DNA of 64,000 nucleotides from a bacterium. GTDB lineage: Bacteria; Bacillota_I; Bacilli_A; RFN20; CAG-826. Positions 1 through 64,000 of this stretch are shown here, piece by piece (the first letter of the stretch is position 1; each line of letters starts with the position of its first letter). A program made the translations under genes and the position numbers. Under the pieces are notes generated by a model that made no database searches, was not told the origin of the DNA, and was given only the letters and a program-made list of their open reading frames with translations. The stretch is from contig CAVIJK010000003.1 in NCBI GenBank assembly GCA_963643345.1, positions 484-64,483 of the forward strand, written 5' to 3'.

Positions 1-849
1 GCTTTAAATTCAGTCTTTGCGGAATTATCCGCGATGCTGTTGTCTGAAGGATTGGCTACCATATTCCTTGGAATGTCCTTACGGTATTTCCAGTCGGTAT
101 GGGTCATTGCTGATTCATAAGGTTCGTTACCTTCACCAATGTGGGGTGCCTACGCCTTATGGCTTGGCGGATTTCCATCCGCTCTCCTCTTTTCAGTTAG
201 CTATGCTCTGGTAACCTTTTTCCAATATGTTGCCATATTAGATTTTGGGAGACCGTCCTCGCTGCGAGTATCGAGTGGAATGATCCCGGTCGGGACCAAT
301 CATTAGCTCGGCTCACTTTCCGCGTAGCTCTGCGGAAACGCTAACTGGTCAACAGCTCCATCTGATTATGCGTCTTTCTCAAATTTGTTGAGGAGCCAGC
401 ATTCAGGTGGGTTGCTCGCCTTGCGCCTGTTCCTCCTCTCGAAGGCCATGGGCTCTCTATGGGGCGAGATCCTATCTATTTCTAGTTAGGACACCATCCG
501 GTGGGGTCCGGGTTTTGAACAGGATCCCTATTGCTAGAGGTCCAGCCCTTACTCGTGACAGGTGGGTTCAAAGCGTTTCTCTTGATACTCTTCCTTTCAA
601 AGTTAGGGTAGTAAGCTCGTTTTAAGAACATTGTCATTGTTGGAGGAATCTATTTGGAACTATTTCTAGATCCGCCTATATCGCTCCAGCCAAGCGATTT
701 CTCACTTGGCCACCGGTAAGATGGTTTCATCTCAAGAGGGACTCCAACATCCATCCTCCTTGCAGATTCCGGTGTCTTCGCCTCAATTGAGCAATGATGT
801 CACAACCAGTGGTCACCTCTTTTTGGGGGGGCGCCTCACTTAGCTGTGG
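1..849 (-). ncRNA. Unclassified large GC-rich structured RNA or very long structured leader, partial (runs off the left edge)
   Basis: About 850 nt visibly GC-richer than the rest of the window, with no ORF above 72 codons in any frame. Nested hairpins include AATGAT-CCCGGTCGGG..ATCATT (279-304) and TTCCGC..GCGGAA (318-337). Two minus-strand CTA-GAAA-TAG tetraloop hairpins sit at 476-485 and 660-669. A minus-strand promoter at 856-884 points into the region. Confidence 0.45.
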
Positions 850-855
850 ACGATT

Positions 856-884
856 AATATAATAGCAGTGAACGGCTTATTCAA
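856..884 (-). promoter_or_regulatory. Sigma-A-type promoter reading leftwards into the GC-rich region
   Basis: On the minus strand: TTGAAT (884-879), 17-nt spacer, TATATT (861-856). It lies just downstream of the terminator of the 961-1209 gene. Confidence 0.45.
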
Positions 885-911
885 ATAGTTTTTTCTATTT
901 GCAACAAAAGG

Positions 912-944
912 GAACAAAGAAAAAAGGTCTTTTTTTAAGACCTT
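912..944 (-). terminator. Intrinsic terminator of the 961-1209 gene
   Basis: AAGGTCT/AGACCTT stem (924-930/938-944), followed on the minus strand by TTTTTCTTTG. Confidence 0.6.
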
Positions 945-960
945 ATCCAAATTAGCAGAT

Positions 961-1209
961 TTAATATAGGAAACTCCAATTGAGCGTCTTATATCCGATG
1001 CAGTAGACGAATATGGCGATTGCCGCTGATGTAAAGAGAATAGCAAACAATTTGCCTACCGCTTTCATCTTGAATATTTCAATAAAGAACTCAATAAAAG
1101 TGGCTCCCATCAATCCGTAAATAACATAGATTAGCCATGAATAGGCTGCTAACCATTCTAATTTATAGGCTGCGAACATCACAGCGCTTGCAATAACACC
1201 AAATATCAT
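961..1209 (-). CDS. Small hydrophobic membrane protein (82 aa, about 3 TM), function unknown
   Basis: ORF with three hydrophobic segments and its own terminator. No motif recognised. Confidence 0.55.
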   Translation of the reverse strand: MIFGVIASAVMFAAYKLEWLAAYSWLIYVIYGLMGATFIEFFIEIFKMKAVGKLFAILFTSAAIAIFVYCIGYKTLNWSFLY

Positions 1210-1379
1210 ATGCTCATATTATCCGATTAATTCAACGCATATTCGACTAGAAATTTTAATTTTTGTTATTTTTATTGATTAATCTACGTTTTCTGCTCAT
1301 TAAGAATTAAGGGGACAATATGTTTATACAAAAAAATGACAACAGCTTTTTTAAGTTGAAGGTGCAGTCAAACTAACCC

Positions 1380-1925
1380 TTATAAGTTGTTTCTCGTATA
1401 TTCAAGCCATCTCATAATGGCATCTTTTGGATTAACGAACATTTTTCTATGGCTGATGCAGAAGTACTTGAAATCAATGTTTTCTAATGTGCTGATTGTA
1501 TTATCAAGTATTTGTCTATTGAACCCTTTATCCGACGGGTATAGCGCATCACCAACAAAAAGATAACCGTGGTACAAAAGGGCGATACAGCCTTTGCAAT
1601 GTGAAGACGGAATCGGAATCAATTTAATGTTGCCAAGGCTAATCGGTTCTTTAACGATTGTGCCGGTTTTAAATTTCTTTATCGTCTCTTTCGATGCGTA
1701 GAGTTCATCGTAAGTAATTCGTGATAAATTGTGCGTGTGATCCCTGTGAAAGTGGGAGAGAATTATCACTTTTTTCCCTTCGGTTTCCTGTATTCTTAGG
1801 TAGGCTTCCTCACATTCTCCTACATCAAAGATGTAAGTTGTGCCATTTTCTTTGATGAAAACGACATCCGCCGATAAAGGCTTATCGCTGGCTTCTAGGG
1901 TTACAATGTTATCTGCAATCTGCAT
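1380..1925 (-). CDS. MBL-fold metallo-hydrolase (short, 181 aa)
   Basis: HFHRDH (HxHxDH) metal-binding motif plus downstream His/Asp ligands. Confidence 0.75.
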   Translation of the reverse strand: MQIADNIVTLEASDKPLSADVVFIKENGTTYIFDVGECEEAYLRIQETEGKKVIILSHFHRDHTHNLSRITYDELYASKETIKKFKTGTIVKEPISLGNIKLIPIPSSHCKGCIALLYHGYLFVGDALYPSDKGFNRQILDNTISTLENIDFKYFCISHRKMFVNPKDAIMRWLEYTRNNL

Positions 1926-1978
1926 GGCTAAATTCTATCAAAAATAGACTCATTTGTCGCACGTGTACGCAAAAAAGA

Positions 1979-2007
1979 TTGCGTGCGTATGCTTAAGCAC
2001 GTAAAAT
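1979..2007 (+). promoter_or_regulatory. Sigma-A-type promoter for riboswitch 1 and the 2169 gene
   Basis: TTGCGT (1979-1984), 17-nt spacer, TAAAAT (2002-2007). The spacer contains GCGTATGC. Confidence 0.5.
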
Positions 2008-2009
2008 AA

Positions 2010-2092
2010 TCGATGTCTAATGGCAAAACTAGAGAAATCTAGCGACGCAAAGCTACAGGGTCTAGCAATAGATAGCCAGTTACCGAATGAAG
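2010..2092 (+). promoter_or_regulatory. c-di-GMP-I (GEMM-I) riboswitch aptamer, copy 1
   Basis: GGCAAAA, then CTAGA-GAAA-TCTAG (GNRA hairpin), then GACGCAAAGC, GGGTCTA-GCAA-TAGAT, AGCCAGTTACCGAATG. This matches the conserved GEMM-I core (GCAAA / ACGCAAAGC / GGGUC / AGCC..UUACCGA) of the V. cholerae Vc2 type. Confidence 0.85.
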
Positions 2093-2118
2093 TGTCTGGT
2101 GATTGGAATTAACACCAG

Positions 2119-2146
2119 GCGGCATTCCCAATTTATGCCGCTTTTA
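2119..2146 (+). terminator. Candidate expression-platform terminator of riboswitch 1
   Basis: GCGGCAT..ATGCCGC stem followed by TTTT. An overlapping alternative hairpin GCCGC..GCGGC runs into the GGAGG RBS at 2158-2162. Confidence 0.5.
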
Positions 2147-2168
2147 AAATAAGCGGCGGAGGTAATTT

Positions 2169-5100
2169 ATGAACTCAACAACACAAACAAAACGCAGCAT
2201 CCAAGATGAGCTTAAAATATTCAAAATAATCTTACTATCAACCTTAGGGGCGTCGATCGTATTCACCGTCGCGCTAATCCTTGTGGCTGTTTTGACCAAA
2301 CTCATCGCTCTCGACATCGTCTTAGGCGTTTTGTCTGCTGCATGCATTGCCACAACCATGGTGTTCTTGATTCTATTCCTCAAGAAAACCAAGCAGAATG
2401 TGTTCGACCCATTATTTGACGTCACAACCAACAATTTGGAAAAAATCACAAAGAACGATTACGTTTTAGATAACTATGGCAATTCTAATTTCGCTGAATT
2501 CGATCAATTAAATGATACGGTCAAAAGAGTTAATGAAAGATACAACACCTTGATTGTCACATCAACCCTTAGCAATTTTGATGAAATCGGATTGACGAAG
2601 GATTCTGCATATGACAATAAGACCATCACATCTGAATCATTCTTCAACAATATCCCGTCATTGATTAATGTTGCGAAGGTTTTTAGAAACGCATTCGTCT
2701 CTTTTGTTTACGAGACAAAAGAAAATGATTTAACACACAATGATATGTCTAAATTGGTGGATATTATTGCTGATGTTTTTAGCGATAATAATCCGGTTAT
2801 CTGCGTCGATTCCGCAAACTCAATCATCTTATTCGTCCCAAATATCGATTCAATTTCCATCTTAAAAGAGAAACTCTCTTACGTTCAAAAGAAGTCCATC
2901 GTTGCTAGATTCTCCGATAGGAGCACTCAAGTTCTCCCATTGAAAGCCTCTGCTGCCATCTACCCATATTCATCAATGGATTCAGTAATCACCGATTTGC
3001 GTTATGCAGAACGTAGAGGCGAAGATATTAACATCTACCTTCCTGATAGAAGCAATGACGCCAACTCGCTCTCAACAGACGCTAAGCGCATCAATGATTC
3101 TGCCGAAGTAATGGAAAGACTTAATGCCGCGTTCACAAAGAAAGGCAACGTTGAAGCCTATAGAAAAGATATATTGGATTGTGCAACTGATTTATCCGAA
3201 TTCCTTGGGTTTGAGGGTATGTCGGTTATCGTCTATAACGAAGCTTCAGGCGACGCTGAGCAATTCTACTCTCACACGGTTGACCCAAATAGGTCATTTG
3301 GCGTTGGATATGATGCTAAAGAATTCTTGGCTGAACTTGCAAAATGCGCCGATAAAGATGGCTCCTTTGCCTTCTTTGATAGAAAGGACGTCACAACCCC
3401 AATAGGATCTTACTTAGATATTTATGGGGTTAAATCAGGTTATTTAGCGCTTATGTATAATAACGGTGCTATATATGGCGCCCTCTTGTTTGTCAATTTT
3501 GATAAGAAACTTGTCATTGACGCTCAGACTATGCAGGCAATCGTGGTCTTCACCAACATGTTCGCCTCATCCTTAAAGGAACTCTATAACAGAACTGCAA
3601 TCGAGGGCGCTAATTCTAGACTGGAGTCTTTGCTTCTTTATACAAATTATCAAACGTACACTGTTAACAAGAACAATTACACAATCGTTTCATCTTCGCG
3701 TTCAATCGCATCCATCAAAGAAGGCGAAGAGAACGTTAAATGTCATAAAGCCATCTACGGTTTAGACACACCATGCGAAGACTGCCCTCTTAGAACAAGC
3801 AAGAGAAAAAGAGTCGCGCTTGATAATAAGAACTATTCATATCACACCATCATCTCCAATAAAGAAAACAGGGATAACGCCACCTTCTTCCTCGAACCAA
3901 TCGATAGAAGAAACATCGCAAGAGAAAGATTTGATTCAGAGACAAAACTCGCCTCCTCTTATATGTTTGCTATCCGTTTGTGCGATAAGTGGAACTGCAA
4001 TCTCAAAGGCAACCTTGTCTTGATCAATATCGCCAACTACCATGATTTGATCTCTGCAGTTGGCGAACCGGAAATCAACCAATATTACAGAAACGTTGCA
4101 GACGCCTTATCTTCCCTTAAGTTAACTAGCGACGAAATCTTCCAGTACAATTCCTCGACTATTGCAATCATATTGAATGAATCAACGCGTAATGAGGTCT
4201 TTAGGGCCATTGAGATGATTGAAAAGGCCTACGAGACAAAGATTGGCAACTCAATCAAAGATTTCAAGGTTGAAAAATCGTACCGCGTATTCACATACCC
4301 ATTAACATTTGCGACGAGCTTTGATTTCATCCGTTCTATTGAGACTTATTTCAACTCCAATAACACAGATGGTGACAATAACCTCCATATCGTTGGAACA
4401 GATATCATCAGGCCTGCAAGCCGTGAAGACTATATCCTCTCGCTTCTTAACAAGGCTTTTGTCGACAAGAACTTTGATTTACGTATCCAGCCGATCGTTT
4501 CTAAAGAATCCGGCATCATCTCTGGCGGCGAAGCTCTATTGAGACTTAAGGATGAATTAACAAACACATTCTTTGACGCAGGAGAGTTCATCCCTGTTGC
4601 AGTTAAAGCTAACTCGATGAACAAATTCACAAACATCTTCATCGAGCAAATCGGACGTATTTATAAGATGTATGGCGCGACAGTCTTTAGAACCGGTTTC
4701 CTTGACAAGATCAACCTCAACGTTGACTCTTCCTACTTTAAGGATCCTCAGTTCCTTGATGATTTGGCTAAAGCTTTTATCGAATATAACTTCCAGAAGG
4801 GCTTCATCACATTCGAATTCAATGAGAGTGATATCGCCGACAACAAGGAGCTTATCAAAGAGTCAATGCACAAGATCAAAGAGCTCAACATCACAACTGT
4901 CTGTGACCAGTTTACCGGCAAATATATGACAATCGAGGCATTGTCGCGTCTTGGATTCTCCGAGGTTAAGATTGCCCGTAGCCTTGTTATGGAAATGGAC
5001 ACTAACCCAAATAGACTCAATGAAATCAAATCACTCTTGCAGCTTGCTAGAACATTCAACATTAAAACGACTTTGGTCGGTGTTGAAAGAAGAGAGCAGG

Positions 5101-5234
5101 TCAACCTCGTCATGGAAGAAGAGGGAATCACCAACTTCGAAGGCTGGTATTTCTTCAAACCTCTTGAAATCGACGAATTCTTGGCGTTGCTCCGTAACTC
5201 CAGCGGCAAGTCATTCCTTGGAAACAAGAAATAA
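2169..5234 (+). CDS. Multidomain membrane c-di-GMP signalling protein with degenerate C-terminal EAL domain (1021 aa)
   Basis: Two N-terminal TM segments and a long sensory/degenerate region with a Cys cluster (KCHKAIYGLDTPCEDCP). The C-terminal EAL fold has EALLR and EFNE. DDFGxGY is replaced by DQFTGKY, KxD by KIA, EGVE by VGVE, and QG by EG. Confidence 0.8.
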   Translation: MNSTTQTKRSIQDELKIFKIILLSTLGASIVFTVALILVAVLTKLIALDIVLGVLSAACIATTMVFLILFLKKTKQNVFDPLFDVTTNNLEKITKNDYVLDNYGNSNFAEFDQLNDTVKRVNERYNTLIVTSTLSNFDEIGLTKDSAYDNKTITSESFFNNIPSLINVAKVFRNAFVSFVYETKENDLTHNDMSKLVDIIADVFSDNNPVICVDSANSIILFVPNIDSISILKEKLSYVQKKSIVARFSDRSTQVLPLKASAAIYPYSSMDSVITDLRYAERRGEDINIYLPDRSNDANSLSTDAKRINDSAEVMERLNAAFTKKGNVEAYRKDILDCATDLSEFLGFEGMSVIVYNEASGDAEQFYSHTVDPNRSFGVGYDAKEFLAELAKCADKDGSFAFFDRKDVTTPIGSYLDIYGVKSGYLALMYNNGAIYGALLFVNFDKKLVIDAQTMQAIVVFTNMFASSLKELYNRTAIEGANSRLESLLLYTNYQTYTVNKNNYTIVSSSRSIASIKEGEENVKCHKAIYGLDTPCEDCPLRTSKRKRVALDNKNYSYHTIISNKENRDNATFFLEPIDRRNIARERFDSETKLASSYMFAIRLCDKWNCNLKGNLVLINIANYHDLISAVGEPEINQYYRNVADALSSLKLTSDEIFQYNSSTIAIILNESTRNEVFRAIEMIEKAYETKIGNSIKDFKVEKSYRVFTYPLTFATSFDFIRSIETYFNSNNTDGDNNLHIVGTDIIRPASREDYILSLLNKAFVDKNFDLRIQPIVSKESGIISGGEALLRLKDELTNTFFDAGEFIPVAVKANSMNKFTNIFIEQIGRIYKMYGATVFRTGFLDKINLNVDSSYFKDPQFLDDLAKAFIEYNFQKGFITFEFNESDIADNKELIKESMHKIKELNITTVCDQFTGKYMTIEALSRLGFSEVKIARSLVMEMDTNPNRLNEIKSLLQLARTFNIKTTLVGVERREQVNLVMEEEGITNFEGWYFFKPLEIDEFLALLRNSSGKSFLGNKK

Positions 5235-5272
5235 CATCAACTTTTAAATTCTATCAGTAGCGAGGTAATTAT

Positions 5273-7699
5273 ATGGCAAAAGAAGGCGATTCCATCCTTA
5301 GATTGGACATCGATGTCAGAAGCAAAACCGTCATTAGATCAAGCGTTCGTGGTGACAACACCATGCCTTTTAAATCTTTCTTCCTCCGCTATATGTCCGC
5401 TGAACCGTTCACCTCATTAGATGAAAATTTCACCTTCGAAGTGATTGATTCGTATATTAGCGCTAAAGAAAACCAAGTGGCCATTTTCCCATACGATGAT
5501 AAGAATGGTGCATTGGTGTTTACATTTATCTGGATGAAAGAGAAACCGGATATGTTGTTCATCAACGTAACCGAGTTGAATTCAAAAGTTCTTGGTACAT
5601 CCCTCCATTCAATCGATTCGTTGACCGGCTTATATGCCCGTTCACATATGGTTTCATTGATCAGTTCCCATATCAAGAAACATAAGCCTTTCAACAAATG
5701 TGGTTTCGTCCTCATTGACATCAATAACTTCAAACACATTAATGATTCTTATGGACATCAGGTTGGTGACCAATGTCTAAGGGCGTTTGCCTCTAAATTG
5801 CGAGAAACCACCAAAAACGGCATTGTCGGAAGATATGGCGGAGACGAATTCATCATATTTGTCGATGATACTAATGAACAGGATTTGGCTGAACTTGCCA
5901 AGAGTATCCTCACAACCGATGTCGTTGTTAAAGTTGGTCACAAAAACGTCGCCATCACATGCTGCTGCGGTATCAGCATAATGAATTATTCTGCAGCGGA
6001 GTTCGGAATCCTTTTGCAGCAAGCGGATAAATCGTTGAAACTCGCTAAAGGAAACGACAAGAAGGAAGCCTATATGGATTCTAAGCTCGTCGCCAAAATC
6101 AACTCCAAGGTCGCCATTACCGCAGATGTCGAAAGAGAAAAATCACATAAACCTAAATTATTTAAGGATGAGATTAAAGGCCTTAAAATAAAGTATGGCC
6201 TAATTGGGTTGCTACTGAGTCTGCTATTTGTTGGGATTGCCGCTTTCCTCGTCTATATTTTCTTCATTCTTTATCCAAAAGAGATTCATCAGATATATCT
6301 CGAGAAGCCTTTGCTCCACGCTTTTATTCACGGTACGGTCGGCATAGTTTTGTTCTTTGCCTTTTTAAGCGTTTTCTTCTCAATAAAGATTTCTTCTTCA
6401 AAAATCAAGGCGACTCAGAACAAATACTTGGATTCGTGGACTGGAGGCATCAATATCGATAGATTTTTAATCGACGCCCCAAGAATGGTCAGGAACAGCA
6501 AGCAATACGCCTTAGTGCAGTTCAACATCATCGGCTATAAGACGATCCTTGATTATATCGGCAAAGAGAAATCAGATTTACTCATCATCGGCGTCTATAA
6601 CACGATCACGGGATGCCTAAATTCAAAAGAGGAACTTGCTGCAAGAAATTACGGAGATAGATTTGTCGCCATTATAAAAGGCGAGAACTATGATGAGATC
6701 GTTGAAAGGGTTAAAGATATCAAGACTAACGTTGAAACATATGTATCTTTAACGTATTCCATAACAATCAATGTCGTCATCGGCGTTTATTATCCAGAGA
6801 AAGAAATAGTGGATTTTGATTCCGCGATATCTCGCTCGGATTTAGCCTTATCTCATATTGATAGAGAATTCCTGATTCAGCCAATCATACGTTATCAGGA
6901 TGAGATGTTACTCAAAGAAGTTTCTGAAACTGACTTCTTCAATAAGGCTAAGCGTGCGATGTACGACGGAAATTTCGGCGTTGTTTACCAAGGCAAGAAG
7001 GATTTGATCAAAAATGTCTGGACTGGATGCGAAGCCCTTCTAAGATGGAACGATCCTTCAAGCGGCGAATTTAGCGATGCGGAAATCATACCTTTGCTTG
7101 AAAAGAATGGATTAATCATTGATCTGGATATACTCGTGTTTAAAACCGCGATTGAAGATATGGCTAAAGTCAAGAAGAATGGATTGAAGGTCGTACCGAT
7201 TTCCGTAAACGTATCCGCGAGGCATATGGCTAAATCCGATTGGCTTGATGATTACAAGAAGATTATCAAAGATAATGGGATTGATGCCGGATGTATAGAA
7301 TTCGAATTCACAGAAGCTGCATTTAGAGCCTCAGAGAAGTCCGTTTCCGACTCAATTGAACAAATACATAAAATGGGCGCGAAAGTGGCTCTAGACGACT
7401 TTGGGAAGGGCTACAGCTCACTTAATGTATTAAGAACTCTTAAGTTTGATACAGTCAAGCTCGATGGTTCCTATTTCATGGGTCAAAACGGCCTAGATGA
7501 TTCAACTAAGAAATTTATTAGGCATTTGGTTGATCTTTGTAAAGATCTAGGCAAGACGGTCGTATTTGAGAAGGTCGATTCTAGAGAGATAGCGGACGCA
7601 TTGAAGTTGTGTGGTATCACCAATGTCCAGGGGTTCTTCTACTGTAAACCTCAGCCAATCGATGAGATGACTAAATTGCTCAAGAACGCAAATAAATAA
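5273..7699 (+). CDS. GGDEF / TM / degenerate-GGDEF / EAL protein (808 aa), bifunctional-type c-di-GMP enzyme
   Basis: LIDINNFKHINDSYGHQVGD...GRYGGDEFIIFV is an intact GGDEF. Central TM hairpins are followed by a second GGDEF-like domain with YGDRF. The EAL domain has EALLR, SVNVS, EFTE, DDFGKGYSS, KLD, EKVD and QGFF. Confidence 0.88.
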   Translation: MAKEGDSILRLDIDVRSKTVIRSSVRGDNTMPFKSFFLRYMSAEPFTSLDENFTFEVIDSYISAKENQVAIFPYDDKNGALVFTFIWMKEKPDMLFINVTELNSKVLGTSLHSIDSLTGLYARSHMVSLISSHIKKHKPFNKCGFVLIDINNFKHINDSYGHQVGDQCLRAFASKLRETTKNGIVGRYGGDEFIIFVDDTNEQDLAELAKSILTTDVVVKVGHKNVAITCCCGISIMNYSAAEFGILLQQADKSLKLAKGNDKKEAYMDSKLVAKINSKVAITADVEREKSHKPKLFKDEIKGLKIKYGLIGLLLSLLFVGIAAFLVYIFFILYPKEIHQIYLEKPLLHAFIHGTVGIVLFFAFLSVFFSIKISSSKIKATQNKYLDSWTGGINIDRFLIDAPRMVRNSKQYALVQFNIIGYKTILDYIGKEKSDLLIIGVYNTITGCLNSKEELAARNYGDRFVAIIKGENYDEIVERVKDIKTNVETYVSLTYSITINVVIGVYYPEKEIVDFDSAISRSDLALSHIDREFLIQPIIRYQDEMLLKEVSETDFFNKAKRAMYDGNFGVVYQGKKDLIKNVWTGCEALLRWNDPSSGEFSDAEIIPLLEKNGLIIDLDILVFKTAIEDMAKVKKNGLKVVPISVNVSARHMAKSDWLDDYKKIIKDNGIDAGCIEFEFTEAAFRASEKSVSDSIEQIHKMGAKVALDDFGKGYSSLNVLRTLKFDTVKLDGSYFMGQNGLDDSTKKFIRHLVDLCKDLGKTVVFEKVDSREIADALKLCGITNVQGFFYCKPQPIDEMTKLLKNANK

Positions 7700-7708
7700 T
7701 CAAGAATT

Positions 7709-7739
7709 TGCCATCATATAATTGATGGCATTTTCTTTT
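7709..7739 (+). terminator. Intrinsic terminator after the GGDEF-EAL gene
   Basis: TGCCATCA..TGATGGCA stem followed by TTTTCTTTT. Confidence 0.7.
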
Positions 7740-8242
7740 GTTAGATATAAGCCTTTTGCTAAACTTGTACCGATTTTATTGCATATTTTCTTCACTTAAA
7801 AATTCATTTTCCCTGATGATGTTAAAATTTCTTTTATTTATTTTCTATATTAACGCACGTACGCATGCGTGCGCGAGTGTGTTAAATGCGAACGATATTC
7901 CGCATACGACACACGCATTTAAGGATAAACAAAGTGCCTATTTGAATTATATACGGTCGATTTGAAATTGTTGGTTTTCAATTTGTTAAAAAATCGGATC
8001 AGCGACATCACACATTAAACTATTTTTCGTAAATGTCTTTGGTTTGCATTTTATGTTTTTTTAAACAAGTGTTTGCCTAACAGTTCCATATCCCAACCAC
8101 CCTTTATTTGAATATACTGAAACACTTTTCTTGCCGTGAATACACTCGCAGTTTATGTAAAACGGCATTTTCAAAAAACCATTTTGCAATTTAGGTATTT
8201 ATTTTTTCGACTAACATTATTAAAATTTCAAATGGTTAGCAG

Positions 8243-8614
8243 ATGGAAAATTTATCTAAATCTAAAAAAATCATATACGGAGTGTTGTTTGGTCTTGATG
8301 TTGCACTAACGATATTCTTTCTTGTGGTTTCCATTGTGATGTTGGCAACAATGCCTTCATCGGCGGATGTAATGCTTGGCAATTACCAAAAGAATTTTAT
8401 TGGATGGTTTCAACAAAATCCAACATGGTTCTTAGTTATCGTTGTCATCCCTCTTATCCTTTTGTTCATCGTTAATATTGTTGTTCTTGTGAAATGCGTG
8501 AAATCAGGCAACACAAAAAAGAAAGTTGCTTTGAATGATCTCTCGGAAGAGGATAAGGCAAAACTTAGAGAGGCACTTATGAAAGACCTCTCTGGTGGAG
8601 ATAAGAAAGAGTAA
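8243..8614 (+). CDS. Small 2-TM membrane protein with charged C-terminal tail (123 aa)
   Basis: ORF with two hydrophobic helices, followed by a probable hairpin terminator at about 8607-8637. No motif recognised. Confidence 0.6.
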   Translation: MENLSKSKKIIYGVLFGLDVALTIFFLVVSIVMLATMPSSADVMLGNYQKNFIGWFQQNPTWFLVIVVIPLILLFIVNIVVLVKCVKSGNTKKKVALNDLSEEDKAKLREALMKDLSGGDKKE

Positions 8615-8670
8615 GGGCTTCGGCTCTTTTCTTTTGTGATGTACTTCTCATACGTGCATAAAATAAGCGC

Positions 8671-8699
8671 TTGCACTCGCGTATGCATAGGCGTATATT
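8671..8699 (+). promoter_or_regulatory. Sigma-A-type promoter of the TasA-like gene at 8839
   Basis: TTGCAC (8671-8676), 17-nt spacer, TATATT (8694-8699). The spacer again contains GCGTATGC (8679-8686). Confidence 0.5.
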
Positions 8700-8838
8700 A
8701 ATGTTGTCTCACTTCCGAAAGGATTATTGTCCAAGTGATTCTTAGGAGAGATAGACACTATCAATTAACAGCCAACCAGACTAGTGCAATAGCTGATAGG
8801 TTGTTCCATTCTTATCGCAAGAAAAGGAAATTAAAACA

Positions 8839-9759
8839 ATGAAAAAAACAAAAATCATTCTTCCTGCAATTGCTCTCTTAGCAGTTTCAGGCATCGCATC
8901 AGTCACAGGAACCGTTGCATGGTTCTCTGCAAATAGAGCAGCTACCGTTACTGCCAGCTTCACAGCTACTGATTCTGAAGGTAACTTACAAGTCTTAGCA
9001 AAGAAAGGCGTCGGTACTACAACAACTGCTACTGCAGCAAGTACAACTAGCGCTGTCACCGTTGATGGTGTTCTTACCCATGGCTCTTATAATGCAAAAG
9101 CTGATGGTTCTGGTGAATTATATGTTGCTAACATCAGTGAACATACTTCTACTGTTGATGGTGATACAGCCACTTATGAAGTTACAGGTTATACTTCTAA
9201 AGGTGCTATCACTGGTAACACTGGAACAACCATTACTCCATCCGCTTATCCATGGATGGCAGGTACCACAAATGATGATAATAAGATTTGGTACGCAGTT
9301 TCTTGGACCGTTGATATCAGCTTAGCTCAAAATGGAAACAAGGATTCTACCAAGATGGTCTTCGTAGATTTCAACAAGACCGCGTTCTCTGATGCTAATG
9401 ATGTTAACAATGGTTTCAGAGTTGCTTTAATGGATGGTGCTCATACCTACATTATCGGTAAAGATGATCAAAAGAATCACGTCACCGGCACGGCTAAGAC
9501 AGATGTTGCTGCTTGGTCTACTGAATATCATCAATTTGCTGAAAACTACACTGCAGTCCAAGATAACGCTTCCAAGGCCGCATCTGAAGTTGTTGAAAAA
9601 GGCTTCTTATTCGAATTAAGCGGAACAGAAGCTAAAACTCTTACCTGCGTTGCATGGTATGAAGGCGAAGACACCAATGTTGTCAGCAATACTAACAATA
9701 AATTCAATGCTTCTGGTCTTACTTTAAGTTTCTATTGCAGACAAACAACCTTAGCTTAA
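8839..9759 (+). CDS. TasA/camelysin-like secreted fibre subunit with SipW-type signal peptide (306 aa); candidate major subunit
   Basis: N-terminus MKKTKIILPAIALLAVSGIASVTGTVAWFSANRAATVTASF matches the SipW-cognate signal pattern (TM then GT.A.FS...ftA). The mature part is T/A/G/N-rich. The C-terminal two-strand motif TLTCVAWYEGEDTN...LTLSFY parallels TasA VQMEIQFKDD...IKLQFSF. The gene has its own promoter and terminator. Confidence 0.78.
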   Translation: MKKTKIILPAIALLAVSGIASVTGTVAWFSANRAATVTASFTATDSEGNLQVLAKKGVGTTTTATAASTTSAVTVDGVLTHGSYNAKADGSGELYVANISEHTSTVDGDTATYEVTGYTSKGAITGNTGTTITPSAYPWMAGTTNDDNKIWYAVSWTVDISLAQNGNKDSTKMVFVDFNKTAFSDANDVNNGFRVALMDGAHTYIIGKDDQKNHVTGTAKTDVAAWSTEYHQFAENYTAVQDNASKAASEVVEKGFLFELSGTEAKTLTCVAWYEGEDTNVVSNTNNKFNASGLTLSFYCRQTTLA

Positions 9760-9802
9760 GATCGATAATCTTTAAATCTAATTATTAACCTTTGAAAAAC
9801 TC

Positions 9803-9848
9803 AAGGAGCCACGAGAATGTCCAATCTTATGGCTCCTTATTTATTTAG
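9803..9848 (+). terminator. Intrinsic terminator after the 8839 gene
   Basis: AAGGAGCC..GGCTCCTT stem followed by ATTTATTT. Confidence 0.55.
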
Positions 9849-9904
9849 CTAATCCAATTCCGGTTTTTATAACTTTCTTTAAATTAAAGCCTGTACAATA
9901 TAAA

Positions 9905-10185
9905 GCCTATCAATAGGGACTCGTGCCGCAGAGAAGGCGTCCGGCCATATATTTTTTATGGAAACAGAAGGAGTGTGCCATGAACATTAAAAATGGTCCG
10001 GCGTGATGCGGTTCCTTCCGCATGACCCGCAGAAAAGAATCGCCGTAGCTGGCCGAATCAAAGGTAACGGGGGAAAGCCTGGAATGCACGATGCACAATA
10101 TCGGCGGGGTCCGATGCCTGAAACTGCTCAAAGGGTCCGTTCAACTCATAACTTACGCCATTTAATGATGGCGTTTTTCTTTTTG
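9905..10185 (+). ncRNA. Unassigned GC-rich structured RNA / leader with its own intrinsic terminator
   Basis: About 280 nt that is GC-rich relative to its flanks. Hairpins include GCC-GCAGAGAA-GGC and ATGCGG-TTCCTT-CCGCAT (10005-10022). An 8-codon mini-ORF (9980-10006, MNIKNGPA*) sits 6 nt after AAGGAG. A strong terminator ACGCCAT..ATGGCGT plus TTTTTCTTTTT lies at 10155-10185. Both long ORFs here look spurious. Confidence 0.4.
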
Positions 10186-10247
10186 CCTTTAGCCACCAGA
10201 TGTAGTATCGTAATGTTTAGCAGCTGCTTATTTATATAATAAATATG

Positions 10248-10275
10248 TTGCATTCAATCCTGGATTTGATATAGT
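10248..10275 (+). promoter_or_regulatory. Candidate sigma-A promoter for riboswitch 2
   Basis: TTGCAT (10248-10253), 16-nt spacer, TATAGT (10270-10275). Confidence 0.45.
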
Positions 10276-10279
10276 AATG

Positions 10280-10352
10280 CCTGTAAAGAGCAAAACTAGA
10301 GGAATCTAGTGACGCAAAGCTAAAGGGTCTACCTTAGATAGCCAGCTGCCAG
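10280..10352 (+). promoter_or_regulatory. c-di-GMP-I (GEMM-I) riboswitch aptamer, copy 2
   Basis: GAGCAAAA, CTAGA-GGAA-TCTAG, GACGCAAAGC, GGGTCTA..TAGATAGCCAGCTGCC. Same architecture and near-identical core as copy 1. Confidence 0.8.
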
Positions 10353-10400
10353 ACGATCACCACGATAATAATAGGTGTTTGATAGGCGGCTATTTTTATT
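10344..10400 (+). terminator. Candidate expression-platform terminator of riboswitch 2
   Basis: AGCTGCC (10344-10350, the aptamer 3' side) can pair with GGCGGCT (10385-10391), followed by ATTTTTATT. An inner hairpin CACC..GGTG is present. Confidence 0.35.
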
Positions 10401-10504
10401 GGATGAGACAGTCATTGGACGGGAAAACTGATTCTGATCGCATTGCACAGCGAAAAGGATTGAGTATCCGTATATTTTGGTTTTAAGAACATTAAACATA
10501 ATTC

Positions 10505-11344
10505 ATGGTTGATTTAGAATACGTAAAAAAACGAAAAAAGAAAAAGATAGCCACTTATGCTAGTTCAATTGCAACTATTGGACTGCTTGCTTTGATCATC
10601 ATTTCATTCTTAGGAAAGAAGATTGGTAATTTCACTATTGAAATGCAAAGACGCGGTACTGAACTTGCATTATCGACTGACAAATCTTTTGAAAGCCATA
10701 CGACCTTTTTGTCTATTGACGACATTCCGACGCATTCAGGCTATTACTACGATGATATGTTAAATAGATTTACTGACGATACAATCGACTCGGTTGAATC
10801 TAATGACAAATTATATTATGAGACTGATCGCGATGGGACAAAGACTGGCACCTTCTTCTTTAAGTATACTTTTTATCTCAAAAATCTTGGAACTGACGAT
10901 GCATTTTATTCCTCGTCGTTTGTAATTAAAGATATCGTTAGAGATGAGAATTTTAACTATGATTTATCCGACATTTTAAGAGTTCGCGTTTATAACAATG
11001 ATGCAGATTCAGACGAACACACAAATACAATCTACGCCAAACAAAACATCAGCTATACCCACATCGATGAAAACGGACAGGAATCGTATGATTCTCCTGT
11101 TTGCATTGATAGAGATACAGGTGAGGTTATTGGCGGCTATGCAACTTCATTTAAAAGTGATTCTATTGTGTGCGAAGATGAAAAGACCCCTATTAAAACG
11201 GGCGAATGCAGACGTATAACTTTAGTCATGTGGCTAGAACTTTCTGATGAGCAAGCCGTTGGCGATATGCCAAAAAATACAAGTATGAAGTTGGTGTATA
11301 ACCTAGAGGGCGCTCAATCATTCCAAAATCAAGATGAGGATTAA
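10505..11344 (+). CDS. Membrane-anchored TasA-like paralog (279 aa) lacking the AWF/AWY signal motif; candidate fibre anchor/nucleator
   Basis: K-rich N-terminus plus one TM (IATYASSIATIGLLALIIISFLG). The C-terminal motif RRITLVMWLELSDEQ...MKLVYNL is shared with the three neighbouring TasA-like proteins. The RBS is weak. Confidence 0.7.
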   Translation: MVDLEYVKKRKKKKIATYASSIATIGLLALIIISFLGKKIGNFTIEMQRRGTELALSTDKSFESHTTFLSIDDIPTHSGYYYDDMLNRFTDDTIDSVESNDKLYYETDRDGTKTGTFFFKYTFYLKNLGTDDAFYSSSFVIKDIVRDENFNYDLSDILRVRVYNNDADSDEHTNTIYAKQNISYTHIDENGQESYDSPVCIDRDTGEVIGGYATSFKSDSIVCEDEKTPIKTGECRRITLVMWLELSDEQAVGDMPKNTSMKLVYNLEGAQSFQNQDED

Positions 11345-11346
11345 TT

Positions 11347-12423
11347 GTGAAGAAAATTAACTTATTTCTCCCAACTTTAATTGCTACCGTTGCCTCGCTT
11401 TCTATAGCAAGTATCGGTGCTACCTACGCTTGGTATCAGTATCAAACTTTTGTTTCCATCAACCTCGGCGGAACATCAATTGATACAACCAAGTTATTTG
11501 AAATTGGTTTGGTTAGTGATGTGCAGCTTGATGTCGATAAGTATGGATTATCATATGAGAAAATTGGCGACAAGAATATCTATTGGGTTAATAGCGCCTC
11601 AACTGCCGGTGTTACGAATTATTATCTCGAAAGAAATGGTTATGGCACTGATCAATTAGAGGGAGTTACAAGCGGTAAATACACTACTGGTTCTTTGACT
11701 TCTGATGGAAAAGATGCTTTCTTCCTAAAAAAAGCACCTAACTCATTAGATAATTATTACCACCCTAATCCTGGTTATTACGACTACGCATCAAAACAAA
11801 ACTATCTACATTTTGATTTTGCGTTCCGATTAACAGAAAAATCTCCTGAAGGTTCTTCAATTGTTGAAAATATCGGTGTTAGACTTTCTAATTTCGATTT
11901 CGAATCTTCGGAAGGAGAGTTGGCTAATGCTGTTAGACTTCACTTCTGTGATGAGGATAACCCAGAGTCTTCATTTATCTACAATCCAAGCAGTGTTGAC
12001 GATGGACAAACAACAGTCGGCGGTGTCCTTGATTTAATCAATTCCGGCAACTACGACACCATTTATAGAAATGGCAGTCTTTATGAATATGCCTATGGCG
12101 AATACGAGACTCTTGTTTATAACGACGAAAAAACTACCGATGGTTCTGATGTCGATATATTTGACGCTGGCAATGGTAACAGTTTTGTTGCTAACCACTT
12201 AAATAATGCTTATGCGGTTAATCAAGAAGAGACTGTTTGGTCAACGTGCGATTACCTTGGTGCTAAGACGGTTATCTCTAAAGAAAGAAGAATCGCTTCT
12301 AGCGGTGCTGATGGTATTGCGTATTTTTCCATGGACATTTACCTTGAAGGGTGGTCGGAAGTATTCATCAATAAGGAAATGGATCACTACTTCAAATGCA
12401 ATATAGGGTTTGAAAGTATATGA
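11347..12423 (+). CDS. TasA/camelysin-like protein with SipW-type signal peptide (358 aa)
   Basis: GTG start 7 nt after GAGGA. N-terminus ...VASLSIASIGATYAWYQYQT. C-terminal motif YFSMDIYLEGWSE...FKCNIGF. Confidence 0.78.
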   Translation: MKKINLFLPTLIATVASLSIASIGATYAWYQYQTFVSINLGGTSIDTTKLFEIGLVSDVQLDVDKYGLSYEKIGDKNIYWVNSASTAGVTNYYLERNGYGTDQLEGVTSGKYTTGSLTSDGKDAFFLKKAPNSLDNYYHPNPGYYDYASKQNYLHFDFAFRLTEKSPEGSSIVENIGVRLSNFDFESSEGELANAVRLHFCDEDNPESSFIYNPSSVDDGQTTVGGVLDLINSGNYDTIYRNGSLYEYAYGEYETLVYNDEKTTDGSDVDIFDAGNGNSFVANHLNNAYAVNQEETVWSTCDYLGAKTVISKERRIASSGADGIAYFSMDIYLEGWSEVFINKEMDHYFKCNIGFESI

Positions 12424-13574
12424 ACTACAAGAAGATTATACCTATTGCCTTAGTTGCCATTTCTTGCTCATTACTTGCTTCTGTCGGCATGTCTGTAGCT
12501 TGGTATAGTAATGGTTCATATTTGCGTCTTTCTAACGTTGAAGTCTCATTGATGTCTGAGCCTGAATTAGGTTTAGGCCTGACATATAGTGACAATAAAA
12601 ACGATTACCATTTTGGTGAGTTTCCTTACGATGAACTCCCTAAGATGAAAAGTGGTTATTCGGATGTCTACGAAGAAGGACAAGAGTCTGATATCAACGG
12701 ATTTGTTCCGGTTTCGGCGATGTTTTCTAAGGAATGGATTGGCAAAAACGATGAAAACGGTTTAATTGATCCAATTTTCTATCAAAATTACAAACACGGA
12801 TTAATCATTGACACCAAGACATACCAAAAGACTTCTGCAGCAATCTCTGGATTCTATTCCGTACCGATGTATCTTTATTGCGATAGAGATATGTACGTCT
12901 CGATTGATAGTAAAACAACGGGATTTGCGGTTGACGAAAAGAAAAACCTTGAGACGGCCAAAGAGCTTCATGAAAAAGATGATAAGTACTCGGTTGATGA
13001 ATACGTTAAAGCCTTAGCGGGCGTTGTCAACTCTTTAAGATTCTCGATTTACGATTGCGAAACCTATAAATATTGGATAATTGACCCCTATAAAGGTGAT
13101 ACAACTACATATTATGGTGGCACTCTGGATTTAGATGGCAGCGGATCGTTCGATACATACTACGATTCCGACAATAAGATTTTCAAAGAATTCTTATTTG
13201 GAGAGTATCAAGACCCAGAGAATATTGTATATACGGATGAACCAATAGAAGATACGACAACCACATTTAACGCTTTCTCAGCTAACCATGTACAAGGTGC
13301 CCAAACTGTTGATATGGATTACTACTTATCCAACAACCTTATCGCTAAAGAAGAAAGCTATACACCGGAAGAACTATCAAAAGGAGATATGATTGCGATG
13401 AAAAATCATGTCCCACATAGAATTGTCTTATCTATTTACATCGAAGGATGGGATAGAGATAATACATCTGTATCGGCAATGGGATCGTTCTTCTCTTCGA
13501 TTAAGTTTAAACTTACAAGACAAAATTTTGATGCATCTGAGAATGATATTGCGAGCAGTTCTCAGAATGAATAA
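12420..13574 (+). CDS. TasA/camelysin-like protein with SipW-type signal peptide (384 aa)
   Basis: ATGA overlap with the upstream gene. N-terminus ...SLLASVGMSVAWYSNGS. C-terminal motif RIVLSIYIEGWDRDN...SIKFKL. Confidence 0.78.
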   Translation: MNYKKIIPIALVAISCSLLASVGMSVAWYSNGSYLRLSNVEVSLMSEPELGLGLTYSDNKNDYHFGEFPYDELPKMKSGYSDVYEEGQESDINGFVPVSAMFSKEWIGKNDENGLIDPIFYQNYKHGLIIDTKTYQKTSAAISGFYSVPMYLYCDRDMYVSIDSKTTGFAVDEKKNLETAKELHEKDDKYSVDEYVKALAGVVNSLRFSIYDCETYKYWIIDPYKGDTTTYYGGTLDLDGSGSFDTYYDSDNKIFKEFLFGEYQDPENIVYTDEPIEDTTTTFNAFSANHVQGAQTVDMDYYLSNNLIAKEESYTPEELSKGDMIAMKNHVPHRIVLSIYIEGWDRDNTSVSAMGSFFSSIKFKLTRQNFDASENDIASSSQNE

Positions 13575-13585
13575 AGGAGAAACCT

Positions 13586-15109
13586 ATGAGTGATTACTTT
13601 ACATACTTGTCAGAAGTAGTGGAAGCTTTCTGGAAAAACTTCTGCACCTTCATGTATGACACATTTGTCACACCTTGGTCAAAGGTTGGTGGCAATTTCC
13701 AACACTACCACACAATCTTCTACACTTACTATCAGAGTTTCGGATTTTGGGGTTGGTTTTTCTTCATTTTATTCGCACTTTTGTTACTCGCAGCAGTAGG
13801 CGGTTTGGTATTTCTTATTGTTATAGGCCTTAGAAAATATGTTAAGTTCTACAGGAAAGAACTTGATAAAGATGCTCTTAGAGAACAGGTAGATAGACTC
13901 AATTATGAACTCTATCAAGCCGTTGCAGAGAAAGATAGAATTCTTGGACTGCAAGTTAATGCGCTTGGCTTAAAGAACCCAGAATTAGATAAGAAGAATG
14001 CTCAGGATGTCGTTGATGAAGTTTCATCAAGATTCCCTAAACTTACATGGGTTGACCATCAATATGCGGATTTCGACGCAACAATTCCTGATATCCCAGA
14101 TTTCACATTGGAGGAATTGTGCAATAGATTTAGATTATTCGCGGCCTCTCAGTTACATCTTTATTATACAGTAGATACAATTAGACAACTGTTTGCAGGT
14201 ATGGCTACCTCCAAATTGATGATTCTTGAAGGTATTTCCGGTACAGGTAAAACTTCCATGGCGTATGCTTTGGGTAAATTCTTCCAATACGACGCGAATA
14301 TCTGCTCGGTTCAGCCTTCTTGGAAAGATAGATCAGAACTTATCGGTTACTACAACGAATTCACCAAGAAATTCAATGAAACCGAATTCTTACGTGCTTT
14401 ATATACAGCAACATACCGTAAAGATATCAACATCATCGTCCTCGATGAAATGAACTTGGCACGTATCGAATACTACTTCGCAGAATTCTTATCCGTCATG
14501 GAAATGCCTAACATCAATGAATGGAACATTGAATTAATCAACACCTATTCAAATGATGATCCTAAGAACGTCCATAACGGCAAAATGTTAATCCCTCAGA
14601 ATGTTCAGTTCTTCGGTACCGCTAACAACGATGACTCCACATTCACAATCTCAGATAAGGTCTATGACCGTGCTATATCCTTATTCTTTGATAATAAAGG
14701 TATTGCCTTTGATGCTGAATTCACTGATCCAGTCAAATTATCATATGATCAATTCCATCAATTATGCATTAATGCATGGAATGACTATCCAATATCTGAT
14801 GCAATTTTAGATAAATTCGGTGAGCTTGATAACTTTGTTATCGCTAAATTCAAACTTGCGTTTGGTAACCGTATTTTGAAACAGATGAAATCATTTGTTC
14901 CAGCCTATGTTGCGTGCGGTGGCACTGAAATCGACGCAGTCGACTTCATCTTCACCAACAAGATTCTCAAGAAGTTCGAGTCATTGAATGTCGCATTCTT
15001 GAGAGACGAATTGGGCGAACTCAACCTTAAACTTGATGAATTATTTGGTGAAGGTACATTCAAGATGGCCCACAAATACATCAATAACTTGCTGAAGATG
15101 TCAGCTTAA
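13586..15109 (+). CDS. Membrane-anchored McrB-like AAA+ (AAA_5 / COG1401-type) NTPase (507 aa)
   Basis: One TM (FWGWFFFILFALLLLAAVGGLVFLIVIGL) followed by a coiled coil. Walker A is GISGTGKTS and Walker B is IIVLDEMNLARIEYYFAEFLSVME. FFGTANNDDSTFTISDKVYDRA matches the McrB-family pattern GT.N.D..T...S.KV.DRA. A strong RBS (AAAGGAG) precedes the start. Confidence 0.82.
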   Translation: MSDYFTYLSEVVEAFWKNFCTFMYDTFVTPWSKVGGNFQHYHTIFYTYYQSFGFWGWFFFILFALLLLAAVGGLVFLIVIGLRKYVKFYRKELDKDALREQVDRLNYELYQAVAEKDRILGLQVNALGLKNPELDKKNAQDVVDEVSSRFPKLTWVDHQYADFDATIPDIPDFTLEELCNRFRLFAASQLHLYYTVDTIRQLFAGMATSKLMILEGISGTGKTSMAYALGKFFQYDANICSVQPSWKDRSELIGYYNEFTKKFNETEFLRALYTATYRKDINIIVLDEMNLARIEYYFAEFLSVMEMPNINEWNIELINTYSNDDPKNVHNGKMLIPQNVQFFGTANNDDSTFTISDKVYDRAISLFFDNKGIAFDAEFTDPVKLSYDQFHQLCINAWNDYPISDAILDKFGELDNFVIAKFKLAFGNRILKQMKSFVPAYVACGGTEIDAVDFIFTNKILKKFESLNVAFLRDELGELNLKLDELFGEGTFKMAHKYINNLLKMSA

Positions 15110-15128
15110 TTAATCTACAAATCGTTTT

Positions 15129-18100
15129 ATGCAAAAAAAGAAGAAAATCGAAAACTTAAACAATTCGACCGCTACCAGAAATGGGGCGGATTCTTCTCTT
15201 TCGGGCGCGCACACAGGCACAGGCAAGGGAACTAAGAAATCCAAAGTCAGCAGAAAAGAATTAGAGAAGCTCTCAAGAAAACCAAAAACCGCCAAAGAGG
15301 AGAAAGTGTCGCTTTCAGAAGAAGGCTTCCTTGAAATCGCCAAGGAACTAAAACCTCAGAAAGAGGATATTTTCGATGCAGGCAAAATTGAATTTGGAGA
15401 GGATAAAGTCTTAAAAGAAGAAGCTGATGAATCACCAGTTGATACTCCAATCGATGAGAATGCTTCAGATATCGCTAGATTGGCTGAATTGGCTCTTCAA
15501 GATGAGAAGAGAGTTGAAGAACAAGAAGCGGAAGCCGAGAAAGAACGTATCGAAAAAGAAGAACAGGCCAAGGTACTTAAAGAAGAACAAGAAAGATTGG
15601 CAGAGGAACAGGAAGAAATCGATAGAGAAGCCGCAGACGACACTCCTAAATCGGATAGAGTTCCTCCAAAAGAAGTTCCATCCCCTGAGACAATCACAAA
15701 GAAAGACGAAGATTTATTTGACTACGATTCAAAGAATAAGATCCTTGAAAATGTCATCAAATCCGCAGTCTTAGAAGATGAGGATTTAGATCGTTTATCA
15801 AAACTCCTTGGCAATGGAAATTCTGTCCATACTCTAAGATTATCTCGCCATGAGACCGGATCATTCGATATGGCGTGGGTTAAAGCGGTAGAAGACGCAA
15901 TCCCTGCCATCGATGAAATTCTCAAGAATCCTAGAATCAACACTAAAGTGGTTACAGATATCGTTCCGGTTGAACTCGCAAAGAAGACTGGATCGGAATC
16001 AGTTAAACACTTAGCGTCCCACACTCAGTATGTTAAAGACATCGATGAGAATGGTAACGTTATCCCGTCGAAGATCCTTAATATCGGTTCCGATGACGAA
16101 TATATCACATATGAAAATAGATTCGTCGCAACGGTAATTAGACGCCTAGTCCTCTTTATCGAAAAGAGATATGACTTCATCGTCAAATATTCCGAATTAA
16201 AAGATTATGACATCCTCTATATCAAGAACCATTCCGATGTTAACGGATTGGCAGTGGATGTTGAATCTAAAGTGGTGGTATCACGCCCATCCGGCAAAGG
16301 TGCTGCTGACGGAGAGGATAACGCTTCCTTGATGAAGCGTATCAACCTCATGAGAAGGTACGCTAAATTCTTCTATTCATCTGATTTCATGAAGAGATTC
16401 AAGAATGAGAAGAATGTTCGTGCTCCAATCATGCAGACTAACATCATTAGGAAAAACCCTAAATACCATAAGGTTTATAACCTCTATCGTTTCATGGAGA
16501 TGTATAGAGCCTTAGGCGTAGAATTCACGGTAAAAGAAGACTACTACCTCCCAGAACAAGCGGATTTAGATACAATCAACAATTTGACAGTGGCTAACTT
16601 TCTTGCCGCTAGAGCAAAACCATCAGAAAAAGACAAAGTCAGTAAAGTAGAGGTTAAGAATCCTGAGGTTTTAACAACCGTCGATGATGATATCTTCACA
16701 TTCTTCCCGACTGGAGAATATCCTGAGTACGTTAGAGTGGACGAAGAGTATCTCAGATGGAAAGAAAGAAACACCAAGGACCTTAAAGAAGACCCGAATG
16801 AGCTTGAAAAAGCCTATAGAGGCAATGACTATCTTAGAAAAGCAAAGGCAGAGAAGGAACGCGCTAGACGCGAAGCCCTTAAGGCAAGACGTGAGAAAGA
16901 ACGTCAGGAATTCCTAGAAGAGCAAGAGAGACTCAAAGCCGAGAAAGAGGCCGAGAGAATCCGCCAAGAGAAACTCGCCAAGGAAAGAGAAGAAGCCAAG
17001 GCTCTCGTTGAGCTTGAGGCCGCTAGAGAAGCCGTTAGACAGGCCGCTAGAGAAGAAGACGAGGACTTATTGCTTGCAATAGTCACACCAGTTGAAATTA
17101 CAATCACAGGCGATACCGAAATCGTTGCTAAGACAACATATGCGCAGCTCGAATCAACGGTAGAATTCTATATTGCTGATCCATCACTTGTTTGGTCATC
17201 ATCCAATGAGGAAATCGCAACCGTTGACCAAACCGGATATGTTTCCGGTTGGAAGGAGGGCGATGTTGTCATTAGGGCAACATCGGTTGAGGACCCATCA
17301 TGCTATACGGATTACGAGATGCATGTTTATCCAAGGCCTCCGATCACTGTCAGTTTCCCAACAATCGACAAGATTCTTGTTACTAAAGAGGCAACGCTTA
17401 CCCCAGTTGTTAGAAACGCAGATGATTTATCGGTCATCTGGCATTCTTCCAATGAGGCAGTTGCTACGGTTATAGACGGTGTAGTCCATGCTTATTCTGC
17501 AGGCAATGTCGTCATCACCGCTTTCTCGTCCGAGGATCCAACAAAATCACACTCAATCTGCATCCACCCATTAGATGGCATTGAATTAAGTGGAGAATCT
17601 CATTCAATAGTTTCAAGAAGAACAACTCTTCAGTTGAACGCATTCTCTAATGTTTCAGCAGACGACATGATTCTGTTCTTCTCGAGCGACGAAAATATCG
17701 CAACGGTTGATCAGAATGGACACGTTGAAGGCGTCTCATGGGACGGAGGAGAAGTCGAAATCAAAGTCATCTCCACAGTTGACCCAACAATTTCAAATAC
17801 ATATAAGGTTACAGTCTTGCCTAAACCTATCGTCAGTGTTACGCTCGAAGGCGATTCAAGAGTGTTCCTCTCTAGACCAAATCAATTGATTGGCACAGTC
17901 ATCAACGCGATGGTCAATGATGTCACATGGACATCGTCTGACGAAAGCGTTGCTACAGTTGTAGACGGGGTTGTTACCGGCGTTTCAATCGGCAGTGCAA
18001 CCATCACTTGCAGGTCAAATGAAGAGACCGATAAGTTCGCAACACTCGATATCGAGGTTAAAGAAGCAATCATCATTGCAGAGCATAAAGATTCCCTCAT

Positions 18101-21100
18101 CGCTGATTTAACAATGAAGTTAGAGGCCATCTCTAATGTCAGCGACGATGACACAATCATTTGGGTATCATCTGATGAATCTGTTGCAACGGTTGATAAT
18201 AACGGCATAGTTACTGGCGTTAAAGAAGGAGACGCAACAATCAGCGCTTCATCTTCTAAAGAACCAGAATTGTTCCAAGAATTCACTTTACATATCACTC
18301 CAGCAATCGCAGTCACGTTAAGCGGTTCAAATGTTGCCCTCACAACGAAGACCATTGCTACTTCAGTTGAGGTTTTGAATGCTGAAGATTATTCAGTTAC
18401 ATATAAATCATCCGACGAAAATATCGCTACAGTTGATGAAAACGGCGTTGTCACAACGCTATCAGCTGGCGTTGTAATGATTAGCGCAACCAGCGTTCAG
18501 GACCCTACAAAGAACAGCGAAATCGAAATTACTATCAGAGATGGTATCGAACTTTCGACACCAGTTGTTGCTATTCGCGCCGGAAAGACAACGGTTTGGA
18601 GTGCAATCTCAAATGTTGCTGAAGATGACGTAATCGTTTGGTCAACAGACGATGAATCTATTGCAACAGTTGATAGTAACGGCACAATCACTGGCGTCAG
18701 CGATGGCAAGGCTACAATTTATGCAACCTCCTCAACTGACGACACGCTTTATGCAACCGGCGTTATTGAAATTAGATCCGATATCGCAATCGAAATCGAT
18801 GGACCAGCTAAAATCATCAAGTCTAGAACGGCTAAGTATGAGGCAATTTTGTTAAATGCCGATAATTCTGCGGTTATTTGGTCAACATCTGATGACGGCA
18901 TCATCACAATCGATGAAAATGGCGTTGCTACCGCACTTCAAGTAGGCGATGCCGATATAATGGTACAAAGCGCTGAAGATAGCGAGAAGACATCTTCAAT
19001 CCGTATCAGCGTCAAGGAAGGCGTTGAATTGAATTATGTAGAAACATCGCTTATTTCTAACAAGACGACATTGACGCTAAATGCAATCACAAACGTCTCT
19101 GATGATGACACAATCGTCTGGACTTCATCTAACGACAGTATTGCAACTGTTGATAATGGTGTCGTCACCGGAATCGATAAACTTGGTGGAGATGTGGTTA
19201 TTAGAGCGTCTTCATCTAACGATCCAGAACTATATAAAGAAGTCAATATCCATGTAGAACCTATGCCAATTGTTGGCATTAATATCATCGGTTCTAATAG
19301 AGCAATCCCTGGCAAGGCAATTCAGTTGGCGGCAGAGGTTGAACGTGCAGATGATCCAAGCGTCGTCTGGACAACATCCGATGAGAACATCGCAACGGTT
19401 GACGAGAATGGCTTAGTCACTCCGATCGCTGTAGGCAAAGTTCTGATCTCGGCTACATCGGTTGAACAGAACGATAAATGCGCAACATTTGAAGTCAATG
19501 TCTATGAAGGCATTGTCTTTGATACATATAAGGAATCACTTGTCGTTGGCAAACCTGAGCAATTCGGAGCCATGTCTAATGTTTCAGAGGATGATGTAGT
19601 TGCCTATTCATCATCCGATGAGAATATCGCAACGGTTGACGAGAAAGGCGTTGTAACCGGAATTAATGCTGGAACTGTTACGATTACTGCTTCCTCCAAA
19701 ACCGATTCAACATTCTTTGTTGATCGCGAAATAAGCGTTAAACCTGACGTTTCTATCGAAATTGTTGGTCAAAATAATTATGTCATTGGACAGAAAGTTC
19801 AGCTTACTGCCAATGTCTTGCACGCAATAGACACAAGCGCTACTTGGTCATCAAGTAACGAATTCGTCGCTAAAGTCGATTCCGAAGGATTGCTTACGGT
19901 TCTTGCGGCAGGCACAACCGTTATTTCAGCTAGATCCGTAGAGGATATGAGAAAACTCGCCACGCTTGAAATCACCGTCATTGATGGAATCGCGTTCCTT
20001 GATGATTGTGATGAAGTGTTCATCGGCAAGAGCGTCGAACTCTCCGCTAAGAGTAACCTCGAGAATGACTCAATCATTTGGTCGTCATCGGATGAGGCAA
20101 TCGCCACAATCGATGAGAACGGACTTCTAACCGGAACAGGACTTGGTGAGGTCACCATTAAGGCAACCTCAACCACAGATGAGAATGTTTATAGTGAACG
20201 CAAGATAGATGTTGTGCCAAGAGCTCCAATCGAAGTTGAAGTTTATGGTACAGATAGACTTTTCGTCGGCAAAGATTCGCAATTCAGCGTATATGTCACT
20301 AACGCAGATGACCCTTCGGTCACTTGGGGCTCGTCTAGTGAGGATGTTGCAACAGTATCCTCGGATGGACTTGTACACGGCGTATCCGCAGGAGATGTCA
20401 CGATTCTTGTCACATCAATTGAGGATCCAACAAAGTCGGCATCCCTTACTTTAACAATATCCGACGGTCTCACGCTCGAAGCTGATGAGATTGAGGTCAT
20501 TGCAAAGGATGATGTTGTTTGGAGCGCAATATCAAGTGTTGCTCCAGATGACACAGTCACTTGGACATCAAGCGATGAAACAATCGCAACGGTTAGAGAA
20601 GGCATGATTACCGGTGTAACTGAGGGCGTTACAACAATAACAGCAACATCCAACACCGACCCTGCTATCTCTATTTCTAAAGAAATCACGGTCCTTCCTA
20701 GACCTGCAACAATTCTTACAATCGGTGAACTTTCTTCAGTGGTCATGGATGGCAATGCAACGATTCCATTTACCATTGAAAACGCTAAAGATAAAACCGT
20801 CAGATGGACGTCCTCTGATGAATCCGTAATACGTGTTGATGATGCCGGAACATTAACCGGCGTTGCCATTGGAAGCGCTGAAATCACTGTCACATCAGTC
20901 GAGGATCCTACAAAATCAGCAACTACAAGTGTGGCATGTATTGAAAAGGTCATTGTCACGTCTGAGGAAGATACCTTTAGAGTTAAGGAAACCATCGCAC
21001 TCACGGGCGTCTCTAATTTAGGAGATGAAGATACGCTTGTTTGGACAACTTCTGATGTCAATATCGCTACAGTTTCTCCAAATGGAGAGGTGTTAGGCAT

Positions 21101-21872
21101 TGGAGAAGGGGAAGCAATAATTACTGCGACCTCAACTTTAGATCCAACGGCTTCCGCTTCTAAGACGGTAACAGTGCTTCCTAAACTGAATATCATCTTC
21201 ACAACTTCAACTCCTGCGACAAATATCACCGCAGGAAAACAGTTCACTATCTCAACCCATATTGAGAATGCTAAAGATGAGAGCCTCACTTGGACAACAA
21301 CTGATGAGAAGGTTGCAACAGTTGAGAACGGGCTTGTCACTGGCGTATCTAGAGGCAACGCAACAATCACTGCATCAGTCAATGAAGACCCGGATAAGAC
21401 TATAACGGTCAACGTTTCAGTCAAAGGCGGCATCATCATCGCTCCTGGTGTCCGCGAGGTTAAGGTTGGACAAACCCTTATACTTTCCGCAAAATCAACC
21501 GTCGGTATTGGCGATAAGATCGTTTGGGAAACAAGCGATGAGGAAATCGCCTTCATGACGGGCGAGGTTGTCTGCCCAGTGAAACCAGGCGTAATTACTG
21601 TAACTGCAACATCGAGTATCAATTCGTTGGTACATTCCTCGGTTGAGGTCACAGTGCATGAGAAGACCTACACCCTTAAGAAGACTGTTGTTAAGAGCGA
21701 TAGAGTCCTTACGCTTGATGACATCAAGACCAATAAACAAGGACGCGTTGTCTCGACCTTCAAGAGAGAGACAATCGTTGAAGAACTCGTCGAGGACGAT
21801 GGCATCACCGTTGTTGATGGTACAAAAGCCTCTAGCCTCAAGGATGAAGAGGCAAAAGACGAGAATAAATAA
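15129..21872 (+). CDS. Giant 2247-aa protein: K/E-rich N-terminus, tentative McrC/DUF2357-like helical domain, coiled coil, 19 tandem Big_2 Ig-like repeats; no signal peptide or TM
   Basis: Single uninterrupted ORF. ITYENRFVATVIRRLVLFIEKRY and NIIRKNPKYHKVYNLYRFMEMY recall McrC-N/DUF2357 motifs (from memory, tentative). An E/K/R coiled coil spans about aa 560-640. Nineteen repeats then carry the core W.SS[DN]E.[IV]ATVD.NG.VTG..G.A.I.A.S. Confidence 0.88.
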   Translation: MQKKKKIENLNNSTATRNGADSSLSGAHTGTGKGTKKSKVSRKELEKLSRKPKTAKEEKVSLSEEGFLEIAKELKPQKEDIFDAGKIEFGEDKVLKEEADESPVDTPIDENASDIARLAELALQDEKRVEEQEAEAEKERIEKEEQAKVLKEEQERLAEEQEEIDREAADDTPKSDRVPPKEVPSPETITKKDEDLFDYDSKNKILENVIKSAVLEDEDLDRLSKLLGNGNSVHTLRLSRHETGSFDMAWVKAVEDAIPAIDEILKNPRINTKVVTDIVPVELAKKTGSESVKHLASHTQYVKDIDENGNVIPSKILNIGSDDEYITYENRFVATVIRRLVLFIEKRYDFIVKYSELKDYDILYIKNHSDVNGLAVDVESKVVVSRPSGKGAADGEDNASLMKRINLMRRYAKFFYSSDFMKRFKNEKNVRAPIMQTNIIRKNPKYHKVYNLYRFMEMYRALGVEFTVKEDYYLPEQADLDTINNLTVANFLAARAKPSEKDKVSKVEVKNPEVLTTVDDDIFTFFPTGEYPEYVRVDEEYLRWKERNTKDLKEDPNELEKAYRGNDYLRKAKAEKERARREALKARREKERQEFLEEQERLKAEKEAERIRQEKLAKEREEAKALVELEAAREAVRQAAREEDEDLLLAIVTPVEITITGDTEIVAKTTYAQLESTVEFYIADPSLVWSSSNEEIATVDQTGYVSGWKEGDVVIRATSVEDPSCYTDYEMHVYPRPPITVSFPTIDKILVTKEATLTPVVRNADDLSVIWHSSNEAVATVIDGVVHAYSAGNVVITAFSSEDPTKSHSICIHPLDGIELSGESHSIVSRRTTLQLNAFSNVSADDMILFFSSDENIATVDQNGHVEGVSWDGGEVEIKVISTVDPTISNTYKVTVLPKPIVSVTLEGDSRVFLSRPNQLIGTVINAMVNDVTWTSSDESVATVVDGVVTGVSIGSATITCRSNEETDKFATLDIEVKEAIIIAEHKDSLIADLTMKLEAISNVSDDDTIIWVSSDESVATVDNNGIVTGVKEGDATISASSSKEPELFQEFTLHITPAIAVTLSGSNVALTTKTIATSVEVLNAEDYSVTYKSSDENIATVDENGVVTTLSAGVVMISATSVQDPTKNSEIEITIRDGIELSTPVVAIRAGKTTVWSAISNVAEDDVIVWSTDDESIATVDSNGTITGVSDGKATIYATSSTDDTLYATGVIEIRSDIAIEIDGPAKIIKSRTAKYEAILLNADNSAVIWSTSDDGIITIDENGVATALQVGDADIMVQSAEDSEKTSSIRISVKEGVELNYVETSLISNKTTLTLNAITNVSDDDTIVWTSSNDSIATVDNGVVTGIDKLGGDVVIRASSSNDPELYKEVNIHVEPMPIVGINIIGSNRAIPGKAIQLAAEVERADDPSVVWTTSDENIATVDENGLVTPIAVGKVLISATSVEQNDKCATFEVNVYEGIVFDTYKESLVVGKPEQFGAMSNVSEDDVVAYSSSDENIATVDEKGVVTGINAGTVTITASSKTDSTFFVDREISVKPDVSIEIVGQNNYVIGQKVQLTANVLHAIDTSATWSSSNEFVAKVDSEGLLTVLAAGTTVISARSVEDMRKLATLEITVIDGIAFLDDCDEVFIGKSVELSAKSNLENDSIIWSSSDEAIATIDENGLLTGTGLGEVTIKATSTTDENVYSERKIDVVPRAPIEVEVYGTDRLFVGKDSQFSVYVTNADDPSVTWGSSSEDVATVSSDGLVHGVSAGDVTILVTSIEDPTKSASLTLTISDGLTLEADEIEVIAKDDVVWSAISSVAPDDTVTWTSSDETIATVREGMITGVTEGVTTITATSNTDPAISISKEITVLPRPATILTIGELSSVVMDGNATIPFTIENAKDKTVRWTSSDESVIRVDDAGTLTGVAIGSAEITVTSVEDPTKSATTSVACIEKVIVTSEEDTFRVKETIALTGVSNLGDEDTLVWTTSDVNIATVSPNGEVLGIGEGEAIITATSTLDPTASASKTVTVLPKLNIIFTTSTPATNITAGKQFTISTHIENAKDESLTWTTTDEKVATVENGLVTGVSRGNATITASVNEDPDKTITVNVSVKGGIIIAPGVREVKVGQTLILSAKSTVGIGDKIVWETSDEEIAFMTGEVVCPVKPGVITVTATSSINSLVHSSVEVTVHEKTYTLKKTVVKSDRVLTLDDIKTNKQGRVVSTFKRETIVEELVEDDGITVVDGTKASSLKDEEAKDENK
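17085..21660 (+). repeat. Coding tandem array of 19 Big_2-type repeats (about 240-270 nt each) alternating between two subtypes
   Basis: Repeat cores were counted in the translation. Near-identical DNA 20-mers recur, for example ATCGCAACGGTTGACGAGAA at 19389-19408 and 19626-19645. Confidence 0.85.
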
Positions 21873-21893
21873 TATTTAATAAGAGGATTAATA

Positions 21894-22667
21894 ATGGCAG
21901 AAGAAAAAGAAGCGAAAAAACCTCTATGGAGGAGAATAACCGATTGGGTCATGACGGGAATCGTTGTGGTTTTAGTCGGCTTCTTTGCTGCCTTTATGAT
22001 CAATGGACAGGTAACTAAGAATAAGAATTACGGAGTTAACATGTTCCTGGGAACCGCAACACTCGTAGTTCAGACTGATTCCATGGAACCTTTATATCCT
22101 GTAGGTTCCGCCATATTCGTCAAGGATACTGAGCCATCTGATATCAAAATAGACGATGATGTCACATTCTATTATCAGTCTTGGGGATTGGTGGTAACTC
22201 ATCGAGTCTCTAATATTGAATATAGACAGGATGAAGGAAAATATTACTTCACGGTTCATGGCATCAACACCGATTCTGAACAGTGCGCAGGAACAAATGG
22301 CGGTCAAAGAGACTGCACAGATCAAACCCAAACGTTTTCAGAGGATTACCTCATCGGAAGGGTTTCAGGGAAATCCGTGGCCTTTGGCAAGATTTATAAG
22401 TTCTTCACGACGATTTGGGGTTTGATAATTCTTCTAGCCATCCCAGCCACTTATTTAATCACCACTAGCGTAATCGATATTGTCAAAGCCGTGAAAAGCG
22501 ATGAAGATGACATGACATCTAAACCATCGGGTGAAGCTAGCGGGATGGAAGGGCTGAGTCCTGAAGACATCGCAAGATTAAAAGAGGAGATGCTCAACGA
22601 AATGATTGAGCAAAAACAGCAAGAGCTCTTGAATAAAGAGGGAAAGGAAGTCAAGAAAGATGAATAA
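21894..22667 (+). CDS. sipW: SipW-type (archaeal/ER-like, S26B) signal peptidase I with C-terminal TM and acidic tail (257 aa)
   Basis: N-terminal TM, catalytic Ser in VVQTDSMEP and His in VVTHRV, as in B. subtilis SipW (SGSMEP / THR). A second TM and an E/K-rich tail follow. Confidence 0.82.
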   Translation: MAEEKEAKKPLWRRITDWVMTGIVVVLVGFFAAFMINGQVTKNKNYGVNMFLGTATLVVQTDSMEPLYPVGSAIFVKDTEPSDIKIDDDVTFYYQSWGLVVTHRVSNIEYRQDEGKYYFTVHGINTDSEQCAGTNGGQRDCTDQTQTFSEDYLIGRVSGKSVAFGKIYKFFTTIWGLIILLAIPATYLITTSVIDIVKAVKSDEDDMTSKPSGEASGMEGLSPEDIARLKEEMLNEMIEQKQQELLNKEGKEVKKDE

Positions 22668-24195
22668 AAGAGCAAAAATATTAATTTCCTTAGCAGCGAC
22701 ATCCGTCGCGCTTGGCATCGCAATCGCCATATTGTTCCCAATTTTGATTTTCGGGAATGATTCAATCGGATTGAACCCAACAAGCAACACCATATTCGTT
22801 GTTGCGCTCGTTGTTTGCGTTTCTTTTTCGACCATCTTCATTGCTGTCACTGTAAGGGAAATCCAAAACGAGAACGGTTCGTTAAACGAGAACTTGTATA
22901 ACTTAGGTAAGAGAATCTCTTTCTACAACTTGGATACCTTCACAAAAGCCGTATCTGTCGTATATAAGAGAAAAGCGGATAAGAGCTATGTCATTTCTTA
23001 TTCCCCTATTAAAACCGATATCATCTATGAATCGTTCCAGGCGGACCAGGTCAGAACTTTTTATGGTTTAATCGCCGATAAGTTCATCGCTTATTTCTCC
23101 GTTCCAGAGATGGTTAAGGCTAGAGCCTCATACTGCTTCGATAAGAATTCGTTCTTCATCTATTTTGTAGGCGATGAAAATCTTCTTAACCAAATCACTA
23201 ACGATTTCGAGGCGATGACATTCGATCTCGCTAAAGAGAATGACATCCGTTTATTTGTTCAGCCATATTTCGGAATTGTCAAAGGAAGCAAAGAAATCTC
23301 GGTTTTCCAGGCGATTGATAACGCGTCTGCTGCCCGTAAGAGCGGTGAATCCAAGTACATTTCAAAGAGCTATTACAGCGAAAAGAAAGATAACACATCG
23401 TTTGAGAATGAGCTCGACAAGATTCTCGATGCTTTAAAGAACGACGAATTCATCGTTTACTATCAGCCAAAATTCAACCTTGCCCATAAGCAATTCGTCG
23501 GACTTGAAGCTCTTGTGAGATGGAATTCGCCTGAACACGGACTTGTCTCACCTGCTAAGTTCATTGACTTCGCAGAAAACTCCAATATCATTCATGAACT
23601 TGATATTTATATCTTAGATAAGGTTTGCAGGGATATCGCAGACTGGAAGAGAAGAGGAAAGAAGATTCTTCCTGTTTCTGTAAACTTCTCGGTCTATGAG
23701 TTATTCATCCCAACCTTTATTTCAGATGTTGAGAAGACAATCGAGAACTATGGCGTTAACCCAATGCTTATCGAAGCAGAAGTTACCGAAACCGTCAGAT
23801 TCAATATCTCATCATCGCTTTACATTCAGTCCGTCCTCAGAAAGATTAGAGAAATGGGTATCAAGATTCTTCTTGATGACTTCGGTTCCCACGCCTCATC
23901 ATTCAACACGTTAAAGGAACTCCCTATCGACATTATCAAGATCGATAAGTCATTGGTCGATGGAATTGCGGTGGATTATAAATCGAAGGAAATAGTCAAG
24001 GCGGTCATCACGATGGCTAAGACTATGAACCTCGGCATCATCGCTGAAGGCGTTGATAAGGAAGAACAGGTTAAGATTCTCTCTGAATCAAGATGTGACG
24101 AAATCCAGGGATACTATTACAGTAAGCCAATCCCTAAGAAAGACTTAGAGAAATTCCTCTCAGTCAACCCATTCGAGAGCAAGGAGGTCTTGTAA
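22660..24195 (+). CDS. Membrane EAL-domain c-di-GMP phosphodiesterase with degenerate GGDEF-like domain (511 aa)
   Basis: Two N-terminal TM segments. EAL motifs are EALVRW, SVNFS, EVTE, DDFGSHASS, KIDKS, AEGVD and QGYYY. An 8-nt overlap with sipW suggests translational coupling. Confidence 0.85.
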   Translation: MNKRAKILISLAATSVALGIAIAILFPILIFGNDSIGLNPTSNTIFVVALVVCVSFSTIFIAVTVREIQNENGSLNENLYNLGKRISFYNLDTFTKAVSVVYKRKADKSYVISYSPIKTDIIYESFQADQVRTFYGLIADKFIAYFSVPEMVKARASYCFDKNSFFIYFVGDENLLNQITNDFEAMTFDLAKENDIRLFVQPYFGIVKGSKEISVFQAIDNASAARKSGESKYISKSYYSEKKDNTSFENELDKILDALKNDEFIVYYQPKFNLAHKQFVGLEALVRWNSPEHGLVSPAKFIDFAENSNIIHELDIYILDKVCRDIADWKRRGKKILPVSVNFSVYELFIPTFISDVEKTIENYGVNPMLIEAEVTETVRFNISSSLYIQSVLRKIREMGIKILLDDFGSHASSFNTLKELPIDIIKIDKSLVDGIAVDYKSKEIVKAVITMAKTMNLGIIAEGVDKEEQVKILSESRCDEIQGYYYSKPIPKKDLEKFLSVNPFESKEVL

Positions 24196-24196
24196 T

Positions 24197-24934
24197 ATGA
24201 TTCTTATTATCGGATCAACATATGATGACGTTATTTATTTCGATTCCAAATTGAGAAATAAGACGGAAGAAAAGTCTTTTGGCACAGTCAAGGTTTTCTC
24301 AGGAGACGCGTTCTCACAACGTGTAGTTGTGGCATATGGCGCTTCAACTAGTTACATGATGTCCGCCGCAACAAGCTATTTGGCGGATAAGTATTCGGTC
24401 ATCTTGGTCATCAACGTTGGCAAATGTTTCTCATATAGCGATTCGCTCAAAGTCGGAGATGTTGTCATCTCTGAATCGATTCACATTTGCGATGTAGACC
24501 AAAGGGCAATTGAACCCCGTGTCAAAGTTGGGCAGATTCCTGGAATGCCAGAATACTTCAATGTTTCCAATTATTTAATCAATCTCACTCTTACAACCGC
24601 TGAAAAGCTGTCATTAATCGACGTTAAAGGAGTGACATTCTTCTCTAGCGACGTCATCTATAACAACGCGGAGCAGATAAAGGACATCACATCCGGACAA
24701 TATGTCTTAGGAGTTTCAAAGAACGTTGTCTTTGACTCTGAAAGTGGGGCTATCGCGGTTGCGACCCATTTGGTTGACGTACCATCCCTCTGTATCAAAG
24801 TCGTTGCATCACCATTCACGGAGAAAGTCGGCACTTCCAATCTAGTGGATGTCATGCATGCATATGCACGAGTCGGAAGGCTTATCGTCGCGTTGATTGG
24901 CGAAATCTCAAGAAACGACACAATCGCTGCATAA
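24197..24934 (+). CDS. PNP/UDP-phosphorylase-fold protein, MTA/SAH-nucleosidase (Pfs)-like but divergent (245 aa)
   Basis: MILIIGSTYDDV and INVGKC..GDVVIS resemble the MtnN layout (MKIGIIGAMEEEV / GsAGg..vGDvv). The usual GIGK and SD.AD motifs were not seen. Confidence 0.5.
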   Translation: MILIIGSTYDDVIYFDSKLRNKTEEKSFGTVKVFSGDAFSQRVVVAYGASTSYMMSAATSYLADKYSVILVINVGKCFSYSDSLKVGDVVISESIHICDVDQRAIEPRVKVGQIPGMPEYFNVSNYLINLTLTTAEKLSLIDVKGVTFFSSDVIYNNAEQIKDITSGQYVLGVSKNVVFDSESGAIAVATHLVDVPSLCIKVVASPFTEKVGTSNLVDVMHAYARVGRLIVALIGEISRNDTIAA

Positions 24935-24935
24935 A

Positions 24936-25469
24936 ATGGATAAAGTAGAAAAACAACTTAGCCATGATCAAGTGTTCGACGGAACGCTTCTTCATGTCTA
25001 TAAAGACAAAGTGCTTTGTCCAAATGGGAACGAATCGACCCGCGAATACATAATGCATCAAGGCGCATCAGCTGTGCTCGCTTTCCTTCCTGATGGCAAA
25101 ATCATCATGGAGAAGCAGTTCAGATACCCATTTCACAAAGATGTGTATGAGGTACCCGCCGGAAAGCTAGACCCAAATGAATCTAGCGAAATCTGTGCAA
25201 TCCGCGAACTTGAGGAAGAAACGGGATGGCACGCAAACACGATTGAATATTATGGTGCGGTATACCCTTCTATTGCCTACACAAATGAAGTGATTCATCT
25301 ATACGTTGCAAAAGATTTGGTCAAAACCAAACAGCATCTGGATAAAGATGAGACTCTTGAAGTCCTCTATATGAATCTGGATGATGTGGTGGAGATGATT
25401 AAAAACGATGAAATTAGGGATTCTAAGACCATTGCGATAATCTCAAGATACGTCCTCAAAAACAATTAA
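24936..25469 (+). CDS. Nudix hydrolase, ADP-ribose pyrophosphatase-like
   Basis: Nudix box GKLDPNESSEICAIRELEEETG. I use the ATG at 24936; the track's 24897 start is a TTG inside the previous gene. Confidence 0.8.
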   Translation: MDKVEKQLSHDQVFDGTLLHVYKDKVLCPNGNESTREYIMHQGASAVLAFLPDGKIIMEKQFRYPFHKDVYEVPAGKLDPNESSEICAIRELEEETGWHANTIEYYGAVYPSIAYTNEVIHLYVAKDLVKTKQHLDKDETLEVLYMNLDDVVEMIKNDEIRDSKTIAIISRYVLKNN

Positions 25470-25480
25470 GACAGAACAAT

Positions 25481-25514
25481 GCCACCGATTTATTAACGGT
25501 GGCGTTTTTCTTTT
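25481..25514 (+). terminator. Intrinsic terminator ending the 10.5-25.5 kb gene string
   Basis: GCCACCG..CGGTGGC stem followed by GTTTTTCTTTT. Confidence 0.75.
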
Positions 25515-25649
25515 GCCAAAATCCATCATTTAGCAAACAAAAGAGCCATTTTGAACCAATTATGGATGATAATTGATTAATGCTTGTAGTTATGAGGAAA
25601 TGACTTCAAAACGCTTCTTTTCGATGATGTTCATTATTAAAACTTGGAT

Positions 25650-25677
25650 AAAAAAAGAGATGGACGAATCCATCTCT
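25650..25677 (-). terminator. Intrinsic terminator of eno
   Basis: AGAGATGGA..TCCATCTCT stem with a T-run on the minus strand. Confidence 0.7.
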
Positions 25678-25696
25678 GATTTATCTTGAACTTCGC

Positions 25697-27004
<1,308 letters not shown>

Positions 27005-27167
27005 TTATTTCTCCTTGTAATTTTTGAAAAACAAACATGCTTACTCAACGTAAGCACTAGGATTATAAGACAAAATGTAATCAATAACAAAGGTATTGAT
27101 ATTTATATCGCTTACATTTTACTGAATTGTTCAATCCGATTTGTTCAATATATAATATGAACACATT

Positions 27168-27833
27168 ATGTTAAATGATTGGAATCCGTTATTCAGCGCT
27201 ATAAAAGAAAAAGAATACAGCAAGAGTTTGCATGCATTCTTAGATGAAGAATATCAGACAAAGGCAATATATCCTCCTCGTGATATGGTGTTTCAGGCTT
27301 TCAAACTTACATCTCCAAAAAATCTGAAGGTTGTCATTATTGGCCAGGATCCATACCACAATCCGGGACAGGCGATGGGTCTATCATTCTCCGTTCCTAG
27401 AGGTTTTAATCCGCCACCGTCGCTTATAAATATCTATAAAGAAATACAAGATGATGAGCGTGTTGTTATGAATTTTGATAATGGCGATTTAACTCCGTGG
27501 GCTGAGCAAGGCGTTCTTTTGCTCAACGCTTATCTAACGGTTGTAGAGAATGCCCCACTAAGCCACAAAAGAGCGGAATACGATTCTTTTATCAAAGATA
27601 CCCTTTCGTACATTGAGACATTGGACCAACCAATTGTCTATATGCTCTGGGGCGGTTTTGCCAAAAAATACGCTAAATTTGTCAATAATCCGAAACACGT
27701 TGTTTTAATGGCCGCCCATCCTTCGCCATTATCAGCAAACCAAGGTGGCTGGTTTAAAAAACATTTATTTAGCCAATGTGATAAATATTTGACCGACAAC
27801 GGGGTTAAAGCGATTGACTGGCAAATAAAGTAG
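27168..27833 (+). CDS. ung: Uracil-DNA glycosylase
   Basis: VVIIGQDPYH...GLSFSV and HPSPLSA motifs. Confidence 0.93.
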   Translation: MLNDWNPLFSAIKEKEYSKSLHAFLDEEYQTKAIYPPRDMVFQAFKLTSPKNLKVVIIGQDPYHNPGQAMGLSFSVPRGFNPPPSLINIYKEIQDDERVVMNFDNGDLTPWAEQGVLLLNAYLTVVENAPLSHKRAEYDSFIKDTLSYIETLDQPIVYMLWGGFAKKYAKFVNNPKHVVLMAAHPSPLSANQGGWFKKHLFSQCDKYLTDNGVKAIDWQIK

Positions 27834-27847
27834 GCTACAATTTTATA

Positions 27848-27945
27848 CAACCGGAGCTGACCGATATCGTCGGCTGAGAGGAGTCTTGAGCAGACTCGAC
27901 GGCACCTGATCCAGGTAATGCTGGCGGAGGTAGTGGGACAATTTA
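27848..27945 (+). promoter_or_regulatory. TPP (THI-box) riboswitch
   Basis: GGCTGAGAG ... GGCACCTGATCCAGGTAATGCTGGCG matches the THI-box core (CUGAGA / ACCUGAUCUGGAUAAUGCCAGCG). Downstream CCTCC (27959-27963) can sequester the GGAGG RBS (27973-27977). Confidence 0.82.
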
Positions 27946-27985
27946 ATTTGTCGTGGTGCCTCCCTGTTAATAGGAGGTATTTTTT

Positions 27986-29035
27986 ATGGAAGAAACAAAT
28001 CAGGCAAAACAAAGTAAGAGCACTTCCCTGACCATTTGGGGAAATATCGCCGCAGTGGTGTTTGCTATTGCGGGAGTTTTGTTCACTTTAGCACCGTTAT
28101 TCACGGTAGAACTAAAGTGGTACGAAGGTGAAACAAAGGTGAAAGATTGGATTGCAATCAATCTTATTTCATCATTTAGCGGTCCTTATGCGGATAAGTC
28201 ATGGAACTGGACAATCATTACTTTGCTGGTTCTTATTGGGTTTGGAATAGTGCTTGGAAGGTTGAGTTTGCTCTTTAGGGACAAAGAAAAAGTCTCTGAT
28301 GGATTAAAAATTGGAGCAGTGTTCTCTTACGTTCTTGCAATCTGCATGGTTTTTGTTTCAAAAGAAGCGTTCAATTCAATCATGCAATACAACATCGAGA
28401 ACTATAATGGCGTTGAAGCTAACTGGGGTTTTGCGGTGAGCATTGCGATGCTGTCATTCGCATCAGTTGCCGAATTAAGTACAACTGAATCCGCAAAGAA
28501 AACATCAACTCAGTCCATTGCGGAAGACGCTATTCTAATCGCTGTCGCATTCGTTTTGAATTTTATCAAATTGTTCTCTATGCCAACTGGAGGATCTGTC
28601 AATTTCCAGATGTTTCCTCTTTTCATTATCGCGTTGAGACACGGACCTGCTAAAGGTCTCTTCGCAAGTGGTATTGTCTATGGTCTACTCACATGCATTA
28701 CAGATGGCTATGGATTATATACATTCCCATTTGATTATTTCATCGGATTTGGATCGGTTGCCGTTATCGGATTCTTTAGCAAATTCATATTAAACGGAAA
28801 AGACAACTATAATCTCAAAGGTGAATTGTTCATCTTTATCGCATGTTTTTTGGCAACGGTCATCAGATTCGTCGGTGGATGCACCTCTTCTATGGTCCTA
28901 TATGGCTATACTATAGGCGCCTCGGCCATATACAACGTTGGATATGTCGGAATCTCAGGACTTATCTCAACAGCTGCTTTGATGGCGTTATATGGACCGC
29001 TTCTTAAAGTTAACAAACAGTTTCCGGTAAAATAA
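27986..29035 (+). CDS. thiT: ThiT-like thiamine ECF S-component fused to an extra N-terminal multi-TM region (349 aa)
   Basis: Lies directly behind the TPP riboswitch. The C-terminal half (..FSMPTGGSVNFQMFPLFIIALRHGPAKG..) is ThiT-like. About 170 aa of additional TM helices precede it. Confidence 0.68.
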   Translation: MEETNQAKQSKSTSLTIWGNIAAVVFAIAGVLFTLAPLFTVELKWYEGETKVKDWIAINLISSFSGPYADKSWNWTIITLLVLIGFGIVLGRLSLLFRDKEKVSDGLKIGAVFSYVLAICMVFVSKEAFNSIMQYNIENYNGVEANWGFAVSIAMLSFASVAELSTTESAKKTSTQSIAEDAILIAVAFVLNFIKLFSMPTGGSVNFQMFPLFIIALRHGPAKGLFASGIVYGLLTCITDGYGLYTFPFDYFIGFGSVAVIGFFSKFILNGKDNYNLKGELFIFIACFLATVIRFVGGCTSSMVLYGYTIGASAIYNVGYVGISGLISTAALMALYGPLLKVNKQFPVK

Positions 29036-29125
29036 GTAACTGAAATATAGTCAGGCATCCATTAATCTTGCACCAAATTTGATGTTGAGTTTGTTAATGG
29101 ATGCTTTTTGTTTATAATTGCTAGC

Positions 29126-29764
29126 ATGAAAAAGGTAATCAACGTTCTTGTCATATTAATCAATCTGTTCTTATTCGCTTGTACGATGAGTATAACGATT
29201 TCATATTTCTTCGGCGGCGGAGAAGGAAACATGGAAGTGTTGGGTGTTGAGTGTTTCGATTACTTTACGATCGATTCTAATATCATCTGTGGTTTGGGCT
29301 CATTGCTATACCTTGTTTACTACATCATTTATTTGGTTAAGGGAAAAGAGATCCCCAACTGGGTTAATTGGGTTAAAGTGGCGGTTACCAGTGCGATTCT
29401 TGTGACATTCCTAACTTGCGTTTTATTCCTTGGGCCAACGCAAGGTTACGATAAAGTCTTCCTTGGTAGAAATGTTTTCTTGCATGGCGTTAATCCAGTC
29501 CTGGCTTTCGTCACATTCTGCTTCTTAGAAAAGGGTGTGTTACCGAAAAAAACATGCCTATTTGGTATTGTTCCAACGTTCATATATTCAATCGTCTACG
29601 TAATATGTGTTGTGTTCACCAAAGTATGGGATGATTTTTATGGATTTACATTTGGCGGGCGTTATGGGTTGGTTCCGGTTGTCTTGGCTGTGATGTATGG
29701 TGTCTCTTGTTTAATTGGGTTTGGCGCAATCATCATTAAGAACGCTATATCTAAGAATAATTAG
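29126..29764 (+). CDS. Polytopic membrane protein, unknown function
   Basis: ATG at 29126 (the track start 29108 is TTG). About six hydrophobic helices and no recognised motif. Confidence 0.6.
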   Translation: MKKVINVLVILINLFLFACTMSITISYFFGGGEGNMEVLGVECFDYFTIDSNIICGLGSLLYLVYYIIYLVKGKEIPNWVNWVKVAVTSAILVTFLTCVLFLGPTQGYDKVFLGRNVFLHGVNPVLAFVTFCFLEKGVLPKKTCLFGIVPTFIYSIVYVICVVFTKVWDDFYGFTFGGRYGLVPVVLAVMYGVSCLIGFGAIIIKNAISKNN

Positions 29765-29853
29765 TCACTCTACTTTGGGTGGTGCAAATAACTTTTTCGT
29801 TTTACTCTGTTTCGTGTTATAGTGCTTTGGACCTTTATAAAGGGGGTAGAAAA

Positions 29854-31038
29854 ATGATCGATGAAGAAAATAAAATCGAAGACGTCAAGGAAGAAACTAA
29901 CGTTGATGCCAAGGTAGAGGTTAATGCCGACGCCAAGGAAGACGATGACGAATTCACTGATGTTAAGCCGGTAGAAGAGACTCCAAAAGTTGAAGATACT
30001 CCAGAAGTTGAGGAGAAAAAAGAGCCTGAACAGCCTGCCGTTGAGATGAATGTTGTTGAAGAAGAACCTAGCAAGAGCGCTGCAGATGAATTCCAAGTGC
30101 AGGAAATCAAAGACGCAAAAGGGAAGGTCGTATCTTACACCTATCCTGATGAAAAACTCGAAGCCATTGATAAATCTCGCTGCGATTTCTATGGCGAATA
30201 CAAGAAGACCAACGTTATAAAATGGGTTATAACAATGGTACTTTTGGCACTTATCGTTGCATGCTGGCTTGTCCCAACATACATAGCGGCGCTTAAGAAC
30301 TATTCGATGTATATAACAATCGGGGGATTGGTTGTTTCTCTTATCGGATTATGGCTCATGTCATTCCTGATTAAGAGAAAGACGGATGCCGCGATGAAAG
30401 AGTATTTCCACGTTTACTATGAGAAGAGCGATGAATACGTTTACGGTGATTTAATTGAAAACAAGACTGGCGATGTTGACCAGAAACTTGATCAGCAGGT
30501 TATGGTTGATGCAAACCTCTATGACAATGTGTATAAAGTCGGAAGCCGTAACTGTATCAACTTCGATTACAATCATCACCATGTCGTTTTTGCGGATGCC
30601 GCGGCCCAAATTAAAGGGCAAAAGGCTCTCCAAACTGTCTTCGTTGGCAAATTCCTTGCTACCGATAATGATTGGGATGGTGAAGATTTGATTATCTATC
30701 TCAAAGGCAATAAGAGAGCGCTACCTCCAACTACTTTGAAATATTACGAGTTACTAGAAGACTCAAAATACATGGTAGCATATGGACCAAAGACCGCTAA
30801 GAAGTTCTTAACAAAGAAGGTTAGAGACGCGTTAGCGCAGATTAAGACCAACAAGACGCTTGTGGATGTTGCTATCTCAATTAGAAAAGGCAAAACCTAC
30901 GTTGCTTTAGGATACGAAGATGACTTAATGATTCTTCCTATGGATAAGCCATTCAATCCATCTGCAACAATGCAGTTAAAAGAAGATACCAAGAAAGTTC
31001 TCAATCTCTTAGACGCCATCAATTCAAAACACGAATAA
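29854..31038 (+). CDS. Membrane protein with acidic disordered N-terminus, 2 TM and a C-terminal globular domain, unknown function
   Basis: ATG at 29854 preceded by AAGGGGG. The E/D/K-rich first ~90 aa are followed by two TM segments. Confidence 0.62.
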   Translation: MIDEENKIEDVKEETNVDAKVEVNADAKEDDDEFTDVKPVEETPKVEDTPEVEEKKEPEQPAVEMNVVEEEPSKSAADEFQVQEIKDAKGKVVSYTYPDEKLEAIDKSRCDFYGEYKKTNVIKWVITMVLLALIVACWLVPTYIAALKNYSMYITIGGLVVSLIGLWLMSFLIKRKTDAAMKEYFHVYYEKSDEYVYGDLIENKTGDVDQKLDQQVMVDANLYDNVYKVGSRNCINFDYNHHHVVFADAAAQIKGQKALQTVFVGKFLATDNDWDGEDLIIYLKGNKRALPPTTLKYYELLEDSKYMVAYGPKTAKKFLTKKVRDALAQIKTNKTLVDVAISIRKGKTYVALGYEDDLMILPMDKPFNPSATMQLKEDTKKVLNLLDAINSKHE

Positions 31039-31044
31039 CGAACT

Positions 31045-31073
31045 GGTCAGCTTAACTAGCTGGCCTTTTTTTC
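31045..31073 (+). terminator. Intrinsic terminator
   Basis: GGTCAGCT..AGCTGGCC stem followed by TTTTTTT. Confidence 0.75.
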
Positions 31074-31174
31074 TTGCCGAAAACAACTTTTTAAATAAAA
31101 AAGTTTAGTAAGTATCCGTTTAAGCATATAATACAAAACGAAGAACCGATTAATCGGTTTGCTCCCTATTTGTT

Positions 31175-31738
31175 ATGAATTACACATCTGAATCAAAACG
31201 TTTTTCCAAGTGGGTTACCGTTCAGGCCTACAAGCATGACGGCTTACTCCATAGACAATGGTCTCCTGCTTATCTCGCCTTAGAGACCGATGACTTTTGG
31301 GCTCTGACTTCCAAAGCATCCCTTGTCACTGAGTGTGACGGGAGAAGATGGATGACCAAAGAGCCTGCCGTATTTTTCCTCTTTAAGAAACGATGGATGA
31401 ACATCATTGCGATGATGAAAGACAATGGTGGGATTGTCTATTATGTTAACGTAGCTTCCCCGACCATCTTGGATAACGGATTCCTCAAGTACATCGATTA
31501 TGATTTGGATGTTAAGCTCTTCCCGGATGGCGCGATAAAAACGCTAGATGAGCAGGAATTCGAAAAACACATCCAGTTTTATGGCTATTCTAGTGAACTC
31601 GTCGGAGTCATTAGAAAGAGCTTTAAAGAAATACAAGCGAACATGATGTGCAAAGAATTTCCTTTCAATGTTCCAGATGTATTGAATATTTTTCAGAAAT
31701 TTTTAGATGAGAACCATCCGTTCCAGGTAAGGCAATAA
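31175..31738 (+). CDS. DUF402-family nucleoside tri/diphosphate phosphatase-like protein
   Basis: VQAYKHDG..HRQW, YYVNVASP and YIDYDLDVK are typical of the DUF402/Ntdp family. Confidence 0.68.
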   Translation: MNYTSESKRFSKWVTVQAYKHDGLLHRQWSPAYLALETDDFWALTSKASLVTECDGRRWMTKEPAVFFLFKKRWMNIIAMMKDNGGIVYYVNVASPTILDNGFLKYIDYDLDVKLFPDGAIKTLDEQEFEKHIQFYGYSSELVGVIRKSFKEIQANMMCKEFPFNVPDVLNIFQKFLDENHPFQVRQ

Positions 31739-32199
31739 TGGAATTTAAGTTAACCACCCATTCAAAAGAAGAAACTAGAAGATTAGGCGCATTTGTGGCT
31801 CAACTTTTTAAGAGAGGGGACGTTGTGCTCCTTAAAGGTGATCTAGGCGCCGGAAAAACAACATTTACAGGCGGGGTTGCAGAGGCTCTCCATATCGAAG
31901 ACCATGTCATATCACCTACATTTAACATCATGAAATGCTACGTTGGCGGCGATCTTCCTTTATATCATATCGACGCATATAGACTCGAAGGGCAAAATAT
32001 CGAGATTGGCCTTGATGAGTTTATCGAAGGGGACGGCGTTTGTTTCATCGAATGGCCGCAATACATTGAACCTCTTATTCCCGACGAAGTGCTCTCTATC
32101 ACCCTTTTGAACAAAGGAGATGACAATAGGGAAATCACTCTTGAATCAGATGATCGTCATTTCATTGAGATCATCAATAAAGTTAAGGAGGCGTTCTAA
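31738..32199 (+). CDS. tsaE: tRNA t6A37 biosynthesis ATPase TsaE
   Basis: GDLGAGKTTFTGG P-loop, small size, and position upstream of tsaB-rimI-tsaD. Confidence 0.87.
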   Translation: MEFKLTTHSKEETRRLGAFVAQLFKRGDVVLLKGDLGAGKTTFTGGVAEALHIEDHVISPTFNIMKCYVGGDLPLYHIDAYRLEGQNIEIGLDEFIEGDGVCFIEWPQYIEPLIPDEVLSITLLNKGDDNREITLESDDRHFIEIINKVKEAF

Positions 32200-32201
32200 T
32201 T

Positions 32202-32792
32202 ATGTATAGCATCCTGATTGATACATCGGATAAATATCTGTCGCTTGGTTTATCAAAAGATAACACAATTGTTGATTCAATCTCTTATGAATGTTGGCAA
32301 AGACAAAGCGAATTTCTCATTTCTGAGCTAGATACGCTCATGAAAAGAAATAACGTTTCAAGAAACGATATCGGAACGGTTGTGGCTTCTAAAGGCCCTG
32401 GTTCTTATACCGGGATAAGAATTGCTCTTACCGTCGCTAAAGTCATGGCCTTTGCTTTAGATATTCCTTTATATCTCGCTAGTTCGCTTGAAGTCCTCAA
32501 AGATTTTAGCACCCCTTCAATTTGTGTGGTCAATGCGAGGTCCAAGAGGAGTTATGTTGGAGTTTATGATGGCGAAACAACCGTTATGAGCGACACGATC
32601 ATGGATAATAAGGATTTGCTCGATTACATCGCTAATCACCCAGAATACAAAGTGTGTGGTGATGTTGCCTATCTTGGCTTAGAAGGCTATCAAGCTAACA
32701 TTCTTGAATCTCTCAATGAATTGAAGATCGGAAGAAATCTAGAAAAAGATGTGCTTGCCGCTAAACCTATTTATCTCAAGGACAATTATTAA
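32202..32792 (+). CDS. tsaB: tRNA t6A37 biosynthesis protein TsaB
   Basis: GPGSYTGIRIALTVAK motif and operon context. Confidence 0.85.
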   Translation: MYSILIDTSDKYLSLGLSKDNTIVDSISYECWQRQSEFLISELDTLMKRNNVSRNDIGTVVASKGPGSYTGIRIALTVAKVMAFALDIPLYLASSLEVLKDFSTPSICVVNARSKRSYVGVYDGETTVMSDTIMDNKDLLDYIANHPEYKVCGDVAYLGLEGYQANILESLNELKIGRNLEKDVLAAKPIYLKDNY

Positions 32793-32793
32793 T

Positions 32794-33246
32794 ATGGCTG
32801 AGCTTACCATAAGAAAAATGTCTGATGATGATTTAGATATCATCGAGCAATTGGAGAGCGTTTCCCTTAAAGCGCCATGGAATAAGAATGTGCTTTATAG
32901 CGACCTTCATGAAAATCCATGCAGTGTGATTCTTGTTGCGGAGATGGATGGAAGGGTTGCCGGATATCTTGATTTCATGATCACATTTGACAGCGCAACC
33001 ATCTCTCGCATCGCCGTCTTCCCTGAATATAGAAGAAACGGTATTGCTAAAGCCCTGCTTAATGAGATGAATGATATCTGCAAAAAACAAGAAGACCCAA
33101 TTGCCTGGATAACATTAGAGGTTAGGCCAAGCAATGTGAATGCTATTAACCTGTACCTCTCATCAGGCTATGAGAAGGTAACTATTAAGAAAGCCTATTA
33201 CGATGATGGCGAGGATGCCATCTATATGATGAGGAGTTTGTTATGA
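32794..33246 (+). CDS. rimI: Ribosomal-protein-alanine N-acetyltransferase RimI (GNAT)
   Basis: GNAT motif RRNGIAKALL, located between tsaB and tsaD. ATG at 32794 chosen over the overlapping track start. Confidence 0.8.
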   Translation: MAELTIRKMSDDDLDIIEQLESVSLKAPWNKNVLYSDLHENPCSVILVAEMDGRVAGYLDFMITFDSATISRIAVFPEYRRNGIAKALLNEMNDICKKQEDPIAWITLEVRPSNVNAINLYLSSGYEKVTIKKAYYDDGEDAIYMMRSLL

Positions 33247-34256
33247 CTAGAATCCTTGCAATTGAATCAAGTTGTGACGAAACAGCTGTAGCCATCACCG
33301 AAGATGGCAAATTATTGTGCAATGTCGTCTCTTCTCAGGTGGCCGTGCATGCTAAATATGGCGGAGTTATGCCTGAGATTGCGTCTAGATTGCACGCCGA
33401 GAATATCGATGTTTGCTTAAAGGAAGCCCTAGATACCTCTGGGTTAAAGTTTGAGGACATGGATGCAATCGCGGTTACTAGAGGTCCTGGATTAATCGGT
33501 TGCTTACATGTTGGCTTGCAGGCTGCTAAAACAATCGCAATGTTATACAACAAGCCATTAATACCGGTACATCACCTTGCTGGACATATCTATGCAAATG
33601 AGTACGCCGGCGAATTTAAGTTCCCAATGCTATGCGTTGTGGTATCTGGTGGGAACACTGAACTTGTCATTATGAGAGACCATCTCAATTTCGAAATCAT
33701 TGGCGAGACAAAGGATGACGCAGTTGGCGAGTGTTATGACAAAGTTGCTAGAGTTCTTGGTTTCCCATATCCGGGCGGTCTTCCGATAGATAGAGCTGCA
33801 AAGGAAGGAAAACACACATACGACCTACCGATGCCTTTATCGCATGAAGACTCTTATGATTTCTCGTATTCAGGCTTAAAGACCAGCGTTATCAACCTTG
33901 CTAACACCCTTAAGATGAGAGGCGAAGAACTTAGGCCTAACGACCTCGCTAAATCATTCCAAGATGTTGCAATTGGCATGATTGTTGAAAAAGCAACCAA
34001 AGCGGCTAGGGAATACAATGTTAAGCAAGTAATTCTTGCTGGCGGGGTTTCCGCTAATTCCTATCTTAGAGAGTGCATGAAGAATAGACTCGCCAATACC
34101 GGGATCGATTTGATAATTCCACCTTTATGGTGCACAACAGATAATGCAGCAATGATTGCTAAGGTTGCTGAGAGACTCTACAAAGAAGGCGTTTTTGCGG
34201 ATTTGTCGCTCGGTGTTGATCCTAACTGGAAGATCGATCAGTTTAGGAAGTTTTAA
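33243..34256 (+). CDS. tsaD: tRNA N6-adenosine threonylcarbamoyltransferase TsaD
   Basis: ILAIESSCDETAVA, HH.AGH and VSGGNTE motifs. Confidence 0.94.
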   Translation: MTRILAIESSCDETAVAITEDGKLLCNVVSSQVAVHAKYGGVMPEIASRLHAENIDVCLKEALDTSGLKFEDMDAIAVTRGPGLIGCLHVGLQAAKTIAMLYNKPLIPVHHLAGHIYANEYAGEFKFPMLCVVVSGGNTELVIMRDHLNFEIIGETKDDAVGECYDKVARVLGFPYPGGLPIDRAAKEGKHTYDLPMPLSHEDSYDFSYSGLKTSVINLANTLKMRGEELRPNDLAKSFQDVAIGMIVEKATKAAREYNVKQVILAGGVSANSYLRECMKNRLANTGIDLIIPPLWCTTDNAAMIAKVAERLYKEGVFADLSLGVDPNWKIDQFRKF

Positions 34257-34328
34257 TAAATATTAAGTTAATTAAGTTTGTGTTTAATGTATACTTGCAA
34301 ACGCAATAAGGAAAAAGGAGATAAAGTT

Positions 34329-35735
34329 ATGAGCAAAGTAATTGATGTTCGTACAACCTATGAAGCCTTCTCTAACGGGGCTGACCTCTCCGCATTTGGC
34401 GAGGTGGAGATTTATGGATGGGCTAGAACAAATAGAAATTCCGGTCAGGTCGGATTTATTGAGCTTCATGATGGAACGGCTTTCAAGTCAATCCAAGTGG
34501 TTTACTCAAATGACAGCGAGGATTATGATGCGATTGCCCATATCTCTACCGCATCCGCCATTAAAGTCGTTGGTAATATCGTTGTAACTCCAGGCATGAA
34601 ACAGCCATTCGAAATACATGCCAAGACAGTTGAGCTTTTGGGAGATGTCGCTGAAGATTATCCTCTCCAGAAGAAGAGAGCCTCACTTGAATTCTTACGT
34701 GATATAGCATATCTACGTCCTAGGGCAAATACATTCCAGGCCGTCTTCCGCGTTAGATCTGTCCTTGCCATGGCGGTACATACTTTCTTCCAGGATAGAG
34801 GCTTTGTTTATGTTCACACGCCTGAAATCACCGCAAACGATGCCGAAGGCGCAGGGTCGGTATTTACAATTTCTACCGAAGGAACACCACATCCTTATAC
34901 AGATTTCTACGGTACAAAAGCTTCGTTAACGGTTTCTGGCCAATTACATGTTGAAGCTTTTGCGTTAGCTTTCAAGGATGTTTATACATTCGGTCCTACA
35001 TTCCGTGCCGAAAAATCAAACACCAAGAGACATGCATCCGAATTCTGGATGATTGAGCCGGAACTCGCTTTCTGTGATTTGAATGGCGATATGGAATGCA
35101 TTGAAGAATGCATTAAGTTCTGTATCCGCTACGTCTTGGATAAATGCCCAGATGAAATGGCGTTCTTCTCTACATGGATCGACAAAGGACTCATGGATAA
35201 ACTTAATTCAGTTCTCAACACACCATTCACAAGAATGGATTATACGGAGGGAATCAGACTTCTTCAGGAAGCTGTCAAGAATGGGCATAAATTCGATTGC
35301 GACAAGATCGAATGGGGAATGGACCTCCAATCTGAACACGAGAGATATCTTACCGAACAGGTTGTTAAGGGGCCAACATTCTTAATTAACTATCCAGAAG
35401 CGATAAAAGCCTTCTACATGAAAGAGAATGGTCCTGACAAAGTCGGGCCTAATGGAGAGAAGACTGTTGCTGCATGCGATTTGCTCGTTCCGGGAGAAGG
35501 TGAAATCGTCGGCGGTTCTCAAAGAGAAGAAATATACGATGTCTTAAAGGCCAAGATGGATAAACTTGGAAACACAAAGGGACTTGAATGGTATCTCAAT
35601 CTCCGTAAATATGGTGGATGTGTCCACTCGGGATTCGGAATCGGATTCGATAGACTGCTTATGTATATCACTGGCATCGATAACATCAGAGATACTGAGC
35701 CATATCCGCGTACATCTAACGCCTTGAAGTATTAA
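34329..35735 (+). CDS. asnS: Asparagine--tRNA ligase
   Basis: Class IIb motifs FGPTFRAEKSNTKRHASEFWMIEPE and GFGIGFDRL. ATG at 34329 follows AAAGGAG. Confidence 0.9.
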   Translation: MSKVIDVRTTYEAFSNGADLSAFGEVEIYGWARTNRNSGQVGFIELHDGTAFKSIQVVYSNDSEDYDAIAHISTASAIKVVGNIVVTPGMKQPFEIHAKTVELLGDVAEDYPLQKKRASLEFLRDIAYLRPRANTFQAVFRVRSVLAMAVHTFFQDRGFVYVHTPEITANDAEGAGSVFTISTEGTPHPYTDFYGTKASLTVSGQLHVEAFALAFKDVYTFGPTFRAEKSNTKRHASEFWMIEPELAFCDLNGDMECIEECIKFCIRYVLDKCPDEMAFFSTWIDKGLMDKLNSVLNTPFTRMDYTEGIRLLQEAVKNGHKFDCDKIEWGMDLQSEHERYLTEQVVKGPTFLINYPEAIKAFYMKENGPDKVGPNGEKTVAACDLLVPGEGEIVGGSQREEIYDVLKAKMDKLGNTKGLEWYLNLRKYGGCVHSGFGIGFDRLLMYITGIDNIRDTEPYPRTSNALKY

Positions 35736-35736
35736 T

Positions 35737-35889
35737 ATGTCAGATATCAAGACAACCCAAAAAGAAACGTTAACTCCCGAGGGCAAGAAAAACATTGCCA
35801 AAAAGAGAACGTTCTTCGCAATCGTAATCATGGATTGCATCCTTGCATTGGTTCTCGCTTGGACAATCATCAGTATCTTTGTCAAATAG
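35737..35889 (+). CDS. Small 50-aa single-TM protein (below the track cutoff)
   Basis: ATG 1 nt after the asnS stop. MSDIKTTQKETLTPEGKKNIAKKRTFFAIVIMDCILALVLAWTIISIFVK, followed by a hairpin terminator. Confidence 0.4.
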   Translation: MSDIKTTQKETLTPEGKKNIAKKRTFFAIVIMDCILALVLAWTIISIFVK

Positions 35890-35906
35890 CCAAAAGAACA
35901 AATTAA

Positions 35907-35925
35907 AACCGCCAAATCGGCGGTT
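35907..35925. terminator. Bidirectional hairpin terminator between convergent genes
   Basis: AACCGCC..GGCGGTT stem flanked by A-run and T-run. Confidence 0.6.
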
Positions 35926-35933
35926 CTAATTTG

Positions 35934-36611
35934 TTACTGTTGTTGTTTTTCTTGTTTATCCTTATCTACCGCTTTAGCTGTCTCGTCATAGAAGTTGAAT
36001 CCTTTTAAGGAGTTCTTGTAGGTTTCTTCGATTATTCTTCTGAGTTTAATGGCTCTTCCAATAAACGCTTGGGAGACTATAAAGAGATATGTTGTTGCAA
36101 GGATAAAGATTGTAACGATTATGTACGAAGCCCAGTGAGCGCCAACCCATTGAGGGTATTCCTTAACTGATAGCGACATTAATTTATAGAATCCAATGAA
36201 ATCTTTCTCCCATGTCGCATCGAATTTGAAAAACAAGTCATTGAAGTTTGCGAAATGGTTTGTACTAAATCCGCCTCCTGAGAGCGTACATAATGAGTAA
36301 ACGATCCAGAAGATTAGAACGAAGGTAAGAGCGATTATGGAAGGAGTTGACTCTTTAACGAACATCCTTGCGTTTTTCTTACGTCCGTATTTCATGGCAT
36401 CTTTTCCATTTTCAATGATGCGATATTTGATTGGTTCAGCAATATTGCTCTCAATCCTCTCGCCCATTTTATTCGTAATGTAACGGACGAGCATTCCAAT
36501 GAATCCCGCCAGAAGCAAAATTACCACGAATATGACGAGGAGAATCATTAATAGTCTTCTGTCGCTTTCGGACATCTCGAAGCTGACCAATAACGTATTT
36601 AGGTATTTCAT
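35934..36611 (-). CDS. Membrane protein, unknown function (225 aa)
   Basis: Several TM helices. Its start overlaps the stop of the upstream gene by 1 nt. Confidence 0.6.
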   Translation of the reverse strand: MKYLNTLLVSFEMSESDRRLLMILLVIFVVILLLAGFIGMLVRYITNKMGERIESNIAEPIKYRIIENGKDAMKYGRKKNARMFVKESTPSIIALTFVLIFWIVYSLCTLSGGGFSTNHFANFNDLFFKFDATWEKDFIGFYKLMSLSVKEYPQWVGAHWASYIIVTIFILATTYLFIVSQAFIGRAIKLRRIIEETYKNSLKGFNFYDETAKAVDKDKQEKQQQ

Positions 36612-37174
36612 TAGTCATCATCCTCCAATGTCCAGAGGTCCAATGATTCGATTTGGTCCTGTTTGTTATCTATCATTTTTTGATCATGAGTTTCTAATTG
36701 GTCGAATGTTGGTTCTTTAAGTTCATTATTAGAACTATTCATATAAGTAGTATCAACTTCCGTTGCGTCCATATCAATACGGGGATTCGGGTTTCTAAAT
36801 TGAGGACCGGACCCTTGATTCATATTAGGTTGAGGATTGCCGTAGTAGTTGTTGGTGACGTTATATGTTGATTGCTGGGAATTGTCTTGATTTGAAACGT
36901 TAGATGTGGTGTTGACCGGCGCCGGAGCGGCCTGTGTATGCTCAGGATTCGTAGCTTGGTCCTGAAGTTTTTTCTTTATCTCTTTGACTTTTGCGTCTTC
37001 TGGTAATTCCTCGAAGAATGTATCGCCTTTAAAGAAACGGATTGTTCCCTTAAAAAGATAGAAGATATATATGCCGAGCCCGTATACCGCATAGCAAACC
37101 ACTCCTAATATTAGGAGAGGTAAGGCGATGAAGTAGAGGAGTCCTAGTCCAAAATTCTTAATGAATTTTACCAT
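36611..37174 (-). CDS. Membrane protein with N/Q/P-rich low-complexity cytoplasmic region (187 aa)
   Basis: N-terminal TM hairpin, then ...NVSNQDNSQQSTYNVTNNYYGNPQPNMNQGSGPQFRNPNP... Confidence 0.6.
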   Translation of the reverse strand: MVKFIKNFGLGLLYFIALPLLILGVVCYAVYGLGIYIFYLFKGTIRFFKGDTFFEELPEDAKVKEIKKKLQDQATNPEHTQAAPAPVNTTSNVSNQDNSQQSTYNVTNNYYGNPQPNMNQGSGPQFRNPNPRIDMDATEVDTTYMNSSNNELKEPTFDQLETHDQKMIDNKQDQIESLDLWTLEDDD

Positions 37175-37202
37175 GGTTATATATTAATTTTTTGACTAAC
37201 AA

Positions 37203-38099
37203 CTAGCAAGACTGCTTTTTTGAAAGTAGTGTGATCAGCGATGATAGCGCAGCTGCATCGAAGAATACGGTTGTTAAAGATATGACCACATCGGACTCGA
37301 AGTATCTTGCAAATGCCACAAACAAAAAGAATGAAACAAGAAATAGCACAACTAGGATTATATAATAGTAAAATTTCACTTTTCTAAGTAGCGTTACTAC
37401 CGAGAAAAATGCGAAGAATGATGACAAAGAGAAAAATAAATATGTTAAGGCTACATTTTTGAACGCAAAGACAATTGAAAAAACCGAAAAAAGAATAGTT
37501 ACAATCGGGTATAGATACTTTTCGATGCCATACGTTTTTGTTTTAAATTCCAATTTCTCGTGGATGAAAGTCATAACTAAATGATTAATAGATATTGCTG
37601 CCCAAGAATATGCAAAAAGTATCGATGGTACTAGTGCCTTTGCAAGGTTTGAATTTTCTTTGCCAAACGTTGCTAACATTGTTGGAACCATATCGACATC
37701 ATATATGAGTTTAACAAGTGGAATCATCAAATAGGTTGACCCTAGTGTCCATAATGAACAGATGAATATCGTTAACGGAACCGGTGTCTTGAATTTAGTT
37801 AATGCGCCATAAATCAATCCAGATGCAATGGACGGCAGCACATAAAAGAGCGTAGTTGAAATATCGTAGCAGGTCGCAATCAACGGAACGCCTAAAGCTG
37901 CAAAGATATAAACAGGAATCCATTTTGCTCTGATGACGTATATCCCTAAGGCGTTAATGCACGGAAGTATAAGCAACGCCATGAATGAGCTTAGTGGCAA
38001 AAAAGATAACAATACCGAAAAGGCACCATTGATTGCGCCCATCATTGCGATGAAAGCAATATTTTGCAAAGGTGTATCCCTTCTCCAAGTCTTATTCAT
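37203..38099 (-). CDS. Polytopic membrane protein, unknown function (298 aa)
   Basis: Start moved to the ATG at 38099 (MNKTWRRD..). The track's TTG start at 38315 would overlap pcrA. Confidence 0.6.
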   Translation of the reverse strand: MNKTWRRDTPLQNIAFIAMMGAINGAFSVLLSFLPLSSFMALLILPCINALGIYVIRAKWIPVYIFAALGVPLIATCYDISTTLFYVLPSIASGLIYGALTKFKTPVPLTIFICSLWTLGSTYLMIPLVKLIYDVDMVPTMLATFGKENSNLAKALVPSILFAYSWAAISINHLVMTFIHEKLEFKTKTYGIEKYLYPIVTILFSVFSIVFAFKNVALTYLFFSLSSFFAFFSVVTLLRKVKFYYYIILVVLFLVSFFLFVAFARYFESDVVISLTTVFFDAAALSSLITLLSKKQSC

Positions 38100-38220
38100 A
38101 GCTATGATTATCTTAGTTTCTTTATCTAAAAGGAAAAAGAATTCGCAAAAATGCAAATATTGATATGTCAAGTCTAGAAGGTAAATGAATATAAGGGTAA
38201 ACTTAACCAAGTTAAGAATT

Positions 38221-42530
<4,310 letters not shown>

Positions 42531-42694
42531 CTAGTTTTGTAGTTGTTAAATTATTTGCGGATTTTGCTGCATTTAGAATTAATAACTAGATATTTTAGTT
42601 TTATTTATATGTTAATCTTTAACTCCTATAAAAATAGTTTTAAACTATTTCTATAAATGATTCTTCGCAAGATTCGTTGTGGGAGGGAAGAAAT

Positions 42695-43450
42695 ATGATA
42701 GATGATGCGATTGTTGAGTTGATGGATTGGCTTCACAAAGTCGATGAGTTCGATCTCCCGACTTATAAGGAATTGCCTTCCGTTCCGCTTTATATGGAAC
42801 AGGTTATTACATACGTTAATGGTGTTCTCGCTCCTTTAAGCGATAAGGAGAGGAATATTTTGACTTCGTTTATGGTCAATAACTATGTTAAAGCTAAGAT
42901 TATTAACGAACCAGTAAATAAAAAATACACAAAGGATCAACTCGGATACTTAATTGCTATAAGCATTTTGAAACAGACTTTATCCATATCTGAAACATCA
43001 TTACTTATCGAACTTGATGGAGATTTGTCTCAAACTAGACCGGTCTTATATGAATTCTTTAGATTGATGGTTCACGATATCGTAAAAGACGAGACCAAGA
43101 GAATGGTTGACCGTGCCGAAAAATACACAAAAGAATACTACAAGGAAAGAGAAGAGGGCAGCGATGAGAATGCTGAGAAACATTTGCGTGACAATCTTGG
43201 CTTAATCGCTTTAAGATTATCTATTAAAGCTGCGGTGGAAAAATCCATTGCCGAAGCTCTCTTAAGGACTGCCGGAGCCTCCTTACATGGCGATGATATA
43301 TATACTGAGGTTAGCTCTCCGACAACCAGGCAGAAACACAGAATTAAAAGAAATTCCGAAGACGATGCCGAAAAAATTGCCAAAAGAAAAAAGAAAACGG
43401 TTGAAAAGCAAAACGAATCGGAACTTGATGTTGGAAAGGATGTAAAGTAA
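42695..43450 (+). CDS. DUF1836-like protein with long charged C-terminal tail
   Basis: LPSVPLYMEQV..LTSFMVNNYVKAKII..KKYTKDQLGYLIAISILKQ resembles DUF1836. ATG at 42695 follows GGGAGGG. Confidence 0.6.
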   Translation: MIDDAIVELMDWLHKVDEFDLPTYKELPSVPLYMEQVITYVNGVLAPLSDKERNILTSFMVNNYVKAKIINEPVNKKYTKDQLGYLIAISILKQTLSISETSLLIELDGDLSQTRPVLYEFFRLMVHDIVKDETKRMVDRAEKYTKEYYKEREEGSDENAEKHLRDNLGLIALRLSIKAAVEKSIAEALLRTAGASLHGDDIYTEVSSPTTRQKHRIKRNSEDDAEKIAKRKKKTVEKQNESELDVGKDVK

Positions 43451-44467
43451 ATGTCTAATATTTTAGTAACTGGCGGGCTCGGCTTTATTGGGTCAGAAAC
43501 GGTTGTCGCTTTGCTTAATGCCGGATATACGCCAATCATCGTTGATGATTTATCCAACTCGAAAATAGCAGTTTTAGATAGAATAGAAACCATTACCGGG
43601 AAGAGACCTGTGTTCTATAAAGTGAATTGCGCAGATGTTGAAGAAATGGATAAAGTGTTTGAATCAAATCATATTGATGGAATTATCCACTTCGCGGCAT
43701 TCAAAGCCGTTGGTGAATCGGTTCAAAAACCAATCGAGTATTATTCAAACAACCTTAAGAGTTCTCTAACGATGCTCGAACTCATGAAGAAATACGACGT
43801 CCGTAACTTCATTTTCTCAAGCTCGGCTACAGTTTACGGATGTGCTAAGAACATGCCGCTATACGAGACGAATCAAACTGGTGGAGCGACAAATCCTTAT
43901 GGTGAAACAAAGGTAATGAACGAGAGAATTCTTCAAGATGTTGCTAAAGCGAATCCTCAATTCAATATCGCCATTTTGCGTTACTTTAACCCAATTGGAG
44001 CCCATCCATCGGGATTATTGGGTGAAGATCCAAACGGCATTCCAAACAACCTAATGCCGTATATTTCTCAGGTATCAATCGGCAGACTTCCATGCTTAAG
44101 CATATTTGGCGATGATTATCCAACTCCAGATGGAACGGGAATTAGGGATTACATCCATGTTGTTGATTTAGCAGAAGGCCATGTTGCCGCTATGAGAAAA
44201 TTGGAAACAAACTCAGGACTTGTAATTTATAACCTTGGAACAGGCAAAGGAACCTCAGTTAAGGAACTTGTTAAAGCCTACGAGGAAGCCAATGGTGTCA
44301 AAATCCCTTGCGTGATCAAACCTCGCAGAGCTGGTGATGTCGCTGAGAATTATGCCAACTGTGATAAAGCCTTTAGAGAGCTTGGGTGGAAAGCGAGATT
44401 CAATATTGTTGACGCTTGTAGGGATACCTATAATTTCCAGAAAAAGAACCCAAAAGGCATAGAATAA
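43451..44467 (+). CDS. galE: UDP-glucose 4-epimerase
   Basis: VTGGLGFIGS Rossmann motif and SSSATVYG...YGETK catalytic motif. Confidence 0.9.
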   Translation: MSNILVTGGLGFIGSETVVALLNAGYTPIIVDDLSNSKIAVLDRIETITGKRPVFYKVNCADVEEMDKVFESNHIDGIIHFAAFKAVGESVQKPIEYYSNNLKSSLTMLELMKKYDVRNFIFSSSATVYGCAKNMPLYETNQTGGATNPYGETKVMNERILQDVAKANPQFNIAILRYFNPIGAHPSGLLGEDPNGIPNNLMPYISQVSIGRLPCLSIFGDDYPTPDGTGIRDYIHVVDLAEGHVAAMRKLETNSGLVIYNLGTGKGTSVKELVKAYEEANGVKIPCVIKPRRAGDVAENYANCDKAFRELGWKARFNIVDACRDTYNFQKKNPKGIE

Positions 44468-44485
44468 AAATCCGTATCAAAAAAA

Positions 44486-44704
44486 TCATTTAAGCTTCTT
44501 CGTGTGAAGAGGCTTTTCTTTTCTTCCGAGTGTTTTGGATTTCGTTATTTCAAAGGGAATTTTGCCGTCCTTTATACATTGCTTGAGAAAAATATTAATG
44601 GCTCCAGACATTGACATACCAAAATCGTCAAACAATTCTTCTGCCTCTTTTTTGATATCTGAATCAACTCTAACCGTAATTACTTCTTTATCCATAACAA
44701 TCAC
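44486..44704 (-). CDS. RelB/DinJ-family type II antitoxin, solitary
   Basis: ITVRVDSDIKKEAEELFDDFGMSMSGAINIFLKQCIKDGKIPFEI is the typical DinJ ribbon-helix-helix pattern. No toxin ORF on either side. Confidence 0.7.
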   Translation of the reverse strand: MIVMDKEVITVRVDSDIKKEAEELFDDFGMSMSGAINIFLKQCIKDGKIPFEITKSKTLGRKEKPLHTKKLK

Positions 44705-44843
44705 CTATGCGAGCAAAATGATTGTAATAAGATAGCAAAGTGGCAGGCAAAAGTATAGTAAAACGCTTTTACTTTTTATTTTGCTTAACTAATTCAAATG
44801 GCAAACGGTTGGTGTATAATATAAAAAAAGAGGTTATATAAAT

Positions 44844-45743
44844 ATGGATAATTTTTCTGTAACGCTTCCAAACGGGAAGGTGTGGTATGGAAGATCTTTT
44901 CCAACCGAAGGAGCCAAACAAAATCTTTTGATTTTAACCGGCATGTGCGAATATGCTGCGAGATATGAGCCCTTTGCTTCATTTTTAAATCAACACGGTT
45001 TTAACGTCTGCGTTCTTGATGCGATGGGGCAGGGTTTGAATTCCAAATCGGTCGATGTTCAACAAAGAGTTAGTGAGGGCGATTTCGAAGACAATATTGT
45101 TGCGGCCCACCTCAAACTTGAAGAGATGAAGAAAAACGGTCTTCCTACATCCATCATGGGCCACTCTATGGGCAGCTTCATGACTCAATATTTCTTGGAA
45201 TGCTATCCTGGGGCATGTAATAAAGTTATATTATGCGGTTCTAATGGCGGGCAAGCCGGATTAATGAGAATGGCTAAGTTTCTAGTTAATCTTCATGTCA
45301 GAAAAGGAAATTGGGACAAACCTTCTAAGTTTTTTACAAACTTGGGTTTGGGCGCGTATGTAAAAGCCATTAAAGACAGAAAGACCGATAACGATTGGCT
45401 TTCATATGACGAAGACAATGTGGCTGCCTATGCTGATGATCCGTATTGCGGTGTGACTAACACAAATGGTTTTTGGAAAGAGTTTCTTAATGGCATGGCA
45501 AAGATATGGACTAAGAAGTACACATCTAAGGTTAGCAAGGATGAGAGGATTCTAATGATATCCGGCCAAGAAGACCCGGTTGGCCAAAATGGCAAGGGTT
45601 TAATCGCGCTTAAAAAGCAGTACGAGAATATCGGTGTCAAAGAGGCAACATTAATACTTTATCCGCATATGAGACACGAAATCCTGAATGAAACCGATAA
45701 GGCGACTGTTTGGAAAGACGTTTTAGATTTCTTAGAAAAATGA
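44844..45743 (+). CDS. Alpha/beta hydrolase (lysophospholipase/monoglyceride lipase-like)
   Basis: GHSMGS nucleophile elbow, with Asp/His near the C-terminus. Confidence 0.75.
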   Translation: MDNFSVTLPNGKVWYGRSFPTEGAKQNLLILTGMCEYAARYEPFASFLNQHGFNVCVLDAMGQGLNSKSVDVQQRVSEGDFEDNIVAAHLKLEEMKKNGLPTSIMGHSMGSFMTQYFLECYPGACNKVILCGSNGGQAGLMRMAKFLVNLHVRKGNWDKPSKFFTNLGLGAYVKAIKDRKTDNDWLSYDEDNVAAYADDPYCGVTNTNGFWKEFLNGMAKIWTKKYTSKVSKDERILMISGQEDPVGQNGKGLIALKKQYENIGVKEATLILYPHMRHEILNETDKATVWKDVLDFLEK

Positions 45744-45837
45744 TATTCAATCCGCTTAATTGCGGATTTTAATTTGTCTCAAAATAAATATGGCACAAAA
45801 AAATGCAAATAATGTGCCATGACGGTATAATTAGGTT

Positions 45838-46758
45838 ATGAAGGTCAATATTAAAGACTATAAAAGCCTGTGTGAAATAGGGCTAGATAACAACGCTCTT
45901 TCTATTGAATGTGACTATAGACGGGAAAATTCATCCTTTAAGGATGAAAGACACTTCTTTAAAAATGCCGAAAACATACGCTTAATCTGTTCTGATATTG
46001 AATCTAAGAAAGCTGAATCAGACGCTCTTCTTGATCAATTATCAAGCCTAAATAAGACACATATTTTTCAAAAAAGAGGCCTCTCTCTTATCAAATCTCT
46101 ACGAAACGCATCCAAGAAGCGAATCTTTTTGGATGATAAACAATTCCTGGCCTTACTATCACCAAACTTTTCAGTTGAATTTAACGATGGTACATCATTC
46201 AAAACATTTGAAACGCTTTTGTATGGAGAATCGGATATTAATTTGGATGCAATTGGCGATCTTTCCGCTTACCTCGGTTCTTTAAGCAAAACTGAATTGC
46301 CTTATTTGGTCAAGCTGCCAATTGCAGTGGCCGGCTTAATCGAGGCAAATATCGATTTGACAACTGTTGCCATATTCACCATCCTTTATCTAAATAGGGG
46401 CTATTCAATCTTGGGAAATGAACCCCTGTTTTCTTTTATTAAGGGTAAGTCGTTCAAAACCGTTATGTCGAAATTCCATTCGAAGAAAAATATGGGCGAT
46501 TTAATGATTGTTGTTAGGGAGTTTTTAAAAGAACTAAATAAAATTTATTTAGATTGTTGCTTATCTTTAAGGAGAAAATGTGGTTTGCTAAAGTCCTATA
46601 ATAGGCTCACCAATAACCTCGAATTTGACAACGCCTATCTGTCGATTCTTATTTTCATGGAGAACAAGCCTTCAGCACATGATATTTTGGATGTTACAAC
46701 AATCCCGAGGCGGACCGTCTATAGATTGATAAATTCTGTTAAATCATCAATTGAGTAG
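45838..46758 (+). CDS. Hypothetical protein with probable C-terminal helix-turn-helix (306 aa)
   Basis: ORF with no recognised family. The C-terminus HDILDVTTIPRRTVYRLINSV looks like an HTH. Confidence 0.5.
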   Translation: MKVNIKDYKSLCEIGLDNNALSIECDYRRENSSFKDERHFFKNAENIRLICSDIESKKAESDALLDQLSSLNKTHIFQKRGLSLIKSLRNASKKRIFLDDKQFLALLSPNFSVEFNDGTSFKTFETLLYGESDINLDAIGDLSAYLGSLSKTELPYLVKLPIAVAGLIEANIDLTTVAIFTILYLNRGYSILGNEPLFSFIKGKSFKTVMSKFHSKKNMGDLMIVVREFLKELNKIYLDCCLSLRRKCGLLKSYNRLTNNLEFDNAYLSILIFMENKPSAHDILDVTTIPRRTVYRLINSVKSSIE

Positions 46759-46802
46759 GCTAAAGCCTATTTTGTTGGTATAATCTTGCTCCGAGGTAAA
46801 AA

Positions 46803-47270
46803 ATGAGCAGAAAGAAAGACAGTTCAACACTACTTGAGAATAGACGTGCTCACTTTGAGTATTTTCTTTCTGATTTCATGACTGCCGGTCTGGTTTTAAC
46901 CGGGACCGAGATTAAATCGTTGCGTGCGAAGAACGCCGGTATCAATGATGCCTATATTTTTGTTAAAAATGGAGAGGCTTGGATTGCCAACATGCACATT
47001 GCCTCATATAAAGAAGGCAACATATTTAATGTTGACCATCTTAGAGACAGAAAACTTCTTTTATCCAAGCAAGAGATCAAGAAATTGGAAGGAAAATTAA
47101 CGGCAACAGGAAATACATGCGTTCCTACAAAAGTGTTTCTTTCACATGGATTCGCTAAGATCGAAATTGCTGTTGCAAAAGGTAAAAAGCTCCACGATAA
47201 GAGGAATTCAATCAAAGAGAACGATTTAAAAAGAAAAGTTGATGCTGCCATGAAAGGACAATACGAATGA
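46803..47270 (+). CDS. smpB: SsrA-binding protein SmpB
   Basis: NRRAHFEY...GTEIKSLR...RDRKLLL signature. Confidence 0.94.
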   Translation: MSRKKDSSTLLENRRAHFEYFLSDFMTAGLVLTGTEIKSLRAKNAGINDAYIFVKNGEAWIANMHIASYKEGNIFNVDHLRDRKLLLSKQEIKKLEGKLTATGNTCVPTKVFLSHGFAKIEIAVAKGKKLHDKRNSIKENDLKRKVDAAMKGQYE

Positions 47271-48502
47271 ACTATCAAGAGACGTTAGAATTCTTAAAGG
47301 TCCGCGACATGACCATGACTAGATATGAGCGTGATGGCTGGGATAAGTTTGTTAAGAAAATCGGTCTTAAAATCAATTTCCCTTTTATTCATATTACAGG
47401 TAGCAATGGTAAGGGTTCTACCGGTAAATATATCTACGAAATGTATAGAGCTCAAGGTTATAAAGCAGCCATGTTTGGTAAACCTTATTTTTATCGTATG
47501 AACGAGCTTGTAGCTTATGATGGAAATGAGATTCCTGATGATGCCATTTCTTCCATCGTTACCAAGTATCAAAAAGAAATAGAAAAATATGATTTATCCC
47601 GTTTTGAGATTGAAGTCCTTATTTCCTTTGAATGGTTAAATTCTTGTAACCCTGATATTGCGATTATCGAATGCGGTATGGGCGGTTCTACAGACGCAAC
47701 AAACCTTGATTCTAGTAAGCCTTTGTTGTCTGTCATCACCTCTATTAGCCTTGAGCATACTGCCTTCCTTGGATCAACGGTAACTGAGATTGCCATGTCC
47801 AAGTCTGGCATTATTAAAAACTACGGACGAGTATTGGTGGGTAAACTTCCTGTTGATGCCTTGACCACTATTCAAAATGACGCAAAAAAGAAATCCGTCG
47901 ATTTGTCTATAGTTGACGATTTTCATCATGAGACATTCGAGGGTGGCTATTTCCGTTTTGATTATGGCCCAAACCTTTATATGATTAACTCATGTGCCAA
48001 ATACATGATTAAGGACGCTGCTTTGGCTATAGCTGCCGTTAATATCCTTCAGGATGTGTTGCCTATCTCTATGCAATCCGTTAAACAGGGGCTTTTATGC
48101 AAGACTCTACCGGGAAGAATGGAGAAGATTGGCAACGTCATTATCGATGGTGCTCATTGTCCTGAAGCTGTTGATAATCTTATGGAATCAGTGGCATTCT
48201 TGAGAAATAGACAAAACGTTCATGTGTTATTTGCTTCATTTAGAGACAAAAACATCGCAATCGAATTGCCTAGAATCGATAAAGATTGTGCTGATTTAAC
48301 TCTTACAACATTTGAATCTTCAAGAGCTAGGGATGAGATGGATTATTTCCTTTATCTTGCGGATTTCAGATATGAACAAGATTACAGAAAAGCAATAGAC
48401 GATCTACGTTCTAAATATCCTGATGATTTGATTTTGGTTACCGGCTCTTTGGCGTTCGCGGGAATCGTCAGAAAATATTTATTAGAAGACAATCATGAAT
48501 AA
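47267..48502 (+). CDS. folC: Folylpolyglutamate synthase / dihydrofolate synthase
   Basis: HITGSNGKGST P-loop and Mur-ligase layout. Confidence 0.85.
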   Translation: MNYQETLEFLKVRDMTMTRYERDGWDKFVKKIGLKINFPFIHITGSNGKGSTGKYIYEMYRAQGYKAAMFGKPYFYRMNELVAYDGNEIPDDAISSIVTKYQKEIEKYDLSRFEIEVLISFEWLNSCNPDIAIIECGMGGSTDATNLDSSKPLLSVITSISLEHTAFLGSTVTEIAMSKSGIIKNYGRVLVGKLPVDALTTIQNDAKKKSVDLSIVDDFHHETFEGGYFRFDYGPNLYMINSCAKYMIKDAALAIAAVNILQDVLPISMQSVKQGLLCKTLPGRMEKIGNVIIDGAHCPEAVDNLMESVAFLRNRQNVHVLFASFRDKNIAIELPRIDKDCADLTLTTFESSRARDEMDYFLYLADFRYEQDYRKAIDDLRSKYPDDLILVTGSLAFAGIVRKYLLEDNHE

Positions 48503-49310
48503 AAAATTGTCGCAAGTTCAAAAGATAGTTTTAAGCGCGATGTTTTTGGCTTTGGCAATTGGTTTAACCTATTTTGCTAAATTGATTCAGCCAAACGGTG
48601 GTTATCTTCGTTTTTCTCTGACCCCAGCAATCATAATCTTTTCATCTTTAACGGTTGGTCCTTTTTACGGGTGTTTAATAGGCGCCGCATCAGATTTGTT
48701 ACCCGCCATCATCATTCCGCAAGGTCAAATCAATTTTTTGATTACAATTGTGTATGGTTTTCTCGGACTTGTACCTTTCTTTTTAATGAAATTGGTTAAT
48801 TTTTTTAATGATTTTGGGAAAAAACCTTATTTAACATGGGGATGCTTCGTGGTTGTGTTTCTTGGAATCGCTGCGATTCTCTTTAAAACCGATTGGGTGC
48901 AAAGGGGTTTCTATAAGGATGGTGTTTACAAACAATTCTTCGGTTCTAGTGAATTGGGAATACAAGCGTGTGCTTTGCTCGTTCTAGTTTTGTCATTTGG
49001 CGTTACGTGTTTTATGCTTGCGATTCTTGATAAAAATCTTAGGAAAAGGGGCAGTCAGCTCTCGGTTTATCAAATCTCGTTTGTCTGCGTTGTGTCCGAA
49101 CTTTTATTTATGGTTCTTGGCAAATCGCTTTCATTTTATTTTTTCTATGGGTTTATAAGCGAAGGCTCTACTGGAACATTTTTCTTTTGGGGCCCATTCG
49201 CTATTTCAACAATCGCTTTCCCGGTGAATGTATTGCTCGAAATAATTGTTAACTGCAATCTTTTGCCGTTGGCCTTTAAACTTATTAAACCTAGGGGTGA
49301 ACACGCATGA
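48495..49310 (+). CDS. Polytopic membrane protein, possibly folate-type ECF S-component
   Basis: Overlaps the folC stop. N-terminus ..IVLSAMFLALAIGLTYF...GPFYGCLIGAASDLL resembles ECF S-components. The assignment rests mainly on context. Confidence 0.5.
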   Translation: MNKKLSQVQKIVLSAMFLALAIGLTYFAKLIQPNGGYLRFSLTPAIIIFSSLTVGPFYGCLIGAASDLLPAIIIPQGQINFLITIVYGFLGLVPFFLMKLVNFFNDFGKKPYLTWGCFVVVFLGIAAILFKTDWVQRGFYKDGVYKQFFGSSELGIQACALLVLVLSFGVTCFMLAILDKNLRKRGSQLSVYQISFVCVVSELLFMVLGKSLSFYFFYGFISEGSTGTFFFWGPFAISTIAFPVNVLLEIIVNCNLLPLAFKLIKPRGEHA

Positions 49311-49453
49311 ACGAAGAGTCTGAGCTAGAAGAAGTTTTAACTGAAGAGGAAAAGAAATCCAAAAAGAAATCCATTATTATTTGGTCTATTTTCTTTGGGG
49401 TTATTATTTTGTTGATGGTTGCTTGCATCGTTGTGATAAAGGTGCTTGATTAG
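49307..49453 (+). CDS. Small 48-aa single-TM protein (below the track cutoff)
   Basis: ATGA overlap with the upstream stop. MNEESELEEVLTEEEKKSKKKSIIIWSIFFGVIILLMVACIVVIKVLD. Confidence 0.35.
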   Translation: MNEESELEEVLTEEEKKSKKKSIIIWSIFFGVIILLMVACIVVIKVLD

Positions 49454-49553
49454 GTAATAATCTTTTTTCGGGGGATTGGCATTAAAACCAGTCTTCTTTT
49501 TAGTGTTTTATTGTTATTAATAAATTACAATAATCAAGCCGCGGAGGTTTCGT

Positions 49554-50033
49554 ATGGTTTTGCACAGAAAAGATTACATTGGTTGGGATGAGTATTTCAT
49601 GGGAATTGCTCAATTGAGCGCTTTAAGGAGCAAAGACCCTTCTACGCAAGTTGGCGCCTGCATTGTTGATGACGACAATAAGGTTGTCTCTATTGGATAC
49701 AACGGCATGCCACGCGGCGTCGACGATGAAACAATACCATGGGGCAAGGGTGAGGGTCTCGATTCCAAATATCTTTACGTTTGTCATGCTGAATTCAATG
49801 CGATCCTAAACACCAGAGACGGAGCTCATCTAAAAGGATGCAGATTGTATGTGACTTTGTTCCCTTGTAACGAATGTGCAAAAGCGGTTATTCAATCAGG
49901 CATCAAAGAAATCATTTATCTTGATGATAAGTATGCCGGGCAAACAATTTTCTTGGCATCTCGAAAGATGCTTGAAATGGCCGGAGTTAAAGTGACTCAA
50001 TATAAAGGCCCAACGGTGGACATCGTTTTATAA
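49554..50033 (+). CDS. comEB: dCMP deaminase (ComEB-type)
   Basis: HAEFNAI and PCNECAK zinc motifs. Confidence 0.88.
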   Translation: MVLHRKDYIGWDEYFMGIAQLSALRSKDPSTQVGACIVDDDNKVVSIGYNGMPRGVDDETIPWGKGEGLDSKYLYVCHAEFNAILNTRDGAHLKGCRLYVTLFPCNECAKAVIQSGIKEIIYLDDKYAGQTIFLASRKMLEMAGVKVTQYKGPTVDIVL

Positions 50034-50234
50034 ATGAAAAAGAATTTCCTTTATCGTCTGCTTGTGCTCGCTCTTTCCTATGTTTTAGTCGGCGCGATAC
50101 TATTTGCATCACTTGCTAAGGCCTCGCTTCCTGTTTGGGCCTTTTGGCTAATATTAGGAATTTATATCTTGTTGTTTGCGGCATCGGTGGTGGTGGTTGA
50201 AGTTCTACAGAATAAATCCAAAAAAACTAAATGA
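50034..50234 (+). CDS. Small 2-TM membrane protein (66 aa)
   Basis: Tightly packed between comEB and ecfA1, with hydrophobic helices. Confidence 0.45.
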   Translation: MKKNFLYRLLVLALSYVLVGAILFASLAKASLPVWAFWLILGIYILLFAASVVVVEVLQNKSKKTK

Positions 50235-51052
50235 ATAATATTATCGAGATAAAAAACCTAAACTTCTCGTATGAGAAAGAAACTCCTTTGATAAAAGGTG
50301 TATCTTTCGATGTTGCTGAAGGAAGTTACGTTTGCCTTATCGGTCATAATGGCTCAGGCAAATCAACTCTTGCTAAAATCATTTCTGGACTTTTGTCCGG
50401 ATGGGAAGGTTCTGTTAAGGTCTTCGGCTTGGATGTCAATAAGGACAATATCCGTGAAATTAGATCCAAATTAGGATTGGTTTTCCAAAACCCTGATAAT
50501 CAATTTGTCGGTTCAACAGTTCGTGATGATATCGCATTTGGTCTCGAGAACAGAAGAGTGCCGACCGAAGAAATGGACGAGATTATCAATAAATATGCAA
50601 AGGAAGCCGGCATGAGCCAATTCCTAGATTCCTCTCCTGAGAATCTTTCTGGTGGACAAAAACAAAGAGTTGCCATTGCCGGTATCCTGGCGATTAATCC
50701 GGACCTCATTATTTATGATGAAGCCACTTCAATGCTTGATCCTGCGGGCAAAAAAGATATTCTTGCACTCACATTGAAATTGAAAGAAGAGAATCCGAAA
50801 CTTACTGTATTTTCGATCACACACGATGTTGAAGAGGCTTGGAGAGCGGATAAGGTCATCGTTTTGAATCACGGAGAAGTGGTTCTTACCGGCACTCCTA
50901 ACGAAGTTTTCTCCCATTCTAAGGAACTAGAGGAAATTCATCTTGAAGCACCTTTTATCATTTCATTGATTAACGCTTTAAGGAAACAAGGAATCGAAGT
51001 GCCGGACTATATTAGAAGTGAAGAAGAATTGGAGGATTACTTATGTCGATAG
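50231..51052 (+). CDS. ecfA1: ECF transporter ATPase EcfA1
   Basis: GHNGSGKST, LSGGQKQRVAIA and IIYDEATSMLD motifs. Confidence 0.9.
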   Translation: MNNIIEIKNLNFSYEKETPLIKGVSFDVAEGSYVCLIGHNGSGKSTLAKIISGLLSGWEGSVKVFGLDVNKDNIREIRSKLGLVFQNPDNQFVGSTVRDDIAFGLENRRVPTEEMDEIINKYAKEAGMSQFLDSSPENLSGGQKQRVAIAGILAINPDLIIYDEATSMLDPAGKKDILALTLKLKEENPKLTVFSITHDVEEAWRADKVIVLNHGEVVLTGTPNEVFSHSKELEEIHLEAPFIISLINALRKQGIEVPDYIRSEEELEDYLCR

Positions 51053-51897
51053 TATTCTCCAATGTTTTCCATTGCTACAATCCAAAATCGCCTTATTCAT
51101 TCAACGCATTGAATGATATCAACCTCACATTGGAAGAAGGGAAATTTATTGCAATTGTAGGTAGAACCGGCTCTGGCAAGACCACTCTTGTCCAACATAT
51201 GAACGCTTTATTAAAACCTACCCAAGGAAAAGTTGAAGTTAACGGTTACGTTAATTCTGCCAACAAGAAAGAAAGAACTAAAAAGATTGGCGGCCTTAGA
51301 AAAGAAGTGGGGATGGTTTTCCAATTCCCGGAATATCAATTATTCGAAGAAACGGTTCTAAAAGACGTTTCGTTTGGCCCCAAGAATTTTGGTGCAACCC
51401 AAGAAGAGGCCGATAAAGCCGCAAAAGATGCCTTGACCAGAGTGGGACTCGATGAATCGTTTTATGAAAGGTCACCATTCCAATTGTCAGGCGGCGAAAA
51501 GAGAAAAGTTGCCATTGCCGGTATTTTGGCTATGAAACCAAAAATTCTCGTTGTTGATGAACCTACGGCCGGTCTTGACCCGCGCGCATCTAGAGATACA
51601 ATGGGTTTGTTCAAAGAAATCCTTGCAACGGGAACTACAATAATTCTTGTCAGCCATGATATGGATATAGTCGCCGAATATGCTGACGAAGTCGTTGTTA
51701 TGGAAAACGGGAAAGTCGCCAAACAATGCGCCCCGGAGGAATTATTTGGCGTATCATTAACCGAGTATTCCCTTGATAATCCTCACACCTATAAATTTGC
51801 GGAAGAACTTAGGAAAAAAGGTTTTAACATTCCCACGACTTCATTGAGGAATGTAGACGAACTTGCAAAAGCTATAAAGGAGAACATCCATGGCTAG
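51043..51897 (+). CDS. ecfA2: ECF transporter ATPase EcfA2
   Basis: GRTGSGKTT, LSGGEKRKVAIA and LVVDEPTAGLD motifs. Confidence 0.9.
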   Translation: MSIVFSNVFHCYNPKSPYSFNALNDINLTLEEGKFIAIVGRTGSGKTTLVQHMNALLKPTQGKVEVNGYVNSANKKERTKKIGGLRKEVGMVFQFPEYQLFEETVLKDVSFGPKNFGATQEEADKAAKDALTRVGLDESFYERSPFQLSGGEKRKVAIAGILAMKPKILVVDEPTAGLDPRASRDTMGLFKEILATGTTIILVSHDMDIVAEYADEVVVMENGKVAKQCAPEELFGVSLTEYSLDNPHTYKFAEELRKKGFNIPTTSLRNVDELAKAIKENIHG

Positions 51898-52759
51898 TTT
51901 TGCGCTCGGTAAATATGTTCCATACAAAACCCCTCTTCACAAAATGGATCCAAGAGTAAAAGTCCTTGGCATGATTTTCTTAATGGTTGCCGTGTTCTTT
52001 AGCTATCCAACATACACCATGACGTTTACCGTTATGGGAGCCTTGATTTTGTTCATTGTCTTCTTGATGCTTTTATCCAAAACATCTGTCCTGAAGCTGC
52101 TAAATTCTCTTAAGAGCCTTTGGTTTATGATTGTCTTCTTGCTAATCATATATATCGTTACACCTAAGAGTTCTACCGATGTTTTGCATGTTGCATTTAC
52201 CATTAACGGATACGCATTTTATTGGGAGAGCTTTCTTGATGCCGGAAGGATTCTTTTAAGATTAATTTTGATGATCGCCTTATCAATGGTTCTGACCACT
52301 ACAACGAGTCCATTAGATTTAACTTATGCTTTAGAGTGGTATATGACTCCGCTTAAGATTATTGGCTTTCCTGCGCATATCATCGCTATGACGATTTCTT
52401 TGGCGTTGCGGTTTATTCCGACCATTCTTGAAGACGTTAACCGTATTATGAAGGCCCAGACGTCACGTGGGGTTGATTTTGAACATGGTGGATTCGGCAA
52501 AAAGATTAAAGCCATTATTTCATTGATTATCCCTCTATTTGTATCTGCCTTTGTTAGGTCTGATGAACTTGCAAATGCGATGGAATGCAGAGGTTATGAT
52601 CCAAACGGGAAAAGAACCAAATATCGTAAGATGCATTTCAGATGGAGTGATGTTTTGTCTCTTCTAATTGTTGCGGCAATTTTAGCCGGTTGCATTTATA
52701 TGAATGTCACAAAGTTCGATTTGTTTATAATGCTTCTTGGGGATGGTGCGGTTCTATGA
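51890..52759 (+). CDS. ecfT: ECF transporter transmembrane component EcfT
   Basis: Polytopic protein with the conserved ..A..SRG.. region (KAQTSRGVDF) and operon position. Confidence 0.88.
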   Translation: MASFALGKYVPYKTPLHKMDPRVKVLGMIFLMVAVFFSYPTYTMTFTVMGALILFIVFLMLLSKTSVLKLLNSLKSLWFMIVFLLIIYIVTPKSSTDVLHVAFTINGYAFYWESFLDAGRILLRLILMIALSMVLTTTTSPLDLTYALEWYMTPLKIIGFPAHIIAMTISLALRFIPTILEDVNRIMKAQTSRGVDFEHGGFGKKIKAIISLIIPLFVSAFVRSDELANAMECRGYDPNGKRTKYRKMHFRWSDVLSLLIVAAILAGCIYMNVTKFDLFIMLLGDGAVL

Positions 52760-53496
52760 GTGTCTATCTTATGACCGTTGCCTACAATGGCACTAATTTC
52801 AAAGGCTTTGAGAAACAACCGAATCTTAGAACCGTTCAAGGAACGTTGGAGGAAGTTGTATCGAGTATTTTGGGTGTAAAAACACCTATTTCCGGCGCCG
52901 GGAGGACTGATGCTGGTGTCCACGCCTTTGCTCAAAGAATCAGCTTTAAAACGACTAAAGAAATAAAAGATTTGGAACATTTTAAGGTGGCGGTTAATAG
53001 ACTGAGCCCAAAAGATATCGTGGTTAAGTCAATCGAGAGGAAACCGGATGACTTCCACGCAAGACACAGCAACTGTGGTAAAGTCTATGAATACAAGTTT
53101 CATTGTGGAGAACGAGATCCGTTTGCGGTTGATGAATATCAATATGAGTGGCCTCATTTTGATTTTGAATTATTCACCAAGGCCATGATGGCTTATAAGG
53201 GTAGACACAATTTTCAAAACTTCACTGTTAAAGCAGACGATGTAGATGGCTTTATCCGCGTAATAGAAGATATATCTGTTGTTATTAATGACAATCATTG
53301 TGTAGTCACTCTAAAAGGCAATGGCTTTATGACGTATATGGTCCGGATGATGATCGGCATGGCGTTTAAGGTCGCATCAGGCAAATTGCCTCTCAGCCAA
53401 ATTGATGATATGTTATCCAACCCTATTCGTGATTTTAAATGTTATAAGGCGCCTGCAATGGGGCTGACCCTAAAAGAGGTTCTTTATGTCTCGTAA
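52756..53496 (+). CDS. truA: tRNA pseudouridine(38-40) synthase TruA
   Basis: ISGAGRTDAGVHA catalytic motif. ATG at 52756 forms an ATGA overlap with ecfT. Confidence 0.9.
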   Translation: MSVYLMTVAYNGTNFKGFEKQPNLRTVQGTLEEVVSSILGVKTPISGAGRTDAGVHAFAQRISFKTTKEIKDLEHFKVAVNRLSPKDIVVKSIERKPDDFHARHSNCGKVYEYKFHCGERDPFAVDEYQYEWPHFDFELFTKAMMAYKGRHNFQNFTVKADDVDGFIRVIEDISVVINDNHCVVTLKGNGFMTYMVRMMIGMAFKVASGKLPLSQIDDMLSNPIRDFKCYKAPAMGLTLKEVLYVS

Positions 53497-54346
53497 TTTT
53501 GGATATAACTATCACTCGCATACCTATAGATGTGGTCATGCAGTGGGGGATGAATTCGAAATGGTGGAATCCGCCATCAAGCATCACTATAAAATTTTAG
53601 GTATATCAGATCATATATTTTTACCGGGTATTTCCCAACCCACCGTGCGTGGTGATTATGATTTTTACGATGAATATGTTTCTAATCTAAAATACCTTAA
53701 AAAGAAATATAGCGATATCATAGAACTGTATTCTGCTTTTGAGTGTGAAGACTACGGGCCAAAGTACTTTGATTATTATCTAGGAATACTCGAAAAAGGT
53801 GATGCCGATTATTTAATCTTAGGTCAACATTGTAGATTGAACAGCGAACAAACTGATATTGAGTTCTATCATTATAAATCGGATCCAATTGGGGCATTAA
53901 AGAATTACACAGACGACTTGATTAGAGGCATGGAATCGGGATTATACATATACGTTTGTCATCCAGATTTGTTCCACAAATTCCTGTCTGGTTGGAACGA
54001 AGAATATGAGAAAGCGTCCATAAGAATCATAGAGAAAGCTATCGAACTTGACTTGCCGCTTGAAATAAACATGTGCGTTTCTAGGAACGAAAAGAAGATT
54101 GACGAGAATGGGAACAGGGTATTCTCCTATCCATGCGATGAGTTTTGGGATTTAGCCAGCAAAATGGGTGCTAAATGCATATTGGGTGTCGATGCACATG
54201 ACCCACGTCATTTGTATAACACCGAGTTTGATGAATTTAGGAAATTTATTAAGCGCCACAATCTTAAGCCGATGACCAAATTGGATATCGAAACATATAG
54301 GAAAAAACTATTTGATAGATATGGTCTTATAAAAAAGGCTAACTAG
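53486..54346 (+). CDS. PHP-domain histidinol-phosphatase-family hydrolase
   Basis: YHSHTYRCGHA N-terminal PHP motif, with later His/Asp ligands (SDH, HPD, DAHD). Confidence 0.75.
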   Translation: MSRNFGYNYHSHTYRCGHAVGDEFEMVESAIKHHYKILGISDHIFLPGISQPTVRGDYDFYDEYVSNLKYLKKKYSDIIELYSAFECEDYGPKYFDYYLGILEKGDADYLILGQHCRLNSEQTDIEFYHYKSDPIGALKNYTDDLIRGMESGLYIYVCHPDLFHKFLSGWNEEYEKASIRIIEKAIELDLPLEINMCVSRNEKKIDENGNRVFSYPCDEFWDLASKMGAKCILGVDAHDPRHLYNTEFDEFRKFIKRHNLKPMTKLDIETYRKKLFDRYGLIKKAN

Positions 54347-54399
54347 GAATAGTTCCTAGTGATAGAATACTAACCGCTAAATGAAGCAAAGGAGAATTT

Positions 54400-55110
54400 A
54401 TGGGAAGACATTTTGAAGTCAGAGCGGCCGCAATGGCAGCTACTGCAAAAGCAAAATCAGCAGTTTACATGCGTGCATCCAAAGAAATTTATGCCGCAGC
54501 AAAGAAGGGCGTCCCTGATCCTGCTTCCAACCTTGCATTAAGAAGTGCAATTGAAAAATATCGTAAGACATGCCCAAGAGACGTCATCGATCGTGCTATT
54601 GAAAAAGCCAAGGGCGGAGACGCAACAGCCTATATCGAAGGACGTTATGAGTTCTATGGTCCAGGCGGATCCTTCCTCATCGTTGATACGTTATCGGATA
54701 ATGTTAACCGTGCATTAGTCGGCGTTAAGACCATCGTCACCAAGAAAGGTGGAAAGATGGGTTCAGTCGCATACAATTTCGAAAGAGCCGGATTAATCGA
54801 TTTCGCCGCAACCGAGGACAAACTCGAAGGCATCGAAGAAGCATTGATCATGGCGGATGTTGATTTCTCAGATGCAAGTTGTGAAGATGGTATCGTCGAA
54901 ATCAAGACAGCCCCTGAGTCATTCGATGCAGCAAAAGAAGCTCTTAAAGGACTTGGATACACAGATTTCGAAAGAGCGGAAGTTACGCTTGTTCCAAATG
55001 ATTGGATTGAACTTCCAGCAGATGATGCTCAGAGAATGAAAGACTTGCTTGCAGCTCTTGATGAGAACGAAGACGTCCAAGCAGTCTATCATAACGTCGA
55101 TAACGCTTAA
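54400..55110 (+). CDS. yebC: YebC/PmpR-family transcriptional regulator
   Basis: MGRHFEVRAA..KAKSAVY.. full-length family pattern. Confidence 0.9.
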   Translation: MGRHFEVRAAAMAATAKAKSAVYMRASKEIYAAAKKGVPDPASNLALRSAIEKYRKTCPRDVIDRAIEKAKGGDATAYIEGRYEFYGPGGSFLIVDTLSDNVNRALVGVKTIVTKKGGKMGSVAYNFERAGLIDFAATEDKLEGIEEALIMADVDFSDASCEDGIVEIKTAPESFDAAKEALKGLGYTDFERAEVTLVPNDWIELPADDAQRMKDLLAALDENEDVQAVYHNVDNA

Positions 55111-55210
55111 TTGTTTTTAAAAAGAAAAGCCACTAGACCATTGAAACCTACCGATAATCCTAAACGGAAGAAGGAATGCGTATTCAACGGATGATAGTGG
55201 CTTTTTTTGA

Positions 55211-56518
55211 TTACTGCTGATTCTGTGCAGTTTCTTTTTTGATAAGCTCAGGCGAAATAGGTGTTGTTTTGTTTTTGTTAATTACTTTCAAGAGAATTGG
55301 TGTGACGAGTGAGCTAATTAGAATCAAGATAACCACAAATGTTGTGATGTTTTCGTTAACAACCGATTTAAGTTTATCAACGCAGACAAGGGCAACTTCG
55401 GCTCTCACCATCATTCCTACTCCGATTGAAGCCGAATCCTTCCAAGAGAATCCGCACGCTTTGGCGCTTAAACCGCAACCGAGGAGTTTACCGAGAATTC
55501 CGCAGATAACGAAGACTATTCCAAACCAAAGAAAACTCAAATCAAATGAACTGAATGATATATTGATTCCAATGTTAGCAAAGAATACAGGCGTAAATAA
55601 TAAAACGCCGAATATTTCCGCCTTTCTATCAATATAATCGCGATCGTGGTTGGTGGAGAGCAATAATCCCGCTAAGAACGCTCCTGTGATATCCGCAACT
55701 CCAAAGAATTCTTCGGCAAACCAGGCGTACAAGAAACACATGACAAGTGAAAAGACAGGAATTCTTTGGTGATGCTCGTATTTTCTTGTGATATGAGCAA
55801 AGAGCTTAGCGAGTCCAATTCCGGCTGCGCCGAATATTACAAAATAAATAACTATTGAGATGACTGAAGAGGCAGCGATATCCAGTCCTGCGTTGGTGAA
55901 TAAACGGACGAATAACGGTTGGGATGATAAATCAACCGTTTCAAGTCCTGAACTGGCATCAAGTCCTAAAACGATTGAGAGGACAACGACGCCGATGATG
56001 TCGTCGAGTATAGCTGCGCTTGTAACACAAGTACCCATCATGCTATTAAGTTTGCCGAGCTCTTTTAATGTGGCAACCGTAACAGAGACGGAAGTGGCGG
56101 TCAATATACAACCGTACGACAATGCCTCGAGATAGTTATTTGCTATATTTGCAAATCCGCCATCAAGCATTGCGGCTGCTGCTAAAAAACCGAGAGCCAT
56201 TGGGCAAACTACGCCCGCCATTGTAATAATAATGGCTTTTATACCGGTAGCTTTAATCTGTTTCAAATCGACTTCAAGTCCGGCGCTGAACATTATGAGA
56301 ATGACACCGATTTTAGCGATAAACCCAATTCCGTCGGAACTGGCTTCAGAAAAAATCTTTGTCCCAACATCCGGAATAAGTTTAACAAGCCCGAGCAATA
56401 ATCCGGCAACCAAGTAACCGATGACTTTAGGCAAACCGAACCTAGTACAGATGAGCGAGAAGGCCTTGCAGAACAAGAGAATTAGGCCCAATGGTAATAA
56501 CACAGAAACGAAATCCAT
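55211..56518 (-). CDS. Cation:proton antiporter (CPA2/Kef-NapA-like)
   Basis: About 12 TM segments, N-terminus ..LPKVIGYLVAGLLLG.. and an ILDD motif. ATG at 56518 follows AAAGGAGAAA. Confidence 0.8.
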   Translation of the reverse strand: MDFVSVLLPLGLILLFCKAFSLICTRFGLPKVIGYLVAGLLLGLVKLIPDVGTKIFSEASSDGIGFIAKIGVILIMFSAGLEVDLKQIKATGIKAIIITMAGVVCPMALGFLAAAAMLDGGFANIANNYLEALSYGCILTATSVSVTVATLKELGKLNSMMGTCVTSAAILDDIIGVVVLSIVLGLDASSGLETVDLSSQPLFVRLFTNAGLDIAASSVISIVIYFVIFGAAGIGLAKLFAHITRKYEHHQRIPVFSLVMCFLYAWFAEEFFGVADITGAFLAGLLLSTNHDRDYIDRKAEIFGVLLFTPVFFANIGINISFSSFDLSFLWFGIVFVICGILGKLLGCGLSAKACGFSWKDSASIGVGMMVRAEVALVCVDKLKSVVNENITTFVVILILISSLVTPILLKVINKNKTTPISPELIKKETAQNQQ

Positions 56519-56629
56519 AGTTATTTCTCCTTTCAGGAAACGGCAACGATTATAGTCTTTTTTTCGTTCACTTGCATTAAAACAGTAAAAGAAAAAGACC
56601 AAATGGTCTTAATCTTTGCTGTCTAGGCT

Positions 56630-58288
56630 TTAATTGTTGTCGTCGATATCTGCGCCGGTTGGGTCAACAATTGAATAGCCAACGTTAGTTAAATGGTCCG
56701 CAACACGCTCCAAATTTGAAATAAATGTTGTATAGAATGGGGAGACTTCTACCGAGCATTTTTGATCTTTCAGTCTTAAGTAGTGGGCATTCGAGAAATC
56801 GCGTTTCATATCATCAGTTTTTGCTTCTAGCTCATGGAGTTCTGGAAGCTTTGATTTGTCCTTGTCTCTAAAAATTACCGTGACTAAATCGCACATTTTT
56901 TCAATAACCTTGAACATTTCGTCAAATTCTTCTTTTGCCGTATCGGAGAATTTGACTTCGTCATCAACCATTTTACATGATTCTGTATAGAAATTGTTTG
57001 CATGGTCGCCTATACGCTCAATATCGTTAATAACGTGGAAGAAAGCACCAATTTTCCTTGCGTCGTTTTCTTCGGCTTTTGGGGAGACTTCTATCAAGAA
57101 GGATGTCAGTCTTTCGTTTATCTTATCTATCGTGTCTTCGGTGTCGGTTAGGATTCCGTCTTGCGATTCATCTTGCGTAATGATTCTCTTATAACCACGC
57201 CTTAAGTTTTCAAATGATAAATCCATCATTCTAAGGATTTCTTTTTTAGCCATCATTGTTGCGATGGTTGGTGTGTTGACCATTTTGTCATCGATGTATT
57301 TAACGCATGAAATGAGCTTTTTGTCTTTTTTCTCTTTAATTAGTTTCTCACTCCATTCACAGAATTTGCCGGCGAATGGGAGAAGCAGTAGGTTGAATAC
57401 AATGTTATAGAGGAGATAAAAGATGGCGATAGACATTCCAAGGTGGTCAGCAAAGACGGAGGATAGCCATGCTTCAATTTGTCCAGGTACGCAGGCATCC
57501 ACAGACCACATTACGGCAGTGCCAATTATAGCTGTTGTCAATCTCATGAATAGACAAATCCATGCCGCTCTTTTTGAGTTAACATTTGACCCAATTGAAG
57601 CAAGGAGAGTTGTCACAACCGTTCCAACAGATGCGCCAAGCATAATATACATGCCGGATAATGGAGGAATGATTCCGCTCGTAACCATGACGATTACTAT
57701 GCCCGATGTAGCGGAACTTGATTGAATGATTGCGGTAAACACAAGTCCGATAAGTACCAATAAAATCGGAAGTTTGACTGTTTGGAATAGATTAGTGAAT
57801 AAATTTGTTAATTCGGCTTGGTTTTTCATCGCGCCAGACATTGTTTCCAATCCGAAGAACAAGATTCCAAATCCACAAAGCATTGTGCCAATATTCTTAA
57901 CTTTGACATTGTTGAAGAACATCATGACTAGGCCGATGAAGGCGAATACCATCAAATATAAAGATATGCTGAAAGATGACAAAGAAACGATTAAACCCGT
58001 AACCGTTGTTCCGATGTATGCGCCCATAATAATGCACACAGCTTGTTGCAGCGTCATTACGCCTGCGTTAACGAAGCCGACTACGATAACGGAAGTGGCG
58101 GAACTTGATTGAATAATCGAGGTTACAGCAGCGCCGATCCCCAATCCGGCTATCTTATTTTTTTGGATTTTTCTAAAAAGATTCTTCAGTCCTCGCCCAG
58201 CAGCTTTCTTCAAACCTCCAGACATCATTTCCATGCCCGTCATGAATACAGCGAGACCCACCAGCAATTTAATTATTCCTTCAACCAT
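56630..58288 (-). CDS. Na/Pi-cotransporter family protein with C-terminal PhoU-like domains
   Basis: Duplicated IQSSSATS motifs and a C-terminal IERIGDHA / LERVADHL PhoU repeat. ATG at 58288 chosen. Confidence 0.82.
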   Translation of the reverse strand: MVEGIIKLLVGLAVFMTGMEMMSGGLKKAAGRGLKNLFRKIQKNKIAGLGIGAAVTSIIQSSSATSVIVVGFVNAGVMTLQQAVCIIMGAYIGTTVTGLIVSLSSFSISLYLMVFAFIGLVMMFFNNVKVKNIGTMLCGFGILFFGLETMSGAMKNQAELTNLFTNLFQTVKLPILLVLIGLVFTAIIQSSSATSGIVIVMVTSGIIPPLSGMYIMLGASVGTVVTTLLASIGSNVNSKRAAWICLFMRLTTAIIGTAVMWSVDACVPGQIEAWLSSVFADHLGMSIAIFYLLYNIVFNLLLLPFAGKFCEWSEKLIKEKKDKKLISCVKYIDDKMVNTPTIATMMAKKEILRMMDLSFENLRRGYKRIITQDESQDGILTDTEDTIDKINERLTSFLIEVSPKAEENDARKIGAFFHVINDIERIGDHANNFYTESCKMVDDEVKFSDTAKEEFDEMFKVIEKMCDLVTVIFRDKDKSKLPELHELEAKTDDMKRDFSNAHYLRLKDQKCSVEVSPFYTTFISNLERVADHLTNVGYSIVDPTGADIDDNN

Positions 58289-58408
58289 GTTTGATACCTC
58301 GTATATTAGTTTACTAAATTGTTGAATCGAATTGACATAAGATTTACATTCAAGCAAGCGTTTTCATTGTTTCCTTACGTGAAAATCTAAGTTTTTTATC
58401 ATTTTCCT

Positions 58409-58437
58409 TTGACAATATACCTTAAGGTATGGATAAT
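58409..58437 (+). promoter_or_regulatory. Sigma-A promoter of rplM-rpsI
   Basis: TTGACA, 17-nt spacer, GATAAT. An ~90-nt leader follows. Confidence 0.6.
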
Positions 58438-58529
58438 TTCACTCGGCACTACTTTTGAAAGAGGAAACCCCGGTAAAGTTGAATCATAGAAAAAGATAGT
58501 CAAACAGACTAGGAAGAAGGAAAGAAATT

Positions 58530-58970
58530 ATGCAGCGTCAAACAACAATGGCAAAGCCAGCTGAAGTTAAACGTGCTTGGTATGTCGTCGATGCGACAGA
58601 CATCCCGCTCGGCCGTTTAGCATCTAATGTCGCACAGATCCTTATGGGCAAGAATAAGCCAACTTATACTCCAAATGAGGATACAGGCGATTGCGTTATC
58701 GTTATTAACGCATCCAAAGTCAAGCTCACAGGAGATGCTGAGCACAAGAAGAATTATTACAACGTCTCTGGTTATAACGGTGGATTAAGAACACGTTCAT
58801 CAGGCGTCATGAAGAGAGAATTCCCATGCGAAATGGTTGAAAGAGCCGTTTGGGGAATGCTTCCAAAAGGACCTCTTGGCCGCACAATGGCAAAGAAGCT
58901 CTTCGTCTATGCAGACGACAAGCATGAGCAGTCAGCTCAGAAGCCAGTCGCTCTTGATCTCAAGAAATAA
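58530..58970 (+). CDS. rplM: 50S ribosomal protein L13
   Basis: [23 protein letters not shown] signature. Confidence 0.96.
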
Positions 58971-58984
58971 GGAGAACTAAACAC

Positions 58985-59374
58985 ATGGCAGAAACAAAGT
59001 ATTACGGCACAGGCCGCAGAAAATCATCAACAGCTCGTGTTTACGTCACAGCAGGATCAGGCAAGATCACAGTCAATGGCAAAGAAGTCTCTGAATATAT
59101 GCCATATGCAACTCTTGTCCAAAATCTCAAACAGCCTTTAGCTCTCACAGCTACAGAAGGAAAGTATGATGTTGAAGCGTTCGCTATGGGCGGCGGCTTC
59201 ACAGGACAGGCAGAAGCAATCCGTTTAGGACTTGCTCGTGCACTTCTCGAAGCAGGCGAAGACAGAAGCACATTGAAAGTCGCTGGTATGTTAACTCGTA
59301 ACAGCCGTGCTAAAGAGCGTAAGAAATACGGTCTCAAAGGCGCAAGACGTGCTCCACAGTTCAGCAAACGTTAA
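58985..59374 (+). CDS. rpsI: 30S ribosomal protein S9
   Basis: YYGTGRRK...GGG..GQA.A...G.ARAL...RD.R..ERKK.G..GARR..QFSKR. Confidence 0.96.
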
Positions 59375-59397
59375 TCCGTTTACTCTACAAGAATCCA

Positions 59398-59426
59398 AGC
59401 TCAGCTATGCTGGGCTTTTCTTTTTG
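59398..59426 (+). terminator. Intrinsic terminator after rpsI
   Basis: AGCTCAGC-TAT-GCTGGGCT stem followed by TTTTCTTTTT. Confidence 0.7.
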
Positions 59427-59521
59427 TCTCTCACATAAAAAAGAGGCCATTTTATGAGGTGTACCCCAATCCTGAACAAATTGAGGAATAATAAAATTTC
59501 GGTCTCTTTTTTCTTTAATAT

Positions 59522-60391
59522 TTATCTTTGCTTAGAGTGAAAGCAAATGCCGGTGCAGTCAGGTCCGCAATGCGACCCGATTGTTGGGTTGATGTCGATG
59601 ATTTTCACATCGATGTCAGCCCCGTATTTTTCTTTTAGTTTTGCAACTACCATCTCGGCTAAATCCCTGCAGCCGGTTGATGCGACGGTAATCTCATATT
59701 TCTCGACTTCATCTCCAACCTTTTCAACATAGCCAAGAAGTTTTTCGATCGCTTTTTTTCTTCCGGTTGCTTTATCGATTGAAACCATTTTGCCTTCGCT
59801 CGACATATAGATGAGCGGTTTGATACCAATGATGTTGCCCATGAATGCAGTAATTCCTGAGACACGTCCCGATTTCCCAAAGAATTTTAAATTGTCAGCA
59901 TAAAAATAGACACTCCAATGGAAGACATCATCATTTAATTTTTTAAGAACCTCTTCAACTGCGGCTCCTTCTTTATACATTTTCATGGCAACCATAACCT
60001 GAGCACGTGAGACAAGAGTGATTCCTTTGGTGTCAAAGTGATAGAATTTCCTGCCTGGATATTTCTTCTCAAGTTCCTTTACCGCTAAATACATCGCATT
60101 GTAGGTTCCTGACATTGCCTCTGAGAAATGGACATATAAAATATCATTTCCAGCAGCAAATTCCGGCTCGAAGTATTTAATATATGTTTCTGGGCTTAAA
60201 GCCGATGTTTTTGGGAGAACGCCTTTTCTCAACAATTCATAAAATGGTTCAGCATCGAATTCTTCAAAATCGATATACGGAAAGATTTCTTTTTCGCCGA
60301 TTGTGTAAGGCATGGAAATAAGTTTGGCGCCATATTCTTTGGCGATAGTAGGGGTTATATCGCAGTCGGTGTCTGTAAAGAGTGAGTACAT
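59522..60391 (-). CDS. degV: DegV-family fatty-acid-binding protein
   Basis: Full-length DegV pattern (..TDTDCDI....SALSPE...VSTGC..HCGPD..). Confidence 0.86.
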   Translation of the reverse strand: MYSLFTDTDCDITPTIAKEYGAKLISMPYTIGEKEIFPYIDFEEFDAEPFYELLRKGVLPKTSALSPETYIKYFEPEFAAGNDILYVHFSEAMSGTYNAMYLAVKELEKKYPGRKFYHFDTKGITLVSRAQVMVAMKMYKEGAAVEEVLKKLNDDVFHWSVYFYADNLKFFGKSGRVSGITAFMGNIIGIKPLIYMSSEGKMVSIDKATGRKKAIEKLLGYVEKVGDEVEKYEITVASTGCRDLAEMVVAKLKEKYGADIDVKIIDINPTIGSHCGPDCTGICFHSKQR

Positions 60392-60568
60392 ATATTATCC
60401 TTTTTTGAATTGGCAAATTGACTTTTACACTCTATATGATTTCGTTCTTTCTGTCAAATTTGAGGGCCTAACGCGCGTACATGCGATAAATAATATAGAA
60501 ATAGTTATTTTTCTACTTGCTACACAATTTCCTTAGTTGTATATTATTAAAGCACTTCGGTGCGGTGT

Positions 60569-60645
60569 GGGCCTTTAGCTCAGCTGGTTAGAGCGTGCGC
60601 TTGATAAGCGCAAGGTCGATGGTTCGAGCCCATTAAGGCCCACCA
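60569..60645 (+). tRNA. tRNA-Ile (GAU)
   Basis: Cloverleaf with acceptor GGGCCTT/AAGGCCC, anticodon loop CTGATAA, TTCGAGC T-loop and encoded CCA. Confidence 0.92.
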
Positions 60646-60711
60646 ACTTAATTTGTAGCGTTTGATTGAAGCAAATGTTATGCAGCGGTGTTCTACGAGA
60701 GAACCGCCCTT

Positions 60712-60786
60712 GGGTGTTTAGCTCAGTGGGAGAGCGCTTCCTTCACACGGAAGAGGTCACAGGTTCGAAACCCGTAACACCCACCA
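60712..60786 (+). tRNA. tRNA-Val (CAC)
   Basis: Acceptor GGGTGTT/AACACCC, anticodon stem CTTCC/GGAAG with loop TTCACAC, TTCGAAA T-loop and encoded CCA. Confidence 0.9.
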
Positions 60787-60790
60787 GAAT

Positions 60791-60866
60791 GCCGACCTAG
60801 CTCAATTGGCAGAGCAACGCACCTGTAATGCGTAGGTTGCTGGTTCGATTCCGGTGGTCGGCACCA
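60791..60866 (+). tRNA. tRNA-Thr (UGU), with C rather than U at position 33
   Basis: Acceptor GCCGACC/GGTCGGC, D-stem GCTC/GAGC, anticodon stem ACGCA/TGCGT with loop CCTGTAA, TTCGATT T-loop and encoded CCA. Confidence 0.85.
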
Positions 60867-60877
60867 TCTGATAAATT

Positions 60878-60905
60878 AGCTCAGCAGAAAGCTGGGCTTT
60901 TTTTG
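60878..60905 (+). terminator. Intrinsic terminator after the tRNA cluster
   Basis: AGCTCAGC-AGAAA-GCTGGGCT stem followed by TTTTTTT. Confidence 0.75.
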
Positions 60906-60930
60906 TGAAAAAAAGTCTCGTTTAGAGACT

Positions 60931-61707
60931 TTATTTACTTGATGAGTTTTCTACGTATTTTTCAAGGTACTTATTGACCTTTTGTCCTTCTAACGGTTTG
61001 GATGAATCGATTAATTCAAATGTCATTGCGTCACTGTGTTTCTTGCTTAAATTTGCTCTGAATTTGTTCGTGATCGTCCAAGTTAGGATCGGTTTACCCT
61101 CTTTATGCCATCTACGGACTTCTTTAGATAAGAAAGATAATCTTACTTCTGAATCGATGAAATCGTAGTCATTCGGATTTACGCTGCCTTTATTATTCCA
61201 CTCGGTTTTACCGTACAAACGCCCGATATTTATCTCGGTGTCTCTCAGTCCTTTTAGAACTTCCCCATTGAACGAAATGAGGACAATATTTCTTTTGTCT
61301 TTTAATGCCATCAAGATTGGCTTTACATACTTTATGATATCTTCAACTTGCCCATCTTGGACTTTTATTTCCAGCACAAGTGGAACTTTGCAGTCCCACA
61401 AATCAATAAGCTCTTCTAACGTGATTAAACAGGTTCCATCAAATAATTTGTAATCTCTTTGAATTTCTTCGACGGTTAAATCCCGGATGTTGCCCTCTTT
61501 GCCGGTAACGCGGAGTAACGTTCCATCGTGATTCACGATAAAACGGTGGTCCCTCGTTAAATTGATATCGCATTCAAATGGTAATCCGTGTTCGATTGCG
61601 TTTTCAAAAGCGGCTTTAGAGTTTTCAGGTCTTGTTAGGTCGTGCAATCCGCGATGGCAGACTCCGTTAGACCATGAAGCGAATATTTCTTTAATTGAGG
61701 CTTTCAT
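60931..61707 (-). CDS. Glycerophosphodiester phosphodiesterase family protein
   Basis: HRGLHD...ENS..AF...E.D GDPD N-terminal motifs. Confidence 0.82.
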   Translation of the reverse strand: MKASIKEIFASWSNGVCHRGLHDLTRPENSKAAFENAIEHGLPFECDINLTRDHRFIVNHDGTLLRVTGKEGNIRDLTVEEIQRDYKLFDGTCLITLEELIDLWDCKVPLVLEIKVQDGQVEDIIKYVKPILMALKDKRNIVLISFNGEVLKGLRDTEINIGRLYGKTEWNNKGSVNPNDYDFIDSEVRLSFLSKEVRRWHKEGKPILTWTITNKFRANLSKKHSDAMTFELIDSSKPLEGQKVNKYLEKYVENSSSK

Positions 61708-62204
61708 TTTATGTCTATTTCCTCGATATCCGTGGGTAGAGGTTCATTCATCATAACGGTATAGTCGCTGTGATTTGGGGAAATCTGCTGGGGGCTCAAT
61801 CTCATGTAGAGCGCATCGCCTCTAGCAAGCACCTCTCCATCCATGTTTCTTATCTCGCCCCAACCTTTGAATGTGATATTTGATACATTTTCAATTTTGG
61901 CAACGCACATAAGCGGCGTTTCATAAGGCACAGGTTTCTTATATTTTATTTCTAATTTAATCGTGCATCCCCAAATATTCTTATCAATGCACCAGACTGC
62001 TCTGCCTATTGTCTCATCCAAAATTGCGCTGATATTTCCGCCGTGCGTTCTTTCTGGGTAAGATTGATGATTGTAGCTAAATTGGAAAAGGGAAACACAG
62101 GACCCATCTTCCATATTGTAGAAGTTGGCGTGCAGTCCATATGGGTTTTCGGTGCCGCAGACGTAGCATTCTTTGCCATTAGCTTGTTTTGCGATTACTT
62201 TCAT
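61704..62204 (-). CDS. Hotdog-fold (PaaI-like) thioesterase
   Basis: CYVCG..NP.GLH...HGG..SAILDE..G pattern. 4-nt overlap with the downstream gene. Confidence 0.72.
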   Translation of the reverse strand: MKVIAKQANGKECYVCGTENPYGLHANFYNMEDGSCVSLFQFSYNHQSYPERTHGGNISAILDETIGRAVWCIDKNIWGCTIKLEIKYKKPVPYETPLMCVAKIENVSNITFKGWGEIRNMDGEVLARGDALYMRLSPQQISPNHSDYTVMMNEPLPTDIEEIDIK

Positions 62205-62263
62205 AGCAAAAATATATTAAACCTTTTTACAACGTTTGTCTCAAATACATTATAATTCTACTC

Positions 62264-63532
62264 ATGAGAGATCCTTTAGCGTTCCGCATTAGACCGAAAA
62301 ATTTAGATGAAGTGGTTGGGCAACAACATATTGCTGGGCCAAATGCCATCCTCAGAAGGTCAATAGAGAAGAAAGAACCTTTCTCTATGATTCTCTTTGG
62401 ACCGCCTGGAACGGGCAAGACCACAATTGCAGAGGCATATGCCAAATCAATGGGTATCCACTATGAGAAACTCAATGCGGTAACAACGGACAAAAAGGAG
62501 ATGGAATCCGCCATAAAAGATGCCAAATTATTCGGTCACGCAATCATAATTATGGATGAGGTTCATAGACTCGATAAGACCAAACAAGATTTGTTGCTGC
62601 CGTATGTTGAGGATGGGACATTTTTCTTAATTGGAGCAACAACCTCAAATCCTTATATCGCCTTAAATAGAGCCATCCGTTCTAGATGCAGGCTGCTTGA
62701 AGTTAAAGCTCTGACTGAAGATGATGTTTATCATGGGCTTCTACGCGCAATTTCTTGCAAAGAAGGCATCAATAATGAATATAAGTTTAACGAAGACGCC
62801 CTTAGATATATCGCTAAGCTGAGCGGTGGGGATCTGCGTTTTTCTCTCAATATGCTTGAGCAGGCTACCATCCAATTCTCAAATACCGAAGAAATTACTC
62901 AACAAGACATCGAGAAAATCAACAAAGTTCCTAATTATGCGATGGATAAGAATGAAGAGGAACATTACGATTCCGTCTCTGCCTTGCAAAAATCCATAAG
63001 GGGCTCGGATGTAGACGCGGCTATGTATTACTTGGCAAGGCTTTGCATTGCCGAGGATTTAGACTCCATCAAGAGGAGGCTGCTTGTAACGGCTTATGAA
63101 GATGTTGGACTCGCAAATCCCGCCGCTGTATCTAGATGCCAGCAAGCGATCGAAGCCGCTGAAAAGGTGGGGTTCCCTGAAGCAATAATTCCACTAGGAT
63201 TCACGGTGGCGGAACTTGCTCTATCCCCCAAATCGAAACAAGCGTGCCTTGCCGTAGAAGAAGCAATGGATTTCGCGTCTAAAAGGCCGTTTGTTGTCCA
63301 GGATTATTTGAAACTCACTCCCGTTAACGTTCAAGAGGAGGATAAGTATCCTTATGATAGACCTGACCTCTGGGAAAAGATTCAATATCTACCTGAAGTT
63401 TTCAAAGATATGAAGTTTTATCACCCAAATGACTCGTGTATGTCTAATTATGAGAGATCATTGAACGAGAATTATAAAAGATTGAATGATAAACCGCGTT
63501 CATCAAACCTCCGTGCTTTAAAAAAGAAATAA
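62264..63532 (+). CDS. rarA: Replication-associated recombination protein A (RarA/MgsA)
   Basis: RPKNLDEVVGQQH, GPPGTGKTT, DEVHR and a MgsA C-terminal domain (HYD..SA..KS.RGSD.DAA.YYLAR). Confidence 0.93.
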   Translation: MRDPLAFRIRPKNLDEVVGQQHIAGPNAILRRSIEKKEPFSMILFGPPGTGKTTIAEAYAKSMGIHYEKLNAVTTDKKEMESAIKDAKLFGHAIIIMDEVHRLDKTKQDLLLPYVEDGTFFLIGATTSNPYIALNRAIRSRCRLLEVKALTEDDVYHGLLRAISCKEGINNEYKFNEDALRYIAKLSGGDLRFSLNMLEQATIQFSNTEEITQQDIEKINKVPNYAMDKNEEEHYDSVSALQKSIRGSDVDAAMYYLARLCIAEDLDSIKRRLLVTAYEDVGLANPAAVSRCQQAIEAAEKVGFPEAIIPLGFTVAELALSPKSKQACLAVEEAMDFASKRPFVVQDYLKLTPVNVQEEDKYPYDRPDLWEKIQYLPEVFKDMKFYHPNDSCMSNYERSLNENYKRLNDKPRSSNLRALKKK

Positions 63533-63613
63533 TTCACTTGATATTTAAAAAATCCGTCCTATGATTATGCATTCCTTTCCACGGGGAGAGGAATGACTAG
63601 TTAGGAGGGATGT

Positions 63614-63757
63614 ATGGTAATCAAGAACAACAAGGCTAACAAGATTAGCAAAGTCGAGACGAAAAACTACATTGAAGACCCAAAGAAGAAAGAAAAGGAA
63701 AACAATCGCGAAATGATGCTTCTCCTTTATGTAGCTTCACTTCTTGGGCAAATGTAA
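63614..63757 (+). CDS. Small 47-aa basic protein (below the track cutoff)
   Basis: ATG 5 nt after TAGGAGGG. MVIKNNKANKISKVETKNYIEDPKKKEKENNREMMLLLYVASLLGQM, followed by an AGAGAGCC-GAAA-GGTTCTCT terminator. Confidence 0.35.
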   Translation: MVIKNNKANKISKVETKNYIEDPKKKEKENNREMMLLLYVASLLGQM

Positions 63758-63951
63758 ATATTGAATCGCATAAGAGAGCCGAAAGGTTCTCTTTTCTTTA
63801 ATTATTTTTAGTTTATAATATCTTTCGCTTGGCATAGAACGGAGTAAGAGTTACGTAAGACTTTAAAGATAAAAGTTGGCGTATACCAATTCTGAACGTG
63901 TCAGTAGTTGTTAGGGTTGAACCATTGAAAAACGACCTTAAAACTACATAA

Positions 63952-64000
63952 GCGGGCATGGCGTAATGGCAGCCGCGATAGACTTAGGATCTATTGGGTA
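63952..64000 (+). tRNA. tRNA-Leu (UAG), 5' part only (cut by the window edge)
   Basis: GCGGGCA acceptor arm, long D-loop, anticodon stem ATAGA/TCTAT with loop CTTAGGA, and the start of a long variable arm. Confidence 0.7.

Follow-up and report, generated by a model that had tools for sequence, protein, structure and literature searches.

A riboswitch-associated operon of uncultured gut Bacilli, of the CoCoPALM type, combining a predicted membrane-anchored McrB-like GTPase with a signal peptidase and a family of exported proteins

Several described systems come close to the locus reported here. The tapA-sipW-tasA operon of Bacillus and the sipW-tasA-calY operon of B. cereus place an ER/archaeal-type signal peptidase gene beside genes for paralogous exported proteins, whose signals have Ala as the last residue and are followed by an aromatic one at P2'. 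In canonical McrBC and in CoCoNuT (CnuB/CnuC), an AAA+ GTPase with Walker A/B and Nx(x)D motifs is followed by the gene of a DUF2357 activator, in a context of methyltransferases and defence islands. Type IV pili and type II secretion systems rely on subunits that begin with a hydrophobic helix, on a peptidase of their own and on a hexameric NTPase at the membrane. In addition, the pili of Clostridioides difficile (pilA1) are under ON control by a c-di-GMP riboswitch. The closest description is that of CoCoPALM, named in 2024 in two sentences by Bell et al. (eLife 2024). As presented there, an NxD McrB-like GTPase with an N-terminal TM and coiled-coil domain is adjacent to a DUF2357 McrC homolog with long helices and accompanied by a signal-peptidase-family protein, and a nuclease is not evident. 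The authors interpret the combination as pilus-linked and report FtsB homology for the N-terminal domain of the GTPase. No follow-up paper on CoCoPALM was found in the literature.

The window analysed here is a stretch of 64,000 nt from a bacterial genome (GCA_963643345.1, CAVIJK010000003.1:484-64483). The features considered in it are as follows.

10505-25469, + strand, operon string of tightly packed ORFs on the same strand
8243..8614, + strand, small 2-TM membrane protein (123 aa), a conserved accessory gene
8839..9759, + strand, T0, monocistronic exported protein (306 aa) with a GT-x-AWF signal motif
9796..9841, + strand, hairpin followed by a T-rich run 3' of T0, a probable terminator read from the sequence
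10279..10353, + strand, c-di-GMP-I (GEMM-I) riboswitch aptamer (Rfam RF01051)
10344..10397, + strand, predicted expression-platform terminator (RNAfold), 5' arm overlapping the 3' strand of the aptamer
10505..11344, + strand, A, N-terminally TM-anchored paralog (279 aa) with no AW[FY] motif
11347..12423, + strand, T1, exported paralog (358 aa), signal motif GAT-Y-AWY
12420..13574, + strand, T2, exported paralog (384 aa), signal motif SV-AWY
13586..15109, + strand, putative membrane-anchored McrB-like GTPase of the NxD clade (507 aa), with AAA_5 and McrB matches
15129..21872, + strand, partner protein (2247 aa), DUF2357/McrC-N-like core and 19 Big_2 repeats
21894..22667, + strand, predicted SipW/ER/archaeal-type signal peptidase I (257 aa), TIGR02228
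22660..24195, + strand, predicted membrane EAL-domain c-di-GMP phosphodiesterase (511 aa), PF00563
24197..24934, + strand, PNP_UDP_1 / MTA-SAH-nucleosidase-like protein (245 aa), PF01048
24936..25469, + strand, Nudix hydrolase, PF00293, outside the conserved set
25656..25677, no strand assigned, bidirectional terminator-like hairpin that closes the string and precedes a convergent enolase gene

The ORFs were recovered at the coordinates that the first pass had given. The junctions from A to the PNP_UDP_1 gene are, in order, +2, -4, +11, +19, +21, -8 and +1 nt, and that between PNP_UDP_1 and Nudix is +1 nt, provided that the Nudix protein starts at the ATG at 24936. The string therefore has the 8-nt overlaps and gaps of at most 21 nt that the first-pass annotation of this DNA had described.

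We found in this operon the CoCoPALM combination of an NxD-clade GTPase, a DUF2357 partner with a predicted long helix and an associated signal peptidase. The system matches CoCoPALM because of the NxD motif with a second D in the GTPase and the CoCoNuT-like neighbourhoods of its nearest relatives. Thus, the operon is not categorically new, since its type has already been named, and the claim of the first-pass annotation that no such system had been described does not hold; its mechanism is nevertheless of interest. However, the published text on CoCoPALM, as far as accessible, is silent on the putative c-di-GMP-I ON riboswitch, on the EAL and nucleosidase-like genes, on four exported proteins of the A-W-[F/Y] family, on the small 2-TM protein and on a partner with 19 Ig domains. 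Furthermore, the FtsB homology was not reproduced for the GTPase family of the window.

The other systems differ more clearly. As in the Bacillus operons, a peptidase gene lies beside exported paralogs, and A, like TapA, looks like an anchor or accessory protein. However, the subunits here have no detectable TasA/Peptidase_M73 homology, the peptidase is not a SipW equivalog, and the NTPase pair and the riboswitch control of our locus are absent from tapA-sipW-tasA and sipW-tasA-calY. In contrast to McrBC and CoCoNuT, there is no DNA/RNA-binding domain and no nuclease, whether PD-(D/E)xK, HEPN or another; at its N-terminus the GTPase has a TM segment and a helix, and the surrounding genes point to secretion and c-di-GMP signalling. 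A canonical McrBC restriction enzyme was rejected because of the missing nuclease and the missing N-terminal DNA-binding domain on the McrB-like protein. The likeness to type IV pili and type II secretion is one of logic, with no homologous parts, no class III signal and no PilB/PilC-type protein, and the peptidase here is a Ser/His type I enzyme.

A gene-neighbourhood survey, which the first-pass annotation had proposed as a check, gave very strong co-conservation of the peptidase, the T proteins, the GTPase, the partner and the EAL protein. The order A-T1-T2-GTPase-partner-peptidase-EAL-PNP was repeated in about 80 fetched loci, and because these are independent species loci the arrangement is far beyond chance. 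Homologs of the GTPase number more than 8000 and are spread over at least 593 species genomes, and the hosts of this operon type are hundreds of uncultured gut Bacilli. In every locus the genes of the substrates and of the peptidase flank those of the GTPase and partner, and the junctions overlap or nearly abut. Gene A was present in 57 loci and the partner core in 68; a peptidase homolog lay 3' of the partner gene in most of the sufficiently long loci (BLASTP missed 4). In nearly all fetched loci the EAL gene occupied the same position and was followed 3' by a PNP_UDP_1 gene. Meanwhile, the Nudix gene had been counted as an operon component and is indeed co-oriented, yet an ortholog was found in none of the 85 loci. 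The Nudix gene and the Ig array are lineage-specific.

The GTPase was assigned to AAA_5 (E 1.8e-5), and its only matches among PDB sequences were E. coli McrB (E 1.5e-5, about 27 bits). It has one strong TM segment (aa 61-79), preceded by a conserved, aromatic N-terminus and followed by a heptad-rich helix (about aa 88-135) and then the AAA+ domain. This domain is probably cytoplasmic, because the TM segment is followed by a strongly basic stretch. The Walker A (GISGTGKTS) and Walker B (VLDEMN) motifs and GTANNDD are invariant, and the mean column identity of the family is 74%. In an alignment, GTANNDD corresponds to GTAN(H/T)DE in the plasmid homologs from Polaromonas and Nostoc and to NTAD in E. 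coli McrB; in the account of Bell et al. (eLife 2024), NxD usually precedes E or a second D. The nearest plasmid-borne relatives are 31-37% identical and lie in CoCoNuT-like neighbourhoods with VWA, kinase and phosphatase genes. In addition, the PADLOC model PDC-M26A matched with 135.8 bits. The sequence features thus agree with the earlier proposal of a TM-anchored McrB-like AAA+ protein, and we assign it to the NxD clade as a predicted membrane-anchored form. No similarity to FtsB/DivIC was found by Pfam in 18 members, and hhalign against E. coli FtsB (sequence not taken from a database record) gave 0.2%.

The partner protein comprises a charged N-terminus, a core of about aa 200-640 (DUF2357-like domain and long helix) and the Ig-like array. 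Iterative self-search gave exactly 19 repeats (aa 648-2171, nt 17070-21641), the number counted in the first pass, and Pfam gave 17 Big_2 stretches. The first pass had also placed a tentative McrC-N-like domain here. In the window partner itself DUF2357 is below Pfam detection, whereas 15 of 45 orthologs matched it, several above the gathering score (best E 2.6e-8; up to 35 bits vs 23.3), so the domain stands for the family and not as a direct match of this protein. In an AF2 model of the core (pLDDT 78), a helical bundle comes with a long beta-hairpin at core residues 159-188, and the domain is followed by a helix of 75 residues. The model lacks a PD-(D/E)xK-like fold, and a Foldseek search with it did not retrieve McrC. 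Furthermore, no nuclease domain was found by Pfam, NCBIfam or PADLOC, and D...(D/E)xK is not among the invariant partner columns. We predict the core to be a nuclease-less DUF2357 (McrC N-terminal) domain. The lengths of orthologous partners lie between 450 and 2331 aa, and in most of them the C-terminal tail is absent or disordered and acidic. Outside the window, Big_2 arrays occur only in loci L007 and L008; elsewhere the tails have low-complexity stretches that are acidic or rich in Pro, Glu and Lys. The Ig-repeat stalk of the earlier hypothesis is thus not central to the system.

The aptamer, recognized in the first pass as a GEMM-I riboswitch, matched RF01051 with 59.8 bits (gathering score 35, E 3.6e-9), and such an aptamer lies directly 5' of gene A in about 51 of the 53 loci with enough upstream sequence. 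RNAfold predicted a terminator (-18.3 kcal/mol) with a U5 run behind it; the 5' arm of this terminator, AGCUGCC, doubles as the 3' strand of the aptamer. This overlapping design was flagged in 24 of 49 loci scanned, and several loci showed compensatory changes in the terminator stem. In L023 and L025 a near-identical hairpin was flagged and placed downstream of the aptamer by the scan, an offset that we tentatively attribute to insertions in the aptamer. Because the terminator overlaps the aptamer, the riboswitch is likely an ON switch: at high c-di-GMP the aptamer would sequester the 5' arm of the terminator and the operon would be read through. The earlier prediction of an operon that is on at high c-di-GMP fits this arrangement.

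The peptidase scored 54.7 bits with TIGR02228 (cutoff 51.85), and Ser63 (TDSMEP) and His103 (THR) are invariant in 45 homologs; a C-terminal TM segment and a charged tail follow. We thus consider it a probable SipW/ER/archaeal-type signal peptidase I with an intact Ser/His dyad, in line with the SipW-type enzyme first proposed. As an equivalog of Bacillus SipW it was rejected (51.8 of the 190 bits required). The other proposed enzymes were also recovered: the EAL protein (PF00563, E 6e-68) has EAL, DDFG and QGY motifs in its translation, the Pfs-like protein matched PF01048 (E 6e-14) and TIGR01704 (66 bits, under the cutoff of 73.8), and the Nudix protein matched PF00293 (E 8e-18).

In the first-pass annotation the exported proteins were TasA-like, two of them with SipW-type signals. 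Neither Peptidase_M73 (PF12389, at E<=10) nor TIGR04088 matched any of the four window proteins or their families; for TIGR04088 this covers 37 T1-family members at E<=10. Profiles of the T1 and T2 families found nothing among PDB sequences, TasA 8aur and 5of1 included, and when hhalign compared the T0 and T2 profiles with verified TasA the probabilities were 0.35% and 0.68%. A Foldseek search of PDB with the T2 model gave no match at E<=0.001 (best E 0.2), with TasA outside the top 50; at noise level it listed CfaB (4y2l, E 0.74), an archaeal bundling pilin (7ueg, E 1.1) and CanA (9dlo, E 2.2). The TasA-like label for T0, A, T1 and T2 failed all homology tests run and is not supported. What is left of the signal claim is a parallel by eye between G-T-x-A-W-[F/Y] and G-T-W-A-A-F of TasA, with an aromatic residue at P2'; Phe at this position is described as making TasA a SipW-specific substrate (PMC10269814).

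Meanwhile, the four proteins resemble each other. T1 and T2 are paralogs (hhalign 99.9%, E 1.7e-37), and T0 aligned with the T2 family across the signal and mature N-terminus (96.6%). A, with a TM segment at aa 19-37, has a C-terminal WLEGxD module in common with T2 (92.8%) and T0 (88.5%). The A-W-[F/Y] motif is invariant or near-invariant in T0, T1 and T2, just past the hydrophobic core of the signal; in the T1 alignment W29 is invariant and A28 near-invariant. BLASTP found T0 homologs in 14 other fetched loci, duplicated in some; they are very divergent, and their constant parts are the N-terminus, with an invariant GT-x-AWF, and a C-terminal WFEGxD motif. At E<=1e-3, 1594 representatives of 50% clusters were counted for T2. 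Its AF2 model (pLDDT 82, pTM 0.79) begins with a helix, continues as a linker of low confidence (aa 20-37) and ends in a body rich in beta structure, and the low confidence after the signal would be expected for a strand needing a partner. On sequence grounds, T0, A, T1 and T2 appear to be a private paralogous family apart from TasA, in which T0 is a candidate major subunit and A a candidate anchor or base subunit.

We consider a c-di-GMP-switched fibre or pilus-like assembly with an McrBC-like GTPase platform to be the best explanation of the whole, with a probability of roughly 0.55. The peptidase would cut T0, T1 and T2 after the invariant Ala, so that P2' is aromatic as it is in TasA, and the matured subunits would be built into a fibre or an appendage resembling a pilus on the cell surface. 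Its major component, abundant and fast-evolving, would be T0, with T1 and T2 as minor subunits and A, left uncleaved, as the anchor in the membrane. The TM segment and a coiled-coil neck may hold the GTPase hexamer against the inside of the membrane, and the finger domain of the partner may activate it as McrC does McrB. The hexamer would be an energy-coupling platform for assembly or anchoring, comparable to the hexameric ATPase of type IV pili and built from unrelated parts. The EAL protein would lower c-di-GMP; of the negative feedback in the earlier hypothesis, the gene is co-conserved and the feedback itself is inferred. Since the T proteins show no relation to TasA, camelysin or solved pilins, it is the genomic context alone that points to a fibre. 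In addition, McrB relatives of known function act on nucleic acids, which counts against a GTPase acting on the T proteins. A more tentative extension, which we hold to be possible and not probable, is that a GTPase/activator pair derived from McrBC was exapted from restriction as a membrane motor that assembles, anchors or tensions a new class of c-di-GMP-switched surface fibres in gut Bacilli, made of a new family of subunits processed by the signal peptidase, in some lineages perhaps displaying the activator tail (19 Ig domains here). If this is true, it would be a third, non-homologous route to NTP-powered pilus biogenesis.

The constant adjacency and co-conservation of GTPase and partner also suit a ring that grips the DUF2357 head of the partner while the tail, with its 19 Ig domains, is threaded through or displayed outside. 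The export and anchoring of a stalk or adhesin would then be driven by NTP, with the T proteins as accessory matrix, and the tails do resemble surface-protein regions and are hypervariable between species. We think this unlikely. Neither a signal peptide nor a TM segment is present in the window partner or in any partner examined, so export of the giant protein is pure conjecture. Furthermore, essentially tail-less orthologs such as that of L013 (450 aa) mean that the tail cannot be the core function, McrC is described as plugging the pore, and not as being translocated, in solved McrBC complexes (PMC6624300, PMC7680126), and a protein is unlikely to find a conduit in six single TM helices. 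A further reading has two unrelated modules, peptidase with substrates and GTPase with partner, merely sharing a transcript, and no direct sign of interaction between them was found. The nesting of GTPase and partner between substrates and peptidase in every locus, and the same association found independently by Bell et al. (eLife 2024), make this unlikely.

The CoCoNuT-like neighbourhoods of the plasmid relatives and the match to a PADLOC defence-candidate model, together with the fact that pairs of DUF2357 and McrB are typically defence modules (PMC11090510), would fit a conflict system akin to type IV restriction, with a membrane-associated sensor GTPase triggering an envelope response to phage. 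However, the operon has no nuclease, HEPN or nucleic-acid-binding domain, and its gene order is constant across at least 593 species of a single clade, with a very conserved GTPase, whereas defence islands are usually patchy. ON control by c-di-GMP together with a feedback EAL gene is also typical of surface or lifestyle functions, and we give the defence reading a low probability. A role in the envelope or cell division has similarly poor prospects. Here the GTPase would sit at the divisome through its TM segment and coiled-coil neck, and the exported proteins would remodel the septum or the cell surface, for instance when cells form chains or aggregates at high c-di-GMP. The FtsB homology reported by Bell et al. 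(eLife 2024) and the housekeeping-like conservation across the clade speak for it, whereas our Pfam and hhalign comparisons did not detect FtsB/DivIC, and riboswitch gating argues for a conditional and not an essential function.

Some observations stand apart from the assembly reading. The hypervariable tail of the partner and the conserved nucleosidase-like gene are not explained by it and count against it. The region 3' of T0 (9796..9841) gave a weak hairpin match on the opposite strand. Finally, homologs of the small 2-TM protein occur in about 50 loci, mostly between T0 and the riboswitch, and BLASTP, with E as low as 3e-7, showed its C-terminal half to resemble the part of the peptidase that holds the C-terminal TM segment and the charged tail.

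We found that the genes from A to the Nudix gene form an unbroken string on one strand, and the open reading frames bore out the junctions given by the first-pass annotation, whose extremes are an overlap of 8 nt and a gap of 21 nt. Its EAL, Pfs-like (PNP_UDP_1) and Nudix calls also agreed with Pfam. T0, A, T1 and T2 are four paralogous exported or anchored proteins. The features in the window, whose G+C content is 40%, were as follows.

8839-9759, + strand: T0, stand-alone gene (ORF)
9796-9841, + strand: hairpin followed by a T-rich run 3' of T0 (probable T0 terminator)
10279-10353, + strand: c-di-GMP-I aptamer (Rfam, 59.8 bits; gathering score 35)
10505-11344, + strand: A
11347-12423, + strand: T1
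12420-13574, + strand: T2
13586-15109, + strand: AAA+ protein, the GTPase (Pfam AAA_5)
15129-21872, + strand: partner protein of 2247 aa (17 Big_2 stretches in Pfam)
21894-22667, + strand: signal peptidase (NCBIfam TIGR02228, above cutoff)
22660-24195, + strand: EAL protein (Pfam EAL)
24197-24934, + strand: nucleosidase-like protein (Pfam PNP_UDP_1)
24936-25469, + strand: Nudix protein (Pfam NUDIX)
25656-25677: terminator-like hairpin at the end of the string, before a convergent enolase gene

The GTPase has more than 8000 database relatives (protein clusters), and it was matched in at least 593 species-representative genomes, nearly all of them from uncultured Bacilli of the animal gut or rumen. 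For instance, the hosts include Ca. Onthovivens, Ca. Enterosoma, Ca. Enteromonas and 'Erysipelotrichaceae' MAGs. In the neighbourhood survey of 85 fetched loci, the gene order A-T1-T2-GTPase-partner-peptidase-EAL-PNP was essentially invariant, and the nucleosidase-like gene was as conserved as the EAL gene. The Nudix gene is indeed present in the string, but no ortholog was found in any of the 85 loci; thus, it was rejected as a member of the system. In addition, 14 other loci have an upstream homolog of T0 by BLASTP, at times in two copies, and a GGDEF-EAL gene often lies downstream of the operon.

Several further features of these loci were observed. A 123-aa protein with two TM segments (8243-8614) is a conserved neighbour in about 50 loci, mostly between T0 and the riboswitch. 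In its C-terminal half the protein matches the C-terminal TM segment and charged tail of the signal peptidases (BLASTP E about 3e-7 to 1e-2), which suggests a duplicated peptidase tail module. Seven loci (L023, L025, L026, L029, L036, L040 and L043) carry an extra 2-3 kb between A and T1. In some of them this sequence encodes T1-like paralogs, such as those at 5981 in L029 (509 aa) and at 5219 in L043 (707 aa), so the number of subunit genes differs between species. A few of the genome records matched by the GTPase have plainly wrong bin labels. Among the fetched loci, the operon-bearing contigs of L009, L020, L040, L042, L046, L052, L054, L061, L065 and L081 belong to bins named as Lachnospiraceae, Paludibacteraceae, Bacteroides uniformis, Gammaproteobacteria, Hallerella, Sodaliphilus, Prevotella and Escherichia coli, which almost certainly reflects binning or labelling errors in public databases.

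The Rfam match confirmed the GEMM-I riboswitch proposed upstream of A. Using a covariance model built from ten aptamers, we found a c-di-GMP-I aptamer directly 5' of gene A in about 51 of the 53 loci with sufficient upstream sequence. Downstream of the aptamer in the window, a hairpin is predicted to fold at 10344-10392 (-18.3 kcal/mol), followed by U5, and the aptamer's 3' strand doubles as its 5' arm (AGCUGCC). Our own scan flagged this overlap design in 24 of 49 loci, with an arm such as GCCAGUUGCC, a loop, GGCAACUGGC and a U run. In L023 and L025 a near-identical hairpin was flagged but placed downstream of the aptamer, an offset that may stem from insertions in those aptamers. Furthermore, the terminator stem shows compensatory differences between species in several loci. 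Because aptamer and terminator share one strand, the ligand-bound aptamer and the terminator would be mutually exclusive, and the riboswitch is predicted to be an ON switch.

The McrB-like assignment of the AAA+ protein held as well, since besides the AAA_5 match its sole PDB sequence matches were E. coli McrB (E 1.5e-5). Across 18 diverse orthologs there was no variation in Walker A (GISGTGKTS), Walker B (VLDEMN) or GTANNDD. By tblastn, plasmid proteins of Deinococcus, Polaromonas, Nostoc and Rhodoferax are 31-37% identical to the GTPase (E down to 1e-53). Two of them, on Polaromonas pPNAP01 (L086, 136826-139267) and Nostoc NIES-25 plasmid2 (L087, 107407-109797), are AAA proteins of about 800 aa and the nearest homologs encoded on plasmids from cultured organisms. 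In these two neighbourhoods we found VWA and Ser/Thr kinase genes, with a PP2C phosphatase gene in Polaromonas. This resembles the extended operons that Bell et al. class as Type III-A CoCoNuT, and the two proteins are therefore read as CnuB-like. In the alignment they carry GTAN(H/T)DE, against GTANNDD in the window and GLMNTAD in E. coli McrB. Bell et al. (2024, PMC11090510) state that in the NxD clade E or another D usually comes next after the motif; thus, the window GTPase fits this clade. The PADLOC defence-candidate model PDC-M26A also matches it (135.8 bits). The N-terminus of the GTPase opens with 50 conserved, aromatic-rich residues. A single strong TM segment (aa 61-79) comes next, then a highly basic region and a heptad-rich helix, and the positive-inside rule predicts a cytoplasmic AAA+ domain.

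The conserved part of the partner spans residues ~200-640 of the giant protein, and ortholog length ranges from 450 to 2331 aa. The proposed McrC-N-like domain was recovered as DUF2357 (the McrC N-terminal domain) in 15 of 45 orthologous cores (best E 2.6e-8), several scoring 26-35 bits against a gathering score of 23.3, but the window protein itself had no Pfam match in this region. An AF2 model of the core from the 45-sequence alignment (pLDDT 78, pTM 0.49) is a helical bundle with a long beta-hairpin (core residues 159-188) and a 75-residue helix after it. A profile search of PDB sequences with the core gave noise only, and Foldseek with the model against PDB found nothing significant and did not retrieve McrC, a search probably harmed by the long helices of this model. 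Thus, the DUF2357 assignment rests on the Pfam matches. With regard to a nuclease, no family was matched, D...(D/E)xK was absent from the invariant columns, and the model contains no PD-(D/E)xK-like alpha/beta fold.

The claimed 19 Ig-like repeats were reproduced exactly by iterative self-search (aa 648-2171). Across orthologs the C-terminal tails are hypervariable: some have none, others are acidic or of Pro/Glu/Lys-rich low complexity, and Big_2 arrays occur in the window, L007 and L008. The Ig array was therefore rejected as a core feature. Among the divergent tails (L022:4764-7187, L044:11557-15060, L071:6556-11346 and L055:11652-15578) there are Pro/Glu/Lys-rich repeats, long acidic Glu/Ala/Gly stretches and 800-1150 residues without known domain, and these four carry no export signals. 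The tails evolve like surface-exposed regions, yet a cytoplasmic location is predicted for the protein.

T1 and T2 are clear paralogs (hhalign 99.9%), T0 and T2 have the signal and mature N-terminus in common (96.6%), and A shares a C-terminal W-[LF]-E-G-x-D module with T2 (92.8%) and T0 (88.5%). An Ala-Trp-[Phe/Tyr] motif directly after the hydrophobic core is invariant or near-invariant in T0, T1 and T2; A, which does not have it, looks like an uncleaved anchor. If cleavage occurs after Ala, P2' would be aromatic, the feature that, according to PMC10269814, makes TasA a SipW-specific substrate. The attractive TasA label of the first-pass annotation has nevertheless to be corrected, because every homology test failed. 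None of the four proteins matched a Pfam or NCBIfam model, Peptidase_M73 and TIGR04088 included, even with E allowed up to 10; PDB sequence profile searches with the T1 and T2 families gave only noise; and hhalign of the T0 and T2 profiles against TasA (query verified against 8aur) stayed below 1% probability. Foldseek of the T2 AF2 model (pLDDT 82, pTM 0.79) against PDB found nothing significant, with TasA not among the top 50 and the donor-strand pilins CfaB, AbpA and CanA at E 0.7-2.2 only. Thus, we treat the four proteins as a new family, and in terms of detectable homology this is not a TasA system. A T2 profile search found 1594 representatives of 50% clusters (E<=1e-3). From the context, we infer a fibre-forming role.

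The peptidase passes the TIGR02228 cutoff but falls far below that of the Bacillus SipW equivalog. All 45 sequences compared have Ser63 (in TDSMEP) and His103 (in THR); with this ER/archaeal-type dyad intact, the peptidase should be active, judging from sequence. In the EAL protein the EAL, DDFG and QGY motifs are intact, and two or three TM segments are present. Its co-conservation with the operon makes negative feedback plausible.

The first-pass annotation knew of no described system of this kind. However, Bell, Makarova, Koonin et al. (eLife 2024, PMC11090510) report a large clade of NxD GTPases, CoCoNuT-like and carrying an FtsB-homologous domain (TM plus coiled coil), name these systems CoCoPALM and leave the details to a later paper. 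The window system has the NxD GTPase, the McrC homolog and the signal peptidase of that class. Its GTPase also shows a TM segment plus coiled coil, but FtsB homology was not detectable here, and an hhalign comparison of the family with E. coli FtsB was negative. Thus, it is a member of a named but uncharacterised class and not categorically new. Our literature search found no follow-up paper, searches combining TasA-like, riboswitch and c-di-GMP or McrB-like and pilus gave Bell et al. alone, and the text-form supplements of the CoCoNuT paper do not mention CoCoPALM. Absent from the CoCoPALM text are the near-universal c-di-GMP-I control, predicted to be of the ON type, the co-conservation of the EAL and nucleosidase genes, the family of four A-W-[F/Y] proteins, the small 2-TM protein and the Ig-array variant of the partner.

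On the whole, the earlier observations were largely confirmed, and their interpretation was partly supported. In the best supported reading, to which we give a probability of roughly 0.55, high c-di-GMP would relieve termination, and the peptidase would mature T0, T1 and T2, which would then build a surface fibre anchored by A. A membrane-tethered GTPase hexamer, activated by the DUF2357 partner, would serve as energy source or platform on the cytoplasmic side, and the EAL protein would reset the signal. The analysis shows the parts with their order, conservation and motifs, as well as the riboswitch; cleavage, polymerisation and any coupling between the GTPase and the exported proteins are what we infer here.

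The earlier idea that the AAA+ ring extrudes the partner as a stalk is rather unlikely, because some orthologs have no tail and no partner examined has a TM segment or signal peptide. A defence function is improbable, given that nucleases are absent, synteny is fixed across the clade and expression appears to be under c-di-GMP control. We consider a divisome-linked role at the envelope similarly improbable, and there is just as little probability that two unrelated modules are merely co-transcribed. If the fibre and GTPase-platform reading is true, mechanical work at the cell envelope would be done by an AAA+ GTPase lineage whose known members act only in restriction and defence, and this would be found in a large uncultured clade of gut Bacilli. 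The CoCoPALM class is barely described and experimentally untouched, and this locus makes it testable by supplying concrete parts: a predicted ON riboswitch that reveals what induces the operon, a dedicated peptidase for which A|W-[F/Y] is the predicted cleavage site, probable fibre subunits that form a new family, and a putative feedback phosphodiesterase.

Upstream of the operon, an insert of about 280 nt (9900-10175, 51% G+C) separates the T0 terminator from the riboswitch. It closes with a terminator of its own (10155-10174) and is missing from the closest relative, L008. It had no Rfam match, a fold z-score of only -1.66 and no second copy in the window or the loci. In addition, a second c-di-GMP-I riboswitch (2012-2087, 61.1 bits) lies 5' of a GGDEF-EAL gene (2169-5234), which is followed by another (5273-7699); thus, c-di-GMP turnover beside the operon appears to be riboswitch-controlled itself. 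Additional c-di-GMP-I copies occur in many related loci, together with one c-di-GMP-I-GGC variant in L055.

Follow-up and report, generated by a model that had tools for sequence, protein, structure and literature searches.

The window, by which I mean the whole 64-kb stretch of DNA analysed, contains two matches to the c-di-GMP-I riboswitch model RF01051 (GEMM-I) when searched in full with cmscan. The second lies on the + strand at 10279-10353, spans the full model (positions 1-87) and scores 59.8 bits (E 3.6e-9) against a gathering score of 35 bits; copy 1, at 2012-2087, scores 61.1 bits. A sequence-only reading of this DNA had claimed a second GEMM-I aptamer here, and the cmscan check bears it out. 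The core motif that was given for copy 2 can be read directly from the sequence between 10290 and 10345, as GCAAAA (10290-95), CTAGA (10296-300), GGAA (10301-04), TCTAG (10305-09) and, in its 3' part, TGACGCAAAGC (10310-20), GGGTCTA (10325-31) and AGCCAG (10340-45). In the alignment to the model, with the identities of the pairs checked, the first hairpin pairs GC (10290-91) with GC (10314-15) and ACUAGA (10295-300) with UCUAGU (10305-10), and its closing loop GGAA is of the GNRA type. The second hairpin, P3, pairs AGCU (10318-21) with AGCU (10344-47), GG (10325-26) with CC (10342-43) and GUC (10327-29) with GAU (10337-39), and the conserved GACGCAAAG junction lies between the two; one consensus pair position is without a partner, owing to a deletion. 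The E-value puts the match beyond chance, and by sequence and structure the element at 10279-10353 is a true member of the c-di-GMP-I riboswitches. For a P1 helix at the base of the aptamer the only candidates are G10288-C10350 and three weak pairs joining 10282-84 to 10353-55; as these lack conservation, no P1 was assigned.

A predicted promoter precedes the aptamer at 10248-10275 (+), read from the sequence as a -35 TTGCAT (10248-53), a spacer of 16 nt and an extended -10 TGaTATAGT (10267-75). Judging by its position, transcription probably starts near 10282, which would leave only about 7 nt ahead of the position equivalent to G20 of Vc2. The consensus scanner did not call this promoter, the -35 of which matches at 3 of 6 positions only. 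In the orthologous locus L034 the -35, the TG and the -10 are identical and 3 substitutions fall in the spacer, and the arrangement TTGCAT-16 nt-TGaTAT(A/T)(G/A)T recurs in L039 and L041. Further upstream, a structured RNA in the region 9900-10190 was considered and rejected: its folding gives z = -1.1, Rfam models match it no better than noise, it contains no convincing open reading frame, and it is missing in L034.

Overlapping the 3' end of the aptamer is a predicted riboswitch-controlled intrinsic terminator, T1 (10344-10400, +), found by folding and conserved in 22 distinct homologous leaders. The pairing of AGCTGCC (10344-10350) with GGCGGCT (10385-10391), followed by AUUUUUAUU, stands exactly as it had been proposed: the base stem AGCUGCC/GGCGGCU has 7 pairs (5 G-C, 1 A-U and 1 U.G), and the U-tract (10392-400; ATTTTTATT in its DNA form) lies directly 3' of it. 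The inner stems pair CGA (10354-56) with UUG (10379-81) and CACC (10358-61) with GGUG (10374-77) and leave a loop of 12 nt; the sequence of the internal loop is unsuitable for a K-turn, which was considered there. With 7 pairs against 10-11 elsewhere, this base stem is the shortest in the family, and T1 was not called by a simple terminator scanner.

The proposed competition of the terminator with aptamer folding is also seen in these coordinates, as 10344-47 are common to P3 and the terminator stem: of the seven nucleotides in the 5' arm of T1, four belong to the 3' strand of P3, and the equivalent of C92 of Vc2 is among the other three. No antiterminator element was seen between the aptamer and T1, and none is needed; the terminator stem shares nucleotides with an aptamer helix directly, as in a direct-competition ON switch. 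The unconstrained minimum-energy fold of 10270-10410 contains the T1 stem (-38.7 kcal/mol, z = -2.97) and was matched in stability by none of 200 shuffles, and the T1 hairpin folded by itself reaches -18.2 kcal/mol. From 10282 to 10400, the free fold, consisting of the terminator and a shifted P3-like hairpin, amounts to -34.9 kcal/mol; when the Rfam aptamer is forced, the value is -26.2 kcal/mol and only 3 stem pairs (GCC/GGC) of T1 remain. As the aptamer state is thereby 8.7 kcal/mol less stable than the free fold in the nearest-neighbour model, switching would have to be kinetic or use tertiary contacts outside that model.

The first gene starts at 10505, 105 nt past the U-tract of T1. A leader of about 100 nt with a weak ribosome-binding site had been described here; the leader is confirmed, but no Shine-Dalgarno-like sequence is found before 10505. 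Within this leader lies a 'UUGGGAC(A)' box, in the local form UUGGACGGG (10415-10423, +), which is present in every listed leader of the Erysipelotrichales type, 12-25 nt past the T1 U-run, and was absent from all search patterns used. Four readings of this box were considered, namely promoter, sigma-54 site, Shine-Dalgarno mimic and pairing partner for an aptamer strand, and each fails for some of the sequences. A second hairpin, H2 (10419-10471), folds in the same part of the leader and is followed by the U-rich AUAUUUUGGUUUU (together 10419-10484, +); it could serve as an additional terminator of lesser strength or have a stabilising role. The form with hairpin and U-run is restricted to the subgroup of the window, and H2 was rejected as a family-wide second terminator because the U-run is missing in most lineages.

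The riboswitch had been said to head an operon of about 15 kb, an extent that follows from nine close, co-oriented open reading frames between 10505 and 25469, with gaps of at most 21 nt or overlaps, and from a hairpin with a U-run after them at about 25481-25514. Gene 1 (10505-11344, +, 279 aa) has an N-terminal basic stretch, one membrane segment, no known domain and no Shine-Dalgarno sequence, and its homologues lie directly 3' of the riboswitch in all related loci. Genes 2 and 3 (11347-13574, +, 358 and 384 aa) encode an N-terminal hydrophobic segment followed by a beta-rich domain, and the hydrophobic segments end in ..GATYA/WY and ..MSVA/WY, resembling a SipW-type signal. Genes 1-3 have no Pfam or NCBIfam match, and their N-termini do not match the HMM for SipW-cognate signals. 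For genes 2 and 3 only 36 homologues were found, all unnamed, and an AlphaFold model of gene 2 (pLDDT 86, pTM 0.81) gave no fold match against the PDB with Foldseek (best E 0.15, TM about 0.14). A TasA-like fibre identity of gene 2 was rejected, as neither HMM nor fold revealed similarity to TasA or camelysin despite the confident model; the sole resemblance to a TasA substrate is the signal-like N-terminal ending ..A/WY, as read from the sequence. The fibre-like genes are 54-59% identical between close strains, against about 95% for the leader, which suggests that their products are exposed and under diversifying selection.

Gene 4 (13586-15109, +, 507 aa) combines a McrB-like AAA+ NTPase domain (Pfam AAA_5, 25.2 bits; PADLOC PDC-M26A, 4.9e-40) with one or more membrane segments at residues 50-86 and a short heptad-like stretch, read as a coiled coil. 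Its best solved relatives are structures of E. coli McrB (E 1.5e-5); the Walker A and Walker B motifs align with theirs, as does the N..D motif, which reads ANNDDS, compatible with both NxD and NxxD, and the protein does not match the DivIC/FtsB HMM even at E 10. Gene 5 (15129-21872, +, 2247 aa) encodes, from the N-terminus, a charged region with a coiled coil, a DUF2357 domain, a second coiled coil and 17 Ig-like repeats (Big_2, 450.8 bits in 17 stretches), and hydropathy indicates no signal peptide or membrane segment. The DUF2357 match (PF09823, the N-terminal domain of McrC) covers about residues 255-351 with 25.2 bits against a cut-off of 23.3 when residues 201-520 are searched, and it is also found in 11 of 25 homologues. 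This Pfam match supports a McrC-like assignment for the domain; a model of the N-terminal part (pLDDT 76, pTM 0.59) did not recover McrC with Foldseek (best E 0.12), and no nuclease domain was detected in gene 5. Most homologues of this N-terminal part are only 450-555 aa long.

Gene 6 (21894-22667, +, 257 aa) is assigned to the archaeal/SipW-type signal peptidases I (TIGR02228, 54.7 bits, cut-off 51.85), and with the SipW model it scores 51.8 bits, under the cut-off of 190. Gene 7 (22660-24195, +, 511 aa) encodes a membrane-anchored EAL-domain protein (Pfam EAL, 229 bits) with the motifs EALVR and DDFGSH, probably a c-di-GMP phosphodiesterase. Genes 8 and 9 (24197-25469, +), which abut or overlap the preceding genes, encode an MTA/SAH-nucleosidase-like protein (PNP_UDP_1) and a NUDIX hydrolase. 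The description of these as fibre and machinery genes holds in part: in its favour are the SipW-like peptidase, the signal-anchored products of genes 1-3 and the giant protein with Ig repeats. However, the operon has the SipW-type peptidase of a TasA/SipW biofilm fibre operon and not its TasA/camelysin subunit, and the machinery is a pair of McrB-like AAA+ and DUF2357 proteins, which is no known fibre-assembly system.

With the gene 1 protein as query against genome contigs no related loci were found, and homologous loci were obtained via DNA patterns and exact-protein look-ups. This yielded 22 distinct leaders upstream of gene 1 homologues, from Erysipelotrichales-like and Acholeplasmatales genomes, which include 'MVDLxYV' types (gut and rumen Bacilli) and 'MRLSTVLG' types (Acholeplasmatales). 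A hairpin with a U-run overlaps the 3' end of the aptamer in 22 of 22, a conservation that is inflated, as the leaders were gathered in part by DNA patterns fixing most of the stem sequence, which leaves the R/Y covariation unaffected. The 5' arm of the terminator begins inside the 3' strand of P3 in 21 leaders, usually with 10-11 pairs; the one exception is the first of two aptamers in L102, where the arm begins at the CC just after P3. In the collapsed alignment 96.5% of the cells of T1 are paired and 2 pairs have changed on both sides, from G-C to A-U at one and from C-G to U-A at the other; none of 500 shuffles reached these values, and slid registers are paired at 7-47%. This conservation with covariation across homologous leaders places the terminator beyond chance. 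Relative to L034, aptamer and T1 are 98-99% identical, the adjoining gene 1 only 65%. In L037, triple tandem GEMM-I arrays precede the orthologous operon.

I consider it probable, with a fair degree of confidence, that this c-di-GMP-I element works as an ON switch at the level of transcription. Since the terminator shares bases with the ligand-binding fold, c-di-GMP should switch on the 15-kb operon. Transcription from the extended -10 promoter would start near 10282, and the aptamer (to 10350) would be finished about 35 nt before the 3' arm of T1 (10385-91). Without ligand, GGCGGCU would bind the free GCC (10348-50) and then displace the base of P3 (AGCU, 10344-47), completing a long interrupted hairpin beside AUUUUUAUU, and transcription would terminate at about 10395-10400. 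With ligand, P3 would be locked and C10349 paired to the ligand; only 3 stem pairs, 4 nt from the U-tract, would then be possible, and read-through into the nine-gene operon at 10505-25469 would follow. The EAL phosphodiesterase of the operon could subsequently lower the signal again, as a negative feedback.

This ON behaviour, predicted from the architecture, is well supported by comparison of the leaders and has a precedent in Bc2 of B. thuringiensis BMB171, which is located upstream of cap, shows read-through on c-di-GMP both in vitro and in vivo, and controls a large surface adhesin (PMC4933901). The two share a GEMM-I aptamer with an A at the G20 equivalent, an intrinsic terminator in the expression platform and a host from the Bacillota. 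However, Bc2 has a leader of 76 nt before the aptamer and its terminator is immediately beside a single gene. Copy 2 of the window, by contrast, directly follows its predicted promoter, has a further conserved leader of about 105 nt downstream of T1, and precedes nine genes that form an operon of another kind; past the family core there is no sequence relationship. Cd1 of Clostridioides difficile, which belongs to the flagellar operon, is reportedly a c-di-GMP-I riboswitch of OFF design. Its aptamer belongs to the family of copy 2 and has almost the same first hairpin, and the core sequence of the window retrieved two C. difficile leaders (L012 and L036), where pairing is possible between the tail of the aptamer (CCAAAAAG) and the region of the terminator, as in an OFF design. 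In the Cd1 type the 3' tail can act as the antiterminator, so that ligand binding frees the terminator, whereas in the window the 3' strand of the aptamer is itself an arm of the terminator, giving the opposite logic.

The sequence-only reading overlooked that position 10289 (+) is an A, which raises the question of ligand specificity. This position, aligned with top posterior probability to position 11 of the Rfam model, is equivalent to G20 of Vc2, which contacts the first base of the ligand; copy 1 has a G there (2022). A10316, 27 nt downstream of A10289, corresponds to the intercalating A47 and C10349 to C92, so that copy 2 has the A47 and C92 equivalents and an A at position 20; this mapping of 10289, 10316 and 10349 onto the Vc2 numbering is in part my own assumption. 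The same spacing of 27 nt separates A11 from A38 in Bc2, where A11 is stated to have the role of G20 (PMC4933901).

The aptamer might therefore be a sensor of the GEMM-Ib type, with 3',3'-cGAMP, by itself or in addition to c-di-GMP, as its ligand; this would alter the input and leave the ON architecture as it is. I regard this as unlikely, though it is the best placed of the alternatives. An A at position 20 defines the cGAMP-selective GEMM-Ib, in which the change A20G shifts selectivity to c-di-GMP (PMC6456294), and the converse change G20A renders Vc2 bispecific, binding c-di-GMP at 53 nM and cGAMP at 120 nM (PMC6140456). The A is moreover kept in most orthologues of the Erysipelotrichales type (L034, L039, L041, L045, L047, L053, L060, L081, L083, L085 and L101). 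However, a G is found in the riboswitches that precede the orthologous operon in the L078 group and in all Acholeplasmatales, and two A-type aptamers from Firmicutes respond to or prefer c-di-GMP, namely Bc2 and the natural A20 aptamer Cbe 1-2, which binds c-di-GMP at 30 nM and cGAMP at 463 nM (PMC6140456). Geobacter GEMM-Ib riboswitches, for instance upstream of pgcA, resemble copy 2 in A20, in a terminator-based ON switch, in extracellular or surface targets and sometimes in a tandem arrangement; they are strongly selective for cGAMP, and their partner is a Hypr-GGDEF synthase (PMC6456294). In the window, in contrast, a neighbouring protein of 808 aa is the sole GGDEF protein with an intact signature, which is canonical (NDSYGHQVGD...GGDEF) and reads GD and not GS, without the Ser of the Hypr enzymes. 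No cGAMP synthase was seen within the window, which contains 3 EAL proteins, one of them encoded by the operon. Functional membership of copy 2 in GEMM-Ib is not supported by these comparisons. Given the G in orthologues, the canonical neighbouring GGDEF protein and the A in the validated ON switch Bc2, c-di-GMP is the likely ligand, and the A at position 20 would make its binding somewhat weaker than in an aptamer with G20.

Alternatively, the riboswitch may bind its ligand while H2 and its U-run (10419-10484), as a constitutive or separately regulated terminator, mask the read-through at T1. A second terminator hides the c-di-GMP response in Bc1 of B. thuringiensis, a c-di-GMP-I riboswitch with a dual terminator (PMC11218506), and H2 likewise is a hairpin of 53 nt with AUAUUUUGGUUUU behind it. 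Relative to L034 it shows the compensatory change G10440A/C10451U and two changes that preserve wobble pairs, and it is kept in L039, L044 and L040. Yet in L060, L082, L085, L095, L101 and L102 its place is taken by a small hairpin without a U-run or by almost no structure, and the leaders of the Acholeplasmatales run from T1 to a strong ribosome-binding site within about 45 nt. The U-run of H2 itself begins 2 nt past the stem and is broken by GG, and an operon permanently shut off from transcription would be lost. I find masking by H2 improbable, slightly more so than a cGAMP sensor. Bc1 does resemble the window in its long expression platform with a second terminator-like hairpin, as the triple tandem Bc3-5 of the same species (PMC4759541) resembles the array in L037; the window differs from both in that it has a single aptamer here and that H2 is lineage-specific and a putative terminator only. 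Finally, that the 10344-10391 hairpin is no regulated terminator, with control exerted on translation or mRNA stability or with the aptamer a functionless relic, is very improbable: the base stem of only 7 pairs under a large apical part and the unusual initiation implied by a gene 1 without a Shine-Dalgarno sequence would fit, but the start codon lies 150 nt from the aptamer, beyond the reach of any part of it, a hairpin and U-run with covariation occur in every orthologous leader, and aptamer and T1 are far better preserved towards L034 than gene 1.

The genes under the proposed ON switch match, from their content, a CoCoPALM-like system. CoCoPALM is a McrBC-derived group linked to pilus assembly, which was named in 2024 with its analysis deferred, in a paper that mentions neither riboswitches nor c-di-GMP (PMC11090510). 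The operon has the McrB-like AAA+ GTPase, here an NTPase with an N-terminal membrane segment and a coiled coil (gene 4), the adjacent DUF2357 partner with coiled coils (gene 5) and a gene of the signal-peptidase family (gene 6); a SipW-like gene is also found 3' of the NTPase/DUF2357 pair in L001. The GTPase of that group is placed in the NxD clade and fused to an FtsB-like region of membrane segment and coiled coil; gene 4 has the membrane segment with the heptad-like stretch after it, its ANNDDS motif suits NxxD as well as NxD, and no DivIC/FtsB match was obtained. The operon differs in that the DUF2357 protein bears the 17 Big_2 repeats and no detected nuclease domain. Among the papers searched, none deals with riboswitches of Acholeplasma or Faecalibacillus or takes CoCoPALM further.

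As a riboswitch the element adds little: GEMM-I RNAs, variants with A20 and ON switches built on a terminator have all been described already. Its interest is that it ties to c-di-GMP, the sessility signal, an uncharacterised and apparently widespread set of genes, comprising a McrB-like membrane NTPase, its DUF2357 partner, a SipW-like peptidase and three signal-anchored proteins, and does so across two orders that include bacteria without a cell wall. From this follows a hypothesis, open to test, on what one branch of the McrBC family does outside restriction; raising c-di-GMP or deleting T1 would offer a simple way of turning the system on in a genus common in the human gut. I tentatively propose, as a possibility that falls somewhat short of being probable, that CoCoPALM-type operons in Erysipelotrichales and wall-less Acholeplasmatales have GEMM-I riboswitches, with one to three aptamers, as dedicated and conserved regulators, and that the NTPase/DUF2357 pairs are parts of a surface or adhesion apparatus induced by c-di-GMP and not of a restriction system. 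If so, the Ig-like protein with 17 repeats and no signal peptide might be handled by a membrane-anchored AAA+ ring, and the A20 and G20 versions of the aptamer would differ in the signal level at which they respond, or let in cGAMP as a further signal.

I consider it probable that copy 2, the second of the two c-di-GMP-I (GEMM-I) riboswitches in the window, works as a kinetic ON switch based on a terminator and driven by c-di-GMP, with the EAL enzyme of its operon as putative negative feedback. With cmscan and Rfam 15, two matches to RF01051 (c-di-GMP-I) in the whole window exceed the gathering score of 35: copy 1 at 2012-2087 (61.1 bits) and copy 2 at 10279-10353 (+) (59.8 bits, E 3.6e-9, full-length model). 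This confirms the second GEMM-I copy claimed by an earlier, sequence-only reading, and all motif elements listed there are found in place. According to the Rfam alignment, the first hairpin of copy 2 consists of GC 10290-91 paired with GC 10314-15 and of ACUAGA paired with UCUAGU, closed by the GNRA loop GGAA; the junction is GACGCAAAG, and the second hairpin, P3, spans 10318-10347. Copy 1 (2012-2168 region) heads two GGDEF-EAL genes (2169-5234 and 5273-7699), and its expression platform is longer than, and unlike, that of copy 2: it opens with a hairpin CUGGUG..CACCAG and continues with a terminator-like GCGGCAU (2119-25)/AUGCCGC (2135-41) with UUUU, and an alternative hairpin GCCGC..GCGGC adjoins a GGAGG ribosome-binding site.

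The copy-2 aptamer overlaps a terminator, T1 (10344-10400). As the sequence-only reading had proposed, AGCTGCC 10344-10350 pairs with GGCGGCT 10385-10391 (7 pairs: 5 G-C, 1 A-U, 1 U.G), directly followed by ATTTTTATT at 10392-10400. This base stem forms in the unconstrained fold of 10270-10410 (-38.7 kcal/mol; 0 of 200 shuffles as stable), and the hairpin folded alone reaches -18.2 kcal/mol. Above its 7-bp base come a 3x3 internal loop, a 3-bp helix, a 1x1 mismatch, a 4-bp helix and finally a loop of 12 nt; because the apical part is long, a simple terminator scanner makes no call at T1. In the 5' arm, AGCU 10344-47 is the 4-nt 3' strand at the base of P3, and the remaining GCC 10348-50 include the cytosine aligned to the ligand-pairing C92 of Vc2. 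The free fold of 10282-10400 (-34.9 kcal/mol) comprises T1 and a register-shifted hairpin (GCUA 10319-22/UAGC 10339-42); with the Rfam aptamer pairs forced (-26.2 kcal/mol), only GCC/GGC is left of the T1 stem, 4 nt from the U-tract. The aptamer and T1 folds are therefore mutually exclusive through the shared AGCU, which bears out the competition proposed earlier, and a separate antiterminator is absent. Stabilised by its ligand, the aptamer should then favour read-through: bound to c-di-GMP, it would block T1 and let transcription proceed into the operon under kinetic control. In the folding model, the gap of 8.7 kcal/mol between the folds implies either such kinetic control or tertiary contacts, which the model leaves out; both are usual in the c-di-GMP-I class.

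An aptamer-core pattern retrieved 38 loci, mostly from Acholeplasmataceae, Anaeroplasma and other 'Bacilli' MAGs, plus C. difficile. By tblastn with the window proteins, the closest genome is that of Faecalibacillus sp. (L024 and L034), where the copy-1 enzyme has 92% amino-acid identity, and in several Acholeplasmatales loci the riboswitch lies ~4 kb upstream of a gene-4 homologue. Exact-protein look-ups of gene-2 homologues gave 4 further loci with a GEMM-I immediately upstream of gene 1, being all look-up loci that had the same gene order and reached far enough upstream; contigs from rumen and human gut came from two pattern scans. Each of the 22 distinct leaders preceding gene-1 homologues has a hairpin with a U-run overlapping the aptamer 3' end. 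The 5' arm of this hairpin begins inside the P3 3' strand in 21 of the 22, usually with 10-11 pairs, the exception being the first aptamer of the L102 pair, where it begins at CC after P3; the T1 stem of the window is the shortest version among the leaders compared. In a collapsed alignment of 13 distinct T1 arm pairs, from a leader set gathered in part by patterns that fix much of the T1 stem, 96.5% of the cells are standard pairs, and double-sided changes occur at two positions (G-C to A-U, C-G to U-A). The observed pairing or covariation was reached in 0 of 500 shuffles, slid registers gave 7-47% pairing, and at the free R/Y positions of those patterns an A.C clash was never seen. In contrast to copy 2, the aptamer tail of the C. 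difficile leaders L012 and L036 is able to pair with the terminator region, an OFF layout.

GEMM-I aptamers also occur in arrays: three in tandem before the gene-1 homologue of an Acholeplasmatales MAG (L037, 6853-7168 (+)), each with its own overlapping terminator, another triple in L013 (2117-2539 (-)) and a double in L005 (5045-5264 (+)). The Acholeplasmatales aptamers (L003, L004, L007, L009, L017, L026, L035, L037) end in AGCCAGUUGUCA and others in ..GCC, so that the position aligned to C92 may be U in the former, the alignment there being uncertain.

The ligand of copy 2 is likely c-di-GMP. At model position 11 (unpaired, before the first GC pair), copy 1 has G and copy 2 has A (A10289), which the sequence-only reading overlooked. 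An A at the corresponding position 20 of Vc2 defines the cGAMP-selective GEMM-Ib of Geobacter, where A20G reverses selectivity (PMC6456294), and A10289 could thus point to cGAMP. I regard this as unlikely, as Vc2 G20A binds c-di-GMP at 53 nM and cGAMP at 120 nM, and Cbe 1-2, a natural clostridial A-type aptamer, at 30 nM and 463 nM, respectively (PMC6140456). Moreover, the A-type Bc2 of Bacillus thuringiensis, the closest functional analogue of copy 2 and validated by experiment, responds to c-di-GMP in vitro and in vivo, its A11 being stated to act as Vc2 G20 (PMC4933901); A10316 lies 27 nt downstream of A10289, a spacing equal to A11-A38 of Bc2. The same operon family also has G at position 20 in the L078 group and in all Acholeplasmatales, with A in most Erysipelotrichales-type leaders. 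The window's sole intact GGDEF carries the canonical Asp (NDSYGHQVGD), and of three EAL proteins encoded nearby, one lies within the operon. With c-di-GMP as the ligand, I infer that A20 lowers the affinity of copy 2.

An intrinsic terminator (10155-10174) ends whatever precedes the copy-2 leader, and a predicted promoter follows at 10248-10275 (-35 TTGCAT, 16-nt spacer, extended -10 TGaTATAGT), a layout that would place the transcription start near 10282 and leave only ~7 nt ahead of the first position in contact with the ligand. The orthologous stretch of L034 has 3 substitutions, all within the spacer, and L039 and L041 also keep the layout. Between a terminator-like hairpin (9803-9840) and the terminator at 10155-74 lies a ~250-nt G+C-rich stretch (9900-10150) that is missing from L034. 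It shows neither a convincing ORF nor a match in Rfam, its fold stability is ordinary (z -1.1), and it may represent an insertion or the remnant of a gene.

Between T1 and gene 1 are 105 nt more of leader, close to the ~100 nt given earlier. In 10480-10504, ahead of the ATG at 10505, where the earlier reading put a weak ribosome-binding site, a Shine-Dalgarno sequence is absent. This also applies to most orthologous leaders (exceptions are the L045 and L078 types) and to gene 5 (15104-15128); the other operon genes have one. A UUGGAC box at 10415-20 (UUGGACGGG, 10415-10423) is the window form of a 'UUGGGAC(A)' box kept 12-25 nt after the T1 U-run in every Erysipelotrichales-type leader (L039, L041, L045, L047, L053, L060, L078, L082, L083, L085, L095, L101, L102). 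Among those leaders it has no consistent pairing partner and matches no known motif, and the remainder of the segment varies in length and sequence.

A second, 53-nt leader hairpin, H2 (10419-10471), is followed by AUAUUUUGGUUUU, up to 10484, and may be a lineage-specific second terminator resembling T2 of Bc1, another B. thuringiensis riboswitch. If so, it could mask read-through at T1, as in Bc1 (PMC11218506), and one compensatory (G10440A/C10451U) and two wobble-preserving changes relative to L034 speak for this; however, the hairpin-plus-U-run form is found only in the window's subgroup of leaders, and I think masking quite unlikely. That the T1 hairpin has a non-terminator role, or that the aptamer is a relic, is hardly credible.

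The operon that the proposed ON switch would control indeed spans ~15 kb, as had been claimed: 9 co-oriented ORFs (10505-25469) overlap or are separated by <=21 nt, with a terminator after the last. Genes 1-3 (279, 358 and 384 aa) belong to no Pfam or NCBIfam family and each have one N-terminal hydrophobic segment, which in genes 2 and 3 ends ..A|WY, resembling substrates of SipW-type peptidases; gene 6 (257 aa) encodes an archaeal/SipW-type signal peptidase. Gene 4 (13586-15109, 507 aa) has a membrane segment, a short coiled coil and an AAA_5 domain whose nearest solved relatives are McrB, with aligned Walker A, Walker B and N..D motifs. It matches the PADLOC phage defence candidate PDC-M26A (4.9e-40), and its family is therefore catalogued as a defence candidate, yet here it lies in an envelope operon under predicted c-di-GMP control. 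Gene 5 (2247 aa) carries DUF2357 (the McrC N-terminal domain; 25.2 bits, cut-off 23.3), two coiled-coil regions and 17 Big_2 repeats, with neither signal peptide nor membrane segment; 11 of 25 homologues match the same family, and a fold search gave no confirmation of the McrC-like domain. Gene 7 (511 aa) encodes a membrane-anchored EAL protein with intact motifs, which would provide negative feedback on c-di-GMP. Genes 8 and 9 (24197-25469; 245 and 190 aa; nucleosidase-like PNP_UDP_1 and NUDIX), translationally coupled to the operon end after the EAL gene, may handle the products of nucleotide breakdown, or may be passengers without any connection.

The earlier description as fibre and machinery genes was a fair guess as a theme, but this is not a known fibre system. 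The confident gene-2 structure model (pLDDT 86) matches no solved fold. The leader (10176-10504) is 94.8% identical to L034 3370-3900 (-), and the aptamer 98.7%; identity is 65.5% over the first 116 nt of gene 1, 54-59% for the proteins of genes 1-3 and 81-85% for flanking genes (DNA). The closest database relatives of gene 2 are all at 51-55% identity. The pattern suggests that the regulatory region stays fixed and that the surface proteins behind it vary in a cassette-like or diversifying manner.

On sequence grounds, the gene combination is that described by Bell et al. as CoCoPALM, McrBC-derived systems to which they give two sentences, postponing analysis and mentioning neither riboswitch nor c-di-GMP (PMC11090510); no later CoCoPALM work was found in the literature searched. 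Three of the four CoCoPALM features are present, and the fourth, FtsB-like/NxD, is equivocal. The copy-2 RNA belongs to an already described kind of riboswitch, and a GEMM-I link to CoCoPALM-type operons was not found in the literature searched. This conserved link spans Erysipelotrichales and Acholeplasmatales and includes the triple tandem arrays of L037.

Follow-up and report, generated by a model that had tools for sequence, protein, structure and literature searches.

A McrBC-derived ATPase and its DUF2357 partner, probably domesticated for fibre assembly, in a c-di-GMP riboswitch operon

Results

In the window (the whole stretch of 64,000 nucleotides analysed here), a membrane-tethered McrB-type ATPase and an adjoining McrC-like giant protein match CoCoPALM systems, a match to the published description as distinct from accession-level membership. 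On balance, we read the pair as domesticated McrBC genes of this type that probably provide fibre assembly with a motor or platform. The pair belongs to a fixed operon comprising a riboswitch, a membrane-anchored subunit paralogue, two subunits with SipW-type signal peptides, the pair itself, a SipW peptidase and an EAL phosphodiesterase. Gene order around the pair does not differ among some 80 species-level genomes, and the ATPase, McrC-like and SipW trio is retained down to 44% ATPase identity.

The idea of exaptation is already in print: the CoCoPALM class was named in 2024 by Bell et al. (eLife; PMC11090510), who gave it three sentences and deferred its analysis. The class is otherwise uncharacterised. 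In the literature searched, we found no published accounts of a link to a c-di-GMP-I riboswitch, of four paralogous secreted or anchored subunits, of EAL and PNP_UDP_1 genes in the CoCoPALM context, or of an Ig-array tail or hypervariable McrC-like tails.

A membrane-tethered McrB-type ATPase

13586..15109, +: McrB-type AAA+ NTPase, 507 aa (Pfam AAA_5, PDB matches, PADLOC, motifs)
Residues 1–53: conserved aromatic-rich tail
13745..13831, +: transmembrane helix, residues ~54–82 (hydropathy)
Residues ~88–123: heptad pattern
Residues ~190–370: AAA+ domain, followed by a conserved C-terminal domain

The original prediction, made from the letters of the sequence, saw McrB-type AAA_5 hallmarks here, and the sequence features that it quoted were all recovered at their positions. 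The Walker A (GISGTGKTS, 216–224), Walker B (IIVLDEMN..., from 283) and N-x-D-D (FFGTANNDDS, 342–351) motifs are intact. The protein scored 25.2 bits against Pfam AAA_5 (cut-off 22) and matched the candidate defence model PDC-M26A in PADLOC (4.9e-40). Escherichia coli McrB was the sole PDB protein at E ≤ 1e-4, with the single sequence and with the family profile alike; these solved-structure matches, to McrB only, point away from a MoxR affiliation. The ATPase has more than 8000 homologues, and the Walker A, Walker B/DEMNLAR and GTAN[N/K]DDST motifs were invariant in alignments of 120 and of 86 of them. Sequence comparison thus confirms a McrB-type AAA+ NTPase, with predicted activity.

The N-terminus was said to carry a transmembrane helix and a coiled coil in place of a DNA-binding domain, and both hydropathy and homologues agree. 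There is one strong hydrophobic segment (~54–82; 19-residue Kyte-Doolittle mean 3.07), and 84/84 full-length homologues likewise carry an N-terminal transmembrane segment. C-terminal to it lie a basic stretch, RKYVKFYRK, and heptad-spaced hydrophobics (L98, V102, L105, L109, A112 and I119). Because of the positive-inside rule, this coiled coil is predicted to be cytoplasmic. A conserved predicted transmembrane helix and a short region of heptad spacing are thereby confirmed to stand where McrB has its DNA reader.

A McrC-like giant protein with a lineage-variable tail

15129..15728, +: N-terminal ~200-residue E/K-rich extension (clade-specific; no Pfam match)
15729..16808, +: McrC-like core, DUF2357, residues 201–560 (Pfam, relatives)
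16821..17078, +: long E/K/R-rich helix, probable coiled coil, residues ~565–650 (AF2, profile)
17082..21665, +: 19 Big_2 (bacterial Ig-like) domains (Pfam), then a short acidic tail to 21872

The giant open reading frame (15129–21872; 2247 aa) starts 19 nt past the ATPase stop, the spacing originally noted. In most homologues the conserved module begins at residue ~20–50. The McrC/DUF2357 N-terminal motifs suspected in this protein proved genuine: the core, with motifs ITYENRF (326–332) and NIIRKNPKY (438–446), scored 24.9 bits against Pfam DUF2357 (cut-off 23.3), and 32/54 wider family members were also positive (best E 1.3e-13). DUF2357 is the N-terminus of McrC according to Bell et al. 2024 (PMC11090510). 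The core has more than 1000 homologues and 1767 representative clusters. A Foldseek search with the AF2 model of the core returned no McrC and nothing significant, and hhalign gave no match to the single E. coli McrC sequence; in that model, the best-conserved part of the core (residues ~277–320) has pLDDT below 50. The predicted loss of the PD-(D/E)xK nuclease also stands: nuclease families had no Pfam match in 94 family members, and Foldseek of the core model found none. On this evidence the core is confirmed as a predicted McrC N-terminal domain with no detectable nuclease.

A probable coiled coil and an Ig-repeat array follow the core, as originally described. AF2 predicted one continuous ~85-residue helix (residues ~565–649; model residues 365–449), and PDB matches to the profile of this region were limited to coiled-coil or low-complexity chains. 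Pfam detected 19 Big_2 stretches (E 2.4e-138). The array has no tandem repeat at the DNA level, which marks its copies as old and divergent. Of the sequences examined, only the window protein and three close relatives (L009, L010 and P0368) carry the array; it is not a general feature of the family and is confined to a small clade. Across lineages the tails are hypervariable, taking the form of Ig arrays, of acidic/proline-rich repeats or of ~190-aa domains in several copies. By hydropathy the giant protein has neither a signal peptide nor a transmembrane segment, and 0/74 McrC-like homologues have a transmembrane segment. The Ig array is therefore predicted to be cytoplasmic, off the envelope.

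Secreted paralogues, a SipW-type peptidase and c-di-GMP genes surround the pair

8243..8614, +: small protein with two transmembrane segments, 123 aa (hydropathy)
8839..9759, +: putative major fibre subunit, 306 aa (SipW-type signal peptide ..SVTGTVAWFSA..)
10279..10353, +: c-di-GMP-I riboswitch aptamer, leader of the long operon (Rfam RF01051)
10344..10402, +: terminator-like hairpin and U-run (minimum-free-energy fold)
10505..11344, +: first operon gene, 279 aa (N-terminal membrane anchor, A-W-F cleavage motif absent)
11347..12423, +: putative minor subunit paralogue, 358 aa (SipW-type signal peptide ..IGATYAWYQ..)
12420..13574, +: putative minor subunit paralogue, 384 aa (SipW-type signal peptide ..VGMSVAWYS..)
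21894..22667, +: SipW/archaeal-type signal peptidase I, 257 aa (N- and C-terminal transmembrane segments)
22660..24195, +: membrane-bound EAL-domain protein, c-di-GMP phosphodiesterase family (Pfam EAL, 6.1e-68)
24197..24934, +: operon tail, PNP_UDP_1 nucleoside phosphorylase-family protein (Pfam)
24897..25469, +: operon tail, NUDIX protein (Pfam)

The leader aptamer scored 59.8 bits against RF01051 (gathering score 35), and a c-di-GMP-I aptamer lies 5′ of the first operon gene in 11/12 related loci. The hairpin that follows (−38.7 kcal/mol, z −2.97) is the probable expression platform. Its 5′ arm shares sequence with the aptamer's 3′ strand, an arrangement that suggests an ON riboswitch.

The gene for the 306-aa subunit forms a separate, hypervariable transcription unit just upstream of the long operon, followed by a terminator-like hairpin (10155–10174), and has only 160 homologues against the more than 8000 of the ATPase. 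Further upstream, the 123-aa gene is followed by a similar hairpin (8613–8628) and has a homologue in the same place in 39 related loci. The AF2 model of the 306-aa subunit (pLDDT 84.5) is beta-rich with a disordered or freely extended N-terminus. Foldseek gave weak matches to PapA, the TasA fibre, the Saci_0406 thread and AbpA (E 6e-3 or weaker); donor-strand fibre subunits were enriched among these weak best matches.

By profile comparison, the four subunit-like proteins are mutual paralogues. The 358-aa protein aligned with the 384-aa family at 99.9% hhalign probability and with the 306-aa family at 98.3%. The 279-aa protein aligned with the 306-aa family at 91% over 134 columns; it is a candidate membrane-anchored base subunit, a distant paralogue of the others. 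The subunit-like proteins scored 9.5–16.7 bits against TIGR04088, below its cut-off of 19, and the subunits had no match to Pfam TasA/camelysin; we infer the fibre-subunit assignment from such sub-threshold evidence. The peptidase exceeded the cut-off of NCBIfam TIGR02228 (54.7 versus 51.85 bits) and resembled Bacillus SipW (E 7.4e-14). Synteny extends to the 279-aa gene (49 loci), the 384-aa gene (62 loci), the peptidase gene (67 loci), the gene for the EAL protein, which has two transmembrane segments, and, in most loci, the PNP_UDP_1 gene. In the terminator scan, a bidirectional terminator (25656–25677) closes the operon.

Discussion

The original prediction proposed that a restriction-type motor/adaptor pair had been exapted for the cell envelope. 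Operon context favours this reading, because the pair shares an operon with a SipW-type peptidase and paralogous beta-rich secreted proteins, and because a c-di-GMP-I leader and an EAL phosphodiesterase are part of that operon. The Ig array qualifies it, being neither predicted at the envelope nor family-wide.

McrB NTPases operate as hexameric rings, so the tethered ATPase would be predicted to form a ring against the inner face of the membrane. In McrBC, DUF2357 plugs into this ring and turns on hydrolysis. The ATPase has kept an intact NTPase and exchanged the DNA reader for the short conserved N-terminal tail, one transmembrane helix and a short cytoplasmic heptad region; its partner, predicted to be cytoplasmic, has kept DUF2357 and lost the nuclease, with a long probable coiled coil instead and a tail that varies between lineages, here 19 Ig-like domains. 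Rising c-di-GMP might then lead to bypass of the leader terminator. Subunits would be exported via Sec, cleaved by SipW and polymerised upon the membrane-anchored base protein, while ring and activator would form a motor or platform on the cytoplasmic side by which fibre assembly is energised, gated or anchored, a role comparable to that played in type IV pili by the ATPase and its platform partner. Negative feedback would come from the EAL enzyme.

No cytoplasmic NTPase takes part in the polymerisation of the known TasA-type and chaperone-usher fibres, which leaves a motor requirement unaccounted for and counts against the motor reading. The independence of known TasA-type fibres from any cytoplasmic energy source would suit a pair that does no mechanical work and is an NTP-dependent switch or checkpoint, a membrane-bound ring and activator that sense or signal, for example by licensing SipW processing or subunit secretion, or by relaying c-di-GMP status. 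Tight co-regulation of the NTPase with the EAL enzyme and riboswitch also fits, and McrC-stimulated hydrolysis is inherently a regulated switch (PMC11090510). However, neither protein has a detected PilZ or other c-di-GMP-binding domain, and the strong conservation of catalytic motifs is compatible with switch and motor alike; we consider a pure switch unlikely. Decidedly unlikely is a tethered AAA+ ring that delivers the variable McrC-like tail, here with its 19 Big_2 domains, to or across the membrane as a surface adhesin. Bacterial Big_2 arrays are typically extracellular adhesin stalks, and hypervariability between lineages is expected of exposed parts. Against this, homologues with a signal peptide or transmembrane segment numbered 0/74, DUF2357 must remain with the cytoplasmic NTPase, and protein translocation is not known for McrB-type rings; cytoplasmic folding of Ig-like domains also has precedents, phage virion proteins among them.

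The ancestry of the pair in a restriction enzyme, the PDC-M26A match and the predicted defensive role of the sister CoCoNuT systems (PMC11090510) would be expected if it still served immunity, as a membrane Type IV restriction, CoCoNuT-like or abortive-infection module neighbouring or guarding a phage-receptor fibre. Such a role is very unlikely: pair and operon contain no nuclease or other effector, a nucleic-acid-binding domain is absent, and the pair shares with the fibre genes a transcript led by a c-di-GMP riboswitch. Its fixed position and vertical-looking conservation (44–92% identity, at least 530 species genomes) also differ from patchy defence islands. There is only a slim chance that the pair is a cell-division or envelope-remodelling factor in which an FtsB-like transmembrane and coiled-coil module brings the NTPase to the divisome without any involvement of the fibre genes. 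Bell et al. (PMC11090510) called the N-terminal fusion FtsB-homologous, and conservation of the ATPase is housekeeping-like, but Pfam detected no FtsB/DivIC homology at its N-terminus, the predicted cytoplasmic coiled coil is opposite to FtsB topology, no division genes lie nearby, and the pair is invariably linked to SipW and its substrates. A motor or platform for fibre assembly remains the preferred reading.

Comparison with known systems

As in CoCoPALM (PMC11090510), a McrB-like GTPase is fused to a transmembrane and coiled-coil module that replaces the DNA reader, and a coiled-coil-bearing McrC homologue adjoins it. The signature motif of the NxD clade, N-x-D with a second D, is present in the window ATPase. 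The window McrC homologue is exceptional in its 200-residue N-terminal extension and 19 Big_2 domains. Relative to E. coli K-12 McrBC (PDB 6HZ4, 6UT6 and 7VSR), the AAA+ core aligns gap-free through Walker B (DEMNLAR in the window, DEINRAN in McrB) and the signature loop (GTANNDDS and GLMNTADR), and both have a closely spaced NTPase gene and DUF2357 partner gene, in that order. The window pair differs in lacking the N-terminal DNA-binding domain and PD-(D/E)xK nuclease, in its membrane-tethered NTPase and in its vertically conserved, non-defence operon. CoCoNuT CnuB/CnuC (PMC11090510) share the NxD-type McrB clade, coiled-coil fusions on both partners and a McrC homologue whose nuclease is often missing or inactivated. 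CoCoNuTs, however, pair with HEPN or other nucleases and RNA-binding domains and have no membrane anchor, whereas the window operon has no nuclease anywhere.

The TapA–SipW–TasA, BsaA and archaeal AbpA-type donor-strand fibres likewise have a dedicated SipW-type signal peptidase and substrates with ..G-T-x-A-[WY]-[FY].. at the signal-peptide end, and their beta-rich fold with a free N-terminal extension is mirrored in the subunit model. They differ in having no cytoplasmic NTPase, and the window subunits have no Pfam TasA/camelysin match and only weak structural similarity to TasA. No component is related to its counterpart in the type IV pilus and archaellum: an AAA+/McrB NTPase takes the place of PilB/FlaI, a type I signal peptidase that of the prepilin peptidase, and beta-rich subunits that of subunits built on an alpha-helical pilin stem. 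In Clostridia, type IV pilus systems are often controlled by c-di-GMP riboswitches. The logic is the same: each gene set combines major and minor subunits with a peptidase dedicated to signal processing and with a hexameric NTPase at the cytoplasmic face of the membrane, the hexamer being predicted in the window system.

An McrB-type ATPase tethered to the membrane

The ORF map of the window shows a co-directional gene string at 10505–25469, preceded by a further subunit-like gene and a leader aptamer:

8839–9759, 306-aa subunit-like protein (putative major subunit)
10279–10353, c-di-GMP-I aptamer in the leader of the long operon
10505–11344 (+), 279-aa subunit-like protein, membrane-anchored
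11347–12423 (+), 358-aa subunit-like protein
12420–13574 (+), 384-aa subunit-like protein
13586–15109 (+), 507-aa AAA+ protein (the ATPase)
15129–21872 (+), 2247-aa McrC-like protein (the giant protein)
21894–22667 (+), SipW-type signal peptidase
22660–24195 (+), EAL protein
24197–24934 (+), PNP_UDP_1 protein
24897–25469 (+), NUDIX protein

The motifs on which the original prediction called the 507-aa protein an McrB-type NTPase were all found in its ORF, and the protein passes Pfam AAA_5 at 25.2 bits (cut-off 22). Conservation was assessed in 120 database homologues and 86 genomic homologues. The Walker A motif (LEGISGTGKTS) and the Walker B segment (IIVLDEMNLARIEYYFAEFLS) are invariant or nearly so (86–120 homologues) and align with GPPGVGKT and IIDEINRANLSKVFGEVMML of Escherichia coli McrB. 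Across Walker B this alignment is ungapped (DEMNLARIEYYFAEFLSVME versus DEINRANLSKVFGEVMMLME), as is that of the signature loop GTANNDDST with McrB GLMNTADRS. The loop, GTAN[N/K]DDST, is invariant in the 86 genomic homologues; it can be taken as an NxD with another D behind it, an arrangement typical of the NxD clade (Bell et al., PMC11090510), or formally as NxxD. Invariance of Walker A, Walker B and this loop indicates that the protein is under selection as a predicted active NTPase.

The sole PDB matches at E ≤ 1e-4 were three constructs of E. coli McrB (6hz4, 6ut6 and 7vsr), a result common to phmmer with the single sequence (E 1.5e-5) and to a 24-sequence family profile; the matches that followed McrB had E > 0.6. 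By these sequence matches the ATPase is nearer McrB than other AAA+ clades such as MoxR, as had been proposed. PADLOC gave a single match, to the candidate-defence model PDC-M26A (4.9e-40), and a literature search on PDC-M26 returned no description of what the model represents.

Hydropathy analysis placed one strong hydrophobic segment at residues ~54–82, directly followed by the basic stretch RKYVKFYRK. An N-terminal hydrophobic helix was present in 84/84 full-length genomic homologues, bearing out the transmembrane helix called from the single sequence, and the predicted membrane tether is a trait of the family. A coiled-coil-like stretch follows at residues 98–119 (heptad hydrophobics L98, V102, L105, L109, A112 and I119). 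Given the basic residues after the helix and the positive-inside rule, this stretch and the NTPase are predicted to lie in the cytoplasm, with the ~50-residue aromatic-rich N-tail outside.

A McrC-like partner without a nuclease

A gap of 19 nt separates the ATPase stop from the start of the giant ORF, which contains all the motifs previously quoted for it. In essentially every related locus with enough flanking sequence, the ATPase and McrC-like genes adjoin and are co-oriented. The core module of the giant protein spans residues ~200–640 and has >1000 homologues, most of which are just 450–800 aa long.

Searches of the 440–700-aa N-terminal region with Pfam, PADLOC and NCBIfam gave no match. 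Only with the coiled coil trimmed off did residues 201–560 match DUF2357 (PF09823; 24.9 bits, gathering cut-off 23.3, E 1.4e-5). Four close homologues also exceeded the Pfam threshold (E 1e-8 to 6e-6), and 32 of 54 relatives drawn from a 1767-cluster exhaustive search were DUF2357-positive (best E 1.3e-13). The domain is the N-terminal domain of McrC, which contacts and activates McrB (Bell et al., PMC11090510), so the McrC/DUF2357 similarity first suggested by motifs stands at the level of a Pfam match above cut-off.

Structural likeness to solved McrC, a check also proposed for this region, was not found. When the AF2 core model was compared with the PDB by Foldseek, McrC was absent from the 50 matches listed and no match reached E ≤ 0.001. 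An hhalign comparison of the family with the single E. coli McrC sequence reached a probability of only 0.2%, and phmmer and family-profile searches of the core against PDB sequences returned only coiled-coil or low-complexity matches. The core model has a pLDDT of 77, its confidence is low precisely where conservation is highest (PVELAKK...H..H.Q..K), and the missing structural similarity is therefore weak negative evidence.

The predicted absence of a nuclease was upheld. No nuclease family was matched in 94 members (40 + 54), Foldseek found no nuclease fold in the AF2 core model, and the invariant residues of the family include no D...(D/E)xK constellation. The coiled coil predicted after the core is modelled by AF2 as an ~85-residue E/K/R-rich helix, where profile matches were to coiled-coil chains only; the short coiled-coil-like region of the ATPase was judged from its heptad pattern.

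Variable tails of the McrC-like family

The Ig-repeat array noted after the coiled coil comprises 19 Big_2 domains (Pfam), within which Tandem Repeats Finder found no DNA-level repeat. Among 80 loci and 150 representative proteins, the array is limited to the window protein and three relatives: L009 and L010, from related loci, and P0368, a homologue from the exhaustive search. All four also share an N-terminal extension of ~200 residues. Hydropathy revealed no hydrophobic segment in the giant protein, and no transmembrane segment or signal peptide was found in any of 74 McrC-like homologues; the Ig array is on these grounds predicted to be cytoplasmic. A 469-aa antisense ORF (20243–21652, minus strand) lies wholly inside the array and is probably a by-product of repeat composition, not a gene.

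Elsewhere in the family the coiled coil is followed by acidic or proline-rich low-complexity sequence, by repeats of a ~190-aa domain, or by nothing. The ~190-aa domain occurs in three to six copies from residue ~470 onward in homologues P0398, P0382 and P0456; it carries the motif ..RIRHHAMCYGLRSRVSQKADTF..IVGKTLK.HYALNP..VRSDLS.RRA.. and has no Pfam match. A small conserved C-terminal domain (..G(K/R)F(I/V)VKT..GYYV......A.IF.DF..A......GGKV(V/I)KL) was seen in P0361, P0364, P0370, P0388, P0394 and P0036. It closes McrC-like tails after long acidic or proline-rich spacers in 14/137 representatives and is absent from the window protein.

A fixed operon outside a defence context

Relatives turned up in at least 530 species when species-representative genomes were scanned, and the best 80 loci were analysed. 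Gene order is essentially fixed across these 80: a small two-transmembrane protein, a ~300-aa protein, a gap, a ~279-aa protein, a ~350-aa protein, a second ~350-aa protein, the ATPase, the McrC-like protein, a SipW-like peptidase, an EAL protein and a PNP_UDP_1 protein. Neighbourhoods were identical for two homologous ATPases looked up. The trio of ATPase, McrC-like protein and SipW is kept at ATPase identities as low as 44–46%, on contigs labelled Izemoplasmatales, Acholeplasmataceae and Tenericutes, where it is flanked by proteins with ..G(S/A)TFAWFT.. signal peptides. The operon ends with EAL phosphodiesterase-family, PNP_UDP_1 and NUDIX proteins.

The PNP_UDP_1 gene (nucleoside-phosphorylase family) follows the EAL gene in most loci, and in the window the NUDIX gene comes next; its product could conceivably dispose of c-di-GMP breakdown products. 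Copies of this Bacilli-type operon, 44–70% identical, lie on contigs labelled Paludibacteraceae, Bacteroides uniformis, Gammaproteobacteria or Lachnospiraceae (L023, L044, L046, L011 and L084), labels for which binning contamination or mislabelling seems the likeliest explanation. No Shine–Dalgarno-like sequence was found at 15110–15128, before the giant ORF, or at 10480–10504, before the first operon gene, which may reflect low Shine–Dalgarno usage in the lineage.

Several other accounts of the locus were considered. A functional Type IV restriction or defence system could be read from the PADLOC match, but that match is to the ATPase only, the pair has neither a nucleic-acid reader nor a nuclease, and synteny is fixed in ~80 species genomes; we consider it very unlikely. 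A prophage or defence-island setting was rejected, the neighbours being enolase, a uracil-DNA glycosylase (UDG)-family gene, a thiamine transporter and tRNAs. A remnant "dead nuclease" in the McrC-like protein was raised by a 16-residue hhalign alignment beside the McrC DAK motif, and was dismissed, the stretch being helical in the AF2 model. We also discarded the idea that the giant ORF is misassembled, since the independent assemblies of L009, L010 and P0368 have the same architecture.

A SipW-type peptidase and paralogous subunits

The peptidase gene lies 22 nt downstream of the giant ORF and has a homologue in 67 related loci, the most distant ones included. Its product passes NCBIfam TIGR02228 (archaeal/SipW-type signal peptidase I; 54.7 bits, cut-off 51.85) and has N- and C-terminal transmembrane segments. 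By eye, the signal peptides of the 306-, 358- and 384-aa proteins end in G-T-x-A-[WY]-[FY]. The SipW-cognate signal peptide model TIGR04088 matched three of five N-terminal peptides, all below its cut-off of 19 (9.5–16.7 bits).

These three proteins and the membrane-anchored 279-aa protein are mutual paralogues (hhalign 99.9%, 98.3% and 91%). Pfam, NCBIfam and PDB profile searches detected no TasA/camelysin domain (Pfam Peptidase_M73) in the subunit proteins. In the AF2 model of the 306-aa protein (pLDDT 84.5), the fold is rich in beta structure and an N-terminal extension is left free. None of the Foldseek matches of this model was significant (TasA fibre 8aur, E 0.027; thread 7pnb, prob 0.69); donor-strand fibre subunits are over-represented among them (PapA, the TasA fibre, the Saci_0406 thread, AbpA, CS20, CfaB and CanA).

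The 306-aa gene has its own terminator-like hairpin. Its product, the putative major subunit, is hypervariable and changes much more quickly than the remainder of the operon, with 160 detectable homologues versus >8000 for the ATPase, and BLAST detected it in just 20 of the 80 syntenic loci. Divergence of this kind would be expected of an exposed antigen or a phage receptor.

Control by c-di-GMP

The aptamer in the operon leader was identified with Rfam. A c-di-GMP-I aptamer, sometimes in tandem, lies directly upstream of the first operon gene in 6/6 close and 5/6 distant loci. In the minimum-free-energy fold of the leader, a terminator-like hairpin with a U-run has a 5′ arm that overlaps the 3′ strand of the aptamer. 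This overlap suggests that ligand binding prevents termination, and hence that the riboswitch is an ON switch, a polarity inferred from the modelled fold.

A second c-di-GMP-I aptamer (2012–2087, plus strand; 61.1 bits) precedes the genes of two large GGDEF-EAL proteins (ORFs 2169–5234 and 5273–7699), and the neighbourhood is therefore a c-di-GMP regulatory hub. Tandem aptamers were seen in the leaders of distant relatives L085 (6142–6220 and 6294–6375) and L073 (2006–2088 and 2151–2226). One of the L073 aptamers matches the c-di-GMP-I-GGC variant model, and L085 has a further aptamer within the cluster (14820–14894), ahead of extra subunit genes.

A proposed role at the cell surface

The observation of an McrBC-derived pair lacking a nuclease, with its ATPase at the membrane, is confirmed, and its interpretation as a restriction-type motor and adaptor exapted for a cell-envelope function is supported. 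We propose that a membrane-held NTPase ring, activated by the nuclease-less McrC-like subunit, would serve a c-di-GMP-induced, SipW-dependent fibre; the grounds for the proposal are the identity of the domains, the invariant synteny and co-regulation, and analogy. A bolder version we think rather unlikely. Here the McrB-derived ring and its nuclease-less McrC partner would energise a new, previously uncharacterised class of machine for bacterial surface filaments, and be its core. An NTPase derived from a restriction enzyme, under direct control of a c-di-GMP riboswitch, would assemble, anchor or actuate SipW-processed donor-strand-type fibres. The class would be widespread in reduced-genome, Mollicutes-like gut Bacilli, and in this lineage the 19-Ig rod of the McrC-like subunit would be a structural element of the machine: a ruler or scaffold in the cytoplasm, or else a stalk that is exported.

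On the proposed reading, the operon would offer a clear case of a restriction-enzyme motor recruited to a non-defence, cell-surface job. Should the ring truly power or gate the assembly of fibres, the few NTPases known to build bacterial filaments would be joined by one of a new kind, and a family with members in at least 530 species genomes, most of them from uncultured Bacilli of gut and rumen, would gain a function. An immediate experimental handle is provided by the conserved c-di-GMP riboswitch.

Comparison with CoCoPALM systems

Bell et al. (eLife 2024, PMC11090510) named CoCoPALM as a large clade of NxD-type McrB GTPases, in which the GTPase carries a fused FtsB-like transmembrane and coiled-coil module, both partners carry coiled coils, and signal-peptidase-family proteins are associated; they deferred its analysis to a future paper. 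Our literature search found no follow-up work on CoCoPALM, and a search for SipW with McrB returned one paper, which mentions merely an E. coli strain genotype. The supplement of the same paper, which centres on the sister CoCoNuT systems, contains no CoCoPALM accession numbers.

Like CoCoPALM, the pair in the window has probable coiled coils on both the McrB homologue (a short heptad region) and the McrC homologue (the ~85-residue helix), and a signal-peptidase-family neighbour in the SipW-type peptidase. With respect to the FtsB-like module, the ATPase has the transmembrane helix and heptad pattern; Pfam detected no DivIC/FtsB in its N-terminus, and the coiled coil is predicted to be cytoplasmic. 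By motif, the signature loop is compatible with the NxD clade. Apart from the FtsB-like module, the pair fits every stated CoCoPALM feature among those tested, a match made by published description, and we regard it as a member of this class, which has been named but is uncharacterised. For such a member its core is ordinary; the Ig-array tail is unusual. The operon anatomy described here can serve as a first map of the class, with its four paralogous subunits, dedicated peptidase, proposed EAL feedback and hypervariable tails on the McrC-like proteins.
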